A program made the translations under genes and the position numbers. A stretch of 63,522 nt of DNA, counting the filler, from Hausera hauseri (Eukaryota): the NCBI GenBank assembly GCA_046269625.1. It is 11 parts of 11 records of this genome, joined end to end, with 100 filler letters (N's around TTAATTAATTAA, not from the genome) between each part and the next. Parts side by side here need not be neighbours in the genome. Positions count along the whole stretch, not along the records: positions 14,315 to 22,660 come from JBJURY010678773.1; positions 22,761 to 27,073 come from JBJURY010641441.1; positions 27,174 to 31,421 come from JBJURY010677328.1; positions 31,522 to 36,781 come from JBJURY010296279.1; positions 36,882 to 42,143 come from JBJURY010295946.1; positions 42,244 to 46,278 come from JBJURY010803976.1; 5 more parts are not named here. One strand, given 5' to 3'. Shown here piece after piece: positions 1 to 63,522 of the stretch. Every line of letters starts with the position of its first letter. Position 1 is the stretch's first letter. The notes beneath the pieces were generated by a model that searched no databases, was not told the DNA's origin, and saw nothing but the letters and a program-made list of their open reading frames with translations.

Positions 1-245
1 AACTTATGGTACTCCCGATCGGATGAAAATCAAAATTTCCGTATCTTGAACTTTTATATTTTAAACATAAGTATTGCTAGTGGGTTGTTGAAATTTTCAT
101 GGCGAGTTTTTCGAGCCAAAAATCACGAGAATCGGTTCAACTGTTCTCAAGATATAAGCTCGACAAACTCCCATGCTTTTTTATTTTTAAAATTGTTTAC
201 CTTCAGAAAATTTAAACAGTTTTATTTCACAAACACATAACATGC

Positions 246-281
246 TCTAGAACATTCTGGAATCTTCCAGAATGTTTTAGA
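246..281. repeat. 17-bp inverted repeat (hairpin)
   Basis: TCTAGAACATTCTGGAA-TC-TTCCAGAATGTTTTAGA, 1 mismatch. Confidence 0.8.
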
Positions 282-3200
282 ACATTATGCAATGCATACA
301 GTTGTATTTATAACGCGTTATTTTCATAGTAGCCTTGGTCAAGCAAAAGAATTAAAAAGAGTAGAGGTTTTCGGAACTACTCTTGGGAATGATAAGATGA
401 ATAAGATAAATGAAATGAGTTGCAATATACGTTACCCTGGAATTTCTGCCCTTGAGCCCCTTGTTCTGGCTATATGCCTTGGTCATGATAATTAATTTGG
501 CCAGGACATTTGGCTCTCGTATATAGGCATAGTTAGAATCTTGACGAATATTCAACTCCCACTAAGTCGGGTAACCGGAAGTCAACATGCTCTTCCATAT
601 GGTGATGACGGATTCAGTATGCTGCAAAACCCTGTGGCTGGAATTGAATTGAGGCTATCGGACCTTAAGGTATTTGAGGGCTGTAGTTCACCCGCTACCT
701 GGTTCTGCGGCGCTGCTTTCATCCCTTTAGAATATACGCACCTTAATTTTTTAAGACGCCTAAATTTATATATTCTACCTATTACATTTATCTTTCACCC
801 TGAATACTCACTGCAGCTACACACATTCTTCACCTCCTCTAGTGTTAGTTTTGCATTTAAACAGTCAAAATACCTATATTCTATAGATATAGTACTTAGG
901 AACTATTTACATATACAACAATTATTCCATATAAAATCTCGTGTCTTGGCTTTTTACGTCCAGTATTTGTATACCAGATTCAGGTCTGTTAAAGTCACCA
1001 AATGTGGCCCTTCTGTGTCTGGTGGAGGCTACTTCTCTGACCTCCCATTACAATACTGCTGGTAACACTTCCATCCTTTAATCCTTCCGCCGTTACACAA
1101 ACCTATTACCCTTCAGCCTCCACCTCAACCCCTATATTCAAGCCGTAGGCATAGGTTTAAACTTACCAAGAATCAACCTAAATTCACACAAACACCCACA
1201 CCACGTATGATAAGTACGGCAACACAAACCGATACTGAAAACATCAAGCAGGTTGTGGACAAAGCTACAGCAAAAAATGCAAATGTAAATAAAAGTACAA
1301 AACCTCTCTCAGCCCTTGACTGGATGTCAGACCTGTTAGGTTTCCTTAACAATAGCATGTGCGCCTGGATATCCTTCTCACTTACCCAACTTAAAGAGGT
1401 GGAAAGGGCATCCCTTAGAAAGAATATAGCTAAAATAAAATCAAAACTACACGAATACAGGAAGATGAGATTATTCAAAATAGGAGTAATCAGCAATAAA
1501 CATCTCCTAGTTAAATATGTTGAAGCAATAACCCTTGCCTTAGATTACGTTCCCCTGACTGACCTGGCTACCTTTACAGCTAACTTCTCGACTAACCCTT
1601 CGCTCACAACAATGAATACGTTCATCGTGGAATGTGTTGAACCCTACAAAACCTACTATAAGTGCAATAAACCTCGAACAAACCATGATCAGTCTGTCCA
1701 AAACACAGATAACAATAAGTACATCATAGATGAGGATCAGGAGGACTTAATCTATAGGACGCAAATATCTTTATAACCTGTGGTATCGATCCTCCTTGCT
1801 GACCTGGAACGCTTACTTATGAAGAAACCTACCAACTACGTCAACATGGATAAAGGTAAACTATCACCAGCTCTCATGAATAAGCTTCCCTCTTGTATCT
1901 TTGCAATAAATAGTAAGATGCACAATTTCTCTCAGGACACCCCCAAATTTAACTTTACCTTTGAACCGAATTTCAAATCTTCAACCTGCTCAAATCGGTA
2001 CAACAACTCCTAGTAGACCGCATCCCTGAACCGTTCAATAAGCATTGGGAATCCATGAAAATAAAATCATTATATCCACAAGGCTCAAGGCCAAGGAAAG
2101 AACCAGTAGACACCGTCAATATCAACCCCAACAATGACCTTAAAATCAATCAAACTCAACCTTTCACAATAGCTCAAAATGACGCTAGAACCTTTTCACC
2201 TGGCTCCTTGAAAACGCTTTAGTAAACTCTGACACGAGACTCCACCAATATGTTCCTTCAGTTCGAGCTCTCCGCTACTTCTTTAATAAGGGATTTAGTG
2301 CAATGGTAAGTCAGTCGATCGTGATAAAAAGTACCAACCTTAGAAACCAGGCATTTAAATTCGCTATCGAATTTATAAATAAATACAGGGAAACTACAAA
2401 CTTCTATACCTCTGCGTCCTTCAATTCCAAAAGCCAAATTCTTTCCTTTCTCACACTGCCATCTGAGGCAACAACATTAAACCCACTAAATTCCTTAGAC
2501 GTCTTACCTGCTAAGGTCAAAATATCAAAAACCAATATTTGTAGGAATAGTCTAAACTCGACCAAACCATCATCCGAAAAACTGCAACCAACAAAAACCT
2601 ATTTTAATTGAAAATAAGACTGCAGCAACGCCACAGCAGATACCTAAACTAATTACCACACCTAACGTGCGCTTTACTTGGACATTGGATAATGCACTCG
2701 TTGCAACCCATAGGGCATTCTCTACTTATATACCAACTGCTAAAGCCTTTAGATACTTCTTCCACAAGGGCAATAGCACTTATGTGAATAAGTCTGTATA
2801 TTTTAAAAATAACAGATTGAAGATGAGGGCCGCTGACTTCCTGAATAGGTCATTAGGAAAGTATAACAATGTCCGAATAAGTACAAAATCATCTACTTTC
2901 CTGATAGTCGGAGTGTCCTCACCTCCTAACCCTGCTGTCTGATGTCACCACCTCTTCCGAAACGTCTCTAGCTAAACTGCTGAAGTACTTCAATGTTGAA
3001 AAATTTGCCGATAATATTTCAAACAACTCCCACCATCTAAAGTTAATAAAGAATACCTGCAGGTCGGCTCTCCAGTCATAGGAACTATACCTTGCCTAAA
3101 ACCAAAATTTATCAAACCAGACTTTACACGTATAGATAAAATTACCATAATCAAACCTAAATAAACATCAACAATATAGAATTTAATATTGCGGCAATCA

Positions 3201-3599
3201 ATGCCCAACAACAGACACTGGTCTCACATATCTCTAAATTAGACAACCCTGTCACCACTTACTCCAACTCAATAAACAAGACATACCAGAGTACAGATGA
3301 TGACATCCTGACTAGCTCGTCCTCAAGTATCCAGGGATCTTCTACAAGCGGCTCACTCTCAGACTCATCTTTAGTGAAGACTACACAAAAATCCTCCGAA
3401 CCCTCCTGCCTACCTCGTAAATGCTTTTCAGAAATTCTGCAATCATCTTGCGACACACTACTGCAAAATATGGCTAAGAACCCAAATAATTCTACAAAAA
3501 AACTTTTAGAAAACCCATTGTGACTACTTGGTTTTCCGCCGATGAAATAGATTACTGAGGCTATCAGGCCACGCTCAGATGTAACTCCCTGTATATATT

Positions 3600-3990
3600 C
3601 TGGTCCCTATTTAAAATACTTTTTCCGATCGCCTATGACGCCACAGCCCACATGAAAATGTCCGATGAGGATGCTGCCCTAACCAACACTGCGGACTAAC
3701 TCTTCATATCCTTATGGCACGAAAGCCACTGGCTCTTAGGTTACACAGATAGGAAAACAGAGTATCTATATCTTCTTGATCCTTATCGTTAATCGGTATA
3801 CTCACGAGCTGGAACTGAACTCCTAATCTTCGTTGTAGACGTCTTCAGAGCTGTTTTTAACATACCTAATCTCTCCCTTCAGGGACTCTACCTAAACAAA
3901 GACCACCAACCTCTTAGTAATTACAACGACTGTGGATCCTACGTATGTGGATACATATTCCAATTCGCGGCTGGTAAAAAATTCCTTAAA
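3600..3990 (+). pseudogene. Ulp1/C48-like cysteine protease domain 1
   Basis: Manual translation in one frame: LWHESHWLLGY..LYLLDPY (HW at 3727-3732) and QPLSNYNDCGSYVC (DCG at 3928-3936); one in-frame TAA at 3790. Confidence 0.75.
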
Positions 3991-4176
3991 GTAGATCCTA
4001 ATGAAATAAGAGCTGCTACTGTCCTTATCCCAGACTCTCCTATCTCATACAGTACCCAAGCTAAATCTTCTAGACTCGAGGGAGCGCGAGAAGAATCTCC
4101 TAGAATCTCCGAATCCTCCGTAATTAGTTGTTCCTTTCTCCTTTGTAGAAATAACGATACCTCTCTTACCCTACAA

Positions 4177-4273
4177 TGTAATCTCCCTAACTGCACATAC
4201 GAAACTAAATACATACCATCAACAAATAGATTCGATAAAGGTACAATCCAACACCTAAAAATTAAAAAACACT
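4177..4273 (+). pseudogene. C2H2-type zinc finger within the retrotransposon polyprotein
   Basis: CNLPNC...QHLKIKKH, same frame as Ulp1 domain 1. Confidence 0.55.
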
Positions 4274-4559
4274 CGACAAAACCTTTTATTGCATTCCTTG
4301 AAAACATGCAATTCTCTCTTAATGCAGCTATGGCGCACTGCTTTCAGGCTCACACGAACAAAGCTCGCAGGGATGTCATCTCAAAACAAAATTACTTTCA
4401 CTTTCAGAACAGATCTACCAGTCAACCCTTCAGATCGATATACCGAATGACTAGATGATTGGACAATCGAACATTACACTCGAACGAAATGCTCGAAATT
4501 TCTTCATGTTCTGTTCGTGAATCCCCTATCCGTGAAAGAGGTACAAAATTCTGATGAAA

Positions 4560-4920
4560 AATCGCTATTCCAACTCTTTCCTGCCGCCATCTTTCCTGAC
4601 TGTCAAATAATACTATGACCCATTCACATCAACAAAATATCTTGGATTTTATTTATTGCAGAGAGGAAGGACCATTGTTGTTTCTAATCGACTCCCCAAC
4701 TAAAATCATAACGGAAGAGCACAAGCTAATCACTAACAAGCTAAGGGATTTCTTGTATCACCTGTCATGCCTCTCAATAGAAGAACCCCTAGACATCTGC
4801 TACCTGAGAGACGACCCACTCCAAAATGGCTATAAAGACAGCGGCTTCTTCATCTGCCATTACGCTATACATTACGCTGAACATCACAATCTCTTCTTCA
4901 CCAACTGCAATATTACTAAC
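4560..4920 (+). pseudogene. Ulp1-like domain 2, catalytic residues substituted
   Basis: PIHINKISWILFI (SW for HW), FLIDSP, QNGYKDSGFFIC (DSG for DCG); frameshifted. Confidence 0.6.
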
Positions 4921-5339
4921 ATCCGAGAAGATGTTCACCTAATAACAAATGAATTCTTGGAATCTAGAAAAATGAAAAAGAAAGAAGAAAAGTCTGCCCA
5001 CCTATTGGTTGCTAGGGCCCTACTCCATCTAGATTCCCAAGGCCTAGGTGCAACACGTTTCCTTAATGAAGCCGCCAGAGCTAAAGAAGAACTCTTTCCT
5101 TCACCATTAAGAAACATACGAAACCCCAAGACCAATAAAAAACTTATGGAACAGTCATACCTCCTTCTACGCCTGGAGTACCAACAAGCACCTAAAATTG
5201 TATATAGCAGAATTACCAACCCGGCTGCGAATGTATCTCTCCCAACAAGGAAATCTGTCGAAGAACATTGCACCAATAAACACCAAAAATAATGGACCCG
5301 AACTACTCCTTCCTTAAGTTACCTTGTATCGAGGATTCT

Positions 5340-6649
5340 TTCACCTATCTCTCAGTTACCTCTGATGAAATAGAAAAAACCTTAAATAATTGCAAGAAAA
5401 GTAGTCCCGGGGAAAACGATATCGAGTACAGCCATTGAAAAGCATTCGACCCTAACTTTACAGCGTTAGAAACCTTCTTCAATCCACCAGGACATTCCTA
5501 CTCAATGGAAATCCTGTAGAACAACACTAATTCCCAAGCCTGGCAAAGAAGAATACTCATATCTTGTTTCCTCCTGGCGGTCCATTGCAGTTTTGGACAC
5601 ATCTTATAGGATCTTCAGCAAAATATTAAACCAGAGGGTACTTGACTGGATATCTTCAGTTGAACTACTACACCCATTCCAGAAAGCCATAGGAGCAACA
5701 ATCGCATGTGCCGAACACAACTTCACTCTTATAGCCCTAAAGGAACAGGTCCTCCGATACCCAAACGAACATGTTCACCTTTGCTTTGTTGACCTCACGG
5801 AAGCATTTTCCACTATACCACACCATTTCGTAAATTTTTTTCTTGAGAAGATGGGACTCCACGCGCTAACCCGGAGCCTTATCATGAAAATGTACGAAAA
5901 CTATAGGACAACATACTCCTGTGGTAGTCTCCACGTCCCACACTTAGACATCAAACGAGGCGTGAGGCAGGGCTGCCCTCTTTCTATGACCCTTTTCTCT
6001 CTGGTAACAAACTTCCTTCTAAATGAAGCAGACGAAACAATCACAGATTCTGTAACCCTATACGGAAAGCCTTTAAGATCCCTGTCCTATACTGACGACG
6101 TAGCATACATTGCCAAATCTCATTCAGACCTACAAAATCTCTTAGATAAGATAATAGTACTAGCTTCTCAGGTAAATCTAACATTTAATCCGAATACGTG
6201 TGGGTACTTTAGTATAGGAATGACACTACGCCTAACCTAATAATTAATGACCAACCGGTGCCCATAATTAAAGATGATGACTACTATAAATATTTAGGAG
6301 TCTCCTTTGGTCATCAGAAAAAGCAAAACTTAGATAAACTTCTAAGCAAAAATCTGGAGTTGTGGAACACTATAGCAGATTCTCGTCTTCACCCTGCCGA
6401 AAAATACACGCATATAAGACATTTATCTTCTCTGCAACTCCATTCCACCTTAGAAATAGAATAATCAATTGGACCTCGCTAGGTAAACACAGTCAAAAAG
6501 ACTCTCAGATTTATTTCAACTATGAAGCAAAATTCCTTAAAATACTTAAAACTAAAATACTTAGGGTCCCCACCAAGGACGCTGGCACTGACTACCCTTT
6601 TGTCGGATCCAATCAAGGAGGACTTGGAATGGTCCCTCTAAAAGATTAG
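5340..6649 (+). pseudogene. Non-LTR reverse transcriptase (disrupted)
   Basis: TTLIPKPG..WRSI, CAEH, FVDLTEAFSTIPH, RGVRQGCPLS, YTDD, YKYLG motifs. Confidence 0.92.
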
Positions 6650-6808
6650 TATGCAATCCAGAGTATTTCATAAGCCTACCAACTACTAAATAGTCATGAT
6701 CCCAACATAAGTATTCTTTGCCTCAAACCATCTATTGAGAGTAACCAGGGATAGAACACATAATAACCTGGAATTCCACGAATCCCTCAGATGGATCAAT
6801 GCCAGTAC

Positions 6809-6908
6809 NNNNNNNNNNNNNNNNNNNNNNNNNNNNNNNNNNNNNNNNNNNNTTAATTAATTAANNNNNNNNNNNNNNNNNNNNNNNNNNNNNNNNNNNN
6901 NNNNNNNN
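6809..6908. other. Artificial contig linker N44-TTAATTAATTAA-N44; also at 14215-14314, 22661-22760, 27074-27173, 31422-31521, 36782-36881, 42144-42243, 46279-46378, 52825-52924, 56920-57019
   Basis: Identical 100-bp spacer with a six-frame stop core, repeated 10 times. Confidence 0.99.
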
Positions 6909-6914
6909 CAGCGA

Positions 6915-9900
6915 TTGGGATATTTCCAACTGATGCAGAAGAAAGCAAGGCAGCATGGAGGACTCCGCAGTGGGCCAATGGATGAAGTACAGGCGGCGGT
7001 GCCTAACGAAGTACTGCAGGACGAAACAGTACAAGGAGAAGGAAATATAATCACCGGCAGGGTGTACCTTCCGCAATCGTTTACCGGTGGCCCACGGTAT
7101 ATGAAAGTAAGCTATCTGGACGCGATGGCCCTTGTAGCTCGATTAGGAGGCCCAACGTATTTCTTGACTATGACGTGTAACGGCAAATGGGAGGAAATTA
7201 AAAGCTCGTTAAATTCCGGCAGCAGGCAGGAAGCTCAAGTCTGCAACCGCGTATTCCAACTTAAATTCCGGGAGCTGCTTAGGGGAATTGAAAGTGGTGC
7301 TTTTTTTGGAAAATTATCATACATAGTATGGGTGATTGAGTTTCAGATGCGAGGACTGCCCCATGCACACATCTGTTTCAGAGTAGCTGACGGAGGCCCG
7401 AAAACGAACACAGATATAGATAAAATAATAAGGGCGGATATTCCGGATGAAAATGAGGCCGGTGGCAGATTGAATAAAATGGTATTAGAACATATGATAC
7501 ACGGACCCTGCGGACTCGGACGTAGGACAGATTTACCATGTTGGGACGAAGAGAAGCAAAAATGTTCGAAATATTTTCCGAAACCTCACAACGAGACAAC
7601 GTACACCGATGAAAAAGGATTCGTGCATTATAAGCGTAACGCCGAAAATAAAACGTTCAAAAAATATAGAAACAAGTTGGTACAGGTGGATGACAGATGG
7701 GTAGTTCCCTACAATGACGCTTTGCTACTTTTTTGGGACGGCCATTGCAACCTTGAAATAGCTTCCACACGTAAGGCGGTGAAATATCTTTTCAAGTACA
7801 TATCTAAAGGATCGCCACTTCGTCGGATGACAGTGGTTAACGAAGCTGAGGAAATCGATGAAGTAGAAGAGTATGTGACCAAGAGGTACATCGGTGCCTC
7901 AGATGCTACTTGGAGAATTTTGGAGTTTGACATCACCGGCCGAAGTCCTACAGTAGTACATTTACCAGTTCATCTGAAGGGAAAACATAACGTTATATTT
8001 CGTCCGGGCGAGGAAAAAGAAGCGTGCGAAAAATCGACTTCAAATTTGCTATTATATTTCAGTCGGCCTGAAATAGAAGAGTTGGACGATTTAACTTATT
8101 TGGACTTCTACGAAAATTACAGAGTCCACTCAAAGAAGCCGAATGCAGCAACCCTTAAACAGATACCGTACTCGGATGGAACGCACTACGCCACGAAAAG
8201 GCAGAGAGGAGAATGCGTAGCTCGAATGTTTTGGGTAGCGCCAAATAGAGGAGAGCAGTATTATTTGAGAATGCTGTTGACCAGATATCCCTGCCGCAAG
8301 TACGAAGACTTGTATGCGCTGGGTGGACCGAACTGCAAAACGTTCCAACAGGCTGCAAGGGAACTTGGACTCGCCGATGACAAAAAGGAGTATTACGACG
8401 CTCTTGAAGAAGCCGTTCGCTTCATGAAAGCTGGTCGACTGAGGCAGTTCTTCGTAATGCTGTCGACAATAGGATGCCCGGTGCCGGAGATGTGGGAGAA
8501 GTTCAAGAGGGACCTCTGCGAAGATTTCCTGGAACACTACATTGATGATGAAGAAAAAGCTTTCAAGCTGGGCCTTATACACATAGACCGCTGTTTACGT
8601 CGACAGGGATCATCGCTTTTTGAAGCCGGTCTACCAGTAGTGGAAGACGATTCAACAGAGTTAGGCCGAGAAAGACTGCAGTACAGTAAGTCACTCCAAA
8701 AGGCATTCGTTGAAGAATGGGAACCTCGCCTTTCATCGGACCAGTCCAGGCTTTTTAACCACGTTAAGTCAATAGTAAATGGACAATGTAACGACAGAGT
8801 GATATTTTTGGATGGCCCTGGAGGATCAGGAAAAACACTACTTCTTAAAGTAATTTCAGCTTTCCTGCGATCCGAGGACAAAGTAGTTGTATGCGTAGCC
8901 AGCTCCGGAATTGCAGCACAAAATTTAACAGGCGGTACAACTGCTCACAGCATGTTTCGGCTTCCTTTAACGATGAACAAGGACAGTATGTGGTCGATTA
9001 CGAATGGATCCCAGAGAGCAGAACTTATTAGAGAAGCATCTCTGTTGATTTTCGACGAGGCACCCATGGCACACAGGAACTTGATGGAAACGCTGGATAG
9101 ATCATTAAGAGATTTAATGCAAAAGGATGTGTTGTTCGGTGGCAAGATGGTAATACTGTCAGGAGATTTTCGACAGATTCCGCCGATTGTAGAAAACGCC
9201 ATGACAAATACGGATATAGTTCATGCTTCAATTCGCCAGTCGTATATTTGGAGGGAAGTGAAAGTGTTCACATTGGTTACATCGCATAGGCTGAGAGGAG
9301 ATGATATCTACAGCGAATTCGTAATGAAAGTTGGCTGCGGCAAAGTTGAGAAACGTGTAGTTGGCGAAGGAAGAAACAAAGAAGTTCTGGTGGCACTACC
9401 TGAAATAACTCACTTTACAGAAATCGAGGAATTAATTAACGCTGTCTTCCCAAAAGATATGTTACAGGACCCTGATGAATGTTCGAAGAGAGTAATTATC
9501 TGCACTTTAAACGACAACGTCAACGAAGTTAATGATAAAGTATTAGCGACGATCGACGGAGAAATGCAGACTCTCTACAGCTTCGACTGTTTAACCGAAC
9601 AAGATGGAGTAGGAGTTGATATAGATGACGCCATGTTACACCACGCGCAAGGAAAAGGAATGCCGACACACGCGCTTCAGCTTAAAGTCGGTTCTGTCTG
9701 CATCGTGACTAGAAATTTAAACTTCGATCTGGGATTAGTAAACGGCACTAAAGTAATTATCGTCGCGATTAGTCGGAAGCTCATCACATGTCGGAGGCCG
9801 GGAGATGATGAGTTCTTCGGGATTCCCCGCATATCATTTAAGTTCCCGATTTTCGTAAATAGCCCCATAGAAATGTGTAGGCGCCAGTTTCCCCTACAAC

Positions 9901-10115
9901 TCGCGTATGCCATCACAATTCACAAGAGCCAGGGACAGACAATAGATTTTGTGGGTTTAGATTTACGATCGGATCCGTTCACCCACGGCCAACTCTACGT
10001 AGCGTTGAGCCGTGTGAGATCGCGAAATAATATTCGGTTACTCATAAATCCTGACCGGGTCATAGATGGAACACCACACACGAAAAATGTTGTATTCGCG
10101 GACCTTATTGAGTAG
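6915..10115 (+). CDS. Helitron Rep/PIF1-helicase transposase (5'-truncated by contig start, otherwise uninterrupted)
   Basis: GGPRYM..YLDAMA, VIEFQMRGLPHAHI (HUH), KYLFKYISKG (Y2), DGPGGSGKT, DEAPM, GDFRQIPP, TIHKSQGQT, HGQLYVALSRV. Confidence 0.97.
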   Translation: MGYFQLMQKKARQHGGLRSGPMDEVQAAVPNEVLQDETVQGEGNIITGRVYLPQSFTGGPRYMKVSYLDAMALVARLGGPTYFLTMTCNGKWEEIKSSLNSGSRQEAQVCNRVFQLKFRELLRGIESGAFFGKLSYIVWVIEFQMRGLPHAHICFRVADGGPKTNTDIDKIIRADIPDENEAGGRLNKMVLEHMIHGPCGLGRRTDLPCWDEEKQKCSKYFPKPHNETTYTDEKGFVHYKRNAENKTFKKYRNKLVQVDDRWVVPYNDALLLFWDGHCNLEIASTRKAVKYLFKYISKGSPLRRMTVVNEAEEIDEVEEYVTKRYIGASDATWRILEFDITGRSPTVVHLPVHLKGKHNVIFRPGEEKEACEKSTSNLLLYFSRPEIEELDDLTYLDFYENYRVHSKKPNAATLKQIPYSDGTHYATKRQRGECVARMFWVAPNRGEQYYLRMLLTRYPCRKYEDLYALGGPNCKTFQQAARELGLADDKKEYYDALEEAVRFMKAGRLRQFFVMLSTIGCPVPEMWEKFKRDLCEDFLEHYIDDEEKAFKLGLIHIDRCLRRQGSSLFEAGLPVVEDDSTELGRERLQYSKSLQKAFVEEWEPRLSSDQSRLFNHVKSIVNGQCNDRVIFLDGPGGSGKTLLLKVISAFLRSEDKVVVCVASSGIAAQNLTGGTTAHSMFRLPLTMNKDSMWSITNGSQRAELIREASLLIFDEAPMAHRNLMETLDRSLRDLMQKDVLFGGKMVILSGDFRQIPPIVENAMTNTDIVHASIRQSYIWREVKVFTLVTSHRLRGDDIYSEFVMKVGCGKVEKRVVGEGRNKEVLVALPEITHFTEIEELINAVFPKDMLQDPDECSKRVIICTLNDNVNEVNDKVLATIDGEMQTLYSFDCLTEQDGVGVDIDDAMLHHAQGKGMPTHALQLKVGSVCIVTRNLNFDLGLVNGTKVIIVAISRKLITCRRPGDDEFFGIPRISFKFPIFVNSPIEMCRRQFPLQLAYAITIHKSQGQTIDFVGLDLRSDPFTHGQLYVALSRVRSRNNIRLLINPDRVIDGTPHTKNVVFADLIE

Positions 10116-11140
10116 GTTTTACTGGGTAAAGGACTTGCTTTGTAAATATTTGTATATATTCTATCTTTTATTTACTTTAGCATGTAAGTTTGTAGGAATG
10201 TATGTAAATATGTAAATGTATGTACATATGTACTTTAGCATGTTACCTTAATATATATTATTTTAATTTTATTAGATAAGTGAAATTTACTGTAAATATT
10301 TTATGTAAATAAACAGCAGTCCTTTACCAATACAAAAAAATCTGGGAAATCTGCAGAGGCTACCGGTTGTTGTATAAATATGTAAATAAATACGTTATAT
10401 AGTTTATAGGCTATATTGTATATAGTTTATAGCATATAGTATATAGTTGTAAATATGTAAATATATGCACATATGTAAATAATTAATTAATAATAGAGTA
10501 TAATGCATGTTTTTGTAAATAGTTGTAAAAAAAGGTTATGGGCAGGCTTGCAGTTGACGTCCGTGACAGCCATTGTTTTCTCAGATCCAATACATATAAA
10601 TAAATATATGATGGAAGAGGATAACAAAAAAGTCACACGTTCTGCCCGGGTGGTGCTAACGAACTGCATTAAAGAGAAAAAAATCAAAATAAAATTAAAT
10701 AAAGTTTAACTCCCCACTTTTCAATCTAAAATCTTCATACAGAAGCTTGACACTACTAACTGCAACTTAAAATCTCCAAACTCCGAACATTAAACTTCAA
10801 ACTATGTACTTGTAACTCCGAAATTCAAACTTTATATTCGATATACGTCACACATATAAATCAAAATCTTAACTCCAAAACGACAACTCCAATACGAAAG
10901 GATAGTTACAAACTAATAAAAATTGTTCTTCCGATTATTCAACAAAAAAAAACCCTAAAAACTCAAATCGGAAAACACCCATATTGTAGCCCAGGTCGCA
11001 AATCTTCCAGGGGGTATGGGAGTCCCCCCAACTGATATTTAGTGTACCCACTACAATTCTAACTAACCTACACTCAGACAAACGAAAAAATTCACTTCTG
11101 AAACCCAAAAATGATGCCCTACCCTAAACAATAATTTCGA

Positions 11141-11196
11141 GGGAGCGAAGCTCCCGAAGGGGGTTTGGGGGCGAAGCCTCTAACTCGCTTGCGAGT
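11141..11196 (+). repeat. Cluster of GC-rich mini-hairpins, probable Helitron 3' terminal region
   Basis: GGGAGC-GAA-GCTCCC (11141-11155), GGGGC-GAA-GCCTC and CTCGC-TT-GCGAG, about 1 kb after the Rep-Hel stop. Confidence 0.6.
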
Positions 11197-11251
11197 ATTT
11201 ACCTTTATATTTTCAATACATTTTTGCATCTCCAAGCACTATTAATTGCTG

Positions 11252-13755
11252 TTAGCTGATTGAAACCACTGTGTTCTGGTTTGAGGAATTGTCTGGATCT
11301 TGTATGGACTGATCTGCACCCTGTTCGGGCTTTTTGGTGCACCCCCGCAGAGGGCATGAGTGCAGAGTCTCTGTGACCTCCTGATTGGACATACGGGAGA
11401 GGGCGTCGGCATTTGCATTGCTTTGTCCTCTCCGGTACTGGACATCAAAGTCAAAAGCAGCCAAGTGGGAGACCCACCGTTGCCCTGTGGCATCTAACTT
11501 TGCAGAGCTCATGATGTACTTGAGGGGGTTATTGTCTGTCTGGACAGAGAACTTGCGCCCATAGACATGGTCATAGAATTTGTCTGTTACCGCCCACTTC
11601 AGGGCAAGGAACTCTAGCTTGTGGGCGGGATACCTTGCCTCTGCTGGACTCAACCCTCGGCTGGCGAAGGCTATGACTCTCTCTATGCCATTTTGAACCT
11701 GGACCAACACAGCACCTAGTCCTTCCCCTGATGCATCTGTCTGAAGCAGAAACGGTAGGTTGTAGTCTGGGTAACCCAACACTGGCGCAGTCGTAAGTCT
11801 GTGCTTTAAGGCCAGGAATGCCTCCTCACATTCCTCTGTCCATAAGAATGGTGGGTCGGATGCCTGGCCTTTTTTTCCCTTTCTTTTCTTCCTTCTTGGG
11901 TCACCACCTGTGAGTCGATATAAGGGAGCTGCTAGGACAGAGTACCCACTGACATACCGCCTGTAGTAGCCAGCAAACCCCAGAAATTGCAGCCTGGACC
12001 AGGCACCTCCCTGCCTGGTCCAGGCTTTTACTCTCTGAATCTCCTCTGGGTCAGTTCGAATTCCCTCAGCAGATACCAGGTGACCTAGGTACTGCACTTC
12101 TTTTCTCATCAGCTGGCATTTAGACGGCTTAAGTTTTATGCCGTGCTCCCGGAGCCGATCGAACACCAACTGCAGTCTGTTTAGATGCTCATCAAAGGTT
12201 TTAGAAAAGATGATAAGGTCATCCAGATATATCAGAAGGTGGGTGAAGTTCAGGTCTCCAAAGCAGCAAGTTATGAGCCTCTGGAAGGTTGATGGAGAAT
12301 TCTGTAACCCAAAGGCATTCGGTTGGCCTCTTACAGACCCATTGGTGTACTGAATGCTGTTTTGTGTTTGTCCTGCTCTGCAACCTCCACCTGCCAATAG
12401 CCTGAAGTGAGGTCAAGCGTAGAGAAAAACTTGGCCTGACCCAATGGTTCCAGAGCCTCATCTATTCTTGGCAGGGGAAATGCATCTCTTGTGCTGCAGG
12501 CGTTCAGCTTACGGTAATCAATACACAACCGTAGTGAGCCGTCTTTTTTTGTCACCACCACTACAGGTGAAGCATAAGGACTCTTACTGGGCCTTATTAC
12601 CCCTGCCACCTCCATCTCGATCAACATCTTCCGGACATCTTGCCACTGTGATGGGGGAATCTTGCGGTAGGGGAGCCTGAACGGCTTAGAGTCTACTGGT
12701 GGAATTTCATGTTGCACTGTCTTTGTGTGACCATAATCTAGAGGATGTTGGGAGAATACATCAAAATTCCTCTCTACCAGCTTTTGAAGAGTGGAGCGCT
12801 GGTCCTCGTCCTCCACTGCAGCTTTATTCAGGTCAACACAACAACTCGATATTACCTGAGTCAGACTCAGACATGTGTCTTTGGACCTGCTTTCATGGCT
12901 TTGGCCCTGCCTTTTGTCTGAGAAATCCACAACACCATCCACTAGGGACACATTGGCTAGGTGTGTGTGTGGCTTGATGATGACTGGATGTGGAGACAGG
13001 TTCATCACTCTGACAGGGGTGCATCCTCTTTTCACATTAGCAAGGACCTTGGCAACCAGAAGGTCTTGAGGAAGCTTCAGGGAGTGGTGGCCCTCAATCA
13101 GTGCTGTATAAGTCCTTCTCTTCGGGCCGGCAGTCACCTTGCACATTAGATCCATTTCTTTTCCCCCAGCGATGTGTATTTTGTGGCCTGTATACACAGC
13201 CGGACCCACTCTGTCTTCCACATTATAATGTCCTGTGTCACCCACCTCCAGGAGGGAGGTGTACCATTCTGGATGACTCTCTCTGATATGCTGGAGAAAT
13301 TGTTGGCCATATGTTGCTTGGAGATGGGTTCTGGAGGCACGGAGAACATTAGTTCCTATCAGCAGAGGGACAGACAGGCGATATTCTGAGTCCTCAACCA
13401 CAAAAGCTGGCACATTCTTAAACTCTTTCTCCAACACTTTCAAGTTAATGCGTAGGACACCATGGTGGGTTACACTCTGACCGGCTGCACCTTCTATAGG
13501 TATTAGAGAGGGCTGTAACTTCTGCTTTTGAAGGATAGGGTGGCTGCACCAGTAGCTGTGGGTAATACTGGTTACCTGAGAGCCGGAGTCAATGAGCGCT
13601 TTGCACTTCATTCCACTGATTTCCACCTCACCTTCATTTCTAGGGCCCACTAGTGGAGTGCCCTCTCCTCCATCAGTCATCTTTATGTCTTGTGGCTGGG
13701 GGTCTGACTGCTCGCCCATGGTTGCCCCGGTGACCACAGGCTCTACCCGTTTAAA
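11252..13755 (-). pseudogene. pol: Gypsy pol (protease-RT-RNase H), one frameshift near 12340, truncated before integrase; teleost-type
   Basis: ALIDSGSQV, SPYASPVV..RLCIDYRKLN, YLDDLII, TDAS, LEFLALKWAV, TDNNPL, NADALSR. Confidence 0.95.
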
Positions 13756-14214
13756 GGCTGAGCTGGGTGGGGGTTGTTCCCATTCACTTGACTGGGGTCT
13801 GGTAACACTGCTCTGCAGACTTTGGCTATGTGCCCTTGTTTACAGCATCTGAGGCATGTCACAGTTGAGATTTGGGCTCGGATTGGAGGCTCTGTGGGTG
13901 CCTGGACTTGTGGTGGTAGGACAGGCAATGGAGCAGCAACTCTTGATTCAAGATTGGTCAATTTGGTCATCTGCTCTGCTTGGCAAAGAGCTAACTTTTT
14001 AACCAGTTCTGTGAGCTCTGACAATTCTGATGCATGGGTGGTCTTCTCCACATTCACAGTTGGGCTGCTGCCTGATGCAGTCTGGATCTGGGTGTGAGCT
14101 CGCTTTGATTTGTGGAATGACTAGAACTTTTTAGTTTCTTTGGTCATGTCTCTGAGCCTACAGCTCTCGGAAGTTTAAGAGCCTGGGCTTAATGGAGTGA
14201 TTCTCATATATGCT
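13743..14214 (-). CDS. gag: Gypsy gag C-terminal part with CCHC zinc knuckle
   Basis: CLRCCKQGHIAKVC; overlaps start of pol frame. Confidence 0.85.
13749..13755 (-). promoter_or_regulatory. -1 ribosomal frameshift slippery site T TTA AAC (gag-pol)
   Basis: CCT TTA AAC GGG TAG at gag end, followed by a GC-rich potential stem-loop. Confidence 0.75.
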
Positions 14215-14314
14215 NNNNNNNNNNNNNNNNNNNNNNNNNNNNNNNNNNNNNNNNNNNNTTAATTAATTAANNNNNNNNNNNNNNNNNNNNNNNNNNNNNN
14301 NNNNNNNNNNNNNN

Positions 14315-16350
14315 TTGCATGTTGCCCCTCGATATACACCTGTAAAATGGCAGTGATTCTTGACTTTATAATTTTCCTTGGTGAAGGACTTTTTGCACAA
14401 GTAACATGTTGTTGACTTGCACCATTCATCTTCTTGTTTTCACGACATGCTCATATTATTCTTATGATTCTTACGCACGTTTTCAAGCTTATGAGCCATG
14501 TCTTCGAGTCTCTTCATGAAATGTGCTGCTGCACCTGGGCCTCTAAATAGAAATGGTTCACTGTGCATTCCTTTGGCATACATGCAATATGATGAGAGTT
14601 CATGATATTGGTGTGCCGTTGTGCTGCTATGTTGAGGACTGGGCGTGCATGTCTGAACTGACTTAAGAATGACTTCAAAGTCGCAATGGACGACAATTGG
14701 GACCTTCATCTTCTCGAAGTCCTTGAATTCAATGTAGTCCTCCCTGGGGAATTAACAGTAATTGTTGTTACATTACATTTTGTGCTCTTCAGATTCTCCA
14801 CAGCTAACTTGCCGCTGAAATGAGACAAGCATCGTATACATATTTCTATTTGTCCATGAAGATTTGTAATTTGGGATCCTACTAGACGTTTAAAATTCTT
14901 GATCCATACGTAATGTTTCTTTCTCCACCGTCTAGTAGGAGCAGATCCCTATTATCTTTCAATTCAGCATCACATATCTGCAGGGGATAGAATTTGTCAT
15001 CATCGTCCAATCCAATGATGTTGATGGATATATTGTTGATTCGACTGAACTTCTTGACTTCATCTATGGATGGTGGGAACTTAATGCATTGGAAGTCAAA
15101 GTTGTGCTGCAGATCATTATATAGCCAAATTAGATTTGCTGCATGTTTTTGATCCCGTACGAGTTTACATAAAATGGCACACATGAAACACTTGTTGTCA
15201 TCATTAAGGACATTGACACATGCTATTTTATTTGCGATCCAATTAGGGAGCTGAATATATGAACTACCCCGTATGGGAGAGTACTTGTGAACATACACAA
15301 GCAATCTCTTGATGGTTGTCAGAGTCCATCCACTCTTCTTATTCTGGCTGTCCTTATCTTCCTGGATCAGCTTCTCGTGTGCCTCTTGCATCCATTATGC
15401 TATATTGGTGTTTTCCCATATGGGTCTATTTCTGGTCTTGAAGGCCTTTTTGGACTCTTCGCCATTAACATTGACGTATGTGGCCTTAAGTTTCATATTC
15501 ACGTTAAGTTCCTTGAGCTCAGCTATGCTGTCCTGGAGAATCCCTATTGTTTCTCCCTCTGTGTACTCCATGAACTCCTTGATGGTTGTTAGACCCGCTG
15601 CATCAATGACATATTTGCGGACTTTTCTCTTTAATGCTGTAGCATTAAGAGGCCTCTGTTTTTGGCTTTTTGGTGGAGTCGTTGCGCCTGATGCATCTGA
15701 TGGGTCTGATAGGCCTGATGCGCCTGATGGGCCTGATGCTCGTTTTAGTCCTACATTTGGATGTACTGCTGCATGTGGCTGTGATACTGATGCTGCAGGC
15801 TGTGCTGCTGCAACTGACTTATGTTCACTAAAAATGATCTTCTTTGACTTTGATGAGAAGTCTGTAAATGATGCTCTTGATCTTCATAAAACTGTATGTA
15901 TTCTCCATCATAACAGTCTCACATCCTGGGCAGATATAATGGATGATCGTATTAAATTTGTATCCATAATAGCTCCTCATAGTATTGCGGCAATTATGAG
16001 GGTTGTGTATTGCACATGTGCAATACACATGTGAACTGCATCTTGGATTTTCCTTTCGCATGAAAGTCATTATTGGCATATTGGTACTGAATATTTATTT
16101 TTTTTGACTTGGTAAAGGAAATCAAGTACTGCAAATGGATATTGTTAAAGTCTTCATAATTGGTTTGGCTCACTACCTCACATGTAGGGCATATATAATA
16201 CTGAACCTTGTTGCATAGATGGCTAAAGTACTTTTTCATAATACTATGACAATTTTCAGGCTCATGGATTTGAGCCAAGCATTCTCTGTAAAGTTTGCAT
16301 ATCTAAGAATTAACCAATTATTTGAGGAGCACAATTAAAAATCTCGCCAT
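14315..16350 (-). pseudogene. Polinton/Maverick pPolB, N-terminal part (family A, copy 1)
   Basis: SGWTL..I..L.V..YSPIRGSSYIQLP..I..K.AC.NV.N.DNKCF; PIVVHCDFE; HQYHELSSYC; homologous to 46379-49702. Confidence 0.9.
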
Positions 16351-17783
16351 TCGTTGAAGTGATTTTGGAAATAATATATCAATATTACCATGTACTGCCC
16401 GCTTAACGATGGGTTTTAATGCACCAATTAAATGCAAGTGGGCGCCAAATTCCATTAGGAATTCATAAATGGGGAAACCAATGGCGCCATTAGATTCTTC
16501 GAATGATGTGTGCTTGATCGAATATTCGAGTTCGAATAGCTAAATATTCGACTTGAAAGCTCGAATTCAAATATCTAACATCATATTCCGATTGCCATAT
16601 ATGATTTCCTATTCAGCCCCGCTATTAGCCCCGCTTCACTGAGCTGTAAATGCACATTTTGCTTAATTCGAAATAATGATTTTATATCTATATAGTTCAT
16701 TTTCATGGAATAATTTTTATTCATCAGGTTTTCATATATGAGGAATCGATTGCCGTTGTTAAATTTTTCGAATAGTTCGAAATTCGATATTCAAGCTCGA
16801 TAACATTCGAATTTCGAATATCTGAATTAAGATTCGAGATCACCATACTCGATTTCCTATCTGTCCCCGCTAAATGTTGTATCGAATTTTGACTCCCGGG
16901 GAGTCTGCACCAGTTGCAGTTTGGATCGATATTATTCGAAAACTAATTGATAAATTTAAATTCTAACTGCACATTCATATACTGTACCACGTTTGTGTTC
17001 CAATGCATCCGGTCACATGTCATAATCATCAATACTGGAATTATGGGAAATCCAATATTATTGATTTTAGCACACTTGCACATGTGCTGTGCACCTGCAC
17101 AGTGCATGTCAACATGCATCTCAATGTGCTAAATCTAATTCCACTTAACCCAAATGGATTCCATCAATCCTACGCTGCAGTGACAAATATGTGAACTGAA
17201 AAGTGCCTTATCAACCGCATCCAACAGGACACTTGATTCGAGTATTTTACTGAACGATAGTACATCAAGTACTCTACCCGCCAGTATATGTGCCATATTG
17301 ATATTATTGATTTTCATTTTATAGCTGAAAGGCCTATGTGAAGTCTGTCCCAGTTGTCAATTATTCGAAAACCAATCAATATTTTTAAATTCTAACTGCA
17401 CATTCTCATAGTGCATCATATGTGCTTTTGATTTCACCGGGTGCGGGTGCTAATTATCAATATTGGAATTATCGGAAATCCGATATTATTGATTTTTGCA
17501 CACTTTTACATGAGCTGCACACTTGACTGTGCACCAAACGATGTGCACTAATGTGCACTATCTATTAGCACTTTGTACCAATCGATTCGATCAATTGTTT
17601 TAATGTGCAGCGATCGATTTTTTAAATGTTCAAAAATGTGCTAGCAACGGAGCCTAGCGGTACCGTTGCCTAGCACAGTACCGATCGATATTACAGTGTG
17701 CACTATCGATTGGCACATGTGCCAAATTAATTAATCGATTAACCCCTCCGGGGGTCGGACAGAATTTCCATTTTTCCCCTACT
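16350..17783 (-). mobile_element. Polinton family A terminal (TIR) region; terminus 5'-AGTAGGGGAAAAATG at 17783
   Basis: Homologous to 49700-51167 and 57020-57269; homology ends sharply at ...CTACT; internal ~430-bp tandem duplication. Confidence 0.85.
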
Positions 17784-19222
17784 AACAAATAATCCTTTCT
17801 AGATATATTTTCTCCATTGGTTCCTTTATACAATATACACAAATTGATCCTAGCAAAATCTAGGATATTATAAAAGACTTGCAGAGTCCGTTTTTGAAAT
17901 GACAATTTTACAGTACATTTTCGAAGCATTTGGTCGGTCATGTCAATACCGTACTTGGTGTTATTAATATATTCTATTGATTCGGGTAATTTTTTGTTAT
18001 TTTTTCAATATTGATGGAATTATGCTTGGAACTAAGAACTTTTAGTTGCTTTGTTTTTTGTATATTGTAATTGTACAATTACTTGATTTATACAACAGAC
18101 TTGAAAAACGAGGCAAATTATCTTTTCTTTGTTTTGAAATTTTCGGCAGTTCTTTTTTATTTCTCAAATATTTCCCACCAAAGTCGTTTTCTTCTCAAAT
18201 ATCTTTGGTGCCAAAAATTTACTGGTAAAAAATTGTCGGCGGCAAGATTTGTACTAAGACCAGTAAGTGGGTCAGTCAATTTCATTCCAACAAAATCAAC
18301 AAGAGGTATCAATGATAGCATTACTTTATCCTTGACTAAATAAGGGAATCCGTTTATGACATATTTTGTAGCTACATCCGATTTCAACCAAAATCTTATC
18401 CCAAATTTGTTTGGTTTATTGGGCATGTATTGCGTAAATCTGCATATAGTCTTTTTCGGAAATAATTTTTCATCGATGGCAATATCTTTTCCTCTATGAA
18501 ACAATTTTGGCTGTTTTCAATAAAATCGTCCCAAACTTTTGATATTAGAGCAAATTTATCATTTTGAAGTCGTTGACTCCGTTCAGTTCTTTTATCAAAA
18601 TGGATGAACCGTAAAATATTCGTAAAGTTGTTTCTACTCATGGTTTCTCTACAAAGGATATCTCCATTTTTAGACCATAGATATGACATCTTCAAATTCT
18701 TGGCTTCGTAGACACAAGTGCATATAGAATTGCTAAGAATGCGCAAAAGTCTTCTTTCGTGAATTTCCAATCTGTTCGCAAAACTCGCGAAGCCTCTAGT
18801 TCTGTACATAATCTGATATGCTCAATAATGTGATTATTGATTGATTAGCAAGAAAAAGGAGCTACTTTCTTTACCTTTCATTAATTATTTCTTTGCGTAG
18901 CCTGTGGGACCATTATTTTCGTTGAAAGTAAAAATATAATTTGGTCTTCCGGAATTCATTTTTCATTTATTTTTTTCCATACAGATCGATCAACACTGAC
19001 TTCATTTTGGTCGCCAATATTATAGGAATACGAAGGCAACCCTCTTATTCTTTTTCGTGAAGGCAAATTGAAAATATTTTCGTTTTCACTATCACTGCTT
19101 ATTAAGCTTTTGAACTCGACTAAATCAATATCTAAATCACTTTCTTTATCTACTTCTGAGCAATCCTCTCTTATATCATTTACAATTTTCAATAGTCTAC
19201 GTTTTTTTGAATGCCCTGCCAT
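17784..19222 (-). pseudogene. piggyBac (PGBD-type) transposase, decayed and interrupted by the Polinton end
   Basis: TMSRNNF..ILRFIHFD, IAIDE, QYMPNKPNKFGI, AADNF, GIDMTDQM (DDD triad). Confidence 0.92.
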
Positions 19223-19794
19223 TAATTCTTCAATATTTTATAACTATAAAAACACCAAAGTCACTTTGATATTTTCAACTTATTCAATAAAATGTACTAA
19301 CCGTCCAAGAGGTCACTTTGAATGAAAATAGGAAAATATATGTGTAGGATAATATAGATCTCGTTTATCCATTCAAATATTTCAGTCAGAGTGAGAGAAT
19401 GTTACCAGTTATATGTATAAATGTTATGCATCGCGTGAGGTGGAAATGATTTCTGCGCAGAATTTTACGGCAGTAAATCACTCTTCCTCGCTACCCTCTC
19501 GTCCAAAATCCGGTTTTGCACCACAATATCCATATAAGAAGTGGAAAAAACAAAAAGCGTGTTGCTAAATGCAATAAAATTATGGAATAAAAGAAAGTAA
19601 GCGAATATATGAAAATGTGCAGGAAGATAAGTAGTAGGAAGTGAGCGCATGAGATCAAGACCCCCGGATGGAAGAGAAATTGATGTTGTTCGCGGATGAA
19701 TTATGTGTGAGTAAAACTGAATCACACTATGCACGATTAATAGAGCGGAGATAGGAGACATACAGTTATGAAAGTGATACACACAAGCAGGCGT

Positions 19795-19820
19795 ACTGTA
19801 CGGATTCGGAAGGGTTTTAA
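19795..19820 (-). repeat. Possible piggyBac left end
   Basis: Minus strand TTAA(AA)CCCTTCCG, close to the TTAA-CCCT consensus but with 2 extra bases. Confidence 0.4.
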
Positions 19821-20542
19821 GAATTTAAATTTCGCACCAAAATTTTTTTTAAATTTTGATTTATTGCCCCCTATATTTTTTGCCTTAATATTGGTGTAAA
19901 AATATAAATACGATGCGAAAATGTCATTTATTAAAATATCATTTACGAAAAGATCACTTATGAAAATGTCTCACACAACTATTTCACAAAGCTTGGCTAA
20001 TTCCAAATTGCGAATGACGGCTTTTTCTGCGGTGATTACCTGAAACATGAAGAAATTCATCTATGATTGAATGAAGTGCGAACTTGTTTTCAACAAAGGA
20101 TGATATTGCATATGTCGCACCAGATATGCTGTTGGAGGTTATACGAAATAGACTGATTAATATTACTCATATGATAGATAAAATAATCAAAATGGTAGAA
20201 GAATTGGACAACAGTCAAAAGAAACTAAGCAATTTAATTAATGACTTTATTAAATATGGACATTGATTTACTTATTTTGTACAACTGTAATAAATTTTGG
20301 TATTCTTGTTGTTTTTGTTTCTATAATGTGATAAAAATTATCAAAGTATCTAAGTAGAAAATTATAAAGGTTAGAACACGTTACTAAATTAATGTTACTT
20401 AGTATTAACTCTACTGAAATTAAACGCATTTATTGTAACTAAATACCTAACTAACAAAACAAATAAGACAGATTAGAAAAACTTTTATTAATGTAAAAAA
20501 ATTAATCAAAACAAATGTACAACAAAATCGAACAATCAAAAA

Positions 20543-21699
20543 TCAAAGAAAATACTGTCCAAATGCGACACTTTTATTTTTCTGTATCCAGGGTCTTTTG
20601 TCATCAAGTGAGTTCAACGTCTTCTTTTTCGTGCTGATTGTCATTAACTGGTGATATTTTGTCCCAATTCTCTCCTGGTCAACTATTGTTCCACATGCAT
20701 TTTGATACGTCTGTAGATAGTTGCTGAAGGGTAAATCTATCTTTTTGAGGTTGATGCCCTTACATTTCATGACTGGTTTATTTGAGTTTTCAGTGCATAA
20801 GATTTTGGTCGCAAGAAAACGTCTTCTTGATACTCGACACAGCCCTTACTTTCATCCTTAAATTTGCCCATTACCGATGAAAAACGAGTGGAGTAAAGAG
20901 GTCAGTAGTATAGTAATTAGACGCATCAAACTCTTCATTGTCTATCATTGCTGGTAAAAGTTGTGATCTTAGATCAACTCCACGACACGCAAGGGAAAAG
21001 CTGTTCATATCACCAGCAATAATATTTAGCTCACAATTAAACTGGTGCCTATACGTCTCCAATTCGACATTATTTAACTCCGACATTTGCAACTTAGAAA
21101 GATCAAGTACGGCCTGACCGATGTATAAGGGTATATCTAAAGTAACCATGACTATATTGAGGAGAACAGCAAACCGATCATCAGCTATAATAATACCTTC
21201 TTTAAACTGTGCTTTGCTGGCATATGTAATAAGCTTTTTGCATTATTACACGGTCTTAAGTTGGACCTTTTCAGCAGATTTTTAACAGTTTTTCCATACA
21301 ATCTGTTATTTTTCAGCTTAAAGAAGTCTTTTTCAAAAGGATTTTTTTCTGCAGCCCTTTTAGAAGTATTTAAATCAATATAATCCTTAAGGATATATCC
21401 TTGATCAAACTCACCAACCTGATGAACCTTTTCAATTACATCACCTAACTTGATATAAAACTGTAAAAACCGATAGTAAATAACGTAGTTGGACTTACGC
21501 TCATGTGTCAGCAACAATTTCTTAACTCTCGATCCAGAAGTACATTAATTGATTGGAGCTAAAGGCAGTTGATCCAACTTATCATGTTTGTCAGATGGAA
21601 TGTTTAAATCACCTACAAAGACTAAACCTCGTTTTTCCCTAACAGTGCCAATATGAGACAATTGTTCAATCAGACCAATTAATTTATCCTTATCATAAA
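20543..21699 (-). pseudogene. Polinton pPolB C-terminal polymerase domain (second family)
   Basis: YIDLNTSKRA..FEKDFFKLKNN.LYGKT..N, PLYIGQAVLDLSK, KCKGI, LNSLDDKR. Confidence 0.9.
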
Positions 21700-21973
21700 T
21701 GTGGTGCCCACATGGTTTGTCCCCTTGCCGGACGAGATCGAGGGTTTGTTGTTCCCTGGGCGACGCGCAAGTCCGGGACCGAATGCCTGCCTCTTTCCCG
21801 GGTTATGTTTGGCGATTGTGGGTGGTGAAAAGTGCTATATGAAGAACAAGTAGGATCTCATACTTCTGAACAGCAGTGGTTCCTCTGGCAGAACTCGTTC
21901 TAATCACGCATAAAACCGACACTATTCATGTCTATTCTTTTGCGTTTTGGACAAGAAAGTCGCAGGCAACACA
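21700..21973 (+). mobile_element. 5' LTR of an LTR retrotransposon inserted into pPolB, followed by PBS
   Basis: Starts TGTGGTGCC, ends GGCAACACA (8/9 inverted match); TGGCAGTCGGTG at 21976 after a 2-nt spacer; start resembles the LTR at 53471. Confidence 0.7.
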
Positions 21974-22203
21974 CGTGGCAGTCGGTGTGCATGCATCTTG
22001 GGCGTTTGTTGTATATGTGCATACATACATGTACTATACTTTTTTGTTGTTCGTTTTTTTTATTGGAACTAATTTTGTTTTACTGTGCGAAGAGTTTTGA
22101 AATTTTGTTGGACGAAAATAAATCTTTTAGTGCCGCAATTCAAACTGGAGTTTTCTTTTTGTGAAACTGCAAATTCTTTTTATCTAGCATTGAGACAATT
22201 AAT

Positions 22204-22548
22204 ATGTCATCAAACGCAGAACTGCTTGATCCGAAGAGCTTATTTGATGGGAATAATTTTTCTGAATGGGCAAAGCAATCTTTTGCTAATTCCGATTTTT
22301 CAAGTAATTTGGATAAATTTATTTCTACCAACTATGGAGATAGTTTGAACGGAATCCACGACGAGGATTTTGAAAGAAAACTAAATAAGATATGCGATGA
22401 AATTATTCAAAAGTATGATATTGATAATAGTGGTTTCTATCAATTCCATATTGAGTTAAATGCTTTGGACATGAATATTAAAAAGTTACATTCCCTTGAA
22501 GAATCTTCGAATAAAACAAGTAATTTGGCTCAGTACTTGGTGTACTAG
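22204..22548 (+). CDS. Hypothetical first ORF (gag-position) of the LTR element starting at 21700
   Basis: First substantial ORF after LTR and PBS; no motif recognised. Confidence 0.35.
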   Translation: MSSNAELLDPKSLFDGNNFSEWAKQSFANSDFSSNLDKFISTNYGDSLNGIHDEDFERKLNKICDEIIQKYDIDNSGFYQFHIELNALDMNIKKLHSLEESSNKTSNLAQYLVY

Positions 22549-22900
22549 ATGGTAAAGGTGTTAGAGCAAATGAAGAAATTTCAGAAGAAATAGTAATTTC
22601 TACAGAAGACGATTATGTGCAAATTGTATCGTTGACATCAAAATTACTAAAGCAAGATCCNNNNNNNNNNNNNNNNNNNNNNNNNNNNNNNNNNNNNNNN
22701 NNNNTTAATTAATTAANNNNNNNNNNNNNNNNNNNNNNNNNNNNNNNNNNNNNNNNNNNNTATTACTGTTCTTGGTATTATTTTACCTCCATTTATACTG
22801 GTTATCAATGCCTCTTTTGGAGCGGATGGATAAAACATCAGCTTCATATGTTTTGGGTCATAATTGTCTGTCACTTGAACAATGTATATCTATATATTCA

Positions 22901-25565
22901 TTAGGAGACAAAGTGTTGTTCCAATAGGTACTCATTCCATCTTCTCATTTGAGAAATATATGATAGTAAAGTCCGTCGTTTCTTACTTCTGGCAGTGATT
23001 AAAGTCCATGTTCTTCTAGTGTTTTCGATGGGTTTAGATCTTTTCTCCTTTATCTTCTTTGGTGAGAGGTTATTTTCATCATTATTATTATCATCGTCAT
23101 CATTCTTGTTTTTGTTTTTCTGTTCCCATTCAGCATCCTTTTTTATCAGGAAACAGCTGGCTATGAATGGAATTAATGCATAAATAGTTTTCCATGCACA
23201 TCCGGCAGCTTGTTTAATGCCGTATCCTTTAGTTATCATGGTCAATATCGCTTTTATAAAGGCAAAGATATAATAAAATCCTATCCATCCAGAATTAAAT
23301 TGACCAAAAGACATATACCATCCCCATGCGGTCGCAAATATATCTTTAGCTATTTTCTTGGCATATTCTGGTCCCATCAAATTTTCCCAGTTAGCTTTCC
23401 CGGTGTGATCAACTAACACTCTCATTGCCATCTTTGTTAAAATTTTCTGTCTCTTTTGGGGGAACATCATCATTCTTCTATGATTTTCCATATCTTGTTC
23501 GCAAGACACACCCATCTTTACCAAATCTGTCAATGGCTTGTATGTTTGTTCGGTCTTCAAATTGATTAAACTAATCCCTCGAGGTAGAGTAATCTGCTCC
23601 TTTTTCGGCATTCTTATCCATAAATTGTCGCTTAATCAAAATGCTGGCGACATAATATATGTACAATTTTCATGTACATATGGTTTCTCCATAGGATCTA
23701 ATAATATACGAGTAATTGGTTGCAAGAAACGTGGCTTTTCCTTGTACCAAACAAGTAACTCCATGGTACAGTCTGTTGTTGGTCTCAGTTTGACAGCTAC
23801 TTTTGTACATTCAAAAGTTACAAGTGTCTCACCCATTGTTCGAGAGAACTTTCCTTCTGCATCGGGAGATTCAGCTGGATCTTTTATTATTCCGTCCGTT
23901 ATCGCTAATAGATATATTCGGTTTCTAATTATCTCTCTGTTGATTATCTGTTGATTATATCTCTGTTGACATAATTGATACCAGTTTGCTTTTCCAGTGT
24001 GATCAGCTAACACTCTCATAGCCATCTATGTTAAAACTTTCTGTCTCTGTTGATGGAACATCATCATCCTTCTATCTTTTTCCATATCTTGCTCAGCGTA
24101 CACACCCATCTTTACTAAGTCTGTTAATGGCTTATATGTTTGTTCAGTTTTCAAATTAATTAAACTAATCCTCCGAGGTGGAGTGATCTGCTCCTTCTTC
24201 GGCATCCTTATCCATAAGTTATCGCTTAGTCGGTATGCTGGCGACATAGTGTATGTACAATTTTGGTGTACATATGGTTTTTCTGCCGGATCCAATAATA
24301 TCCGGGTAATTGGTTGCAAGAAACGTGGCTTTTTTTTATACCAAACAGGTAACTCCATGGTACAATCAGTTGTCGGCCTTAATTTGACAGCTACTTTTAT
24401 ACACTCGAGAGTTACGAGTGTTTCGCCCATTGTTTGAGCAAATTTACCTTCTGCATCGGGAGACTCAGCGGGATCTTTTATTATTCCGTCCGTTATCGCT
24501 GACAGATATATCCGATTTCTAATTATCTCTCTATTCAGCTTACAATCATTTAATATTATCTCTCGATACATAGCATAAATATTTTCTTGTTGGAAGTGAT
24601 AAATAAAATCGATCTTATTATCGAAGTAAAGATGAGGCTTTACTTCTGATTTATCAATCTTCCTCTTAGCTTTTGTTATTTCTGTTGTGGATAAAAATAT
24701 CCCTTTATAATTTGTTCAAAATATCGTGTAATCACATCTGGTATCACTTTCTAGTTTAAATCTCATTCAATCTTGAGGATTTACTGAATATACTATGGTA
24801 GGAGTCTCAATCATATCCGATATTCGATCTAGTCTACTCTAAGATATTTCTTCTTTATACATTCGGCCTTTTGTTTTGTTAAATTTTCCTAGCTTTAAAA
24901 GAGCTAACTGAAATTAATCTCTCAACTTCATATGACATAATTGATTCACCAGTGTCGCATTATTTATTATAGTAATCACATTCAGGGAATGTCGTCATCG
25001 TCTCTGAGTATAGTTCGAAGAGGGCATCGTATTCCCTCAATTCAACTTGATAATCTTCTATGGCCACTATATTGTCTAAAATTTCACCACTGATATTGTT
25101 GGACTCACCCTTAAAATATCCTGTATTATCAATTGTCCCGGCAACAAAAATTCTTTTATTAATGATTTTTCCTTTCTGATCCTTCAAACGAATATTTCCT
25201 ATATTGATCTGTTTTGTTACAAAAGCCTCTATACACATTTGTTTACATACAGGAAGTGGCTGGAACGGAGTGGTTGGTACAACTATTGCTGAGTTTTGAT
25301 ACCAATATTCACAAATAAAGTGAAAATGATTTTGTCGATCAAAACATTCTTTCACCTTAGTTTTCACAAATTCCGACTCTTAATAAACGTAGTATTCTTT
25401 TCCGATATTGTAGTTAATGACTCCGGATTGGCCAATTGACATTTTTCTAAGTTTAGTAAGGAATGTATAGGACCTTCCTTAACTTGACTAAAATCATAAG
25501 CAATGATTGAAAGTGCTTTGGGCATCAGGCTAAACAGAAGGAGTATAGGTGTAATTTTTGTTAGC
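22901..25565 (-). pseudogene. Chuvirus-type (class III fusion-like) envelope glycoprotein, disrupted, with internal 594-bp duplication
   Basis: Signal-like ILLLFSLMPKALS then IIAYD..SLL.LEKC; MYREIILNDCKL; GETLVTLEC.KV.VK.R..DCTMELPVWY..FLQPITRIL; C-terminal hydrophobic segments. Confidence 0.85.
23387..24534 (-). repeat. In-frame tandem duplication (period 594 nt) inside the glycoprotein
   Basis: GGATCTAATAATA at 23694 vs GGATCCAATAATA at 24288; near-identical peptides in ORFs 24026-24571 and 23636-24025/22901-23611. Confidence 0.95.
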
Positions 25566-27073
25566 CATGATAAATCGAAATCTGTTTGTAGATTTCGTTG
25601 GCTCACCGATTGTTGTTGTGGACGATATTCTGTTCGTTGTTGTGTAATTGGAGCCGATTCATGTATTACTGTATGAACCAAACTGGTAACCCATCCACCT
25701 CTACATTCTACACATCCTTCAACATTGGCCTTTAAAGCACTTGTAGCAATTTCTATATTTCTCCCTATCTTTGTCCCGTTCGGATTTACTCCATTCATCA
25801 CCAATACCTTACACAAGAGATAAGATATGGCTGTTACGATTTTATTTCCAGATATGCCGGTGCCCATCATTCTAGATATTATATCTCTTTTCTAGATTTC
25901 ATTTATCCTCTGATTTTTTGGGATATCTGCAAATTGTTCACTAATCTTTGCGACCTCATTCTTTATAACATGCATTAGTGAATCCGGTATTTACAGATTA
26001 GTATTGAACTCAACGAATGCATTGTGCATTCTTCCTAACAAGGTATGTAGTAATGTTGTCAGTAATACATTATCTACGTCATATTCATCTTCTGTTGTTA
26101 GCAATCTTCGAACGACTTCGTCATCTCTGGCTTTCCTACCTTTCAACTGATAAAGTTTCGTCGTTCCTTTTGATCTGCAACGGTTTCTTTTATCTGTTAG
26201 CATTTGTTCTGATATAGACATATTCAATCCCGTTTCTATTTGTTGAACCTCATGCTGATGTTCGATTTTCCGTTTTTCTTTTCGCCTAAAATCGGTGATA
26301 ATATCGTCAATTATTTCTTGTTCTGACTGTTTATAAGTAATACACACAGGATTGTATCGGTTTTTCCAAATACCTACTTCATACAAAGTTTCATGATTCA
26401 ACAGAGTGCGTCCATAGAAACGTAACTCTATTTCTCCTCGAGGCTGAATAATCCCATTGATATTATTTTTCAATGTCATTATTGTATCCAATGACTTCAT
26501 TCTTAAAACATGAAAATCTTGGTTATACTGTTGTAGTGTAACCATTACTTCGGGGTTTTCTCGGACTGTCCTCACTCTATCTGCATATCGATAAATTATG
26601 TATCGTACGATATTCTGATATTGGCATGTACCCGCCGCATACATTAACAGCAAATCCAGTAAATTAGCAAATTGTTGATGGCTAATTGTTGGCGATAGTA
26701 GCATAGACAGATCTTGCCTAAACCGAGTACTATTTATTATTTCTTGGTTGGCATAGCTGGATATTTTTCGAACTATTTCTACGCCATCCTGATCTATTTC
26801 CACAGATAATAACTCATAACTTGTGGATTTTTCCTTTATTTTCTATTTCGTTATTCCTTTTATCTTCTCCTTGAGTGCACTTTCTTCACTGGTCTTACTT
26901 TTTTCACTTTTACTTCCCAAAGGCGGATTGAGTTCCGGAATCTTCAATTCTTCTCCTTGTATTAAAAGTTTATCCTTTTTCTTGACCCTTTTCTTTTCAA
27001 TATCCGATTTTTATGTGGGAGTCTTTTTGGGCCTACCAATAAGAACAATGACTGAGCTTTCGGCGTTCATTGT
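25566..27073 (-). pseudogene. Polyprotein segment upstream of and in frame with the glycoprotein; contains a ubiquitin-like domain (about 26333-26548)
   Basis: ORFs 25991-26803 and 25364-25870 are in the same frame (120-nt gap with stops); DTIMTLKNNI..P..IELRFYGRTLLNHETLYEVGI matches the ubiquitin pattern. Confidence 0.7.
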
Positions 27074-27173
27074 NNNNNNNNNNNNNNNNNNNNNNNNNNN
27101 NNNNNNNNNNNNNNNNNTTAATTAATTAANNNNNNNNNNNNNNNNNNNNNNNNNNNNNNNNNNNNNNNNNNNN

Positions 27174-28855
27174 AATCAAGAAGGTACATTTTATCTTGCC
27201 TTTCAGAGTGATATATCCTGCCCAATGGAGCAGTGCCCACGTTGCCAACAGTTATCACCATTTTAGCATTTCTTTTATAACTATGAAGAACTAAACCAAC
27301 GTTTGTCACTAACGTAACCCCGTTAACGATGCTACATTAACAATTAAACCCAGATCACTCGGTTACATCGATGTTCATACTGAGACTGATTCGAAGGACG
27401 GAATCTTTCTTCTAAGGGGCAGAAATGTTAAGGTTTGTTAATTAAGGCCTGAAAACATTTCGAAAACACGAAAATTCCAAAAACATAAAACATTTTTAAA
27501 ACATGAAAATATAAACAGATCGAATTAACAATTACTGAGGCATTAACACTGATCCTGATTTATCCATGCTTAACAATATTTTGTGATTCAAAAATCAAGA
27601 ATGATTTAACCGAGACTATGTGAATATTCTGTGATTAATAGTAAATCCTTGTGTACATAAATGTCCTTTATCTTTTAATTTTGTTAAACTTTTGATGGGT
27701 GTCTCCTCCGTTTCTCTGCACTGTACCCAAATTGTATCGAAAAAGCGGCAAAGTAATAAATTGATTAATCAAACTGGTAGTAAAATGCTTGGTGATAAAT
27801 TGTGCCAAGGGTTCAGTGTGTATAAGTATATTTATCTTAAAAATTATAGATATTTTATTTCCTTATTATTTTGCAAAGATTATTTCTATTATAGAATTGA
27901 AACTATTTTTATATTTTTAAATTTTGGGAATAAGACAACCGTGTGATTATGATAATATAATTTTGGTTGTCAATCTTTTAAATATAAGAATTAGTGTATG
28001 ACTTGTGGCGAGAGTTTATAGAGAATTCGCATACTACATTATGACTGACACGTTTTGAAGGCCGACGTCTATGAACCGAGCAAGAGGTTAATTGAGAAGA
28101 TTGTTAATGCTCATTAACAAATGGACGAATTTCAATATGTGGTTGTTCAACTTAAGCTTCAGAACAAGATGACTGTTGATAGTGAGTTATTTTGTTGTAG
28201 GGTTATTTGAAGAATTAAAAGTACGATTATTAGCATTGAAATTTAAATTGCCACACATCAGTTATAAATTTAGGCAGTATAAATATTGGTTCAAAGAAAA
28301 GTATCTTAATTTCTACTTTTGCAAACAACTGTCAGACGTATTTAAGTATATGTACAAATGGTCCAAACCATTCGTCACTTGAAAACTGTCACGACGCAAT
28401 GAAAAAATATGTTAATTATTTATATGTTTAAATTTAGTGAGTTGCTTGTGGAAGAGTAAGAAGATTGCTTAATTAGCACAAGTTTTCTGTTAACTTGGCT
28501 TCACAAATTTATTTAGAAAATAAATAAATAACTCCAAAGAGAAAAGTTATATTAAAACCACAACCGAACCAAGTAAATATAAAACAAATAGATCATAAAC
28601 AGAATACTCACTTATTACTGATCGGTCGAACTCATAAAATTTGTGGTTCAAAAATCATAAAATTTATGTTGTGTTGTATTGCAGTTTTACCAACTATTAA
28701 ATAGTTATTTGCCAGCTATTTTTAGGTTCAAAATAGTGGCAGAGAAAATTTACAGGAACAGTATGGTAATTTATTTATAGATTGTATTTAGTCATTTATT
28801 TTCAGAGTTCCCCGATCAATGGTTAAAGTACACAGTACACAACATTCCCCGACCC
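27174..28855 (-). mobile_element. PPT and start of a long 3' LTR (LTR begins at 28844; distal end not located)
   Basis: Minus strand GGGTCGGGGAA|TGTTGTG about 290 nt after the ORF stop; same arrangement at 45567. Confidence 0.65.
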
Positions 28856-29139
28856 ATAAAAATACGCATGCAAAAATAAAAAGGGGAAACAAAGATACAT
28901 AAGAGGTATATAAATACAAAATGAAAGTCACGAAGGAACAAGAATTTCAGTTAGTGAATAAGTAATGTTCATATACAAAGTGATACAATTAAAATGAAAT
29001 GAGTTTACAAAATATACAGGTGAAAATCAATGTCACGATCAAATGTTAATGTTAATGTTCTCATCTGATTATTCAACGACGATATCTGATTTGTATCTGG
29101 ACGACGAAACTGAATAGGAACTGATCTGGTTTTTGCTAT

Positions 29140-31421
29140 TTAATCATCAAGATCCACGTTTTCATAGTCGATGCGCGATTCGATAAAATCTTCTTTTTCG
29201 GGTTTTGAACCTTGTCTGGGCCGTTCTATTGGGATCAATATGGGTTGCTTCTGTTTCATTAAGAGCAGGTATTTGATGTGACCGTTAAAAAATGTCTCCG
29301 TAATAGCATCAGAAGTTAGTGTAGTATCCAGTCGTATCCGTAGCTTCGTGTTTAGTGAGATTCCATAATTTATGGGTAAATTTAACACTGCTACTGGACT
29401 CCGATAGGGAATAATGAAATAATGATTATTGGGCCTCTGATATATCATGCCAATAAGAAGGTTGTTCTCTGTACTCCATTTGTATAATTTTCTTGAGGAG
29501 ATGGTATCCTTTAAAAAATATGGTCGATCGATTCTGTGAATTGGTACCGGTAGATTCAGGAAATTCTTTTTTATTATTATTCCGAAGTTAAACTTTAATT
29601 CTTCCTTATTAATCAACGTATGTTCAATTTGCAGGGCCAATGTTTCGGTAGGGGACGGTTGAGTTTGACTTGCCATGCTAATCGTTTTTACTGGGTAACG
29701 CCAACGTCCAAGTTCACTTTCTTCGTCATCTTCTATGTTCTGGGGGGCCAGTATCTGCTGGATATCCATATTATCAATTATATCCTCTTCATTATCGCTT
29801 TCGGCGTCTTGTATTTCCACATTTTCTGGTGTAGCCAATTCTAAGTCTTCTTCTATGAAATCTTCCTTGCTATCGATCAATTTTTGGCTATTTGTATTAA
29901 CTACCTCTACTTCAATTTTGTGGACCCATGCAAATTCTTGTAGATACTTCTCTCTGCAGTAAAACAATTCTCCAACGTCTACTATGTTTTCATTTATCTT
30001 GTCAGGTGTCCAATTAGGTTCGCGTTTGATATCTGAAATCTTCTGAAGGATATCTAAAGCCAATTCCAGTTTCCCGTTGGTATTTTGTTCGTACATTTGC
30101 CCGTTCCTATGTTTTGGTAATCTTAGCTCCCTGGCTACATTCGTTATGTCTATTGTATTGAACGATACTCCGGTGACATCCGGGTGTTTCAATAGGTCAA
30201 TTGCACCAGCCAAATAATTTGATGGCACCTCGAACATTTGTAATGCTCGGTGTATGTCCAGTCCGATGACAATTGTTCCGAAAAGCCATTGAATGACTTC
30301 TTTTGAGACTTCGAAGATATCAAAACCATGGGCTTGTAAGGATTGAAAATCAATACCGTGCCTACCGGTATTGCAATTATGCACTCTAACTCTGTTCACA
30401 ACCAGGGAATGGTACAATATTTTACCCTTGATGTTTGTTATGGTCACTTCTAAGGGCAGTGAAGTATTATCCGGTGAAAATCCAAAGGATACCGTTAGGA
30501 TTCTAATTGTAGCTGACTGGCTTGTTTGCAGGTAATTTAATCGTGCATTTGCAATGTATTCAGGCGGAGTTTGAACTAGGACCATAGGCCTAGGTAAGGA
30601 TAAATGTTTTTCTGGCAAAAGCCATTCCAACATGATTACTAGAGGGATCCGATTCGGCCGGATTTGAATTAAATCTACACTCATGGGTGTATTTATAGCC
30701 AGTGATTCTTCCTCGAAGATGGTGGAGATATTGGATAGCGTGTATTGCGAGTTCTTTTTAGTTTTTAGAACGGCGGTTCCACGTGCCATATGTAGAATCA
30801 AACCATCTATTGATGGACATTCTGTGATAAATTCGTCCATATTTCTTTGCTTGGGTTCTGTTACAGTGATTATTTTTGCATGTCTATTGACAGTGGGACC
30901 ATACTTCAAATGATTCGGTATTTTAGATATTTGCGGGAACAACAATTCTGGATAGATTGACGCCTCACGTCTTATATGATTGTAGAAGGATCTCGCCATG
31001 GTTTTGGTAAAGGATGAATTTTTGGCTCCGTACTGTGCCAATAACTGATCGATGGGCAATATATCTGCATGGAAGAGAGGAAAATTTGTGGATGAGATAG
31101 TTTTATGGTGAATAGTATTTTCTGCTCTCATTTCAATCATGTTTGGTTTGTACTGATCTTGAAAGTTTTGTTTTTGGACTGAGTGTCGTTTTGAAATCTG
31201 TATTGAATTGAACTGACGTTTGAGTTTGTTTTGGTTTGAAAAAGGGACTGAATAGAAAAATTTGTCAAATTTATACTTACTTTTTGGTGTCGTTGTGCTG
31301 TCTGGTAACCAGACCAATAATAAAGCTGTAAAAATGGGACCTATTGTGCGTGGCGCATATGTGTGCATGCTAACTTGCGATGACATCAGCTGTGGCTGGT
31401 CACGCGATTTTAGCGGGCAGT
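29140..31421 (-). CDS. Large accessory protein (>748 aa, 5' open) with a degenerate DEDDh/REX4-like domain, acidic linker and conserved C-terminal domain
   Basis: Uninterrupted ORF; EVTITNIKGKILYHSLV..NTGRHGI..EVSKEV..GTIVIG resembles the REX4/ISG20 core; C-terminus homologous to 45880-46278. Confidence 0.8.
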
Positions 31422-31521
31422 NNNNNNNNNNNNNNNNNNNNNNNNNNNNNNNNNNNNNNNNNNNNTTAATTAATTAANNNNNNNNNNNNNNNNNNNNNNN
31501 NNNNNNNNNNNNNNNNNNNNN

Positions 31522-34500
31522 TCTTTATTATTACCTATCCTTTGTCTGCAAGTGTTTATTATTCTTTTTCTTTCTTCTTTAAATGGTCTAGCTATTTCAT
31601 CATCATCTGGTAATTCACAAAATATTATATGATACCGTATTGCATTCAATTTACCCGAAAATCCACTTGCGTTTACTGTATCAAATTTATCTATATCCAT
31701 ATAATCCTCCGGGGTTAATATGGTGTTCACATCTCGTTCTAAGTAATCGTTCCATACTATCCGTGCTTCGTCTTCCTCAAAAAGTTTTATATCTTCTCGA
31801 ATAAGATCATCCTTTATAGCCATAAGTGCGTAAGTCATCCAACAATTAATCGCATAAGTTTCAGACTGAGAATTAGTATGTAACTCCTCACTATAATATC
31901 TAAACAGGTCCAAGCATCGATTAGCTCTCTTTGTTATTCATTTCGGAGTTCTACTTGCTAGTAATTTCGGAGAGAGTCCTCGAAGATAGTTAGTTATACT
32001 AGTTATAGGGAATGATTTAGTTATACCAGTTATAGTAAATTACGGTGGTCTTTTTTGCAAAAATGAGTAATTAACATTCGTTCTCTTCGACTTCCAATAA
32101 ATAGGGGTAGATATTTGTTTCTATCTCCGTATACTATACTTTCTTCATATGTTAGATCATTTTTTCTATTAGAAAATCAAATGATCGAAGGAAACAAATT
32201 ATCTGTGGTGTAGAATGACTTTTTAATCGAGCCTTTATTAACGACTCATGTTTTGGACACATAGGTTCATTACCTAATATTCCAATCATTTCGTTCCATG
32301 TTCCTATCACGATTTTAGTTGGTTGTAACCATATGGGTTGTAATTATATTTCCATTATAACTCGTTGTAGTAGACAAAATCCTTGATAGTATACCCTAGT
32401 TTGAAAATCAACCCATGGGCTGAATTTTACATCATCTATCGGAATCTTGTATGAGACGTATAAAAGACTGGATATTAAAAGTAGTTAATAATCATAGGTT
32501 GATTTCTTAAAATCTATTCCTGTTTCTTGTCTTAGTCGATTAAAATATGATTCATATAGAATCATATACAGTTTCATGAAGTTTTCTGTAACCTCATGTG
32601 GTAGTTGATCTATACTACCTTGCAGTAGTAGACAGTTAACAATATGTCTACGTCGTTCTCTAGGTGTTTCCCCGTATATAAGAAGTTTTGTATCAGGATA
32701 ATCGGGATAAAGTAGAGTGGCATAGTCGGTTTTTGGTTCAATATCGTCTAACGACTGTTCGTTTCTGTTGGCGATAATGCGCAAATTCGTTATTGTGTTT
32801 GGGATATCTTCCTCTTCTGGGCATATTCTTGTTGAATTTATCGGAAAGTGTGGTGGTTTATATACCAGTCTATACAACTCTTGGTCCATTTCTTCCCTTA
32901 ATGATGGAAGATTTACTGGGTTTATTCTTAAGGTATTTACTAATCTAAAATAGGGAATTACTTGATTAGCCATTGTATAATTATGTATTCCTTCATTATG
33001 GTAGCCAAAATCGTCTTTGTCTCATGTGTCGTTACTTTTGGTATCAGATTAATAGCCTCTCGTATTGCCTCTATTAGCTCTGGTGCTACATACTTTTTAA
33101 TTTTATATGGTTCCGTTCACTTCCATTTTTATTTAATTCTTCCATAGCCTCCTGTAGTGGTTTAGGTAGCTTCCTCCATTCTTCGTTATTAGCGTAATTT
33201 TTCCTCCCTTTCTTCAAAGGAAGTTTATATGTAGAGTTAATAATCTTCCAGCTTACTCTTTGATTTGGAAATGGCAATCTTTTCCCTAAGTGGAAAGAGC
33301 ATTCATGGATTATATTCTTCTTCCTATAGTCTGTCATTATTTATGTTAGATTGGAATAATCATCTTCAAATTGTGTTTGTTTTTGATGTTGTTTTTCAAG
33401 TAATCGTTGATTTGATGAAGGATCCAGGTGCATCTCCTCCAGTGGAAAACTTGAAGGTACTTCTTGGACATGATCTACTTTATTCTTACTGACTTCGTTG
33501 TTTGTTTCTTTATTTCTCCCCAAGAATTTATCATTCTTGTTATTATGCGGAAAATTCCTGCGACGACTCATCTTCCTATACTTTTTGGTTACAAATGTAT
33601 TCTTCACGCTGCCTTTTGAAAGGGTCAGCTAACACTTGATAATTGTTCAACATGCAGAACAACATTCTATATCGTAAAGCATTTAAATTGCCTGTTAGTT
33701 CCTTTTCATTTACTTGTTCCAGCCGATTAATTTCGATACTATCTTCCTCTGTTAACGGCGTATCCTCATTCCATTTCTTCTATTTTTTCTTTCCTTAATT
33801 CGTCTTTTATTGTCATTAATATATAAGTCAACCAACAATTAACCATAAACATATCGGATGTTGTCCTATTTATCAATTCTCTTCCGAATTTCCTATATAA
33901 GCCAATACATCTCTTTCCTATTTCTCTACCTTTCCTTTGAGTTACAAATTTTTCGCATAATGGAGACGTTTGCCGTAATAACATAAACATATCTATATTG
34001 GGTAGTTGCATTTTCTTCTCGCTTGCAGTGTTAATAAAAAGAATTCTTTCTTGCGCGCTACCAATAAACAGAGGTTTGTATCTTCTTATGTCCCTGTAAT
34101 CGGAATAAGCTGATATAAGTGAGGTTTTCTTGTTAGGTGTTAATTTATGGCTATGATTTCATGATTTTTATTGTAGATGTAATGTGTCGGCTCCATATTG
34201 GAATAAATTCGATTTGCTTGTGCTTCACTATTCATCCTTAACGTTCTCACTAATTTGTCATAATTCAGACATTCTCTGAACGTTTGATAACCATAAGGAA
34301 ATCGGAAAGAGGATTCCATTGCACTTACTTTGGGTTCATCAATTATGAGAATTGTATTATCCATATTTCCAGTCATTTCAAATTCTTGTTTACCATGACG
34401 TCTATTTCGATTGAAGTTTGGGGCGCACACAATTCTTCATTCACCAAAACATTTATCCCAATTGAAGTTTGGGACGCTTACGATCCTTAAAAATTCCATA

Positions 34501-36781
34501 CTGGTTAAAATACATAAAACTTTACTTGGTGGTAGTCCAGTGTTTAAGGGTTTTTTAGGCTCCCCTTCTTCGGGTATCTTTACAAAATTATCCATCTAGA
34601 TATTATTGTTAGGTTCTGTTAAATCGTCATTCCGTTCAGCTTTGCCACTGCCGCACAACGAGTCCCCGTTTTCTTCCATTTTCGAAGATTCTTCGCTGAG
34701 GTAAATACAGGTGTTTTGCTTCTCGAAAGTGTTTAATTGTTGCATCTCTTCCGTTGTATGAATCAATTCCTCCTTTTTCTTACTTAATCGTAATTGACAA
34801 TTACTTATTACGTCCTCTCGTTCCTTTTTGTACATTGCAGCCTTCTGCTGATTATCGTTTAGCAAGCAGAACAATAATCGATAACGTAAGGCATTTATTC
34901 TGCCCGACATTCCCATAACATTTACTTGTTCTAGTTGATAGATTTCTTCCCTGCCTTCCCTGGTTAATAATGTATATATATATCTGTATAGAGAGAGATA
35001 TTCCACAGTATTCGAATTTCTTCTTCTTCTATTTCCTCCATTTCTTGCCTTTTCAATTCATCCTTTATTGCCATCAGTGTATAAGTCAACCAACAGTTGA
35101 CTATAAACGCATTAGACGTTCTTTTATTCACCAGTTCTCCTCCAAAATTTTGGAATAATCCGATACATTTTTCTCCTATTTCTTTGGCTTTTTCGTGAGT
35201 TACATACTTACCACATAATGGAGTCGTTTGTCGTAATAAAGCAAATGTATTGATAGTAGAAATTTGTGGTATTTCTTTTCTAAAATAATGAATAAGAAAA
35301 TTTCGTTCTTGCATACCACCAATAAACAGAGGTTCGTACTTTAGCAGATGGCTTGAACAATTCGATATCGTCCACTGTTCTTCATTATCATTCTCATCGT
35401 AATCAACTGATTTAGATTTACTTAATCTCCAATTAACAGTATGGGCATAACGGATTAGTTCTATCGGAGTAAATATTTGATTAGATAACCATATTAGCTC
35501 ACATATTTCTCTCAAATCTTTTACTAATTTATCGTATTCTATGCAATTGCGTATTGACTGATATTCATAAAGGAACTCCAAGGGTGATTTTTTCAAATAT
35601 TCCGCTCGTTTTTGTGTCGATGTATTAGTGAAGGTGTAATCAGATCCCATTTTATATCATCCGCAGAAACTTGATTTGACATATTGTCCATTCCTTCACC
35701 AACAGTATATGTTCCATTTTCTTTCTCATTATCGGGTGTGTCCTTTAAAGGATTTGAGACTTTTATTACTTTCTCTCGTTTGGAAAAACATTCATCAGAT
35801 TTGTCGTCGTCATTACTAAAGAATTTGCCCATCATCAACAATGAAAGTATCCACAATAATATGGAGGTCCATGAAAAATTAGGGCGATGAGATGTAGCCT
35901 CAACTGCCTCTTCTGTACTAATCGTAGAAAGCAAGCATATTCCCATAAGGAACAACGTTCCCAATGAAAATGTAAAGTAACCTTTGATACCTAATGATTC
36001 GCGCTTTTTATCCTTTTCTTGAAGGTCTTGGATATGCATTGATCTTGTTTCGTTAGCCATTTTGTCCATATATTTAATGCTATTTCCTGCAAATTGTAAT
36101 CGATCTATCTTCATCCATTGTTCAGGAGGAAGATTACTATCTAATGGCTGTCCCATTCTTCTGTTCCAAACTCGTTTAACTTCCTCTACCCCGTTATTGA
36201 GTTTTCTACCTCCTATATTTATATTGTGATGTTTAAAAATTTTTATTGCTCGAGTAGTTGCTACATAATCATGATGTTGCGATCTTCCTTGACTAGCTAA
36301 ATCAGGAATCGTATAATATACTTCTTCACAACTTATCTTTAAGAAAAATTTGTCCAGAGCGGTTAATGCATTAGAATCCAATTTTAGGTCTTCGCAAAAT
36401 AATTTTATTATGGGCTTATATTGTTCATCTGTTATTCCGCACTTTTCGTGGTATTTACTAAGGAAATTTCTTAATTCCGTTACACTATTTATAGGTCCTT
36501 TGAGTAATTGTTGTGCGTGATTTATGCGTTCTGGAGTAGCTAACAGGAAATTCTCCAGCCTGTGTCGATTAGCTGCCTCTCTGGTCAATGGGAGTGGTGG
36601 CAAGTTCCCCCCTTTCTGTTGAGGTAATTCGAAGTAATTCTGTTCAGTTGGTTTGACTTCTTTGCGTTGTATCTGTTTAGTAGGGTCTATTTTCCTTAGC
36701 TTAGTATCGTTATACTCAGGGAATTTTGGACTTTCTTCTGATTGATGTTTTTCAATTTCCTCTCTTAGTCGTTTAATATTT
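31522..36781 (-). pseudogene. Decayed large polyprotein: two hydrophobic helices followed by 3-4 copies of an unrecognised domain
   Basis: Repeated PLFIG..ER, LLRQT.P, CIGL, NCW(L/M)TY.LM.IKD(E/D)L, G.SG..NA.RY..FC motifs; two TM-like stretches in ORF 35593-36603. Confidence 0.75.
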
Positions 36782-36881
36782 NNNNNNNNNNNNNNNNNNN
36801 NNNNNNNNNNNNNNNNNNNNNNNNNTTAATTAATTAANNNNNNNNNNNNNNNNNNNNNNNNNNNNNNNNNNNNNNNNNNNN

Positions 36882-37617
36882 TCTTCTTTGGTTTATTTTC
36901 CAGGCTTATGTGTAAATAGATAATATTGTGATCTGATACATCTGCTGTCCCTATGTAGCACTCATTCACCCTATATCTGTCTGACTTGTTCATCAGGAAA
37001 TAGTCTATTCTAGAATGAACTTTGTGTGTAGCTGAGTAATGTGTGTACTCCTTCTCCGATCTGTGTAGGTCTCTCCAAACATCAAAAATTCCTGTCTCCT
37101 TAATTAAAATATTTAAGTCTTTTGATTTAGAGGATTTCTGTCTTTTGCTTGTTGTATCCATAGAGTAGTTTAAAACTGTGTTCCAATCTCCTGCACAAAT
37201 CAGAATTCCTTCACTTTCAGAAGCAATTTTGTCAAATATTTCTTTAAAGAAACTCCCATCACTTTTCGGTGGTGCATAAATATTTACTAGGGTAATCAAT
37301 CTATTTTCTATCTGGCATTTAATGAGGACATATCTACCCTCTTTATCTCTTTCTTCTTTTTTTAGATCAAAACTCAGAGAACTGGAAATTAATATGGCCA
37401 CTCCCCTTTTACGGCTGTTTTTACATGAACTAGAGAATACGTTAAAGTAACCAAATTTTTTTAATTTGTTATGTTCTTCTTTGGTCATATGTGTTTCCTG
37501 TAGAAATATTATCTGGGTCCAATCTTTTTTCATTTTAGACATAACTCTGCTCCTCTTGACTGGATTTCTCATGCCATTTACATTTACAGATGCAATTCTT
37601 AAGCTATTTGGCCCCAT
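36882..37617 (-). CDS. LINE-1 ORF2, APE endonuclease domain (3' cut by contig end)
   Basis: SVNVNGM, FLQETH, RGVAIL, EGRYV, NIYAPP, GDWN, DVWR, SRIDYFL, SDH. Confidence 0.96.
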
Positions 37618-38016
37618 TACTTACAAAATGATTTTCTACCTAGACGTGGACCCCTTTTAAACCACACATAGATGAACATAACAATGCAAGTGAACATATG
37701 AACAAAGCATGCAAATATTTTAACAAAATAAAAATAAAAAGATAATAAAATAGGAACAAACTGACCTCCAAGGTTAGAGGAGGCTTTTATTTCCTCCTCA
37801 ACAATGACCCCGTTGGTAGGTCGGGGAAAAGGCCTTTCGTTGAGAGAGGGTTCCCCATAGAGAGTGACTGCGGTGTGAAACACCTCTGCCATCCTTATAG
37901 TCCAACGTTAATTATACAAAGGTCAAAAACGCTCTCCCGAGAACATAATGAATTATACTGACCCTCTGTCATGTCCAAATCAAATAAGATAAACCTCTGT
38001 CTATTAAATCCTGGTT

Positions 38017-39007
38017 TTATATTTTCTTACTGTGTCCCCTATGATACTCCTGAAGTTTTTCTCTAGCTCTCTGGGCGGTGGATGGTGCCTTCCCTCTTTG
38101 ATTCACCTGTTGCCATCCCTGTAGTTCCCGGAGCCGTTTTCCTGGATCGCTATCCTCCTCTGTGGGTTCGGGCTCCTCCACCGGGAATCCTCGAGTTTTC
38201 ATGTCCCGTAACACTTCCCGTGCGCTGTCGTAGCTCCGTACTCCGGTGCTCCAGTGGATTCTCATCTTGGTGAAGGGTGTTTGAAAGCGGATATTTTCTT
38301 CCTTTAGCATTTTATTTATCCCTGTGTACTCTTCTTTTTTTAACGATCTCTGCCGGGTAGTCGTGATCAAAATACAAAGTCTTGTTACCCATCTGGATCT
38401 TTGCTTTTTTCCAAGCTTCTTTCAGTACCAACTCCTTAGTGGTAAACTCTTGGAAGTTAATAATAATGAGTCTCGGCTGTTCCTCTGGTCGGGGTTTTGT
38501 GGCTAGAGATCGGTAAGCTCGTTGTATTTTTAGGTCCAGGTCCGGGGGTATAGTTAGCTCTCTTCGCAGAAGTTTTTCAATGAATTGAAATACTGAGTTC
38601 CCCTCTTCTCCCTCCGTTACTCCGAAGATGCGCATGTTGTTTCTTCTGGCTCTGGCCTCCAGATCTATGAGTTTATGCTGTAGAACTTTTTGCTGGTCCA
38701 AGCTGTTACATAGCTCCTCGGTTACCTCCGCTGCCCACCGCTCCACCCGCTCCACTCGTGTCTCCATCTCGCCCACTCGTTCCGACAGAGTTTGTACCTC
38801 TGTTGTCAGGCTGTCGAGTTTAACTTTAATTTCTTGACCAAGTTGGTTAATTTCACTTCTCAGATTCCCATTGTCCCCTTTAATGTCTTCTTTTAGTTCC
38901 TTTACCGCTGTTAATATATCTGCAGGGTCCATGCTAACGTGGGCGCTAGCATGTGTTGCTTCGGCTTTAGCTTTCGTCGAGTTTCCTTTGTCCTGAGGTT
39001 TTGGCAT
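38017..39007 (-). pseudogene. LINE-1 ORF1p (Transposase_22 type), one frameshift near 38330; teleost-like
   Basis: Coiled coil, DLEARARRNNMRIFGVTEGEE, IQRAYRSL, YFDHDYP. Confidence 0.93.
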
Positions 39008-41059
39008 ATTTTGAAAGGTAGATTTTTGATTTTTGATTTCTAAAGAGTCTTTTCCCCCCCGGGCAACTGTCTCTGTGACAGATATTTAGCTGTCGAGGTA
39101 TTTAGGGTGGGTTTGCATATCAATCTGGGAGAGCGATTCTACCTATGTCTGGCTACTCCATAAGTTGAACCGGAAGTCAATCGATCTCAGAAATTTTAAA
39201 TATTATAAAGCCATCTTTTGGTACTTTTTGCAATCTGGGCAGATGCCAAGTTTTACTGGGAAATGAAATCAACATCTTCATAAAGCTTGTCAGCAGAATC
39301 TATGTAATGAAGATATGTAAAATGTACTTTCTGAAATGACTGACAAAAAAAATTCACCCTTTTTACGATATGGGCACAGCTAATGGCCCATGCACCCTTT
39401 CCTGCAGTGTAGGCACTTATGCTTGATGCTTAAGTTGCTGCAGTATTCTCTGAAAGGACATGTGGGAGTACACTTCATAACTTGTAAAATGTTATAAAAA
39501 GGAGGAAAAAAACCTTGACAGAATAACAAACTGAATGGAGAGCAGCGCACACCGCTTGTGCAGTATTAAAAAACAGTGAAACCAAGTGAGAATGGATTGA
39601 TTGCATCAGCGTTGGTGCACCCACTCTCACTTGGGTCAAATATAAACCTAGCTTTACTCTCCCTCTCTTTATTGCCGTCAGATGGTGGCATGAATTTATC
39701 ATAACTCTGGTGAATAGTTTGAAGTCTTTACTTTTGACACAAATTGGTTTGCCACAGTTTTGCACCATGCTGACCTGCTAGCTGGCTGTAAACTGTGTAA
39801 TGAATCGCACGAATGGATGTCTCATTAAGCAGTCAGTATGGTCGCTCGACTGGCGACGGGTCGACGCCCGGTCACGTGGTTGTTGGGCATTCGTTTTCGC
39901 ACAGACCTTTCATAGTTTCCGAGACTCCCCCGCGCCGAGCTCCTGGGAAACCCCTCCCGCTTTAGCATACGTCACTACATGGAGTTTCTCCCTGGCGGAG
40001 GAGTCCAATGCAAACAAAAAAAGTAGACTTGTCATCCAACGTTGTTTATCTACAATTGGGTCCTGGATTATAAGCTTCCATGTTTTTATCAGACAGATTC
40101 CACCATGAAAAACCATCTGTTTTATCCCCTTTTCAGAGTTTTTGGCTGTTTGACTATCTTTTATAAAATCGCTGCTTCCCAGTCTAAAGTCAGCTTTGGA
40201 AGTGAATCGTTTTTTTTTTCTTTTTTTTTTTTTAGAAGCGTGTTTGAAGCAGCGCTTTCAGCACTAGAAAACACTCCCACAAACTTCTGGCCAATCACAC
40301 AGTGCAGTTCGTATGTGTTCTCATGTGGAGGGGGTGAAAAGTTCGACCCGCGGGTTGCGACAAGACGTGCCGATATTTCGACAATGCAAACTGAATGACG
40401 TAATTTTCGTCATGAAACTGCAACATTTCGGCAGTTCGGCTGCAGCATACTGGAGCCTTTACTCTGCATCTCATTGAGATACTCTGTATTTCCTGAACTG
40501 CTTTCCACAGTTTTCCGACAGCTCAAAGAGCAGCTGGAAATGAATCATTTCAGTTATTTTAGCAGACATTAAACCATCAACATGGCTCATGCATCGGAAA
40601 TCCCCGCAGGTTGGATTGGAACTTTCTATCCATGAGTTATGTTGAATCAGAAACTGATACTAATACTGGATCAGACCAGCCCCATCCCTAAAATAAACAT
40701 ACAGTTTTACTGAAGTTGAGAAACCATCTTTTAAAGCTCATACAGCTCTGTAATTAAAAACTTTTACGTATTCACACAAACTGTTCTCATGTGGACAGGG
40801 TCGTAGACTTGTAATAGTCAGGACCAACAGATAAAAATGCTCAATTGAATTAAAAAAGTTATTTATTATGAAATGTCATTGTAATGTTTGATGCTTTCAT
40901 TTAAATTCTGTGTATTTTTGTTTTTATCTGGTTGCAAAGTAATCTTTTTTCTGAAGACAGGTTGAGTTTGATAGACTGAAGGAGAGGAAACTCTTGTATT
41001 ATGGAACAAAAGCTTTGACTTCTGTACTGAAGTTCTCTTGCATTATGTTTTGACTGTAG

Positions 41060-41444
41060 CAGCCTGCTGACACCACTGAAGGTACAGAGAGAATTCCACT
41101 CGGGGTGGTTGTTGGAGCACCAACAAACTCTGCAGGAGAGTCTTCAACTAGTAGCACAGACACCAGGTGACTTTTAACTTGTATTGTAGTGATACTATTC
41201 AATTAGTTTCAGTTCTGTTTATTTTCTGTTTTTTTCTGCTACAACACACAAATAAGAATCCTTATAATTTATTTTTACTCTGTTCTTAGTTATAAACAAT
41301 TTTTCTAATTAGATGAAACCACTAAATCCTTAATGTTTAAACTGTCTCAATGTTTCTTCACAGTGGACAGTCTGCAACAGGGACCCTCTGCCTGTCCTCC
41401 TCGTCAACGCTCTTAGAGATCCTTGAGGCCATCAAACATTCTAC
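41060..41444 (+). CDS. Two possible host exons (41060-41166, 41364-41444)
   Basis: AG/GT boundaries with compatible phase giving an open QPADTTEG...STDTS-GQSATGTLCL...IKHS frame; product not recognised. Confidence 0.3.
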
Positions 41445-42243
41445 GTAAGACTTTTGTTTTGTATATGATATTCCAGCAGCGCTGCATTGAATCAGGAACA
41501 GTACAAATATGTGTGTGTGTTACATGAAAGGCGAATTTTAATCAACCCCTCAACCCCTCAACCCTCAATGTACCGCCAGCGGTACATTCCCAGTTTGTGG
41601 TTACTTCCCGCCTCTTTATAGCCTGACCCACGCAACCAGGAACTTTTAATTTTCAGAATAGGCTGTTCAAACGATTCGATTCGGTGTCTTCTTTCGATTG
41701 ACACCACTTTTGATCCCCTGGGTTCATCTATAAACTCTCCAGAGCCCAAAATGTGTGGCAAGCCCCTCTGTCCCTTTTGTCTGTGGTACATTTGATTGAC
41801 TAGAATCGGCCAATTGGGTCTGAGCTTCATTCTGACACCACAGCTGTGTAGCCAATCATATTACCTTTTATTCAATATGCAGCTTTGGAAATGAGAAAAA
41901 AATGTTGGTTATAATGTATTTTAACTTTAATAACTAAATAGTTACAGTTACAACAATTGTGACTTCTAAAAATTAAAAATTCAGAATACTTTACATCAAG
42001 ACAAGGCTAGTGATTTACTCCAAAGGGGTTAAAAGCTGTAGCTAATTTAATTTGGATTAGCAGGTTAAACATAGCCTGGCCCTCGCCTTCCTACACAGTT
42101 CCGCTCAGTTCTAGTTTCCCTTCACTGCTACGTCTGGGATTTCNNNNNNNNNNNNNNNNNNNNNNNNNNNNNNNNNNNNNNNNNNNNTTAATTAATTAAN
42201 NNNNNNNNNNNNNNNNNNNNNNNNNNNNNNNNNNNNNNNNNNN

Positions 42244-42625
42244 TGTCAGGCGTTCATCTTCATTTGTCCATATCAAAGGTTTATTGTTATTTCTACTGTA
42301 CCAGGGTGCGATTTCCGTTTTTACTATTGTTTTCAACTGATGCAGGAAATCGCGTACACAATTCCATCCGTGGAAAATGTAGTATTGCAGTTGTCCGTCG
42401 GCTTTAATAGGCACAACCAGCATTCCGACGGCGATTGGAACATGTTTTTGGTTATATGTGTTGTGCCGTGGTAATATAGCTTCGATATTGTCATATACTA
42501 CATATGCCGGACTGTCTGTTTTTGACCAATCAATGAACCTGAGTTCCTTTTTGACGGGCATGACATACATTGTGTTGGCACAGGGGTCAAATGTAAACAT
42601 TCAACCTTTGATGCGTGTCAACATA
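42244..42625 (-). pseudogene. Polinton pPolB fragment (exonuclease I region)
   Basis: MP..K.LRF.DW.K..PAYVVYDNIEAIL...QKHVPIAVG...FHGWNCVRDFL. Confidence 0.75.
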
Positions 42626-45578
42626 TAAAGGTCAGCCTCGAGAATACGATTAGGGGCAATTTAGGAAGCTTATTCTCTCAATTCATTATCTATACGTGTC
42701 ATCACCTATTCATACTTCTGATATTCATAACCTCTTCATAATATAAGTTCTAGTTCACTATGTTCGAATTTATCAGCGGCACTTCATTAAATATTAGCCA
42801 TGAGCTAAACAAGAATATGGATTTCATTTTACTTATGTCTATAAATTTTAAATAGAAGCGGGTTTCGAAACAGTAATCAACAGATAGACAACAGAAGTGA
42901 TGAGTCTATTTACATCTTGAAATAATCATATAAAATATACGGATGGCTCAAGTATGAATTAGTGTGGATAGCAAAATAAATACAAGTATTAATATATCAA
43001 AATACAGGTATTTATATAAATAAAAGTCGAAAACTTTTATTCGAGTTCGAATTATCTAACAAAATCAATCAAATAAAATCGGCCATTCGAATTGACTGTA
43101 ATTCCTTGCATACTCATAAGCTACATAAATTCATAAATATTAAATTTAAGTAATTCGGGATTCGTATAAATTGAGAGTTCAATAATAATATACAAAATAA
43201 CAATCGAAATATGAAGCTATACAAGACATCGTCGTCTTAGATTCCCATTAATCCAGTCATTCAGTCCCAAACCGGCGTCCTCTAGATAGTTTTACAATTA
43301 AATTCAACTGGTATACTAATTATACTCAATATAAATATATAATGAATTCCCATCGGACACCAGACTGAAATACAGAGTTGACGCTTTCATGTAGATCATA
43401 ATGATGTAATAGTATTAGTTTGTCACGTTTCTCTTTATCGTCAAATTTTAACTCATCGCAATTATGTCCTGTTAACCAATTGATAATTCTTCTAGTTTCT
43501 CCGACAATCGTTCATACCACATAGCATGCATCAATAGACTAAATACTTGAAATAATCTCAACCAAATTTTATATGGCAATTAGTAACATATTATTCCCGA
43601 TGATATTAAATCGACTGAATCTAGAATATACTTCACATATATATATCCACCCAGATTTGGCAATCTATCTATGGGACCGAAGTACGATAATTCTGCTCTA
43701 TATATCTCAAGCATCAATATATAATCTCTGGTGAAAATGGACACTCATATAACTACCTTCGGTGGAAGGTCTATTTATTCAAGGTCTCGTCATCTTCCTT
43801 AATTTTTACTGCCGTTTCAGTTATCTTCTTTTCAACTTTTATGTTGTCTCTGATATCCCCATTTCATAGATATATAAATTGCTACGTTCATCTCGTCAAA
43901 TAATTCCTAATATCTACAATCAATATCATCGATCATATGCTCCACTCCTAAGCTCCCAACCATCCCCTTTTCGATCTTTTACCTATCTAAACAGTGATGA
44001 CCCTATACTTTAATTTATAAATTCTATATTCTCGTTCCTTTAAATAATAGATTAATTCAACCATTTCTATATATCAATGTTGATCTGTATCGTCTGTTCC
44101 GTAACATTTCCCACGCAAGTATTCACTCATTCTTTCCCAAAATCAACAGTTTATTCATCGTATTTATAATTTATAAGACTTTATTACAAAAATACTACAT
44201 AGACAAAATGGGATTGAGCAACTAAGGAGGTCGATTAAATGATACGGTGCTTAGAAGTATTTATATAATTACCGTTTATAACTTTCATTTGAAATCTTCC
44301 ACCATCATCAGTCACGCTATCAGCATTAGCCTGCATTCCAGTAATCACGGTCATTCCAACACTTGGTACTTCTTCATCGGAAGAGGTGATATTCGTAGAC
44401 GGATCAGAATTCAAAGTTGAAATTTTCGTAGATCTTTCAATGATAACACTATTCATAACCAAATAATGATAATAAGACACTAAAATACAACATTCTCACC
44501 AGTAAAAACAGTCTAGTTGAAGTACTTGGAAATCGTACTTGGATTACTAAGACAAGATAAAGAAATTCTCAATTTTGGTTGGTTTAGTTTGTTTTCGGTC
44601 CGTTTATATAGCCTCCAAAATGTAAATTTAATTTTTTTAACTCTGTCATACGATTCGTTTTGATATTTAAATTTGATTCTTCAATTTGCGTCGATCGTAT
44701 TTTTCAATTCAGTTACTACCCATGTCGATTTAGTTACTACCTATGTCTTTCGTGTTGTTTTGATTTTCAATTCGTGTTGAACGTATTTGTTAATTCAGTT
44801 ACTACCCATGTCTTTCGTGCTGAATTATAAGTTTGTGTTTGGAAAAACAAAATTCGATTTCCATAATTTAGTCTGTTACTAAGTGATTTATTTACCCTTT
44901 TTACTTTTGAAAATTCGATTTTTATATTTCCTTATTTACTTTTACAAGTTCGTTTTATATTTTCTCAACCGCAATCAATCAACCGACCATCACTCAGCCG
45001 CTCCCTAGTGGGTTCACAATAGAATTTAGAAGAACAGAGACAGTAATGTATACCCATCAGTGGGTTTGACAAGATAAAGAATTAAAGAAAAGAAAAATAT
45101 ATTTGACATTAAAGTATTTACAAAATTAATGAAATCACCAATACCATACAGTAAAGTATTTGCAAATATTAAAGTTAACAATGTTATTTTTCAGTTACAT
45201 GTTATTGTATTACACTGAAATTGAAATATGAATTCGTAGACTGGTAAAATTGATAAAGTTGGTATTAGTATGTTAAGGCACCCTTAACAGTACCCAAAGG
45301 AAAATTCTAGAGACTTAAGCTCAAAAATTTGTTCAGTTTTGTTGAATACTGCCTGTTTATATAGTTTCAATAATCTAAATTTAGTTACGAAATCGGGTGA
45401 GAGAATTTTCTCTCGGTAAACCCGAAGACCTATTTTTAGCAGTTCATGACAGTCTACAACAATTTATTTTTAGTATCAGAATCGGGTGAGAGTATTTTCT
45501 CTCTATAAGCCCGATGATTTAATTTTAGACTGCTAATTAATCAGCAGCGATCTACAATTCTACAACACTCCCCAACCC
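42626..45578 (-). mobile_element. PPT and long (~2.9 kb?) 3' LTR-like region; LTR start at 45567, end tentatively ...TTGACA at 42626
   Basis: GGGTTGGGGAG|TGTTGTAG; TATATAA at ~44604-44610; short tandem repeats upstream of TATA; end coordinate tentative. Confidence 0.55.
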
Positions 45579-45879
45579 TTAAAACGAAACTTACTAAAAG
45601 AATGAAAAATACCGACTAAATAAGTAATATTTACACTAAGAAAATAATCTGATTAAATAAGCATTTCTGAATACAATACAAACAAATAAAGGAAATACAT
45701 AAAATGAAATGTACAATAAAAGAAAGGCAAATAGTGAATGTTAAACACAAAGAAAGAATAATAAATATACAATATACATAAGGTGTATAGAGAAAGTCAA
45801 ATCAATGTTAAGTCAGTTATAATGTTAATGTCAGCAATTTTCTGTACTGGGATTATTTCAAATTGAACTAGTTTTGAAT

Positions 45880-46278
45880 TCATCCATCGAGATCCACACT
45901 CTCTTGATTGATTCTGGTATTAATTACATCGTTTTCATCTGGTTTGTATCCTGCTCGAATACGTTCAATTGGTATTAAAGTAGGTTGTGATTGTTTTATC
46001 AGCAGAAGGTATTTCAAATGTCCGTTATAGAAAGTTTCAGTTACTGCATGAATACTATTTGGCGTAACAGGTTTAACTTTTAGTTTTGTACTAAACTGTA
46101 CTCCGTACTTTACGGGTAGTTTTAGTACAACGGTCGGACTTTGATAAGGTACCAAAAAATATTGATTATCAGGTCTCTGATATATTCCTCCAATTAATAT
46201 ATTCCTAATCGAATTCCATTTTGATAACTTTCTGCAGGAAATAGTTTTGCTCAAATAATATGGTCTTTCTATTTGGTG
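45880..46278 (-). CDS. C-terminal domain homologous to the end of the 29140-31421 protein (partial)
   Basis: LIG.IYQRP.N.YF..PY.SP..VL.LP..YG...TKL...TETF.NGH.KYLLL.KQ.QP.LIPIER...VDLD shared by both. Confidence 0.9.
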   Translation of the reverse strand, partial: HQIERPYYLSKTISCRKLSKWNSIRNILIGGIYQRPDNQYFLVPYQSPTVVLKLPVKYGVQFSTKLKVKPVTPNSIHAVTETFYNGHLKYLLLIKQSQPTLIPIERIRAGYKPDENDVINTRINQESVDLDG

Positions 46279-46378
46279 NNNNNNNNNNNNNNNNNNNNNN
46301 NNNNNNNNNNNNNNNNNNNNNNTTAATTAATTAANNNNNNNNNNNNNNNNNNNNNNNNNNNNNNNNNNNNNNNNNNNN

Positions 46379-49300
46379 GCATATGGATGCTCACCAGGTT
46401 CTCCGTGTAGATTGTGCTGCTGTGGAAGTTGGGCTTAGCGATGAGTTTCTTTGCCATCTTCCAGTCACATACCAGCTCGATGTTTATCCGGTTCCGGATA
46501 TTCTCCATAGTTTTGCCAAAGACCGAGTGGTAATACAGCTTGAATTTGTCCTTTTCAAACTCGTTCTTGGCATTGGCCCTCAACTGAGTATTGAGGTTTA
46601 TGTATGGATTCAGCCATTTGGACTGGCTGAAATGCAGGGCCCAATAAATCCTGATTACTCGGAGTCCATTTTTGATGGGCTGTTGGAAATTTATGTAGTG
46701 GGCTATATACCTCTCCATGTTTTCCAGATGGCAGAGCAGTTTCTTGTTCTTGTCATTCGGCGGCCTCTTGCTCTCCGGCAGGAAAGGCAGCTGCTCATAC
46801 CTTGTGTGGATGCTATGTGGGTATTCCACATCCACCTCCAGTATGTAGCCCGGGTCTCCATTGGGATCCATACCCTCAATATCCAATACTTGCGGCTGCT
46901 CCACACATTAAAAGTTATCATAGGGCAATGGGTTGCTCATTGCCCATCCATATAGGTTGTTGGCATCCAGGTATGTTATATAGCTGGATTCGTTGGATGG
47001 GTCATAATCTGCCATGTATTTGTTGTTGGCCTCACTGTACATGTGAATGACCTGGCAGATTCCGCCCATAATGCCTCTCTCAACCATGAGGACCATATTG
47101 TAATCCTTCGAGGTCCGCAGCCTTATGTCGGTATAGCGCAGCATCGCCGCCTAGCTCATTCCTGGAGCTGTAAAGAAATTGGCTGGACATAACTTGTGGC
47201 TCTTAAGTGTCACATTCCGAAAGCTTTCGAAGACATTTGTAAGAAACAGCACATCTGTGAGGAGATAGATAACAGTGTATTCCCTTATTATCCTGCACTA
47301 GAAGGTCTGCCATACCCTTTGGGCGCGCCCATAGTCAGCATCGCTAATATCACTGTATGGCAACTGACTATAGAAGTCCTCCTTGGCCGGTACTACTTCT
47401 TCATCCAGTGCTTTCCATGCCGTTATATAGTCATAGGGGAACACTCCTTTCCGCTTCACGAGGTCAAATGTATCCGTGAAGAACCTCTTCGTCTCCTTGA
47501 GCTCATCAACTGGAAGGTTCTTCACAGGACTGTCCAGTGACGAGCTCATGAAGCGGAAGCTACCGATGAAACGAAGTTTGATGTGGCCCACATGCTCCGT
47601 GAAGGTGATGTACTTTTCCTCACTATTTGGAATCATATCAATGTTCCCCTCAATATTATCCAATTTTCGAGCAATGAAGTGGGAATCGTATCCACTAAGA
47701 TTGTGGAATACCACGGGAACATATGTACATGTCTCGCAGCGTAAGTTGCAATTATTGCACGTTGCGCCTCGGTATATGCCTGTAAAATGGCATTGATCCC
47801 TGACTTTGTGATTGTCCCATGTGAATGGCTTTCTGCATAAGTAGCATTTTGATGCTTTGCACCATTCACATTTTTCTTGCTGCGACATCACCATGTAGTC
47901 CTTATGTTGCAGCTACATGTCTACAAGTTTATGGGCATACTGTTCCAGACGCTGCGTAAAATGTGCTGCTGCATTTACACCTCTGTATAGGTAGGGTTCT
48001 TTGCCCAGTCCTTTGGCATACATGCAGTATGATGATAACTCATGGTACTGATATGCTGTAGTACTGCTTTGCTGTGGATTGGGGCTGCAGCTGTGAACTG
48101 GACTGAGAATGGACTCAAAGTCACAATGTATGACAATAGGCACCTTCCGTATCTTTGCATACTCCTTGAATTCCAGGTAATCCTCCTTGAGAATTCTGCT
48201 CGGATGCAATAGTTTGTATTGCAGTAGGTCTTGTGCTCCACCAGCTTTTCTACGGCCGTGTCTCCATTAAAATGGGTAAAGCATCTCTAGCATATTTCCA
48301 GCCTTGATTTATGCTTGGATATTTAGGATCCTACGAGGCGCTCAAAATTCTTGATCCAGATGAAATGCCTCTTTTCTTCATCATCTAGCAGGAGCAGATC
48401 TCTATGGTCCTCCAATTTTTCCAATCCGAAGATGTTGATAAAAATGTTGTTCACGCTTTCAAATTTCACGACTTCATCTAGGCTCGGCGGGAATGAAATA
48501 CAGCTGAAGTTGTATGTGTGCTGCATTTTGTCATATATCCAAACTCGGGAAGCATTATGTTGATCCTGGACTAGTTTTGACAAAATAGAATATATCAAGC
48601 ATATGCTGTCCTCATTATCGACATGGATGCATGCCTTTTTCTTACCTATAGATTCAGGAAGCGGTATGTAGGAGCTGCCTCCCATGGGAGAATACTTGTG
48701 TACATGCACAAGTAACCCTTTTATTGTTGCTAAAGTCCAACCGCTCTTCTTGTCCTGGCTTTCTTCCGCTTCGCGGATGAGCTTGCATAGTCCTCTGTAA
48801 TGAAATCCTAAATGTTAGAGGATTTCAATAGTAGCCTGTTCTGTCTTGAAGGCTCTACTAGGCAGCTCTTCTTTGACATTGGTGAAGGTGGCTTCCAATT
48901 TGAAGTTCACCTTAAGGGCCTTCAGCTCCAACAAGTTGTCCTGGAGAATTTCTGCTGCCTCCTGCTTTGAATATTCCAGGAATTCATTGATTGATGTCTG
49001 CCCCACTGCTGCTATGAAGTATCGCCGCACTTTGCTCTTTAGTGCAGCTACATCAACTGGCCGCTGTCTTTGGCTTTTTGATGGAGCATATGCTGCTACG
49101 TCTGATATGCGTTTTAGTCCTGCATCGGGCCTTGCTGCTAAAGCAGACTGTACAACAGGCTGTGCTGCCAAAGCAGGATGCTGCTCATTAAATATGACCT
49201 TCTTTGACTTTGATGTGAAGTCAGTTAAATGATGTTTGTGGTCTTCATAAAACTGTATGTATTCTCCATCACATACAGCCTCACATCCTGGTAAGATATA

Positions 49301-49702
49301 ATAGATGTTCCTATTGAATTTGTATCCATAATAGCTCCTCATAGTATTGACAGTTCTGAGGGTTGTATATTGCACATGTGCAATACACGTATGAACAGCA
49401 TCTTTGATTATCCTTTAAAGTCGTTATTGGCATATTTGCACTGAATATTTGTTTTTCGATTTGGTGAAGGTAATCAAGTGCTGTTTATGGACATTGCAAA
49501 AGTCTTTATAATTGGATTGGCACACTACCTCACATGTAGGGCATATATAATACTGAACCCTGTTTTATAGATGGCCAAAGTACTTCTTCATAATACTGTG
49601 GCAATTTTCAGGCTCGTGGATTTAAGCTAAACATTTGCTGTAAAGTTTGCATATCTATAAATCAACCAATTTTTTTAGGAGCACAATTAAAAAATTCACC
49701 AT
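46379..49702 (-). pseudogene. Polinton pPolB (family A, copy 2), decayed
   Basis: GSSYIPLP, PIVIHCDFES, VRDQCHFTG.YRGA.CN.CN, VFHNLSGYDSH, RKGVFPYDY, YLDANNLYGWAM, FEKDKFKL..SVFGKTMEN. Confidence 0.95.
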
Positions 49703-51167
49703 TCGTTGAAGTGATTTTGGAAATAATGAAATATATTGCCATATCAATATGCACTGCCCCGCTTATTGATCGGTTTTAATGCACTTTTGTTTTAATGCAT
49801 CAATTAAATTAAATAGAAGGCGGCACCAAATTTAAGGTTTCCGACCATGGGGAATCGAATGGCGCCATTAGGTTTTTCGAATAATTCATGCTTGACCGAG
49901 TTTTCGAGTTCGAATAGCTAAGTATTCGACTTGTAAGCTCGAATTCGAATATCTGATGCCATATTCCAGTTCACCATACATGACTTCCTATCCCGCCCCG
50001 CTTACAGATTTATTGATTTCCGACTCACTGGGCTTTAAATGCAGATTTTCCTTAATTCAAAACATTGATTTTGTATCTATATAGTACACTGTCATGGAAT
50101 AATTTTTATGCATAAGGGGGTTTCCATGTATTGGGAATCGATTGCCTCTGTTAGATTTTTCGAATAGTTCGATATTCGATATTCGAGCCAAAAAAATTTC
50201 GAATTTCGAATATCTGACTTGAGATTCGAGATCGCCATAATCGATTTCCTATCTGTCCCCGCAAATTATAATATCAAATTTTGCACCTTTACGGCCTAAA
50301 AAACCCATGCGGGTTCTGCCGAAGTGGCACTTTGGATCGATATTATTCGAAAACTAATCCATAAATTTAAATTATAACTGCACATTCATATAGTGCACCG
50401 CAATCCCAATCGATTGCACCCAGTCACATGTCCTCAATATTGGAAATATCGGAAATCCGATATTATTGATTTTTTCACACTTGCACATGTGCTACGCACC
50501 CGCACAGTATATATCAAGGTACATATCGATGTGCTCTATCTAACTGCACTTGACCCCAATCGATTCCATCAATCCTGCGCTGCACAGTAACAAATGTGAA
50601 AAGCGAAAAAGTGCCTTGGCAACCTTGAGCATTTCCATAACTGTAGTGCACCGCTTGTACTACCAACCAGTACTTGCCCCGGATCGATATTATCGATTTT
50701 TATTTTATAGCGGAAAGGCCTATGCGGGTTGTCTCTCAGTTTGGAATTAATCGAATCCATTCAATATATTTGGGTTCTAACTACATTGGCCCAGTCCATC
50801 ATGTGTGCTACAGATTGCACCCGGTGCCGTGCCATAATCATCAATATTGGGATTACCGGAAATCCGATATTATTCATTTTGTACACTTGCTCATGTGCTG
50901 CACACCTGCACTGTGCACTAATAGATGTGCACTGATGTGCACTATCGATTACCACTTTGTCCCGATCGATTCGATCAATACTGCACTGTGTAGCCATCGA
51001 TTAATTTAATGTGCAAAATGTGTATAGCAACGGTGCCTAGCGGCACCCTAGCCTAGCACACTACCAATCGATGGCGTTCCGCGTGCACTATCGATTGGCA
51101 CGTGCAAATTGATTAATCGATTACCCCCCCCCCTCGGGTGAGGGGAATCCCGCATTTTCCACCTACT
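49703..51167 (-). mobile_element. Polinton family A terminal (TIR) region, copy 2; terminus AGTAGGTGGAAAATG at 51167
   Basis: Homologous to 16350-17783 with the same terminus and internal duplication. Confidence 0.85.
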
Positions 51168-51345
51168 ATTGTCATTGGTGAAAATGTAAATGTCAATTCC
51201 GTCAAAGGCACTTCCCAGGCTCCCTGGCGTAAATAGAATGCTTGGTCCAAGTGCAAGGTAAACTGTTTAGCGGTATTGTCATTGTCGTCAATTTGTGATA
51301 ATGATCTGTTACTATTAAGTACCAAGGAAATGCTGCTCATTGAAT
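51168..51345 (-). pseudogene. Polinton minor capsid/penton (PX) N-terminus, interrupted by family A insertion
   Basis: ISLVLNSN..NTAKQFTLHLDQAFYLRQGAWEVPLTEL matches the PX N-terminal pattern. Confidence 0.7.
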
Positions 51346-51399
51346 CTGTGATGCAAAAATCCAACTCAGTGCAGTGTATCCGTGACACTTGACGAGATA

Positions 51400-52400
51400 T
51401 TGTTTATTCGAACCTTTGTCACGTAAAAATAGAATTTTTTGAATACGATATACATCGTGTTTTTCGAGTACTACTTGCAGTTCTTGTTCGTAGAATTTAC
51501 CGCGTTTTCCGCGCCGTTTTCATCCTCTGAAACATACATGACAGGTGTTTGTTTTGTGTAGATTGCCGAAATGCGGAAAACCTCATCGCTCCAGTTCTGA
51601 TTGAAATTCTTAATGAATGGCGTTGTACTTCTTGCCAAAATACGTACGTAATCACCGATTTTATATTTTGGGCGTTTAATTGACTGTCGTTGTGTTCGGT
51701 TTTCATAAAGCCACATGTCCAAATCATCGATTACGTCAACCGGGCGCATTTCGTTGATTCCACGATGTGTCGAATGATTGTATGCATGAATAATATCCGG
51801 CAGTACATCTACCCAGCATTTATTGCCCTGCTTCGTAAAGAATTTGTTTAGGCCACTGCGCAATGTTCGATTAAATCGTTCAACGAGTGCAGCCTTGTAT
51901 TGGGAAAACATCGAGTAGTGGTTTACGCCGAACCATTTCAAGACCGCTAAAACATGGGCGTTGTAGAATTCCTTACCCAAATCTATTTATAAATGTTTCG
52001 GTTGTTGTTGTTGCATCAGTATCTGGACAGCGTCGGCAATCTCTTCACAGGATTTAGATTTCACAGCAATTGCACGTTAAAAACGACTAAACACATCAAC
52101 ACATGTCAGCACGTACTATACTCATCGTTGATACTGGTATACGGAATCATTTCCATCAAATCCATTTGCCATACATTATGTACACCGGCAGCATGGTATG
52201 CATAAGTTGAAAACCGCTTTCTTATCGGTTTGTTTAGTCTGTATGCTAACTGTTTCCCTAGCCAACGTTGTGTCTGTTGCCGAGTCTGTTTGACAGTCTT
52301 TGCCACTTTATCGACTCCAGTATATCCGAGGGATGACGCGGATTGAACCACACGTCGCCAATTGTTGCCGTCGATGGTGCTGGTTTTGATTCCATTACAA
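51400..52400 (-). pseudogene. Polinton retroviral-like integrase
   Basis: WQMDLMEM, GKEFYN, KAALVERFNRTLR, YNHSTHRGI..P.DV, KYKIGDYVRI, QNWSDEVFRI. Confidence 0.92.
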
Positions 52401-52505
52401 CAATTTGAACGAAACGTAAATGAAAGTTTCGGTAAACTGAAACAGAAAGATGAAAACTATGCACCCATATCGCAAATCACCATATACTTACCCTCATTGT
52501 TTATA

Positions 52506-52824
52506 CTATGCTGCTGCAGTACCGATGAGACCACCCAGTAATGGCGTGACAAGCGGTAGAATTGCACTAAGAATCCCCCACCTTGCTGATACATGACCTC
52601 TGGTTTCAGTCATTTTCTACGGGCGTTGGCAAGGCCAATGAGTCGTTTTCGATACTTTAGTAAAGTCCGCTTTCCACTACTAGTGTCAACGTGACCCACA
52701 ACGATATTGTACAAAAGTTCCTTCAAATCATCTACTGCAATTTGCGGGAATGATCGCAGCATGTTTCGCTTATGTCTCGTAGGTGCCTTGAGCAAAGCAA
52801 TAAAGTACGGCTGACTACGTTTGA
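52506..52824 (-). pseudogene. Polinton/adintovirus small basic virion protein with GGGF-amphipathic tail (cupiennin-like)
   Basis: KELLYNIVVGHV..LLKYRKRL then QQGGGF(L)SAILPLVTPLLGGLIG after a stop and a 1-nt frameshift. Confidence 0.7.
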
Positions 52825-52929
52825 NNNNNNNNNNNNNNNNNNNNNNNNNNNNNNNNNNNNNNNNNNNNTTAATTAATTAANNNNNNNNNNNNNNNNNNNN
52901 NNNNNNNNNNNNNNNNNNNNNNNNTAATA

Positions 52930-53250
52930 ACATTTTATGATAATGGAAATTATATAATAACCCCACCACATTCTTGTTTAGATCGAATTATTTGTTTATA
53001 TTGACCAATTAATAATTCATGAAGATTATGTGAAATTGTCACTGAATCTTCACGAATAGAAATTAATTCAGATTGTAACTGTTCAATTCGTTATTCACGT
53101 AATTGTACAATATCACTATTCAATGATAATTCTGGAAATGTTATCATTACATCTGTATATTGTTGACGTATGCCACGAATTCGAGTTCCATTATCACCTA
53201 TCAACCGACTATGATATTTATAATCAATTATCACATCTTTTATCTTCTCT
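52930..53250 (-). pseudogene. Vigilin/HDLBP-like KH-domain fragment
   Basis: DVIIDYKYHSRLIGDNGTRIRGIRQQYTDVMITFP..NSDIVQLR plus a second degenerate KH. Confidence 0.7.
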
Positions 53251-53332
53251 GATACAACGGCCGGTGACAACACGTTAATTTTCATTCCTTTAGTTAATTC
53301 GCACGTTATTTGCAATTTTAAAACAGTTGTTT

Positions 53333-53485
53333 TGTAAAGACCATCTAACGGCAAGAGTCCGCGATGGAAGACGAAGTACAGCAGCCATCGACAACATAGG
53401 GGAAAAAACGCCGCACTCGGTTGTACCCGGCCAAAATAGGCCACGGGGCAATACATCATGTGGGCACTACATCACCCTCCCCTAG
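53333..53485 (-). mobile_element. PPT and 3' LTR of Gypsy element (LTR start 53471; end at 53333 tentative)
   Basis: AGGGGAGGGTGA|TGTAGTGCCCACATG...CTTTACA. Confidence 0.7.
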
Positions 53486-53958
53486 CAAAGTGAAGACTGT
53501 AAAGCAAAAAACAATGAAAAACAAAATCCGCAAAAAGAGACGTGTTTGTGTCTTACTCGGTTTTCGTGTGAACCAGACTTTTCACTTTGTCGAAATTTTG
53601 TTCTCCACTGTACTTACTGAAGGTAACTCTGCGTGTTTTGATTGCGTATTTTGGGTTTGCTTGCAGAGGTGTAAGTTGAAGAAAAAATATCTGATTTTAC
53701 CGTGGGAGTTGTTTTAGTTGTGGAACATTAAAGTTGCAAAGGAAAGTCAGCCAAGAGTGAAGAAGATAGAGAAGGTGTGAAGAATATTGAATTTGCGGAA
53801 GTTTGGGCATTTGAAGAGAGTTTAGGGAGGATATGGAGTGGAGGCGAGTCTGAAATGGAGATATATGAAGAAGGTTGAATGTGTGAAATAGATTGAGAAT
53901 TTGAAGAATAAGAATCGAGAGAAAGTTTGTCTTCAAATGGAGGTGGTGTGTGAATAGT

Positions 53959-56445
53959 TCAGTCGGTTGAAAGTGAAGTAGCTGCAAAGGCATAAGGAAA
54001 AGTGCCAGTAGAGTTAGTGTTGGTTCGTGTGTCTTCAAGAAGATCATCAATAAATAAAGCAGGTTTTAGGCTTGTTAGGTGTACAATCTGTTCTTTGCCA
54101 TTTTTAAGAATCGTTGCCGTATTAGAGGATAAAGGCAGTAGTTTAAAAGGTCTAATGTATTGCGGTTGGAAATCACTGGTTGAAGGATTACGAATCCAGG
54201 CAAGTTTAGCAGTGTACAAATCACCTGGTACATTTGATTTGTTGTTATTTAGAATTTTGCAAAATGAGTCCCTTTTTAATGCAACGAAGTGATTTTGCGC
54301 ATCTCGAATTAGCTCATCTGTTGGTGTGTCATCTAAATCAGTTAACTCATAAAGTGCCCGAATAGGTGTCCCAAACAATGCCTCAGCTGGTACACAACCC
54401 GCAGTTGTAGAGGGTGTGTTACGCCAACCGAGCAGGACCAGTGGTAGAAGAGATGTCCAGCTGCTGTGTGATTCAGCAAGGATTTTGAGCGAGGTCTTTA
54501 TTGTGCGGTGAAATCGTTTAAGTAAACCGTTCGCTTGAGAATGATATGAAGGTGTGTGTGTGTTTGTTTGATTCCCAAGCGATTTACTAAGGATTTGAAA
54601 AGATTTGACTCAACTTGTGGACCGTGGTCCATGAGAGTGAAACGAGGTGAGCCAAATCTGCTAATCCAAGTTTTAATGAAGACCTAAGCGATAGTGTGCG
54701 TGTTGGTGGAGCGTAATGGAATGGTTTTTGGCCATCGAGAATCACGGTCCATCATGGTCAATATGAATTGATGGTCGTTATCTGGACGAAGAGGGTCGAC
54801 TAGGTCAATATGCACAGATTCGAAACGCGACTTACAGGGGAAATGATAAAGTGGTAGTCTCAGATGTTTGTTAATTTTAAACTTTTGGCACGCCACACAC
54901 TCCCTAATTTATGCCTGTACATCTGACTTCATCGACGGCCATATAACGTTGCGTTGTAAGAGACGAAAAGTTGCTTTAGTACCCGGATGATGAAGAGAAT
55001 GCACACTATGAAATGCCGTTTTTTTCAAAGAGGAACATAGTATGAGTTTATGATTCCCGGGTTTAGAAGTGTTATAGGCAATTCCGTCAATGATTTGGTG
55101 TGATTTAAAGAATTTAAGAATATCCTGCGCTGGTACGTTTTGCTAAAGCACTGTTCTTGAAAGAATCGGAGTGACTTCAATGATGTTAACTGATCTCGAC
55201 CAAAAATGAGCAACTAGATTGTCAGTACCTGAAATATGTACCATTTTAAAATTGAATGTCGACAAGTACGATATGTTCCATTTCTGTTGAGATAAAGGGG
55301 CTTTCATGTCCATAATGCTAAGAAGAGGTCTGTGGTCTGTTTAAATCGTAAAAGACCTGGCAGTTAACAAATTCGAGATGTGTTTTAGAGTTAATGCTAT
55401 GGCTAAGAGCTCTCTGTCGAAAGTTGAATAACGACTTTTGGCGGTGTAAGTTTCCGAGAATAAAATTCCAGAGGCTCGTTGAAGCCATTAGAAATTTGAT
55501 GCAGTATTGTGCCGACTGCTGTGGTAGAGGCGTCTGTGGTTAATATTAGCTCTGCGTTAGGCTTGGGGTATGCTAGAATTTCAATGGTTTTTAAACCCTC
55601 CCGTAAATGGTCGAATTGGTTTACTAGTTCAAGCGTCCAGTGAATTAACTGTTTCTTTTTTCCAGACTATAGAAATGCAAAGGGTACGGTTAATTCGGAG
55701 CAGTGGCACGTACTTATTAACAAAGTGGAGTGTACTAAGAAAAGAGCACATTTTCGTTGTTGTACGTGGCAGTTGAATGTTTTTAAGTTGGGTTATGCGA
55801 TCTTTTTGGGGAGAGTGGCCAGATTTGCTTATAATATGACCAAGAAAGTTGATTCTGTGTTGAAAACAGGAGCATTTAGAGAAGTTGCCTTCGAGGTTAC
55901 TTTGGTGAAGGCGCTGGAAGACTATACATAAATACTCAGAATGCTATTTGGAGACGACGAAGCGATGCGAATGTCATCTATGTATGGGAACGCGAAGTTT
56001 AGACCGGCGAGCACTATGTCTATGTGACTTTGAAATGTTTGTGAGACACTGCGAAGTCCTAATGGTATGAAAACATACTTGAGAAGGCCGAAAGGTGTTG
56101 TGTCAGCTGTTTTCGGTATGTCAGCTAGTGCCGCTGGAATCTTATCGTAGGTTTTATGAATATCGACTGATGAAAATATGATTTTGTCATGGGGTCGATA
56201 TAAAATATCGTTAATGAACGGTAATGGAAATGCATCCATTACCGTGATGGTGTTTTATCGTCGGTAATCGCCATAGGGCCTAAATAAGCCGTCCTGTAAT
56301 GGTGAGGCCCAAGTGGATTTTGACCTTATATTATAATTCCTCTTTTTTCTAGTTCGTTAAATTCCAACTCTACCGCTTTTGCCTGCGAGGAGAAGGTGGC
56401 CTAACCTTCTGTTTAATGGGTCTTTGGTGTTCAGTGAAAATACGT
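53959..56445 (-). pseudogene. pol: Gypsy pol (RT-RNase H-integrase), heavily decayed
   Basis: FPLPFI..TPFGL..YIDDI; TTDAS, STFDRELLA, TDHRPL; HPG, VHIDLV, HSQANGL. Confidence 0.9.
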
Positions 56446-56919
56446 TGTAGATTTATTATAAAAGTTTGTAAAACAATTATCTATTTCACTCATTAAATGA
56501 GCCTTATTTTCATCCTTTTCTGAATTTCTCGACTTTATATTGGCTTAACTTTGAATTAACTTTGAATTGAATTTAAACTTTAATATCAGTTTAAATTCCT
56601 CTTCACATTCCCCTCCTTTAAGAATTTCCGCAGCTTTTCCACATTTCTTTCCGAAATTCTCATGTCCGCATGTTGCAGTACATATCATCGATTGTGTTTT
56701 TTCTCAATGACTTTGTATGGCCCTTTATATTTGTCTTTATCCTTTGCTCCTGATTCTCTCTGTATTAGTACACTTTCGCCGACCCGGAATACTCTTTTTA
56801 CTAGTACCATTTCTGGGTCTTTTTCTTAGTTTCTTCTGTTAATTTATTCTGTCCATGCCATCTCTCTCTATGTATTTTTCTTCCAAATATTATTTCTGCT
56901 GGGCTCTTCCCTGTTGTTT
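56446..56919 (-). mobile_element. 3' end of a second Gypsy element (integrase C-terminus, PPT, 162-bp LTR 56446-56607) nested in the first
   Basis: TTGKSPAEIIFGRK..FRVGESVLI..KYKGPYKV; AAAGGAGGGGAA|TGTGAAG...AATAAATCTACA. Confidence 0.8.
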
Positions 56920-57019
56920 NNNNNNNNNNNNNNNNNNNNNNNNNNNNNNNNNNNNNNNNNNNNTTAATTAATTAANNNNNNNNNNNNNNNNNNNNNNNNN
57001 NNNNNNNNNNNNNNNNNNN

Positions 57020-57269
57020 ACTTGCATCAATCGATGTGCATTCAAGTGCACTATCGATTATCACAAAGTGCAGATCGATTCGATTAATAGTGCAGTGTGC
57101 AGCGATTTGTTTGTGAAAAGTGCCCTTAGCAACGGTGCCTAACTGCATCCTTGGTAGGCACTTTTTGGATAGATAGTGCACAGTGCGCACTATCGATCGG
57201 CACATGTGCAAAATTGATTTATCGATCCCCCCTTGGGAGCTGGGGCAGAACCGCCATTTTTACACTTCT
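57020..57269 (-). mobile_element. Polinton family A terminus, third and more diverged copy
   Basis: GCACTATCGAT(T/C)GGCACATGTGCA..ATCGAT..CCCC..CATTTT..CTTCT, homologous to the 17783 and 51167 ends. Confidence 0.8.
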
Positions 57270-57714
57270 GATATCGAGAAACAAGAGTGTCGCCTAAGGA
57301 CATTATTGTACAAATGTGTAAATATTTGATTGTTTGTATGTTGTATTAATAAATATTTTGTACAAACTTCTTTGTCTTCTGTTTTGTACATTTTAATGTT
57401 GACAAGTTTTGACACTGTAAAATTTAAACAAAGTGGGGGTTGGAATAGTGAAACCGCGACCACACCAATTGAGTTTTTGGGGGTGGGAATAGTGAAACCT
57501 CGACTACGCCAAAATTTCATATATAAAATATTGATTTCAAAAATTTTGCCTATATAAAATCGTGTGCTCACATCCCCCTACTTGTTAGGTTGTTTTAATG
57601 CCAGTAGTCACCACATGGTCTGTAAATGCCATATTTCTCTGTTACTACATGGAATGGTGAAACCCATTGTGATTTTTATCTTCTAATAATACAAGCCTTT
57701 TGAAGTTCATTGAA

Positions 57715-59580
57715 CTCTGATTCAACGGCTTTTCGCCTGCGAGGTGACAGTGGTCTTACCCTTTGTCTGATAGGTCTTTGATGTTCGGTGACTATGTGGT
57801 GATAAGTTGTAGAAAGCGGCTAGAAATTAACATCTTTTTTGAGAGTACGGAAACAAGAAGTTGTGATGTAGAATTTAAGATTGGATTCCAGTAATAAGAA
57901 TGATGGGGAAATATTATTGAAAGAGTTAGCGGATGTAACTGATCTAAAATGACTGAACACGCCATTAATGACATTCGGTTTAACCGACTGTTTCAAAATT
58001 GACTTGGTCCCACTTGAAGAAATTGAAAATATGGATAAATTATTAAGCGTATTTTTTTCAGCCTACGAACAAATTGTCATTTGAGTGAACAGAGAAAGGC
58101 AAGAAGGTGTCCGATTGGTCGTCTGATGGGCATTTGTTGGTATCTATAAGTGAGTTTCTACGCAGGAAACATCCATGCTTATAATCAACTAACAAATCGT
58201 ATGCAGCCAGGAAATCGGCGCCTATTATGGGCGATCTAATATTGGCTAAGTGAAATTTCTAAGAAAATTTGCCTGGTAGGTTGGAGAATGTGAAAAACAA
58301 TCTTGTGGTACCTACTATGTATATAAGTGTTGACCACAGGCATTGAAGAGTGGAGGAGAAAAAACTGTATTAGATGTAGAAGCGAAGGACAAAGGAAGAC
58401 TTGAAAAGGCAGGTCCTGAATCGATAAGGAAGTCTATGTGTGAAATGTATCCAAATAACAGTGCAGCTTTCAACATAAAGACTGTAGAGGCGGTGTTGAA
58501 ACGGTCAGAAGACTGAGCGTTATTGCCTATTCCAAAATGTGCCGTGGCATCTGGCGGCCTTGTTAGTTTTTTTGAGGCTTGTTGGGAAAATGAAGATGAT
58601 TAAAAAGAGCGAGGAGAAGACGATGGAGAAAAGCTAAAAATTTTTTTATAGTGCTTGCATCCTGACACACATGACTTAGCCTTGGACTGATACTTTGTGT
58701 GATATATAGAAGTCAAGGTGTCCACTGAAAAACGCTCGTTATAAAAGCGACAGCCTAAAAGACACTTCTTTGCGTCTCTTCAGAACTTTTCGTGATAGAA
58801 ACAAATTATTCGTCTGCCCGGCGATTTGTCACGAAAAGAATGCCTAGCTAGGCTAGGCTTACGAGAAGTGCGGGACTCACCTCGTCGAGATGTAGCTAAA
58901 GTATTTAGCTGAGCTGTAATGGAAGAAACTAACTGTTGCAGGAAGTCAATTTGCTTTTGCATTATTTGTAGTTGCAGTGTAAACAGAGTGGTATCTGTTT
59001 GTGATTGCGCAAGCGGGGTCGCAACAGATGCTGGTTGTGGGTTGTTCGACTGTAGGGTGTCGAAGCTTTTATCTGCCAGTAAGGCGCGTTTTTCAAGAGT
59101 TGTCGAATCGTCTAAGACAGAAAGCAATGCTCTGATGGAAGTGTGTAAGGAGGAAAGTAAATAACGACAAAAAAGATCGGCATTGTTTGTAGCAGTACGC
59201 CTAAAGAACTCAGTTGAGAAATTGCGGTTTTAAAAAAATCAGACCATTTTTGAGTACCGATAGCATGCTCATTAAAGTATTTTTGTAATATATTATCAAT
59301 CAGAGCATCGGTAATATGTAGGACCGATTCATAGAGCATGTCGTATGGAGTCGATGAAGTGAGTATCTCTGAAAGATTGGTGATTTTCTGTTTTATTTGT
59401 GATGGAAGCAATAATAACAAACTGTTGGCGCGCAGAAAAGAATCGATGATGTGGTTCGCCTTGAGCCATTGTAAGTGAAACTGTTGCCACGTAAGGCTGG
59501 AATTGGTCTTGCCTAGAAAGAAATCTGTACAAGGAAGGTTGTGAGAGGCAGGTGGTGTAGATTCAGCAGGGCGACAACCA
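57715..59580 (-). pseudogene. Gypsy gag-protease (same family as 53959-56445), decayed
   Basis: Gag-like ORFs ending ICFYHEKF; A AAA AAC TAA slippery site at 58566-58572; FLIDSG protease; 57730-57790 similar to 56380-56440. Confidence 0.8.
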
Positions 59581-59929
59581 GATAGAGTTTGGTGGGGTTT
59601 TCAACATAAGAAGGAGCGGGTCCGATCTACCTCGGATAAAAAAGTGGAGAGTGAATGACTGGAGAAGAAAAGGAAGAAAGTGGGCCATAGACGTTAAGGA
59701 TGGAGCCATGATGCGATAAATAAAAATCTGAGGTGTGAAGCAGGAAGGATAGATGTCTGTAAAGACAACGTAAAGTCTCTCTGTGTCGCAGTGAAAGTAT
59801 AGAAGTGTACATTATTGGAAAAGACAAACAGGGATAGAGGATGTGGTGCAGCGGGGCGGGCACGCTCGGTCTCAAGGTCAGACAATTCATTGGTTGCGCA
59901 GTGAACAGAGAAAAATGTCCAATTATAAT

Positions 59930-60660
59930 CCGATTAAAATTACTTTTAATTTGACTTTGTGCGTTTTCTTGGTCTCCTTTCTGTGCCAAAAATTTCCCTG
60001 CCTGTTCCGTGTATGACGCATCGCCACATTTTTGAGATAGAAAGCTGTTCAAAGCTTTATTTTTGACAATTTTGTCACAGAAAGCTTGAGAATGAATTGT
60101 AGTATTGCCAAGAGCAGCCGTAGCGTTGATTTTAACTTCTGGCTTGTGATCCTTCAATATTTGTATGAGTGGATGCATTTCTATACATAGTTCAGCTACA
60201 AAGGGAAACTATAACATCTGAATTGAACAAATTAAAATATCCTGGATCACTGTTGTTATTGGGTTTGATGGCTGGGCAATCGTAAGTAAATTGAATCAAA
60301 AGTTGATCACTCAGAGCTCTGGTGCAATTAAGACTCAAAGAATTGCTCGAAACAAAACTTTCTACAGACGCAAATGGTTCCTTTATAAATCGACTAATAG
60401 CAATATGGAGAAATATCAGAATTCCCTGAGGAGAAAACCATGACCATAGTACATGATTCTCATCAGAATTTGCCGAAAAGCCATCGATAACACCCAGCCT
60501 TTGGGCTAATCTGTGCCCAACATAATCCCATAATCTGTACTCAAAAATTAGTTGTACCAAAGAAAGATCGAGTACTCCATAATTCAGCGGACACATTTGG
60601 CATATTTGATCGAGATCCGTCAAAATATTTTTTGTAGCCTGTACAATTTCATGAGGTACT
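59930..60660 (-). pseudogene. STK36: STK36/Fused kinase C-terminal (ARM/HEAT) fragments, no visible introns
   Basis: FSPQGILIFLHIAISRFIKEP and LIQILKDHKPEVKINATAALGN resemble STK36 C-terminal segments as I recall them. Confidence 0.6.
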
Positions 60661-60699
60661 CATGGAGTACTAATCAGGTACTTGACAATAAAATCTTGA

Positions 60700-62486
60700 T
60701 AATAAAATACCATTTCAAATTCCGATACTGATTTTGAAGTATAAATAGGCAACGAAATTAAACGATTTATATGAAAGTAGGCCACTTGTTGAATTTGCCA
60801 TGTGCCTCTTCTTTTGCGGGTTTTATCAAATATCCTTTTGTCATATTTTTTATCTTTACCAATCATCTTTTGGTCTTGATTGATAAGAAATTTAACATTT
60901 CTGATAGGGAAGGCTGTCTCCATGATTTAAAAGCAGACGGAATTTCATTGAGAAGCTGTTTAAGTGATCTACCCAAATAAAGGATGGCATCATATGACAG
61001 TTTAACCAAATAATTGTAATTCATCAAATTAGCACGAATATAATTTGCTCGATGCTCGTGTTTGATTATAAATTTTCGTTGCCCAAGGATTTGTTCGTAC
61101 CGCATGGTGTTTCAGACGGATTGTGCCACCAATGAGGATTTATAAAAGGATTCAGAAAAAGACATCCTTTATCCAAAGTCATTCCTAAATTTCCGGCAGC
61201 GCACATGACAATTTGAGTACCCCGAACCAAATAATCAACGATAAAAATACTGGCCTGATATTCCTTTTTAGCATTTTTGGGAAATTGGTACGTTTCATTG
61301 TAACTAATATCTTTTTTATTAAGTTCGGCCAGTACATTAATATTGTATCGAATAAGAATACCTCGGTACAACAAATTGTTATCTTTTCTCAACATTCCAA
61401 CTCATTTCCATTTCAGAATGTGAAGGAATTATGATGTATCATATTTGGCAGAGTACTAAAGAAATGGCTGTACTTCATCACGTTGACCCAATAGACGAGC
61501 TGACAAGAATCCGATTCTGAATGTCGGATATTTTGATGACAGCATTGAAAGTCTGTGGACAAAGGCAAACAATAAATCCCATGATACTCTGGTCATGGTC
61601 TTCGAGAATTTTCAGAAACGAATTAAGAATAACGTCCACATCGCACTCGAGTATTTATGATCGGAATGACTCCGTAATGGGAATCGTTGAAAACGTGGCT
61701 GTTCAGGTTCTTTATTCCATGCTATGACGCATTGAACGTTTCCCATGCTTTCTACGAACTGTAATCTGATATTAAAATTAGCAACTAAACTTTATCCTTC
61801 ACGTTCCAATCAACTTTCCATAGAGACCATTTCGGTTTGTTGTTTTTCAGCCAAGTACAAGCGACATTATATTCCACAGCCTTTTTCCTGTCTCAAATTA
61901 ACAAGCTTCAGTAACCCAACGTATTCGTCAGATAGAAATCGTTCAAAAACTTGAAGACTTTCGCCGCATTATCTTTCACATGCTTAGATATCACATTCGT
62001 CAGTTTGAATACTTCGAAATAACAAGAGACATCACGTCTGGAGTCCCAACAATCGGGGAAAAGAATGCGAGTGAAATTTCGTTGGATAGTTTCAACATTT
62101 GGATACCAGTTTAAATGAAATTGTCTTCTGTGGAAAACCGTCGAATGACTTGATGTTTTGTATTCAAATTGATTTTGGAGGAAATGCTCATTTACTGTAC
62201 CGAATTGCTGATTATCATTGAGATGTTCCGATTCATAAATTTCATAGCGCGACTGCGACATATTGCATTGCCGACGATTTGCCAAATAAATCCAAAAATC
62301 ACTAATCATTTGCTGTTCTACTAAAACATTCGATTCATCCGCAACATCGATAAAAATTCCTTTTCGCTCCTTCGGTCCCAAATGACTACTGTAAACACAA
62401 TACCGGTCCAGCAAATCGTTAAAACTCTCTTCCGGATTGATCAATACTTCCATGTTGCTATGCGATACTGTTGAATAATTATTCAT
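60700..62486 (-). pseudogene. Decayed host-like gene, possibly an ANF-receptor/LIVBP extracellular domain
   Basis: KLSYDAILYLGRSLKQLL and IFDKTRKRRGTWQIQQ resemble A.YDAV...A.AL and FD.NG.R...I.Q motifs; multiple frameshifts. Confidence 0.35.
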
Positions 62487-63522
62487 TTATGATAAACGCT
62501 TCAACTTATTCGGTAGATTAATCCCACTTTTGACACCAATTGTGAAACGGCACCATACATAAAAGACAACAAAATGATTTCGAGCTTTATTCAAATTTTT
62601 TTTAATTCAAAATATCAATGATCAATTAAATACACTCAATTATTTTATATAACAAAACATCTATACACATAAATACATAGGAAGTAAATTAACAGTATAA
62701 ACCACAAAAAGCAACTTTGCGCATATAATTCTCACATCTGATAATGATAAAGGAAAAGGAAATAATGCTGCATGTTCATCAACAATGATAAAATTAAATA
62801 TGTTGTCGTATCATCTTGCTATTTCTAGTAGAATCTTTATTTGAATTAAATTTTTAGAATTAGATTGTTTTCGATGGGTTTTATTTTGCACAGTTGGTTT
62901 ACCCGTAGAACAGTGACATCATTACCAAGAATTATGCACTGCACTGGCATAAAATGAACGCCATGCGGGAGAATGGAACTTTATTCAGAGATTTGACCGA
63001 ATTCAAAATTCTTCTGCATGTTAGTAGGGAAAATTGTAGAAGTGTGAAATGACGTAACAATTTCATTTATATCGAAATGAATATAGAGCAACTACATTCG
63101 AATTTGAGCAAATTTCAGTATCTATCTTTGGATTGATATTCGGCGAATGAATTTGATTGGTAGTACCCATCTGATTTGGTGCAGAGATGAATACGTGCGA
63201 CACGAATATAGCTGGAGCGGAAGTTGACTTGAACACTTGTTGAAAGTTGTTTGGACTTGGAGGACAGCTGACTAAATCAAAGGATTGAGCGTTTGGATTA
63301 TGGTGCGTTTGGATTAAGCGTTGACAGCTTCCTGCTTTATCAGCATTCTATTTAGTGCTTTTGTTTTGGTCTTTGATTCTTTGTCATGGCTACTTCATGG
63401 AAGACACGAGTTATGTCCGCAATCGCAGCTGCATTTGCTTCGTTCAGACATTATGCATTATTGATTTTGATTGTTTTGAAATAGTTTGCGGAATAGAATT
63501 TTATTCATTTTGCACGATTTTA

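Follow-up and report, generated by a model that had tools for sequence, protein, structure and literature searches.

Probable fragments of a Burro-like giant LTR retroelement family with an in-frame envelope in Hausera hauseri

Judged from their coding sequence, three short contigs of Hausera hauseri (contigs 4, 5 and 8) likely each derive from a separate copy of one family of giant Ty3/Gypsy LTR retroelements, Burro-like and with env in frame, and contig 6 represents a high-copy coding repeat. The window, the whole stretch of 63,522 nucleotides analysed, comprises 11 short contigs and spacers; contigs 4, 5, 6 and 8 are the candidates, and the span 22761-46278 that holds them also takes in contig 7. 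An earlier note had grouped all four candidates into one Burro-like giant enveloped family. This grouping stands for contig 4, whose domain order matches the published Burro ORF1, and, at the level of the family, for contigs 5 and 8: ORFs related to theirs lie together with a glycoprotein (G)-pol polyprotein in locus L001 and with a likely LTR, primer site and gag in locus L004; the membership of contig 6 is unproven. Contigs 4, 5 and 8 are not one copy, as their decay differs and contigs 5 and 8 represent diverged subfamilies. They are linked through relatives, with no single molecule joining them, and it is the Burro ORF1-type order in contig 4, P0003 and L001, together with the placement of a cupin-DEDDh ORF in L001 and L004, that makes a single family likely.

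All four candidates are AT-rich, as first observed (GC 31.7-35.3%). Contigs 3 and 11 are scarcely less so, at 35.5% and 37.5% GC. Very long coding tracts, previously ascribed to each contig, occur in contig 5 alone, which has one long open frame; the relevant coding sequence of contig 8 is 132 aa, the frame of contig 6 is split into many pieces, and that of contig 4 has 12 stops and two frame changes across the stretch aligned to P0003. Contig 7 had been set aside as unrelated, and it is a LINE-1-like piece outside the finding:
36882..42143, minus strand: contig 7, LINE-1-like element (endonuclease PF03372, E 8e-12)
The ratio of observed to expected CpG is 0.57 in contig 7 and 0.83-1.06 in contigs 4, 5, 6 and 8; the absence of CpG depletion in the latter is compatible with an unmethylated host, and no more. 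An Rfam search of 22761-46278 gave 0 matches, and no reverse transcriptase was found on contigs 4, 5, 6 and 8.

The decayed frame of contig 4 encodes, in order, a ubiquitin-like (Ubl) domain, a Bcl-2-like domain, a signal peptide and the Monjiviricetes fusion glycoprotein G:
26347..26722, minus strand: helical module and putative ubiquitin-like domain of a gag-env(-pol) polyprotein (PF00240, E 0.01)
25690..26065, minus strand: putative Bcl-2-like domain (BH1/BH2-like), interrupted by stops (profile searches; position as in Burro)
25499..25555, minus strand: hydrophobic signal/anchor before G (Kyte-Doolittle window 1.89)
23147..25507, minus strand: decayed fusion glycoprotein of Monjiviricetes (chuvirus) type, with a TM segment at its C-terminal end (PF24664)
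23387..24535, minus strand: two overlapping G segments, 594 nt apart and 86% identical
The chuvirus-type glycoprotein had been correctly recognised, with single pieces matching PF24664 at E 6e-34 and 9e-28 (E 5e-82 when stops are read as X), but the Ubl and Bcl-2-like domains before it, which are the diagnostic features, were overlooked. G is 72% identical to that of P0003 and 35-36% identical to that of L001. The Ubl module aligns to L001 aa 84-243 with a local score of 86, against 30±5 for shuffled sequences (0 of 300 reach 86), and the matches of a two-row Ubl profile are almost all ubiquitin or Ubl chains (best single-domain E 0.015). With a five-row profile of the Bcl-2-like domain, all 60 matches listed are Bcl-xL or Bcl-2 (best E 0.005); PF00452 matches P0003 at E 0.055 (profile positions 6-100 of 100), and when contig 4 is compared with the Bcl-2-like region of L001 alone, 4 of 300 shuffles reach the real score. 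The Ubl and Bcl-2-like assignments, as read from sequence, are each weak (E 0.005-0.055) and are concordant across contig 4, P0003 and L001. The hydrophobic segment aligns with the equivalent segment of P0001-P0003. Differences between the two overlapping G segments number 14/12/53 at codon positions 1, 2 and 3 (185 codons), and these segments likely represent a chimera of two related copies, not a fresh duplication. Contig 4 stops short of the expected protease start, and the Gag end is also cut off. No RNA sample was among the sources listed for contig 4, which counts as evidence in neither direction.

What contig 4 lacks at its ends is found in its relatives. P0003, 63-72% identical to contig 4 across aa 296-1124, encodes Gag-CCHC-Ubl-Bcl-2-like-G in a single frame (zf-CCHC matched); its N-terminal part is similar to the L004 Gag, which belongs to PF03732 (E 7e-19). 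L001, a metagenomic locus, contains a single ORF of 3,012 aa with Pfam matches to PF24664, RVP (twice), RVT_1, RT_RNaseH, Integrase_H2C2 and rve, in the one-frame order Ubl-Bcl-2-like-G-PR-PR-RT-RH-IN-membrane tail. The in-frame pol behind G is seen in L001 alone, not in contig 4. Downstream of the L001 polyprotein lie a coiled-coil-like ORF and then a cupin-DEDDh ORF, the latter 25% identical to the contig 5 ORF (E 8e-10). TRAF/MATH and RING ORFs are located upstream in L002 and L007, with none on the window contigs, and a scan of the window pieces and of 12 locus ORFs, all of them partial sequences, revealed neither BIR nor ankyrin domains. The longest relative compared is 14.5 kb, and contigs 4, 5, 6 and 8 are 4-5 kb each. 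No relative was found with P0003 as a query against JGI metagenomes, with P0002, A3 and A5 against IMG/VR, or with A5 against GTDB.

Contigs 5 and 8 carry what is likely the last ORF of the element:
29143..31419, minus strand: probable terminal ORF of the element (contig 5), 759 aa without internal stop, running off the contig at its 5' end
about 31035-30595, minus strand: predicted cupin/2OG-oxygenase-like domain of the contig 5 ORF (AF2 model and structure match)
about 30513-30025, minus strand: dead ISG20-like DEDDh exonuclease domain of the contig 5 ORF (sequence profile)
29538-29146, minus strand: C-terminal domain of the contig 5 ORF, after an acidic linker, common to contig 8
45883..46278, minus strand: second, diverged copy of the last ORF, C-terminal 132 aa (contig 8)
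A word-based search with the contig 5 ORF found no relative; eight were recovered at E<=0.001. The suggestion that this ORF encodes a pseudo-nuclease is borne out: the family profile finds ISG20L2 (E 2e-20), and the catalytic positions D, E, D/E, H and D are occupied by T, S, A, R and K, so that contig 5 lacks the D, E, D, H and D required of an active DEDDh enzyme (ISG20/REX). The catalytic D, E, D/E, H and D are kept in all seven relative loci, and the ExoI D/E is absent from all five further proteins. Since the AF2 model of the contig 5 ORF is confident only at residues ~136-270 (pLDDT mostly 70-90), the nuclease assignment derives from sequence profiles, not from fold. The confident region aligns by VIA-align with a cupin (Z 10.3, rmsd 2.5, 93 aligned) and with ALKBH6 (Z 10.1, rmsd 3.9, 138 aligned), and the fold is thus predicted to be cupin/2OG-oxygenase-like, cupins and 2OG oxygenases being tied at Z about 10. 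Assignment as a 2OG-Fe(II) oxygenase (AlkB/prolyl hydroxylase) calls for a DSBH fold and an HxD/E...H...R triad; an HxE-like pair occurs in 4 of 13 alignment rows, not in contig 5, and the distal His was not recognised by eye. The N-terminal domains of vaccinia C16, the top Foldseek row (E 5e-4, rmsd 11), were set aside as not specific. Contig 8 does carry a second, diverged copy, as had been proposed, with 58% identity to the last 131 aa of the contig 5 ORF (E 3e-44) and differences by codon position of 40/28/81. Its terminal 119-aa ORF was also considered as a Polinton polymerase and rejected, there being no BLASTP or phmmer support against the Polinton pieces of the window.

Each copy of the last ORF is followed by a motif of the kind expected before a 3' LTR:
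28839..28855, minus strand: T-rich tract with a G-rich motif resembling a polypurine tract, and TGTTGT, the 3' LTR probably starting at 28844 (contig 5)
45562..45578, minus strand: second motif of this kind with TGTTGT, an LTR probably starting at 45567 (contig 8)
The earlier report of this pairing holds for both copies, which share GGGTYGGGGAR+TGTTGT at 296 and 313 nt past the ORF stop; the window contains two matches where 0.03 are expected, a figure that shows just a shared and specific motif, as the pattern was built from the same two sites. The position of the motif behind the contig 5 ORF is that of the LTR start in L002-L005 and L007, and five of the seven loci have, 170-470 nt past the DEDDh ORF, a conserved motif with TGT at its end. 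The tract is G-rich in contigs 5 and 8, whereas it is C-rich in the relative loci. In L004 the TGT motif begins a segment of 1,582 bp whose ends (TGTTAGGG...CCCCAACA) are near-inverted; a motif resembling a primer-binding site, at 4621, and then gag come after it. This 1.6-kb segment after the cupin-DEDDh ORF is likely an LTR. The conserved 3' motif is absent from L001, where a search for an LTR found none. Searches of contigs 5 and 8 for an LTR end, primer site and target-site duplication found none, nor was the L004 primer-site motif found in contigs 5, 6 and 8 at up to 4 mismatches. Past its likely LTR start contig 8 continues for 3.3 kb, mostly non-coding with short internal repeats, and contigs 5 and 8 show no DNA similarity downstream of TGTTGT.

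We regard it as improbable that contigs 5 and 8 are instead the 3' ends of a related LTR family without an envelope, which would share the cupin-DEDDh gene through exchange. Exonuclease ORFs are common to unrelated retroelements in rotifers (PMC5408684), only one of the seven loci (L001) is long enough to show G, and contig 5 groups, on long branches, with the dead P0004/P0006 rather than with L001. The seven loci, retrieved with patterns of the subgroup in which the nuclease is intact, have only 23-26% identity to contig 5, whose dead subgroup lies outside them. Against exchange, L001 has the family gene downstream of a G-pol polyprotein, the Gag of L004 matches that of P0003, a close relative of contig 4, and Burro-type TRAF/RING genes are present in L002 and L007. 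Far less probable still, indeed barely credible, are two readings of contig 4: as the envelope of an Anakin-type BEL/Pao element, or as an endogenous glycoprotein of chuvirus origin standing alone. The PF24664 match would suit either, and such insertions are common in mosquitoes (PMC7642597), but G follows Gag-CCHC-Ubl-Bcl-2-like in frame in P0003 (63-72% identical), the G of L001 precedes a pol of Gypsy order according to its Pfam matches, and nucleoprotein and RdRp families have no match in the pieces scanned. Rather than having been captured by a BEL/Pao element in the manner of Anakin, the glycoprotein most probably sits in frame within a Gypsy-type polyprotein, with gag before it and pol behind, an arrangement that has already been described.

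Contig 6 is where the one-family reading is most evenly contested:
31522..36781, minus strand: decayed polyprotein-like frame of contig 6, membership unproven
Its description as a repeat-domain membrane polyprotein is upheld, with a domain of ~250 aa present three times after an N-terminal helical region and one strongly hydrophobic segment. The repeats diverge by codon position as 17/17/35, and contig 6 matches 9,659 contigs in sequencing run X1 and 1,320 in X2. There is an even chance that it is some other high-copy mobile element or virus-derived repeat, in which case the family would comprise contigs 4, 5 and 8 alone. No homologue was found in the protein collection, Pfam, PDB, IMG/VR (ORF1 query) or GTDB, nor any match among the seven relative loci or the 16 proteins compared, and no X1 or X2 piece was shown to bridge to the other contigs, the mapping being onto one contig only. 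The PDB matches are hydrophobic-segment noise only, the single-sequence AF2 model has a mean pLDDT of 43, and an assignment as DUF594 (Atlas, 0.84, recognition 1241) fell below threshold. In favour of membership, both runs, one of which may be the source sample, were found via contig 4 and cover contig 6 in 30/30 and 29/30 bins, its coding strand is A-rich like that of contig 4 (A 0.394 vs 0.387) with a similar dinucleotide bias, and Burro-like elements vary in their accessory ORFs.

For the preferred Burro-like family, a life cycle may be proposed. The element would be copied by ordinary LTR reverse transcription and integration. Its single polyprotein would thread the ER membrane, with Gag-Ubl-Bcl-2 and Pol cytosolic and G lumenal, and would be cut apart by signal peptidase and the element's own protease, the G signal peptide perhaps doubling as the membrane anchor of Bcl-2. 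G could mediate particle budding and fusion with other cells; host-cell survival could be secured by the Bcl-2-like part. The product of the last ORF may target element or small RNA: in some subfamilies it would be an exonuclease, and in that of contig 5 it would bind nucleic acid without catalysis, in counter-defence. Contigs 4 and 6 hold decayed copies.

The core architecture, with env inside gag-pol and Ubl-Bcl-2 cargo, is already published for Burro. The literature on giant LTR elements, as far as it was covered, yielded no mention of the terminal cupin-ISG20 gene, and the original Burro annotations or supplements may already note an exonuclease ORF. These fragments extend a little-studied class, one of few in which retroelements combine anti-apoptotic cargo with an envelope gene placed within the gag-pol polyprotein; the cupin-ISG20 last gene provides a marker by which they can be located, and the existence of both live and dead forms of it offers a testable case of retroelement counter-defence. 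A more ambitious reading, which we consider unlikely, is that of an undescribed, widespread Burro-like enveloped branch, maybe beyond triclads, that would be a true infectious endogenous retrovirus with a counter-defence cassette of TRAF/RING, Bcl-2 and a cupin-ISG20 gene repeatedly decayed to a non-catalytic RNA decoy, together with the triple-repeat membrane protein of contig 6.

Burro ORF1 comprises Gag, CCHC, MATH, Ubl, BCL2, a mononegavirus-like env, PR, dUTPase and RT (PMC6431247). Elements were taken as Burro-like on a Gag-CCHC start, Ubl-BCL2 directly before env and env in frame between gag and PR-RT-RH-IN, and further on cargo of MATH/TRAF, RING, BIR and ankyrin, a length >~30 kb, long paired LTRs with target-site duplication and a triclad host (Dugesiidae/Geoplanidae). 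Here the Gag-CCHC start is found through P0003, Ubl-BCL2 in contig 4, P0003 and L001, and env between gag and pol through G on contig 4 and the in-frame pol of L001. Burro/GYPSM1 of planarians is alike in its Gag-CCHC, Ubl and BCL2-like domain, and in a fusion glycoprotein of mononegavirus type that follows these and precedes pol in the same frame (PMC6431247); TRAF/MATH as an accessory ORF, RING ORFs (both in relatives here) and apoptosis/ubiquitin cargo are further points in common (PMC6431247, PMC13465017). The Burro1 IAP module is reported to protect planarian stem cells (PMC13465017). The portions of the Burro descriptions at hand make no mention of the cupin and ISG20-like terminal ORF, of the two tandem proteases or of the post-integrase membrane tail (the latter two from L001). 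No BIR or ankyrin domain was seen in the partial sequences scanned here, and the sole likely LTR measured, that of L004, is 1.6 kb. GAG-ENV-POL errantiviruses of Nematoda, Bryozoa and Platyhelminthes likewise belong to Ty3/Gypsy and have a gB-type (class III) env placed after gag and before pol (PMC13524379). Gypsy pol genes with a chuvirus-like glycoprotein next to them are described there too, and the screen for gag-pol-env elements had a 10-kb ceiling (PMC13524379); the terms Burro, Bcl and exonuclease are absent from the main text of that study. Anakin of mosquitoes is also an LTR element with a chuvirus-type glycoprotein, but belongs to the BEL/Pao superfamily, with no Ubl/Bcl-2 cargo mentioned in the part of the source at hand (PMC7642597), whereas here G is fused into a Gypsy-type polyprotein, the pol behind G in L001 having Gypsy-type Pfam matches, a matching made at family level only. 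The rotifer LTR elements Juno and Vesta also carry an exonuclease as an extra last ORF (ORF3), of the RNase D-like DEDDy type with catalytic residues intact (PMC5408684); the exonuclease of the present family is instead an ISG20/REX-like DEDDh domain behind a predicted cupin fold, dead in contig 5.

The eleven contigs of the window (4-8 kb, with N-spacers between them) hold elements of several types, and the order of neighbours carries no meaning:

Contig 1 (1-6808): non-LTR RT (PF00078) of a decayed non-LTR element
Contig 2 (6909-14214), plus strand: Helitron Rep/PIF1 helicase ORF, 1,068 aa
Contig 2 (6909-14214), minus strand: Gypsy PR-RT-RH region
Contig 4 (22761-27073), minus strand: glycoprotein (G) polyprotein piece
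Contig 6 (31522-36781), minus strand: decayed frame with repeated domains
Contig 7: LINE-1-like endonuclease
Contig 9: pieces of a Polinton-type polymerase (contig 3 carries related DNA)

Contigs 1, 2 and 7 have an observed-to-expected CpG ratio of 0.57-0.69, against 0.83-1.06 in contigs 4, 5, 6 and 8, which suggests that the window probably mixes DNA of more than one host genome. Contigs 3 and 9 have a long Polinton-like stretch in common (14315-17630 versus 47755-51014, 70-87% identical), which on contig 9 includes DNA_pol_B_2 and Endonuclease_7; a short repeat at the ends of both recurs at the start of contig 11, suggesting a single host genome for the three. Contig 11 also has exon-like pieces beside a Gypsy remnant (59627-62486), one with a weak Armadillo match (PF00514, E 0.005). 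Upstream of the contig 1 RT, two cysteine-protease-like motifs were seen by eye, a likely resemblance to NeSL-type elements; they had no Pfam match.

Four of six contig 4 pieces match the PF24664 Monjiviricetes_fusion family (E 5e-82 with stops read as X). A database search aimed at longer relatives returned three proteins. The protein P0003 (1,130 aa) aligns from the first codons of the contig as far as 24563 (63-72% identity); decay of the contig copy shows in its 12 stops and 2 frame changes. Its 295 additional N-terminal residues include a CCHC knuckle and a match to the PF03732 Gag of metagenomic locus L004 (E 7e-19), so that Gag is missing from contig 4 simply because the contig ends before it. 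Between Gag and G lie two domains whose matches are weak taken alone: a ubiquitin-like domain (PF00240, E 0.01; nearly all profile matches are ubiquitin or Ubl) and a Bcl-2-like domain (all 60 matches listed are Bcl-xL/Bcl-2, best E 0.005; PF00452 in P0003, E 0.055). A hydrophobic signal segment, likewise weak alone, follows the latter. A segment of G is duplicated 594 nt apart at 86% identity, and differences at codon positions 1/2/3 (14/12/53) indicate that the two segments diverged as genes under selection. Two family members have probably been joined in contig 4, by recombination or as an assembly chimera.

The contig 5 ORF (759 aa, stop-free, open at the contig end) has eight relatives among 1.84 billion representatives searched with HMMER, and their profile matches ISG20L2 (E 2e-20) and ISG20 (1e-10). 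The highest-scoring, P0004, has the same short acidic motif at its end, followed by a RING finger. All seven metagenomic loci fetched keep the DEDDh catalytic residues (D, E, D/E, H, D); at these positions contig 5 has T, S, A, R and K, so the earlier note was right to call it a pseudo-nuclease. ExoI is also missing from all five other proteins aligned. Preceding the nuclease domain, the AF2 model contains a confident beta-rich domain (residues ~136-270) whose predicted fold matches the double-stranded beta-helix. Cupins (Z 10.3, rmsd 2.5 over 93 aligned residues) tie with AlkB/prolyl hydroxylases (ALKBH6 at Z 10.1, rmsd 3.9 over 138 aligned residues), and contig 5 shows no recognisable oxygenase triad. 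A second copy, 58% identical and with an excess of differences at third codon positions, is represented on contig 8 by its last 132 aa.

Relatives bring together the modules of contigs 4 and 5. JGI metagenomes, scanned with three relatives whose nuclease is intact, yielded seven loci from 77 candidate stretches. In L001 a single ORF (3,012 aa or more) encodes G, two proteases, RT, RNase H and integrase and also has a hydrophobic tail; a coiled-coil-like ORF and then the cupin-DEDDh ORF follow it. Its G is 35-36% identical to that of contig 4, and the helical-Ubl module scores 86 against 30+/-5 (equalled in none of 300 shuffles); the score of the Bcl-2 part alone was attained in 4 of 300. L001 matches contig 5 at 25% identity. 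The seven loci, of the nuclease-intact subgroup, reach only 23-26%, and contig 5 is placed with the dead P0004 and P0006 on long branches. The two modules are linked at the level of the family and not by a physical join. The L001 proteases are two tandem aspartic proteases (3806-4427, 72% DNA identity over 88 nt); past the integrase (7844-9037) lies a ~270-aa domain flanked by two hydrophobic segments, and L005 1-1512 resembles a longer form of this tail.

On contigs 5 and 8 the motif GGGTYGGGGAR-TGTTGT follows a T-rich tract ~300 nt past the stop (two in the window versus 0.03 expected, for a pattern built from these same sites). Beyond it the two contigs have no detectable DNA similarity, and neither an LTR end nor a primer site was found there. 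A conserved TGT-ending motif lies 3' of the DEDDh ORF in five of seven loci (not L001; L006 stops within the ORF). In L004 it starts a 1,582-bp segment whose ends are near-inverted, after which come a primer-binding-site-like motif, presumably of tRNA-Lys type, and then gag. Such an arrangement is consistent with a collapsed LTR, a circle or a tandem copy, and it marks the cupin-DEDDh gene as likely the last before the 3' LTR. The tract before the likely LTR start is C-rich and non-purine in L002-L005 and L007 (170-470 nt after the ORF), whereas that of contigs 5 and 8 is G-rich. On contig 8, past the likely LTR start, two short ORFs (42244-42600 and 44238-44495), with no match among Pfam, the loci or other contigs, may be flank or LTR-internal.

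The frame of contig 6 has a helical region at its N-terminus, a single strongly hydrophobic window and three ~250-aa domain copies, which have diverged under selection (17/17/35 differences at codon positions 1/2/3). The two sequencing runs picked up with contig 4, at shares of 0.35 (possibly the source sample) and 0.10, cover contig 6 in 30/30 and 29/30 bins, with 9,659 and 1,320 matching contigs, mostly <95% alike; contig 6 is therefore a large, diverse repeat family and not a single-copy host gene. In both runs summed contig depth at 36098-36625 is several-fold above the rest, hinting at a domain more conserved or shared more widely. Base composition is similar to that of contig 4, and no homologues were found in the loci, relative proteins, Pfam, PDB, IMG/VR, GTDB, Atlas or protein collection. 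That contig 6 belongs with contigs 4, 5 and 8 has slightly less than an even chance.

Ty3/Gypsy elements replicate by reverse transcription primed by tRNA and PPT, followed by integration, and this element would do likewise. The domain order of relatives, purifying selection, the many copies of contig 6 and the loss of nuclease residues are the observed parts of the scheme. The single polyprotein would be processed and take up a membrane topology, particles might enter through G, the Bcl-2-like domain could favour survival of the host cell, and the last ORF may serve in counter-defence directed at RNA. The Burro1 IAP module is reported to promote host-cell survival (PMC13465017).

A cupin-ISG20 terminal gene in live and dead forms was not found described in the portions of literature covered, outside which the primary Burro papers lie. 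Exonuclease ORF3s are known in rotifer LTR elements (PMC5408684), chuvirus G in Anakin elements of mosquitoes (PMC7642597), and the Gag-env-pol order with class III env in errantiviruses of nematodes, bryozoans and flatworms (PMC13524379). The closest comparison is with Burro, the giant Gypsy-like retrotransposon of planarians, whose ORF1 is given by Arkhipova and Yushenova as Gag, CCHC, MATH, Ubi2/SUMO-like, BCL2, env, PR, dUTPase and RT, with an env matching mononegavirus fusion glycoproteins (PMC6431247). P0003 has the same Gag-CCHC-Ubl-Bcl-2-like-G order, and contig 4 the part of it from Ubl onward; L002 and L007 are also Burro-like in carrying TRAF/MATH and RING ORFs upstream.

Follow-up and report, generated by a model that had tools for sequence, protein, structure and literature searches.

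The 4.3-kb piece JBJURY010641441.1 of the Hausera hauseri assembly, which occupies positions 22761–27073 of the window (the whole stretch of 63,522 nucleotides analyzed), is very probably an inner part, no longer intact, of a Ty3/gypsy retroelement that exists in many copies and is likely Burro-like; the likening to Burro is by described domain order and env motifs. In open-frame relatives, a single ORF runs from Gag through a helical-plus-UBL (ubiquitin-like domain) module, a Bcl-2-like domain, and a signal peptide to a fusion glycoprotein and pol. Because these relatives add Gag and pol in one ORF, the piece is best explained as a degenerate Ty3/gypsy element, present in multiple copies, whose env sits between gag and pol, and not as a chuvirus gene. 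The sequence-only reading, which saw a chuviral glycoprotein (G) with an added domain, thus has to give way to a retrotransposon env inside a polyprotein. Nor is the architecture novel, as that reading supposed: the order Gag, Ubi2/SUMO-like, BCL-2, mononegavirus-like env, pol is already in print for the planarian Burro elements (Arkhipova and Yushenova 2019, PMC6431247). The features of the piece are as follows.

22761..27073, minus strand: whole piece, an inner part of a degenerate Ty3/gypsy gag-env-pol element, with gag and pol beyond the piece ends
26792..27073, minus strand: Lys/Glu-rich linker (34% K+E), with two stops
26567..26791, minus strand: four-helix domain that accompanies the UBL (helices 6–20, 26–37, 43–56, and 64–80; pLDDT about 90)
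26333..26551, minus strand: ubiquitin-like (beta-grasp) domain of internal type, no C-terminal di-Gly, 54/73 identical to P0002
25661..26038, minus strand: Bcl-2-like helical domain, BH2-type GGW kept, BH1 NWGR degenerate, two stops
25508..25567, minus strand: internal signal peptide, predicted signal-peptidase site three residues before a YD motif
23120..25507, minus strand: Env, Monjiviricetes/chuvirus-type fusion glycoprotein (PF24664), with stops, two frameshifts, and an internal duplication
23387..24535, minus strand: 555-bp tandem duplication inside env (copies 23387–23941 and 23981–24535, 85.8% alike)

The window consists of 11 separate pieces joined by N, and treating linker-separated pieces as one locus was rejected; the linkers around this piece lie at 22661–22760 and 27074–27173, and coordinate 27073 is the end of the piece only, no natural boundary of the frame. 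A single minus-strand frame runs from 27073 to ∼25400, interrupted by four stops (27011–27013, 26843–26845, 25991–25993, and 25892–25894), in the order Lys/Glu-rich linker, four-helix domain, UBL, helical domain, internal signal peptide, and PF24664 glycoprotein. It enters the signal and the first ∼35 glycoprotein codons before a frameshift near 25400 ends it, which confirms the earlier claim of a frame continuing through point stops into an internal signal and the glycoprotein; the UBL peptide of that claim sits in the minus-strand ORF 25991–26842. Env is further disrupted by a frameshift near 24920 (both placed from tblastn frames), and the present copy cannot encode the protein. The copies are many and diverged: 17,206 contigs in run X1 and 1,873 in run X2 lie on the piece, most of them less than 95% alike. 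Some X1 contigs skip about 600 bases at the env duplication, which indicates that other copies do not have it.

The open-frame relative P0002 is 64% identical to the window over 574 aa, aligns along 27070–24563, and consists of one 1130-aa open ORF, laid out as Gag, a CCHC knuckle (197–212), UBL (473–522), Bcl-2 (651–748), and PF24664 from 793. It ends inside G, and pol was seen only in relatives that are 24–41% identical in G. Among the latter, P0012 (4057 aa) comprises Gag, two CCHC knuckles, UBL, Bcl-2-like domain, G, ankyrin, PR, RT, RH, and IN, its UBL matching PF00240 (E-value 4e-5) and PF11976 (1.5e-3). Separate ORFs for UBL and G, which would have spoken against an original fusion, are not what we found: P0002 has both in one ORF, as is the case for the UBL module and G in 6 of 13 relatives. 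In all eight long relatives, G precedes PR-RT-RH-IN in frame within one ORF, and in four of these eight Gag belongs to the same ORF as Env and pol. The PR-RT-RH-IN order, the Gag matches (Ty3_capsid and Retrotrans_gag), the Ty3-type RT, and a pol profile closest to Ty3 (E-value 2e-164) place the relatives in the Metaviridae (Ty3/gypsy). The ancestral ORF deduced from the sequence alone, [Lys/Glu-rich]-UBL-[helical]-signal-G, was therefore right in its order of UBL, signal, and G but not in starting at the Lys/Glu-rich stretch, which in relatives comes after the zinc knuckle of Gag (42/82 identical residues in P0002, with Gag and the knuckle upstream) and also matches the C-terminus of the Gag protein P0004. 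It was also incomplete, its helical part being Bcl-2-like by prediction and pol following G in the long relatives.

Accessory ORFs occur at two related loci, L001 and L002, with short tandem repeats between ORFs, and L002 also has ankyrin; no LTR-length repeats were found in these 10–11.5 kb fragments. The P0007 locus scan gave 2 loci from 41. P0002 was found in none of 43 candidate stretches from metagenome contigs; viral contigs yielded neither the UBL alignment (0/177 candidate stretches) nor P0003 (0/13). When longer proteins with the UBL module were sought by profile, P0002 alone was returned from 7,995 scored candidates, a weak blank.

The UBL alone is weakly similar to Pfam ubiquitin (PF00240; E-value 0.01, 16 bits for a cut-off of 25.4), and phmmer gave no PDB match to the UBL ORF alone. 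A five-sequence profile that includes relatives matches single ubiquitin chains (E-values 5e-5 to 1e-3), and a UBL-module profile built without the window still finds the window (E-value 1.2e-14). The AlphaFold2 model (pLDDT 84.6) has beta-grasp topology. Foldseek returned 293 PDB matches to it at E≤1e-3, and those listed are all ubiquitin, ISG15, SUMO, or other UBL domains (for ubiquitin, TM to target 0.87 and rmsd 1.8 Å); VIA-align gave Z 10.5 over 78 residues (rmsd 2.5 Å). The beta-grasp fold proposed by the sequence-only reading is thus borne out by model, structural searches, and profile, and we rejected chance likeness, as by these profiles and models the resemblance is beyond chance once relatives are added. 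The absence of a C-terminal GG was likewise correctly noted: none of the seven rows matched by motif search has GG in the 25 residues that follow the UBL core, nor does P0012 by eye. With neither this di-glycine, the hallmark of conjugatable modifiers, nor an Ile44-type patch, the UBL is likely a nonconjugated protein-binding domain; a role as ubiquitin cleavage tag was rejected. Ubiquitin insertions of the pestivirus (BVDV) polyprotein also appear among the structural matches. These are near-identical to host ubiquitin and are cut after the di-Gly, so that the likeness lies in a ubiquitin fold within a viral polyprotein, whereas the present UBL shows about 20% identity and lacks the di-Gly. 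The adjacent four-helix domain has phmmer matches in P0002, P0005, P0007, and P0008, and weakly in P0011; structural searches were made with the joint four-helix and UBL model, and as all their lists were occupied by UBL matches, none fell to the four-helix domain itself.

The helical domain downstream of the UBL is predicted to fold as Bcl-2-like. Since whole-protein alignments used as PDB profiles were swamped by pol, trimmed alignments were used for this domain and for the UBL; the Bcl-2-like one matches Bcl-xL (E-value 2.8e-4), and P0006 matches PF00452 (E-value 7.7e-5). A model of the domain (pLDDT 74) retrieves only Bcl-2 folds at VIA-align ranks 1–31, with a top Z of 10.2 (rmsd 2.8 Å, 112 aligned), which is below the value of about 13 under which the tool advises caution with helical bundles, and Foldseek at E≤1e-3 retrieved no Bcl-2 fold. 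The BH2 GGW is invariant in 6/6 sequences, and the position aligned with the BH1 NWGR motif of pro-survival Bcl-2 proteins is degenerate. The Bcl-2 profile finds five of 13 relatives, all five among its own building sequences; built without the window, it still finds the window (E-value 3.5e-12).

The signal starts about 30–60 residues past the BH2 motif. Its hydrophobic core is present in 12/12 rows (best 10-residue hydropathy 1.9–3.4), and small residues occupy −3/−1 of the predicted signal-peptidase site in 11/12. Env, whose type is gB-like and class III according to the literature, matches PF24664 on four ORFs (E-values 6e-34, 9e-28, 7e-10, and 2e-3) and has a hydrophobic C-terminal region at about 23141–23326, delimited by eye. 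In an intact element, Gag-UBL-Bcl-2 would be made in the cytosol, and the internal signal would thread Env into the ER and be cut by signal peptidase; the Env anchor would then stop transfer, returning protease-RT-RNase H-integrase to the cytosol, and the element's own protease would release the parts. A cytosolic pol requires that the ectodomain be followed by an odd number of membrane passes. The predicted Bcl-2-like domain would most likely damp host-cell apoptosis during retrotransposition. A bolder proposal, which we put forward only tentatively, is that these elements form an undescribed, widespread clade of enveloped gypsy elements beyond the known planarian hosts, swapping apoptosis/ubiquitin cargo in the Gag-Env slot, that their Env signal peptide also serves to hold the C-terminus of the Gag-UBL-Bcl-2 precursor in the membrane, in place of both a matrix domain and the Bcl-2 tail anchor, and that the four-helix domain and the UBL make up a new pair of domains with a conserved acidic motif peculiar to it.

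In the G tree, from which P0004, P0005, and P0006 were omitted (too little G), the window and P0002 group together on a long branch apart from the rest (100/100, branch 1.73); the tree gives no resolution of the window's place beyond P0002, the window row being filled in 35% of columns. Such a branch would suit a separate, more compact gag-env-pol gypsy lineage of another invertebrate host, outside the Burro clade, with a UBL, Bcl-2, and env cassette common with Burro by ancestry or exchange. MATH and BIR, along with dUTPase, were not found in the relatives' Pfam lists (for P0012, among the best 25 of 28 families), the cargo is modular (four relatives have a UBL but no Bcl-2, and P0013 has neither), and gag-env-pol elements are not monophyletic (PMC13524379), all of which is in line with this scenario. 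We nonetheless consider it unlikely, given the full UBL-Bcl-2-env order and the P0012 ankyrin repeats, both as in Burro, and the env motifs. When motifs of the window or P0002 env were looked up in the 229 env sequences of the PMC13524379 supplement, CDTGES (1/1), TNYKGIFLS (1/1), VELR (1/1), KMMT (2/2), TGES (3/3), and YQES (4/4) occurred in Schmidtea mediterranea elements only; the shorter TPTI and DNIV are unspecific (1/6 and 1/3 matches in Schmidtea).

A nonautonomous gag-UBL-Bcl-2-env element, or a host-domesticated env cassette, having lost pol, is less plausible still. The pre-protease profile has no match in the last 400 bases (3′ end) of the piece, and P0002 is without pol, though it ends inside G; however, the first protease motif lies 50–590 residues past G in relatives and can thus fall outside the piece, and the many stops and thousands of diverged contigs are in keeping with a repeat in decay rather than with a domesticated gene. 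That an endogenized chuvirus glycoprotein gene, or the env of the BEL/Pao element Anakin, acquired a ubiquitin-like domain is the least credible possibility, which we practically discount. G does belong to PF24664, and mosquito Pao elements are known to carry chuvirus G (PMC7642597), but in relatives the same ORF opens with a Gag of Ty3 type followed by one CCHC knuckle, gypsy pol comes after G, and the Pfam search found no L or N gene on the piece. A chuvirus EVE was rejected, as G shares its ORF with Gag and pol in relatives and is no stand-alone gene beside L and N, and so was Anakin membership, as there are no Pao families among the families listed and Ty3 is the best pol match.

Within the literature searched, the layout of such a Burro-like Ty3/gypsy element is known, its UBL and Bcl-2 parts resting on remarks, drawn from HHpred or motifs, in a single review (PMC6431247). 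Our data add structural models of both domains, the conserved four-helix partner domain, signal-peptidase site evidence, and shorter relatives with cargo gained and lost. The IAP region of Burro1 is reported to shield stem cells of planarians from apoptosis (Lee 2026, cited in PMC13465017), so that a Bcl-2-like domain within this type of polyprotein would represent a testable second antideath function. In genome scans, a chuvirus-type glycoprotein match preceded by in-frame coding sequence can stem from a gypsy gag-env-pol element instead of a virus.

Among known systems, Anakin (PMC7642597) resembles the present element in the capture of the same glycoprotein Pfam family by an LTR element but has a BEL/Pao instead of a Ty3/gypsy backbone, and env is here embedded in a polyprotein, downstream of UBL and Bcl-2. 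Platyhelminthes, Bryozoa, and Nematoda harbor errantiviruses of GAG-ENV-POL order whose env is of the HSV/gB type (PMC13524379); Smed_errantivirus_1-6 of that study also have env between gag and pol, and exact env motifs are common to these six Schmidtea elements, whereas the motifs were not seen in those bryozoan env rows that were viewed. Its text and supplements mention neither ubiquitin-like or Bcl-2 domains nor the name Burro. Burro and GYPSM1 are giant planarian Ty3/gypsy elements over 25–30 kb in length, with long LTRs and a Burro cargo of MATH, which can move to an accessory ORF, BIR, ankyrin, and dUTPase (PMC6431247). The relatives differ from Burro in the MATH, BIR, and dUTPase not found in their Pfam lists, in extra protease domains, in one knuckle (P0002) versus two or three, and in ORFs of 2855–4057 versus 4873–5140 aa. 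They nevertheless share with Burro an N-terminal Gag and CCHC knuckle in the ORF of env (P0002 and P0012, beyond the window's piece), a Ubi2/SUMO-like domain upstream of the BCL2-like domain (window and relatives; PF11976 on P0012), the latter upstream of env (window and 5/13 relatives), an env with mononegavirus fusion-protein similarity followed by PR-RT-RH-IN (pol from relatives, not from the piece), and, in relatives, ankyrin repeats, accessory ORFs, and tandem repeats.

The window is a composite of 11 pieces of 4-8 kb with N44-TTAATTAATTAA-N44 linkers between them, not a single locus, and mobile-element genes are present on most of these pieces. The upper coordinate of the finding, 27073, is the end of a piece (22761-27073, minus strand), from which a single minus-strand frame, interrupted by stops at 27011, 26843, 25991, and 25892, extends to about 25400. 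This frame encodes, in order, a linker with 34% Lys/Glu, the ubiquitin-like (UBL) peptide quoted in the sequence-only reading, a helical stretch, and, after a hydrophobic segment, the beginning of the glycoprotein (G), which upholds the claim that UBL and G are joined through point stops. Near 25400 a frameshift takes G out of this frame, and another near 24920 brings it back; the Monjiviricetes fusion glycoprotein family PF24664 is matched by four ORFs from 25379 to 22901 (E 6e-34 to 2e-3). A 555-bp env stretch is present twice (85.8% identity between copies), and this duplication is skipped in some contigs. Upstream of mature G, a hydrophobic core is found in 12 of 12 aligned rows and a signal-peptidase pattern in 11 of them.

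The resemblance to ubiquitin, first noticed by eye, proved real. As a single sequence, the window UBL matched PF00240 at E 0.01, below the cut-off, and gave no match in PDB, but a profile combining the window with four relatives matched single ubiquitin chains (E 5e-5 to 1e-3). The AlphaFold2 model of the UBL module, built from a 10-row alignment (pLDDT 84.6), consists of four helices followed by a beta-grasp; Foldseek matched it to 293 PDB chains at E<=1e-3 (TM to target 0.87), those listed being ubiquitin, ISG15, SUMO, and other UBL domains, and VIA-align was concordant (Z 10.5, 78 aligned, rmsd 2.5 A). The window domain is thus a genuine UBL. Its reported lack of a C-terminal GG holds, di-Gly being absent from all seven matched rows. 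By eye, the residue at the ubiquitin Ile44 position differs across the family and therefore the usual ubiquitin binding patch is not retained.

The helical part is Bcl-2-like, with a predicted fold. Two protein relatives match PF00452, P0002 at E 0.055 (positions 6-100 of 100) and P0006 at E 7.7e-5; a six-row profile of the helical part reached Bcl-xL in PDB at E 2.8e-4, and the 60 matches listed were all Bcl-xL or Bcl-2. BH2 GGW is invariant in the six rows, and BH1 is degenerate. For the predicted model (pLDDT 74), Foldseek gave no match at E<=1e-3, the weaker matches listed all belonging to the Bcl-2 family, and in a wide VIA-align search Bcl-2 folds occupied ranks 1-31 (top Z 10.2; best unrelated row Z 5.6). 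Because Z below about 13 in helical bundles may reflect a common arrangement, the Bcl-2 case rests on the uniform ranking and the sequence matches.

A search for longer proteins gave one match among 2,061 candidates, P0002, which has 1130 aa in one open frame and 64% identity to the window over 574 aa. Its order is Gag, CCHC, linker, helical-UBL, Bcl-2-like, signal, and G. UBL and G thus occur together in an open-frame relative, and the proposed ancestral ORF (Lys/Glu, UBL, helical, signal, G) is right as to order in one frame and incomplete at its start, where Gag and CCHC precede the linker. An exhaustive search at E<=1e-3 returned five proteins, P0002-P0006; besides P0002, they contain:

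P0003: Bcl-2, G, proteases
P0004: Gag
P0005: Gag, CCHC, UBL, Bcl-2
P0006: Bcl-2, start of G

From 1,487 candidates, a query with the Bcl-2-G part of P0003 picked out eight polyproteins, 2855-4057 aa long; in all eight, G lies ahead of protease, RT, RNase H, and integrase, and pol is nearest to Ty3. Of the 13 relatives (P0002-P0014), seven were found with the UBL-module profile, four of which had gone into it, and five with the Bcl-2 profile, all of which had; profiles built without the window recovered it at E 1.2e-14 (UBL module) and 3.5e-12 (Bcl-2). UBL and G share one ORF in six relatives, and UBL, Bcl-2, and G occur together in two, P0002 and P0012, the latter with two knuckles, a PF11976 match, and ankyrin repeats.

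The relatives show further features. P0011 has a second, C-terminal UBL (residues 2939-3023; profile E 1e-6); by eye, P0012 has a second, diverged helical-UBL module (470-640), and P0014 an exonuclease-like domain in the slot ahead of the signal peptide (110-300), which did not match the accessory-exonuclease profile. Three aspartic-protease motifs per polyprotein were seen in six of nine relatives checked (P0003, P0007-P0011) and two in P0013, Pfam giving up to 3 protease stretches per polyprotein. The last motif is downstream of integrase in P0007-P0011 and P0013, and hydrophobic segments follow it in P0007 and P0013. Two related DNA loci carry accessory ORFs downstream of the polyprotein (L002:7268-11517 and L001:6861-9923), with tandem repeats of 43-89 nt between them:

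DEDDh exonuclease (PF00929 E 1.5e-11)
degenerate ORF related to the DEDDh exonuclease ORF
stand-alone ORF with terminal UBL (PF00240 E 0.04; UBL-module profile E 5e-4)

Elsewhere in the window we observed:

5470-6240, on piece 1-6808: RT-bearing element
1-6808, 6909-14214, 46379-52824, 52925-56919: other mobile-element pieces
29143-31419 (minus): open frame, at least 759 aa long, that includes a degenerate DEDDh exonuclease domain
31470-36781 (minus): a helical domain that recurs in several ORFs (motif like NCW-TY-LM-IKD-L)
36882-42143: L1-type LINE (endonuclease PF03372 E 8e-12)

The exonuclease at 29143-31419 is related to the accessory ORFs of the two loci (blastp E 4e-6, profile E 6e-8); its frame has no Pfam match, shares a stretch with piece 42244-46278, and may represent the accessory part of a comparable element. 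The helical domain of 31470-36781 is present in at least three copies and also occurs in ORF 31470-31937; another ORF feature there is a pair of hydrophobic segments in one ORF, and no Pfam family was matched by these ORFs. Other mobile elements include a Helitron adjoining gypsy pol, a decayed gypsy pol, and a piece with type-B DNA polymerase, endonuclease VII, and similarity to integrase, which we take to be Polinton-like. Pieces 14315-22660, 46379-52824, and 57020-63522 have a repeat in common (about 72% identity).

The finding's piece is matched by 17,206 contigs in sequencing run X1 and 1,873 in X2, the majority less than 95% alike, a spread that fits a repeat family whose genomic copies are numerous and diverged, rather than an RNA virus. 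Its summed depth is in the thousands in X1 and the hundreds in X2, depth being no measure of copy number, and that of the L1 coding part in both runs is mostly 4-30. The far lower L1 depth and an L1-to-finding ratio that differs between X1 and X2 hint weakly at a mixed sample, with the two pieces derived from different organisms. CpG o/e is 0.57 for the L1 piece versus 0.84 for the finding's piece, and the LINE looks fish-like.

By general polyprotein processing, the N-terminal Gag-UBL-Bcl-2 part would be cytosolic; the internal signal would begin Env translocation and be cut on the lumenal side at a predicted signal-peptidase site, the Env anchor would halt transfer, leaving pol cytosolic, and the element's own protease would release the parts. 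After the cut, the signal peptide would remain attached to the upstream product and form its membrane tail; it is a possible tail anchor. Most probably, the Bcl-2-like domain would keep the cell in which the element replicates from undergoing apoptosis. Some poxvirus Bcl-2 folds have a non-apoptotic role, and this domain may have one too. The UBL probably acts as a binding domain together with its four-helix partner.

The sequence-only reading took the architecture to be new, which does not hold: the layout is already in print as the order of Burro, giant planarian Ty3/gypsy elements (PMC6431247). Other literature compared, in excerpt, included PMC12440569 and PMC8532177. Anakin was rejected, as its BEL/Pao backbone (PMC7642597, in part) does not fit the element. 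The gB-type gag-env-pol gypsy elements reported from flatworms, bryozoans, and nematodes are described in PMC13524379, whose passages and 7 supplements consulted do not name Burro, ubiquitin, or Bcl-2. Six window-related G motifs, looked up in the 229 env sequences of that paper, occur in Schmidtea mediterranea elements only, and the shorter TPTI and DNIV also outside them, a likeness by motif look-up and not percent identity.

Weighing against membership in Burro, a look for its MATH, BIR, and dUTPase among the relatives was negative, the relatives' ORFs are shorter than Burro's, and in the G tree the window and P0002 sit together on a long branch. The Burro section of PMC6431247 makes no mention of multiple protease motifs. 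An anti-apoptotic role is attributed to the Burro1 IAP region (Lee 2026, as cited in the excerpt of PMC13465017). Points of some value are the host, the four-helix domain, the possible tail-anchor signal, and the relatives' multiple proteases. The accessory ORFs, tandem repeats, and UBL-ending ORF of the two loci echo the remark in PMC6431247 that Burro cargo may be a subdomain or a separate ORF. With Burro known here from its published description, the order is identical, as are the three unusual modules; judged by sequence, the element appears to work like Burro and, compared by description alone, is likely a member.

Follow-up and report, generated by a model that had tools for sequence, protein, structure and literature searches.

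GAG-ENV-POL errantiviruses with an envelope of the HSV/gB type have been reported in Platyhelminthes, Nematoda and Bryozoa, and two of them, Smed_errantivirus_1 and _2 of S. mediterranea, have spans of approximately 14.8 kb (PMC13524379). In the planarian Burro element, or GYPSM1, env lies in frame between gag and protease within one giant open reading frame (PMC6431247, citing Grohme 2018 and Jurka 2007). In other words, the gag-env-pol order is already published. The bdelloid rotifer LTR elements Juno and Vesta encode a DEDDy exonuclease as their ORF3, and the same source names Maelstrom and EXD1 as inactive DEDD derivatives (PMC5408684). An accessory tail downstream of the integrase is apparently undescribed, as we could not find any account of it in the literature searched, outside which lie the figures and sequence repository of PMC13524379 and most subscription papers.

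The locus considered here lies in a window of 63,522 nucleotides from Hausera hauseri, that is, the whole stretch of DNA that was analyzed, composed of 11 contigs with N-linkers between them. A module found in two of these contigs (C-terminal protein domain, untranslated region, polypurine tract and LTR start) very probably terminates, on the 3′ side, a Ty3/Gypsy element that is ~15 kb long and present in high copy number. The protein encoded just before it would be the tail of a polyprotein, with a nuclease-like domain that has lost its catalytic residues and is likely to act by binding.

In common with the GAG-ENV-POL errantiviruses, this element has a Ty3/Gypsy pol, an env, probably of class III type, between gag and pol, a span close to their ~14.8 kb and a multi-copy state (PMC13524379). 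The env on C555450, a contig of the same genome, matches PF24664 (Monjiviricetes fusion glycoprotein) at E 5.7e-75, over the Pfam cut-off, and may be of the HSV/gB (class III) type of those errantiviruses. Their available description, whose main text has no occurrence of the word "exonuclease", mentions neither a membrane protein nor an exonuclease after the integrase, and a tail may be present there unannotated (PMC13524379). The resemblance to Burro extends to a single polyprotein of 4,200-5,100 aa, a CCHC gag and a mononegavirus-like fusion protein between gag and protease (PMC6431247), and possibly to a SUMO-like domain before env, for which there is a weak match in the corresponding position (PF11976, E 0.013, 15.8 bits against a cut-off of 23.8, on C555450). 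Unlike Burro, which exceeds 30 kb, the element measures ~15 kb with LTRs of <1 kb, and a tail with a predicted cupin domain and an exonuclease homologue is not among the features given for Burro in the available text (PMC6431247). The BIR, MATH and ankyrin cargo of Burro had no Pfam match on C555450, and neither had the BCL2-like and dUTPase-like motifs, which in Burro were called with HHpred (PMC6431247). On size and on BIR/MATH/ankyrin cargo, the element falls outside Burro. It nevertheless probably works as Burro and the GAG-ENV-POL errantiviruses do and, judging by these resemblances, its host may be a flatworm. Finally, as in Juno and Vesta, an LTR element appears to have acquired a DnaQ-like 3′-5′ exonuclease at its 3′ end; in the rotifer elements it is of the DEDDy type, encoded by a separate ORF, with intact catalytic residues and in the place of env (PMC5408684), whereas here it is of the DEDDh type, fused, apparently dead, paired with a beta domain and located beside env.

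The 3′ End of the Element

An earlier note had placed a junction between polypurine tract and LTR on each of two contigs of the window, and both positions are borne out: GGGTCGGGGAA|TGTTGTG on the minus strand of contig 5, with the T of TG at 28844, and GGGTTGGGGAG|TGTTGTA on the minus strand of contig 8, with the T of TG at 45567. These are the only two matches of the GGGTNGGGGARTGTTG pattern in the window. The stop codons upstream end at 29140 and 45880, respectively, and the distance from stop to junction, which had been given as about 300 nt, measures 295 nt in contig 5 and 312 nt in contig 8. The two proteins are homologous, as proposed (58% identity over 131 residues, E 2.6e-45), and the UTR and LTR bodies are indeed not alignable, the best alignment between the two contigs over UTR plus LTR being 35 nt at E 0.025. 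The features at the two 3′ ends are the following.

28856..29139, minus strand: 3′ untranslated region, contig 5
28845..28855, minus strand: polypurine tract GGGTCGGGGAA, contig 5
28414..28844, minus strand: first ~430 nt of the 3′ LTR, contig 5; truncated, then unrelated repeats
45880..46278, minus strand: last 132 residues of a diverged polyprotein copy, contig 8
45579..45879, minus strand: 3′ untranslated region, contig 8
45568..45578, minus strand: polypurine tract GGGTTGGGGAG, contig 8
45322..45567, minus strand: start of the LTR in contig 8 (~245 nt), containing two direct repeats of 72 nt; beyond it, homology to the other LTRs fetched is lost

The same arrangement is widespread in the genome of origin (869 Mb in 909,086 contigs), where GGGTNGGGGARTGTTG occurs 201 times, against 5 times for the reversed control. 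In particular, among the 53 fetched contig groups in which the C-terminus is followed by 450 nt or more of sequence, 42 carry the junction 195-413 nt past the stop (median 304) and 11 do not carry it. The excess over the control and this regular spacing indicate that the junction is not a product of chance. In short, the module is real but ordinary, and forms the right-hand terminus of an LTR element that is very common in this genome.

Organization of the Polyprotein

A search of the genome with the C-terminal domain yielded 763 candidates, of which 150 were scored. One of the scored candidates, C555450, contains one open frame of 4,293 codons, with the first Met at codon 54, in which gag (CCHC), a spacer, a signal, the fusion glycoprotein, PR, RT, RH and IN follow one another. 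RVP, RVT_1, RNase H and rve all score over the Pfam cut-off, in the order PR-RT-RH-IN; gag and CCHC are weak Pfam matches below it. The same frame continues past the integrase with a signal-like stretch, followed by an ectodomain (~270 residues), a membrane segment and then the homologue of the contig 5 protein, within which a short hydrophobic stretch, a beta domain, a DEDDh homologue, an acidic linker and the C-terminal domain succeed each other. The distance of 14,458 nt from LTR start to LTR start, together with the 775-nt LTR, gives an element of ~15.2 kb. A second contig, C299944, has the complete same order, with one frame break within RNase H, and env lies between gag and pol on both. 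Among env-pol proteins, the closest one found was P0014, with 34% identity. With its PR-RT-RH-IN order, TG...CA LTRs, primer-binding site (PBS) and polypurine tract, the element is a Ty3/Gypsy LTR retrotransposon.

Contig 5 has no physical join to an integrase on its own sequence. Its protein, however, can be aligned from end to end with the C555450 frame, where it corresponds to residues 2432-3168 (51% identity), and C468835, which shares 95% identity with contig 5 over the exonuclease part, has this part in frame with the second membrane protein. The proposal that the protein is the last gene of an LTR family is correct as to the family; the protein itself is not a separate gene, being the tail of a single polyprotein, in frame with the integrase and unbroken from integrase to stop on three contigs (C555450, C299944 and C142980). 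Similarly, "at least two subfamilies" turned out to be a large understatement: the 69 distinct C-domain sequences, taken from fetched loci only, form 43, 28, 17 and 10 single-linkage clusters at 90, 80, 70 and 60% identity.

The assembly is very fragmented, so that long contigs may be mosaics of copies, and in one contig pair pS rises from 0.12-0.23 in the ectodomain to 0.88 in the beta domain. The 4,293-codon frame could also be chimeric, the assembly having joined a gag-env-pol element to an unrelated repeat that bears the tail; the division of the assembly into 909,086 contigs and the presence of contigs that run tail-LTR-PBS-gag, as is typical of collapse, would fit with this explanation. 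It is nevertheless very improbable, as the same order recurs on C299944, integrase, ectodomain and tail are adjacent on C142980, C904423, C369260, C77950 and C147468, and the order is common to lineages that are only 30-70% identical in the C-domain. A recent swap of the tail onto a young core is ruled out, synonymous sites being near saturation in both core and tail of the two longest contigs. Between these two contigs, a single pair, the fusion protein is 96% identical at a pS of 0.68, near saturation, which suggests that cell entry mattered for the spread of the family. By analogy with retroviruses, the fusion protein would be expected to let particles enter cells, and the polyprotein to be cleaved by the host signal peptidase and the protease of the element.

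The Tail Protein and its Nuclease-Like Domain

The domain map of the tail, as read on contig 5, comprises the following features.

29140..31419, minus strand: reading frame of 759 aa that runs off the end of contig 5; polyprotein tail, beginning just past the second transmembrane segment
31303..31344, minus strand: conserved short hydrophobic stretch, residues 26-39, putatively signal-peptide-like or a membrane anchor (hydropathy and copy alignment)
30610..30897, minus strand: predicted cupin / double-stranded beta-helix domain, residues 175-270 (AlphaFold, VIA-align)
30025..30522, minus strand: putative homologue of DEDDh exonucleases (RNase T family) in which the catalytic residues are missing, residues ~300-465
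29650..29994, minus strand: acidic linker, low model confidence
29143..29622, minus strand: C-terminal beta-rich domain ending in a conserved E-[NS]-V-D-L-D-x motif

Pfam and PDB sequence searches of the tail, C-terminal domain included, returned no significant match; no homologue of the 759-aa protein was found at E<=0.001 among proteins of 417-1329 aa, and comparison of the tail model with a viral structure library gave no meaningful match. The AlphaFold model is weak (mean pLDDT 44; ~35 in the exonuclease part) and better at residues 175-270 (~70) and in parts of 630-750. For residues 175-270, the top 50 VIA-align rows are mostly cupin or other double-stranded beta-helix proteins, the best with Z 8.7 and an rmsd of 2.7 over 81 aligned residues, and Foldseek gives E ~1e-3; these scores are at the level of a common fold, and the domain is predicted to be cupin-like with no function attached. 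As for the second ectodomain, its model (mean pLDDT 43) had no Foldseek match and its atlas score of 0.77 is uninformative.

The probable ancestry of the domain at residues ~300-465 emerges from more distant proteins. A profile built from 46 natural copies of the tail reaches 10 remote proteins over the beta domain and the domain that follows, among them P0067 at E 2.2e-12. Two of the ten, P0067 included, pass the RNase_T PF00929 cut-off and three more match below it; atlas features point to RNase T exonucleases (0.81, a lead only). The tail domain thus appears to be a DEDDh (PF00929) homologue by a transitive link through P0067 at ~20% identity and, for the same reason, the third to fifth catalytic positions rest on one alignment. 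A PF00929 search of the genome of origin gave two matches, neither of them listed on a contig known to bear the tail.

All DEDDh residues are retained in five of the ten remote proteins and not in the other five. In the copies from the genome of origin the canonical residues are absent throughout, with 0/72, 0/74, 0/82, 0/78 and 0/76 copies at the five columns. Median dN/dS is 0.085 in the exonuclease domain, where 213 of 4,005 pairs were usable, most being saturated, as against 0.115 in the integrase, 0.099 in the C-domain and 0.147 in the second ectodomain; the pairs are not independent. The tail is thus under purifying selection despite the loss of catalytic residues, and a domain that has lost them and is nevertheless maintained likely works by binding, not by cutting. 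The domain could still be an active nuclease that employs other residues, or no DEDDh homologue at all, and both the low-confidence model and the strong conservation of the replacement residues (Ser 71/74, Gln 75/78) could be read in this way; the alignment with the intact relatives is, however, gapless through the first motif, with no acid at or beside it, and the atlas lead points to the same family, so that this explanation seems quite improbable to us.

The intact relative P0067 was located in four metagenome loci, where it is encoded by an ORF of its own that comes last, behind RING, TRAF/MATH and coiled-coil genes. In L230, this ORF is followed by a stretch that resembles an LTR, by the same PBS and by gag. 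The exonuclease of L230-L233 is encoded by an independent ORF that starts at its own ATG, and RING and TRAF/MATH genes are present in the distant relatives L231 and L233. Together, the P0067 loci and the arrangement of L230 indicate that the beta-domain/exonuclease module marks the 3′ end of a wider Burro-like group. Judging by its catalytic residues, the module is predicted to be active in some Burro-like elements and dead in others.

Possible Functions of the Tail

The reading that we favor, with about an even chance of being correct, is that the tail is a pseudo-enzyme that binds RNA or protein and would shield the element from host RNA surveillance. This prediction is drawn by analogy with Maelstrom and EXD1, the inactive DEDD derivatives mentioned above (PMC5408684). 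A further possible parallel is the arenavirus nucleoprotein exonuclease (atlas row 22), which has an anti-immune role. The tail may resemble these proteins in using a DEDD fold for RNA binding or against host RNA sensing; homology to them is apparent only at superfamily level.

A feature that counts against a role on cytosolic RNA is a conserved basic-hydrophobic stretch of ~14 residues, located ~45 residues past the second membrane segment and before the beta domain, often behind a Met, which could put the tail in the lumen. Within the same element, the tail might then be a secreted or virion-surface protein, in which this third hydrophobic stretch acts as signal peptide and the former nuclease, together with the second membrane protein, provides a scaffold for attachment or host signalling. 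Location in the lumen would account for the lost catalysis and, in small numbers, an N-terminal hydrophobic stretch is found in 2/5 remote relatives that lack the catalytic residues and in 0/5 intact ones; the stretch is, on the other hand, only ~14 residues long, and its hydropathy is moderate, with a value of 2.26 in contig 5 and one below threshold in C555450, and we consider a secreted tail possible but clearly less probable than a binder. The way in which the tail is expressed is a separate matter. It could be made from a spliced subgenomic RNA, and would then be in effect a separate last gene, its in-frame fusion being incidental; the free-standing exonuclease ORF of L230-L233 and a GT[GA]AGT donor-like site in most fetched LTRs would agree with this. 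Splicing is unlikely in our view, given that integrase and tail are continuous, with neither stop nor frame change, on three diverged contigs; a spliced RNA would be compatible with either a binder or a secreted tail.

Returning to the tail as a binder, a nuclease module that some lineages apparently keep intact, and that others conserve in a dead form, would offer a natural comparison for how retroelement enzymes may become binders against host RNA defense. The second membrane protein, in turn, raises the question of how such elements choose their target cells. The junction of polypurine tract and LTR is routine in itself, yet it anchors a compact enveloped gypsy element with accessory content beyond the gag-env-pol descriptions that we found. 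On a more speculative level, and with rather more doubt than confidence, the element might be seen as an endogenous retrovirus of the complex kind in an invertebrate. Its single polyprotein would then supply an envelope in two parts, namely a class III fusion protein ahead of pol and a separate attachment-type glycoprotein after the integrase. The beta-domain/DEDDh module would have been captured, would occur across Burro-like elements both active and dead, and would repeatedly have become a non-catalytic blocker of host defense; a further micro-protein under selection would be encoded inside the LTR.

Long Terminal Repeats and Primer-Binding Site

The DNA that follows TGTTGT had been proposed to be an LTR, and this holds: there are many copies of related LTRs, which share the TG start, have host flanks other than polypurine tracts before it and are followed by a PBS; it is, in other words, far from a single-copy sequence never paired or followed by a PBS. 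Specifically, the copies L006, L060, L090 and L239 begin at the identical TG behind unrelated flanks. For the same reason, a longer LTR that would include the "UTR" is ruled out. The end of a related LTR was compared with 30 loci; 21 of them reach this far end, and in 6 of these 21 it is followed by two bases and then by TGGCGCCCGAAC, the PBS. Three of the six, L239, L244 and L245, have a non-PPT flank at the start and a PBS after the end, and on these grounds are read as the 5′ LTRs whose existence had been expected. The 13-base PBS occurs 146 times in the genome, against 2 times for the control, and its complement (12 nt) appears as tRNA Lys_UUU in supplement 1 of PMC13524379.

The right ends of the LTRs read ACAACA, ACATCA, ACAATA or ACAAGA, and the two bases between polypurine tract and TG, mostly AA, mirror the two bases between LTR end and PBS, which are TT or AT. 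Mirrored two-base ends of this kind are found at retroviral DNA ends. If the element follows retroviral practice, a tRNA-Lys would prime the minus strand and the polypurine tract the plus strand, and the integrase would trim the mirrored AA|TG ... CA|TT ends.

Long LTRs had been anticipated; the measured lengths are ~540-900 nt. Both LTRs of the window are without their far end, that of contig 5 leaving the family at ~28414, the same point at which contigs of sequencing run X2 depart from it, and that of contig 8 after ~245 nt, and C555450 stops 76 nt into its second LTR. Three DNA sequencing runs compared with the C555450 LTR gave no piece across the whole LTR, and no target-site duplication was seen on the single candidate solo LTR, L247. 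The DNA past the cut of the contig 5 LTR was considered as possible LTR cargo and rejected, as its pieces match other repeats without PBS, polypurine tract or LTR hairpin.

As a minor observation, many LTRs contain a small ORF, for which the codon test was carried out on matches selected at the DNA level, selection by protein motif being circular; this ORF, and a second small one located just past the LTR, look as if they were under selection.

Conserved signals and small ORFs in and next to the LTR

The LTRs of the fetched loci (for example L003, L054 and L099) carry a conserved TATA-like box near nt 120-145, a conserved GT[GA]AGT donor-like site, a conserved AATAAA-like word followed by a short hairpin and, about 45-70 nt upstream of the LTR end, a conserved CCCTCAG. 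In addition, an ATG-initiated ORF of about 35-65 codons is found in 15 of the 45 LTRs examined, including those of L003, L017, L020, L034, L055 and L099. Its position in one of these LTRs is as follows:

L003 LTR, nt 438-626: LTR-internal small ORF

This ORF sits towards the distal end of the LTR, probably in U5, and occurs in two subtypes that have in common an ERLE-F/L-F-F-A core. Among 27 matches selected at the DNA level, every one set against one single reference, the difference at third codon positions was 0.186, versus 0.075 and 0.086 at the other two, and this third-position excess was absent from two control LTR stretches. The LTR of contig 5 ends just short of the corresponding site.

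Another conserved ORF, an upstream ORF of about 50-77 codons, lies directly 3' of the PBS in 18 of the 21 PBS sites examined, starting 8-12 nt past it in L020, L034, L040, L129, L239 and L254. Its pN/pS is 0.44, as measured on nine cores selected by motif.

Contigs with a single LTR and possible mosaic contigs

The order PPT, one LTR, PBS is observed on L003, L020, L034, L040, L049, L129, L164, L211 and L254, as well as on the metagenome contig L230. Such contigs may represent tandem arrays with a shared LTR, or assembly collapse. On the own-genome contig C299944, the gag regions on the two sides of the LTR are just 84.8% identical. Between two further contigs of this genome, C904423 and C77950, the synonymous difference is 0.12-0.23 in the integrase core and ectodomain and leaps to 0.88 in the beta domain and exonuclease, a jump that may be due to recombination or to a chimeric contig.

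Remote relatives of the polyprotein tail

In the metagenome contigs L230-L233, an intact beta-domain/DEDDh gene is free-standing and is the last ORF, with RING, TRAF/MATH and coiled-coil ORFs upstream. In L230, it is followed 3' by an LTR-like stretch of about 1.6 kb, then by the same PBS and by gag. Residues 735-741 of P0064, a remote relative (24% identity), read ENVDLDD, identical to the heptapeptide closing the contig 5 protein, and in P0064 a RING finger comes after it. This heptapeptide is possibly a docking or cleavage motif.

Other features of the window

Features of three other contigs are listed below, those of contig 2 being recognized by eye:

31522-36781, minus strand, contig 6: several ORFs resembling one another
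6909-10112, plus strand, contig 2: 1,068-codon frame
11252-14120, minus strand, contig 2: apparent unrelated gypsy pol
22901-26842, minus strand, contig 4: disrupted copy of another, distinct element that carries env

The contig 6 ORFs had no match in a Pfam search. The long frame of contig 2 looks like a Helitron Rep/PIF1 helicase. The contig 4 copy shows a weak ubiquitin-like match, then pieces of PF24664 (Monjiviricetes fusion glycoprotein) with an internal duplication, and its env shares about 30% identity with the env of C555450, the contig with the 4,293-codon open frame.

What the first reader, a model, noticed from the sequence alone, without database searches (positions are those of the whole stretch)
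29140..31421. Intact retroelement accessory ORF with a catalytically dead DEDDh (REX4/ISG20-like) domain
The segment at about 30040-30510 follows the REX4 pattern, but ExoI D-x-E reads TVS and the ExoII Asp appears absent. The ORF is still uninterrupted for >748 codons among otherwise decayed neighbours. Inference: a pseudo-nuclease retained for RNA binding or as a decoy or silencing suppressor. The C-terminal domain (IGMIYQ..YFIIPY..LNLP) has an OB-fold-like pattern, which is speculative.
Basis: partly seen in the sequence, partly recalled or inferred. Interest (0 to 1): 0.7.

Follow-up and report, generated by a model that had tools for sequence, protein, structure and literature searches.

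The report
Retrotransposon-borne dead ISG20-like nuclease gene
A multicopy animal retrotransposon carries an extra gene whose protein has the shape of an RNA-trimming enzyme but has lost all its cutting residues and is still kept intact by selection, so it probably serves the element as a binding protein rather than an enzyme.

Summary
The core observation holds. The minus-strand frame 31419-29140 is open for 759 codons; the likely protein starts at 31140 (666 aa).

The ORF ends about 295 nt before a purine tract plus TG LTR-like start, seen again behind a second copy. Relatives lie at the 3' end of env-carrying, Burro-like gypsy elements. Four of the 9 relatives keep an intact D-E-[D/E]-H-D site; five lack ExoI acids. 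Read variants are mostly synonymous (23 of 34).

Corrections: the 'decayed neighbours' are unlinked contigs joined by spacers. The C-terminal OB-fold idea is untested. RNA binding and silencing suppression are inference only.

Verdict: a new variant of a known kind (retroelement accessory exonucleases): a DSBH-DEDDh fusion with a conserved pseudo-nuclease form.

The parts
29140..31140 (-). Likely coding sequence, 666 aa (frame open back to the contig edge at 31419)
   Evidence: homology starts after this Met; indel and skip upstream of it in other copies
30613..31020 (-). Double-stranded beta-helix (cupin / 2OG-Fe(II) oxygenase-like fold), residues ~41-176, no H-x-D/E/H motif; family-conserved Y53, IPNxLK 74-79, R86, H117, G121, R161, E/D172
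30025..30513 (-). ISG20/REX4-like DEDDh fold without catalytic residues (T216, S218, A299, no ExoIII His, K357)
29641..29940 (-). Acidic linker (27 D/E in 100 residues), probably disordered (inference)
29143..29550 (-). C-terminal ~135-aa domain of undetermined fold, 58% identical to the second copy
   Evidence: no hit
28845..28855 (-). Polypurine-tract-like motif directly before a TG start
   Evidence: 2 matches in the window, one behind each copy; 0 of 100 shuffles gave any
28410..28844 (-). Probable 3' LTR (~435 nt, TGTT...AACA); the far end is inferred
   Evidence: sequence; repeat boundary at 28403-28413 in reads and depth drop from 97 to 0.8 in run X1
31248..31280 (-). GTAAGT...TTCAG 33-nt mini-intron-like stretch with a splice-acceptor-like end; overlaps a TATAAA/TCAGT pair, so a promoter reading is also open
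   Evidence: 10 of 10 relatives examined have a YAG 0-4 nt before their ATG
31313..31421 (.). Very high-copy segment at the contig end, joined to a different sequence in other contigs; nature unknown
   Evidence: depth 29,862 in the last bin of X1; loose ends at 31313; no Rfam hit
45880..46278 (-). 3' end of a second, diverged copy of the ORF on another contig
   Evidence: pN 0.25, pS 0.83 over 131 codons
45562..45578 (-). Purine tract and TG start behind the second copy

Best explanation
This is the last (3'-terminal) accessory gene of a multicopy Ty3/gypsy LTR retrotransposon family, most likely of the env-carrying, Burro-like kind. SHOWN: the protein is a DSBH domain, an ISG20/REX4-type DEDDh domain with none of its five catalytic residues, an acidic linker and an unknown C-terminal domain; relatives with the same two-domain core exist in intact and dead forms; the frame is under purifying selection. 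INFERRED: it is made from a spliced subgenomic mRNA. An ancestor of the element took up a host REX4/ISG20-like 3'-5' exonuclease, and this branch turned it into a non-catalytic binding module. Most likely it binds RNA or RNP of the element, or the host RNA-decay/piRNA factors that attack it, and shields the element's transcripts, working like Maelstrom, EXD1 or Exuperantia pseudo-nucleases but for the transposon's benefit. My odds: retroelement gene ~0.85, catalytically dead ~0.92, shielding/binding role ~0.4.
For: Fold and lost residues. Family: 9 hits at E<=0.001 among 1.84 billion representatives, best stretches all within query residues 108-455; 4 of 9 keep D-E-[D/E]-H-D, 5 of 9 lack the ExoI acids. 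Context: 11 loci. L001 has a 3012-aa env-PR-RT-RH-IN polyprotein upstream; L002 has RING and TRAF/MATH ORFs upstream; L005 has a PBS-like motif and gag downstream. 9 of the 10 loci with downstream DNA show a common C-run-GAGA-ATGT motif after the ORF, read as the LTR start. Another window contig encodes an L001-like ubiquitin-like/env region (E 1.5e-53), so such elements occur in this assembly. Selection: 23 of 34 listed in-frame variants are synonymous against 34% expected, p 6e-5; copy 1 vs copy 2 pN 0.25, pS 0.83; none of the 12 listed indels (of 25) falls in 29140-31140. P229, G239, R250, G262, D274, G293, G312 stay conserved in both dead and intact rows.
Against: No pol, gag or second LTR lies on this contig, and all 11 loci with context belong to the intact group, at 17-28% identity per domain. 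Their pre-LTR motif differs from the window's, and L001 lacks it. Nothing here shows RNA binding: the domain has 16 K/R against 16 D/E, and pocket-side residues kept by all four intact lineages (Tyr at 256, Glu 265, Gly 270) are lost here. Only 4 of the 34 scored variants fall in the DEDDh domain (3 synonymous), so selection on that domain itself is weakly tested. The 40 rows shown are the best-supported of 407. One contig in run X2 skips 386 nt inside the ORF, so broken copies exist. A single origin of the dead forms is neither shown nor rejected (support 77/85, long branches).
Confidence: 0.55

Rival explanations
1. The dead DEDDh domain is a protein-interaction or decoy surface, not an RNA binder. 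It mimics a host REXO4/ISG20L2-type nuclease or scaffolds host factors, in line with the RING, TRAF/MATH and ubiquitin-like cargo of these elements.
For: Neutral charge and eroded nucleotide pocket; neighbouring accessory ORFs in relatives are host-signalling domains; an inactive-looking DSBH resembles vaccinia C16 N-terminal domains (8ag3, E 3.9e-4), recalled as a protein-binding immune modulator.
Against: No partner is identified. R250 is invariant in all 19 rows, which would also fit phosphate binding.
Confidence: 0.25
2. The nuclease domain is a vestige. Selection acts on the DSBH and C-terminal domains, and the DEDDh part survives only as a folded spacer in one reading frame.
For: Residues shared by the dead rows are largely Gly/Pro/structural; the C-terminal half of the domain is divergent and poorly modelled; most scored variants lie outside it.
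Against: The domain is full length in all dead rows that are complete (5 of 6), across very long branches; its identity to relatives (17-28%) is no lower than the DSBH's (17-25%).
Confidence: 0.15
3. It is still a nuclease, using substitute acidic residues (for example D223, E231, D295).
For: E231 is shared by 4 of 6 dead rows; the ExoIII region is low-confidence in the model.
Against: All five canonical positions are changed. A Glu on that strand is the non-catalytic 'EIG' type in DnaQ proteins and D295 matches a non-catalytic Asp of ISG20 (both recalled). I could not inspect the model's coordinates.
Confidence: 0.05
4. The ORF is not part of a gypsy element but of another repeat or an expanded host gene family.
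For: No pol on the contig; an unexplained very high-copy segment sits directly upstream; DEDDh accessory genes also occur in KolobokD DNA transposons (PMC9587614, passages).
Against: Purine tract plus TG start behind both copies; repeat boundary at a ...AACA end; relatives in LTR elements; no introns in the coding part.
Confidence: 0.1

Closest known systems
ISG20 / ISG20L2 / REXO4 DEDDh 3'-5' exonucleases
   Different: All five catalytic residues are absent here; fused to an N-terminal DSBH; carried by a mobile element.
DEDDy ORF3 of bdelloid rotifer LTR retrotransposons (Juno, Vesta) and Athena/Terminon elements (PMC5408684, passages)
   Same: 3' accessory exonuclease ORF of an LTR retrotransposon; the ExoII acid can be Glu (DEED there, also in most intact rows here).
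   Different: RNase D-like DEDDy rather than ISG20-like DEDDh; invariant residues reported intact; no DSBH mentioned in the passages seen.
Burro giant gypsy elements of planarians (PMC6431247, passages) and GAG-ENV-POL gB-type errantiviruses (PMC13524379, passages)
   Same: Relative L001 has env in frame before PR-RT-RH-IN with a weak ubiquitin-like match; L002 has RING and TRAF/MATH accessory ORFs.
   Different: The Burro passages list no exonuclease or DSBH ORF; the eLife main text has no 'exonuclease' or 'dedd'. Linkage of the window's own ORF to such a polyprotein is inferred.
KolobokD DEDDh accessory nuclease (PMC9587614, passages)
   Same: Transposon-encoded DEDDh domain.
   Different: DNA transposon; similar to Exuperantia/TREX/ERI1; proposed to be active.
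Host pseudo-nucleases Maelstrom, EXD1, Exuperantia
   Different: Host genes (Maelstrom and EXD1 act in piRNA biogenesis), a different DEDD subfamily; here the carrier is the transposon and RNA binding is not shown.
Cupin / AlkB-like 2OG-Fe(II) oxygenase fold; vaccinia C16 N-terminal domains
   Different: No H-x-D/E...H motif shared by the family; about 10% identity; cupin and 2OG-oxygenase matches are tied, so ancestry is unresolved.

Membership tests
DEDDh exonuclease (ISG20/REX4 type) | RNase H-like DEDD fold | tested here: met
   (model built from a 19-row family alignment)
DEDDh exonuclease (ISG20/REX4 type) | Sequence homology to the subfamily | tested here: met
   transitive: P0003 E 6e-13 passes PF00929; profile to ISG20L2 E 1.5e-21. 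The protein alone has no hit
DEDDh exonuclease (ISG20/REX4 type) | ExoI Asp and Glu | tested here: not met
   T216, S218
DEDDh exonuclease (ISG20/REX4 type) | ExoII acid | tested here: not met
   A299
DEDDh exonuclease (ISG20/REX4 type) | ExoIII His and Asp | tested here: not met
   K357 in the Asp column, no His in the His column; register less certain, pLDDT low
DEDDh exonuclease (ISG20/REX4 type) | 3'-5' exonuclease activity | not testable with these tools
   needs an assay
Ty3/gypsy LTR retrotransposon (Burro-like) | Purine tract followed by TG LTR start | tested here: met
   both copies, 0 of 100 shuffles
Ty3/gypsy LTR retrotransposon (Burro-like) | Dispersed multicopy family | tested here: met
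   1214 records laid in X1 across four identity classes; depth 260-2341 over the ORF
Ty3/gypsy LTR retrotransposon (Burro-like) | Paired LTRs and target-site duplication | not testable with these tools
   contig ends at 31421; no genome held
Ty3/gypsy LTR retrotransposon (Burro-like) | gag and PR-RT-RH-IN linked to the ORF, env in frame before PR | tested here: inconclusive
   met for relatives L001 and L005; not on the window's contig; an L001-like env region lies on another contig
Cupin / 2OG-Fe(II) oxygenase | Double-stranded beta-helix fold | tested here: met
Cupin / 2OG-Fe(II) oxygenase | H-x-D/E (or H-x-H) ... H metal triad | tested here: not met
   no such motif in the window protein or the other 5 dead rows, none shared across 19 rows; judged from sequence, not from a residue-level superposition; H117 and E/D172 are conserved and unexplained
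OB fold (C-terminal domain) | Five-stranded OB barrel | tested here: inconclusive
   single-sequence model pLDDT 29; no hits
Rotifer DEDDy ORF3 | RNase D-like DEDDy type with intact invariant residues | tested here: not met
   intact relatives have ExoIII His; best matches are DEDDh

The most novel reading that the evidence does not exclude
Giant env-carrying gypsy elements captured an ISG20/REX4-type nuclease, fused it to a metal-less DSBH, and in a long-lived branch switched it off to make a dedicated transposon-encoded pseudo-nuclease that blocks the host's piRNA or RNA-decay defence: a mirror image of Maelstrom/EXD1 on the parasite's side, with natural active and dead versions for comparison.
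Probability: 0.2. Interest if true: 0.8.

Novelty: new variant of a known kind. Interest (0 to 1): 0.5.

Why it matters
Accessory exonucleases of retroelements have been noted but their role is untested (PMC5408684). This family supplies both intact and dead forms of one DSBH-DEDDh architecture in the same 3'-terminal slot, so one can ask directly whether the element needs catalysis or only binding. If the dead form suppresses silencing, it would be a rare animal retrotransposon counter-defence protein. At the least it adds an accessory gene and a domain fusion that I did not find in 8 literature searches. The original Burro paper was not held, Repbase could not be consulted and supplements were not read, so a prior annotation is possible.

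Tried and rejected
No genome is held for this window. Word-index protein searches: window protein, 0 hits among 6384 candidates; alignment A1, 0 of 8000 (it missed even its own members, so a failed candidate step); A3 returned only its 2 members. Viral contigs: no relatives with P0007 or the window protein. Single-sequence AlphaFold of 666 aa failed (pLDDT 29). C-terminal domain: no usable hit in the Atlas (29), PDB profile (80), Pfam (13, 85), and no likeness to the N-terminal core (81); these blanks neither support nor exclude an OB fold. DUF3244 (E 0.03) was rejected as noise. Arenavirus NP (Atlas 0.87) is a shared DEDDh fold only. Rfam: nothing at E<=0.1 on the contig (73). No long internal or terminal repeats on the contig (87). 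No RNA holder listed. Earlier scan notes: nothing. The reading that the ORF follows directly on a 5' LTR (non-autonomous element) was rejected because 31292-31421 does not match the LTR-like stretch. An internal TATA/Inr promoter was considered and remains open, but relatives point to a splice acceptor. Trees (17 of 19 rows, L001 and L010 left out as a near-duplicate and a truncated row) put the dead rows on one side without strong support. No complex was predicted, since no binding partner is claimed.

Full report
The observation. The minus strand carries an open frame from the contig edge (31419) to a stop at 29140, 759 sense codons. The window is not one locus: it is 11 contigs joined by N-spacers with a six-frame stop linker, and the finding sits on the contig 27174-31421. 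The decayed retroelement, LINE, Helitron and polB fragments elsewhere are therefore not shown to be neighbours. Homology begins after the Met at 31140. Other copies carry a 1-nt insertion at 31183 and a 77-nt skip at 31259-31337. The protein is thus probably 666 aa, and numbering below starts at 31140.

The active site. ExoI D-x-E is T216-V-S218, the ExoII acid is A299, the ExoIII Asp column is K357 and there is no His in its column. ExoIII is the least certain alignment. Among the 9 database relatives, 4 keep D-E-[D/E]-H-D (P0003, P0005, P0007, P0008). Five lack both ExoI acids (P0002, P0004, P0006, P0009, P0010); P0004 ends before ExoII, and P0006 and P0009 keep a Glu at ExoIII. All 9 locus-derived rows have ExoI and ExoII intact. 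In trees of 17 rows the 6 dead rows form one side of a branch at 77/85 support with long branches, so one origin is neither shown nor rejected. The DSBH has no H-x-D/E/H motif in the window protein or the other dead rows, and none is shared by the family. Y53, IPNxLK, R86, H117, G121, R161 and E/D172 are conserved in both groups.

Genomic context. 295 nt after the stop lies GGGTCGGGGAA followed by TGTTGT. The same motif follows a second, 58% identical copy on another contig; none of 100 shuffles gave a match. The pattern was derived from these two sites, so the force of the test is their shared position behind the two copies. A ...TAACA end at 28410 coincides with the repeat boundary in reads, giving a probable 435-nt 3' LTR. 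A metagenome scan with four intact relatives returned 11 loci. L001 has a 3012-aa polyprotein with Monjiviricetes-type fusion protein, protease, RT, RNase H and integrase upstream of the ORF. L002 has RING and TRAF/MATH ORFs upstream. L005 has a PBS-like motif and gag downstream. Nine of the 10 loci with downstream DNA show a shared C-run-GAGA-ATGT motif, read as an LTR start; L001 does not. This layout matches the Burro elements as described in PMC6431247 (passages) and the GAG-ENV-POL elements of PMC13524379 (passages). Another window contig (22761-27073) encodes an L001-like ubiquitin-like and env region. The link between the window's ORF and such a polyprotein is still inferred: no pol is on its contig, all loci with context are of the intact kind, and the pre-LTR motif differs. 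Ten of 10 relatives examined have a YAG within 4 nt of the ATG, which suggests a spliced subgenomic mRNA. In the window a GTAAGT...TTCAG 33-mer at 31280-31248 overlaps a TATAAA/TCAGT pair, and I cannot tell intron from promoter.

Selection. Three runs were laid. X1 gave 1214 records in four identity classes, with depth 260-2341 over the ORF against 0.8-21 in most flank bins, which is the pattern of a multicopy family. Of 25 indels 12 are listed, and none of them lies in 29140-31140. One low-depth contig skips 386 nt within the ORF. Of 407 substitutions 40 are listed; 34 fall in the ORF, 23 are synonymous (34% expected for transitions, p 6e-5) and none makes a stop. Copy 1 against copy 2 gives pN 0.25 and pS 0.83 over 131 codons. 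Only 4 of the 34 lie in the DEDDh domain.

Mechanism. Shown: a selected, non-catalytic multi-domain protein at the 3' end of an LTR-type repeat. Inferred: capture of a REX4/ISG20-like nuclease, loss of catalysis in this branch, and retention as a binding module. I favour shielding of element RNA or RNP from host decay or piRNA machinery (about 0.4), by analogy with Maelstrom and EXD1 (named as inactive RNA-binding DEDD derivatives in PMC5408684, passages). Against this, the domain is charge-neutral and has lost pocket-side residues kept by intact relatives. A protein decoy or scaffold (0.25) and a vestige (0.15) are real rivals, and residual catalysis is unlikely (0.05).

What is known. DEDDy ORF3s of rotifer LTR elements have intact motifs. 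KolobokD DNA transposons encode DEDDh nucleases (PMC9587614, passages). PMC6338049 (first of four parts and a term search) lists a DnaQ-like domain as a known LTR accessory domain and has no 'alkb' or '2og'. PMC8532177 (passages) shows that BURRO transcripts rise when the planarian PIWI protein SMEDWI-2 is knocked down, and has no 'exonuclease'. In 8 searches (listings only for most papers) I found no description of a DSBH-DEDDh fusion or of a dead ISG20-like ORF in a retrotransposon. The primary Burro paper was not held, no supplements were read and Repbase was not available. ISG20 residue roles, the DnaQ 'EIG' Glu and the function of vaccinia C16 are recalled, not taken from a call.

Verdict. 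It is a new variant of a known kind; interest 0.5.

Noticed in passing
window 22761-27073 (-): Broken, partly duplicated polyprotein region with a weak ubiquitin-like match and Monjiviricetes-type fusion glycoprotein, similar to L001: a Burro-like element fragment.
   Followed up: partly
window 31522-36781 (-): Several diverged tandem copies of an unknown ORF segment (NCWxTYxLMxIKDxL motif), no Pfam hit; possibly another accessory-gene region.
   Followed up: no
window 31313-31421: About 110-nt segment with roughly 15-30 times the read depth of the ORF; other contigs join it to a different sequence that also has a short TGGTNACCA palindrome.
   Followed up: partly
window 27600-27741: Another short high-depth segment in the flank (depth 4279 in X1).
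   Followed up: no
window 6861-10115 (+): Open Helitron Rep/PIF1 helicase frame of 1084 codons, starting at a contig edge.
   Followed up: no
window 11252-13839 and 36882-39085 (-): GC-richer gypsy pol and L1-like fragments whose composition differs from the AT-rich contigs; the assembly may mix organisms (impression only).
   Followed up: no
window 14315-17749 and 46379-51986: Two related broken elements (72% nucleotide identity over 3.5 kb), one with a protein-primed DNA polymerase B match: Polinton-like.
   Followed up: no
L002 1-4640: Run of accessory ORFs (two RING, coiled-coil-like, IAP-type RING, TRAF with MATH) upstream of an intact DSBH-DEDDh gene.
   Followed up: partly
P0002 residues 747-790: A dead relative carries a C-terminal RING finger, tying the pseudo-nuclease to ubiquitin ligation in that lineage.
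   Followed up: no
L002-L011, downstream of the ORF: The motif before the putative LTR start is a C-run followed by GAGATA/GAGAAA rather than a pure purine tract: an unusual plus-strand primer site if the reading is right.
   Followed up: partly

Follow-up and report, generated by a model that had tools for sequence, protein, structure and literature searches.

A triplicated, unassigned protein domain in a dead piece of a repetitive element

Introduction

Only a few animals are known to have giant retroelements that carry host-modulating cargo, and a large share of what these elements encode is still unassigned. It is well established that large retroelements can have extra domains of no assigned family. 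In walleye epsilonretroviruses, orf b arose from a duplication of orf a.

As the passages on Burro in PMC6431247 describe them, the Burro (GYPSM1) elements of planarians are giant Gypsy-like LTR retrotransposons with copy numbers in the thousands. Their polyprotein of 4,873 aa has many extra domains, about half of them unassigned at first, and carries ubiquitin/SUMO-like, BCL2 and env domains in that order. Burro is mentioned once in the excerpts of PMC11410931, and the excerpts of PMC13524379 hold nothing on repeats like those reported here. Parts of PMC5408684 and PMC6431247 describe the accessory ORF3s of bdelloid LTR retrotransposons, and Terminons, as having ORFs with coiled coils and TM helices. 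The retroviral rv-cyclin is portrayed in parts of PMC3185748 as a helical protein, remote from host proteins, that acts by binding host proteins.

Here we follow up an earlier note, made from sequence alone, on a repeated domain. The domain is real and belongs to no family that we could assign; it occurs three times in a fragment of a repetitive element that is now dead.

Results

The window and its contigs

The window, the whole stretch of DNA that was analysed, is 63,522 nucleotides long. It is made of 11 unrelated contigs of 4.0-8.3 kb each, with the linker N/TTAATTAATTAA/N between them, and the repeat takes up most of contig 6, on the minus strand. Every recognisable neighbour within the window is a mobile element. 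On other contigs, Pfam matches mark a Helitron Rep/helicase, a reverse transcriptase and a fusion glycoprotein of Monjiviricetes type, and further contigs were judged by eye to be Gypsy pol, L1-like and Maverick/adintovirus-like. The set looks like the mobile elements of an animal or animals. GC ranges from 0.32 to 0.45 among the contigs, in which fish-like and flatworm-like elements seem by eye to be mixed; more than one element or more than one organism may be represented.

Several neighbours have features of their own. The contig at 1-6808 (plus) is a non-LTR element (RT, Pfam E 2e-21) whose upstream pieces resemble by eye an Ulp1-type protease region, and which we take to be NeSL/Utopia-like. 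At 6909-14214, a 1,068-aa open Helitron Rep/PIF1 frame lies tail to tail with a Gypsy-like pol fragment on the opposite strand. The contigs at 14315-22660 and 46379-52824 (minus) are related, 72-87% alike in longer blocks, and by eye hold Maverick/adintovirus-like polymerase and integrase pieces and internal repeated non-coding blocks. A 759-aa open frame at 29143-31419 (minus) has a middle that looks by eye like a degenerate DEDD-type exonuclease, with no match in Pfam, PHROGs or PDB, and its C-terminal part resembles by eye the start (45883-46278, minus) of the contig at 42244-46278.

The features of contig 6, in positions along the window, are:

31522..36781, minus: whole contig 6, a decayed continuous coding stretch of ~1,750 codons from a many-copy repeat family; linker-bounded, both ends open
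35596..36780, minus: region U, a 395-aa open frame with a charged N-terminus, a non-repeat domain, two hydrophobic stretches and a linker
35920..35976, minus: hydrophobic stretch 1, TM- or signal-like (Kyte-Doolittle 1.91 over 19 aa)
~35815..35877, minus: hydrophobic stretch 2, weaker, TM- or signal-like (Kyte-Doolittle 1.48 over 19 aa, 2.09 over 15 aa)
34764..35650, minus: repeat unit 1; head motif 35536, core from 35341, NA.RY...FC at 34895-34866; one frame change near 34990
34377..34763, minus: linker 1, charged, largely open in the frame that it shares with the end of unit 1 and the beginning of unit 2
33582..34376, minus: repeat unit 2; head motif 34262, core from 34083, NA.RY...FC at 33683-33654; frame changes near 34150 and 33775
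32974..33581, minus: linker 2, coding-like, with a few breaks and no homology to the repeat
32203..32973, minus: N-terminal extension of unit 3; head motif 32952, then ~250 codons unrelated to the repeat core
31522..32176, minus: core of repeat unit 3, from 32116; NA.RY...FC at 31646-31617; breaks near 32160, 32060 and 31940; cut short by the end of the contig

Three copies of one domain

All-against-all blastp of 120 stop-free pieces of the contig gave three homologous units on the minus strand, with pairwise identities of 37-54%. Copies 1 and 2 match at 54% over 105 aa (E 1e-40) and 52% over 58 aa (E 2e-16); copies 1 and 3 at 44% over 64 aa (E 2e-17), 38% over 73 aa (E 4e-16) and 48% over 23 aa (E 2e-4); copies 2 and 3 at 44% over 48 aa and 37% over 73 aa. 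The earlier note had proposed a domain of ~250 aa repeated 3-4 times. The repeat is real and the count is three, not four, and the domain is better described as a conserved core of ~160-190 aa within units that, head motif included, span ~265-295 codons (units 1 and 2) and ~480 codons (unit 3). The core starts are spaced 1,258 nt (units 1-2) and 1,967 nt (units 2-3) apart.

The copies had also been called divergent in DNA and conserved in motif, which they are: the longest DNA matches reach 64% over 526 nt for copies 1 and 2 and 59% over 329 nt for copies 1 and 3, and the motifs PLFIG..ER, C.(G/D)L(F/Y), NCW.TY.LM.IKD.L and NA.RY...FC occur in all three. LLRQT.P, proposed earlier as shared too, is limited to copies 1 and 2, and the piece of copy 3 at that place scores at chance against both. 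The residues common to all three copies are mostly hydrophobic or structural and include four cysteines, with no recognised catalytic motif.

Across the six reading frames of the whole window, the head motif Y..LV..LR turns up at three places, one heading each unit, a count that is partly circular because the motif was defined from those same places. It precedes the cores of units 1, 2 and 3 by 65, 60 and 279 codons. The stretch at 32485-32973, previously taken for a partial copy, has no blastp match to any copy among the 120 pieces, and its head motif has a score reached by 37 of 1000 shuffles against the head of copy 2 and by 313 of 1000 against that of copy 1. Since it carries the head motif alone, found once per unit, and no core match, we take it for a head and not for a fourth copy, most plausibly the extended N-terminal part of copy 3.

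The region upstream

As the earlier note stated, the copies follow two TM-like helices, in that the two hydrophobic stretches of region U precede the repeats. Region U has no homologue in the protein, PDB-sequence or DNA collections searched. A 47-column stretch of it resembles the C-terminal half of copy 3 (blastp E 0.005; none of 2000 shuffles scored as high) and is at chance level against copies 1 and 2. The joint repeat profile gives region U 2.6 bits, which 28 of 1000 shuffles reach. It is possible, judging by these scores, that region U holds a very remote fourth relative of the repeat.

In both of the sequencing runs described below, the summed contig depth over 36098-36625, within region U, is several-fold above that over the repeats, depth here not being copy number. 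Related families may share region U and lack the repeat array.

Family and fold searches

The earlier note could not assign a family, and that still holds. Searches of Pfam, PHROGs, NCBIfam and PDB sequences gave nothing significant for the repeat or the contig, including no profile match to a known host or viral family. A set of 5.8 billion proteins held no homologue (the repeat being compared only with longer proteins), and IMG/VR, JGI, GTDB and phage DNA held no related locus. The sole match among 1.84 billion representatives was a mucin with summed SEA repeats, which was not counted as a homologue. The collections searched cover unannotated animal transposon proteins poorly, so the blank search says little for novelty. 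The domain could already have a name in the annotations of Burro ORFs given in supplements or repeat databases.

Structure prediction, suggested earlier as a check, gave two all-helical AlphaFold2 models that are unreliable (mean pLDDT 47 and 45), and four fold searches with these low-pLDDT models returned generic helical hairpins only.

Copy number, coding and decay

Two public runs contain the stretch, with shares of 0.45 and 0.15. Contigs lying on the 5.3-kb contig at 80-100% identity number 9,659 and 1,320 in the two runs. In the first (X1), 791 are at least 99% identical, 1,759 are 95-99%, 3,655 are 90-95% and 3,454 are below 90%, and the changes among family contigs are mostly transitions. 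The contig belongs to a many-copy, diverged repeat family.

The whole minus strand of the contig is poor in stop codons. Summing the fewest stops in each 100-codon bin gives 26 for the minus strand and 60 for the plus strand, against a mean of 96 (minimum 76) in 300 shuffles, and this low contig-wide sum means that the linkers are coding-like too. The contig now carries ~16 breaks by our own count, made up of stops and frame changes.

For copies 1 and 2, dN is 0.31 and dS 1.24 over 163 codons, a ratio of ~0.25; for copies 1 and 3, dN is 0.46 and dS 2.34 over 149 codons, a ratio of ~0.2; these values come from local protein alignments that favour conserved stretches, which biases the ratio downwards, and dS is near saturation. 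For copies 2 and 3, dN is 0.53 and dS is saturated. The low ratios between paralogues indicate that the domain was kept under purifying selection after two duplications.

Variants within the family tell of a later phase. Among the 40 best-supported variant rows, 36 fall on codon positions 1, 2 and 3 as 13, 12 and 11, with one row in a stop and three in a frame-ambiguous stretch omitted and 1,155 further rows outside the count. Such an even spread points to neutral decay of this contig's copy. Other copies have a substitution, a length difference or a loose end at or beside 8 of the ~16 breaks, so the breaks look private to this copy. As judged from its sequence, this is a once-constrained, now dead gene.

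Discussion

The most likely source of the contig

We read the contig as an internal piece of the long polyprotein gene of a giant retroelement that has many copies in an animal genome, the likeliest candidate being a Burro-kind LTR element of Gypsy type, and would give this reading an even chance. The contig itself has no RT, integrase, gag, protease or LTR, and its link to RT, integrase or LTRs is one that we infer. One other contig of the window bears on the reading:

22761-27073, minus: ubiquitin-like stretch, weak Bcl-2-like BH4 and BH1-BH2 pieces, hydrophobic signal-like stretch, Monjiviricetes-type fusion glycoprotein

Here Pfam gives E 0.01 for the ubiquitin-like stretch and E 6e-34 for the fusion protein. 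The BH4 and BH1-BH2 pieces match a viral Bcl-2 in the right order, at scores reached by 17 and 21 of 1000 shuffles with BLOSUM62 (10 pieces tested) and by 93 and 16 of 1000 with BLOSUM45. The env region is partly duplicated (23387-23686 and 23981-24280, 86%). This Burro-like domain order suggests giant polyprotein-coding Gypsy elements in the source. The repeat contig has no blastn or tblastx match to any of the other 10 window contigs. Its tie to the Burro-like contig is thus circumstantial, by association: the two are similar in GC (0.342 for the repeat contig, 0.353 for the Burro-like one) and share no sequence match.

Other kinds of element

Another large mobile element, such as an endogenised DNA virus, a Maverick/Polinton-like element, a Helitron or a Terminon-like Penelope, is an unlikely source. 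Such a source would agree with the lack of a retroelement core gene in the repeat contig and with the presence of Helitron and, by eye, Maverick/adintovirus-like contigs in the window, and parts of PMC6431247 and PMC5408684 report coiled-coil/TM ORFs in Terminons as well as in bdelloid LTR elements. Against it, IMG/VR contigs and predicted viral structures gave no match, both being weak tests, and gapless coding on one strand over 5.2 kb would fit a polyprotein better than arrays of short genes.

One polyprotein or several genes

The units might also belong to the same kind of element and be separate tandem accessory genes with their own starts, expressed from spliced or internal transcripts, which we consider less likely still. 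In-frame ATGs stand at 35650, 34376 and 32973. The first two are each exactly 38 codons ahead of the head motifs at 35536 and 34262, the third opens unit 3, and the ATGs at 35650 and 32973 are both flanked by A at -3 and G at +4. A further point in favour is that the best-supported variant rows list none at the frame changes near 35650 and 32990. Yet the coding-like linkers leave no spacer between units, and in linker 1 a single frame carries on from unit 1 to unit 2, interrupted by two stops in ~150 codons, where the other two frames have 10 or more. Two acceptor-like sites were found, neither of them just ahead of a candidate ATG.

Stop codons are scarce along the whole contig, which one long reading frame explains more simply. 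The earlier claim of one polyprotein would fit this contig-wide coding, tempered by the breaks and the candidate starts; the contig would hold part of one polyprotein gene of >1,700 codons, open at both contig ends.

Known helical families and host genes

An improbable reading is that the repeat belongs, after strong divergence, to a helical family already known, whether cyclin box, Bcl-2 or retrotransposon capsid, with region U a Gag-like protein. The idea grew from a likeness, seen by eye, of short repeat motifs to those of the cyclin box and Bcl-2. Against a profile of 8 natural viral cyclins, the five repeat pieces did no better than chance, 111 to 483 of 500 shuffles equalling or exceeding their scores, and the repeat has no cyclin-box match in Pfam or PDB. 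With hhalign, one helix of copy 1 fell on cyclin helix 3 at a probability of 0.04%, and comparisons with cyclin gave probabilities of <0.1% and 0.3%, at a sensitivity that is low with three copies. Retroviral cyclins are <20% identical to host cyclins, according to parts of PMC3185748, so sequence tests can miss them. In the IMG/VR giant-virus contigs L006, L017 and L019, a kinase-like region seems by eye to be fused in frame upstream of a cyclin box.

Compared with one natural viral Bcl-2, the repeat pieces likewise gave chance-level scores (z -0.4 to -1.2), and neither Pfam nor PDB yielded a Bcl-2 match. BH1 and BH2 did not align in register on the repeat; they did on the window contig 22761-27073. 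Neither region U nor the repeat has a Pfam capsid match, the PDB matches to E 10 include no capsid, and comparison with two window pieces taken by eye as gag-like gave scores reached by 57 and 650 of 1000 shuffles.

A host origin, as a multigene family or an array of pseudogenes, would accord with purifying selection after duplication and is very improbable, the stretch being readable without introns, covered by thousands of diverged contigs and matched by no annotated protein.

What the domain may do

If the contig is an internal piece of a Burro-kind polyprotein, the repeat domain would be a non-catalytic helical protein-interaction module, made within the polyprotein behind paired hydrophobic helices that would tie it to the membrane. 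It would have been duplicated twice in tandem and retained for binding host proteins to the element's benefit, in control of cell death, ubiquitin or silencing, functions that have been proposed for the cargo domains of Burro. Should the two helices form a hairpin, the repeats would lie on the same side as region U, probably the cytosol. The four cysteines common to all three copies leave open an alternative in which the repeats might be luminal and disulfide-bonded.

A more specific proposal, which we hold only tentatively, is that this domain family has not been described before and is limited to one lineage of giant retroelements that bear env, forming a membrane-tethered array of three modules (perhaps four, counting the remote relative in region U) that binds host proteins or replaces the envelope ectodomain. 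If this is true and the host is not a planarian, it would extend Burro-like proviruses beyond planarians, where they were described. A domain duplicated twice and kept under selection is a good candidate for an interface between element and host. As a dead orphan piece of a transposon, the contig is an annotation lead and not a field-changing result.

Comparison with known systems

The contig is like Burro, as depicted in parts of PMC6431247, in belonging to a family of many copies with decayed members that carry stops and frameshifts. A very long polyprotein would be a further likeness: the contig is coding-like over all 5.2 kb, with ~16 breaks and three candidate ATGs. Unlike Burro, it has no detected MATH, BIR, Bcl-2, env or PR-RT-RH-IN, and the Burro passages of PMC6431247 mention no triplicated domain of this kind, the comparison being one of description and not of sequence.

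Walleye epsilonretroviruses likewise have neighbouring accessory genes of ~300 aa, orf a and orf b, in a retroelement. The contig differs from them in having no cyclin signal, no retroviral env or pol and no clear separate genes. With the bdelloid LTR ORF3s and Terminons, as they appear in parts of PMC5408684 and PMC6431247, it shares a probable retroelement setting, two hydrophobic helices, cysteines, coiled coils and the lack of a detectable homologue. The bdelloid ORF3 in parts of PMC5408684 is a single ORF of 210-230 aa, whereas in our contig >1,300 codons, containing the domain three times, come after the two helices.
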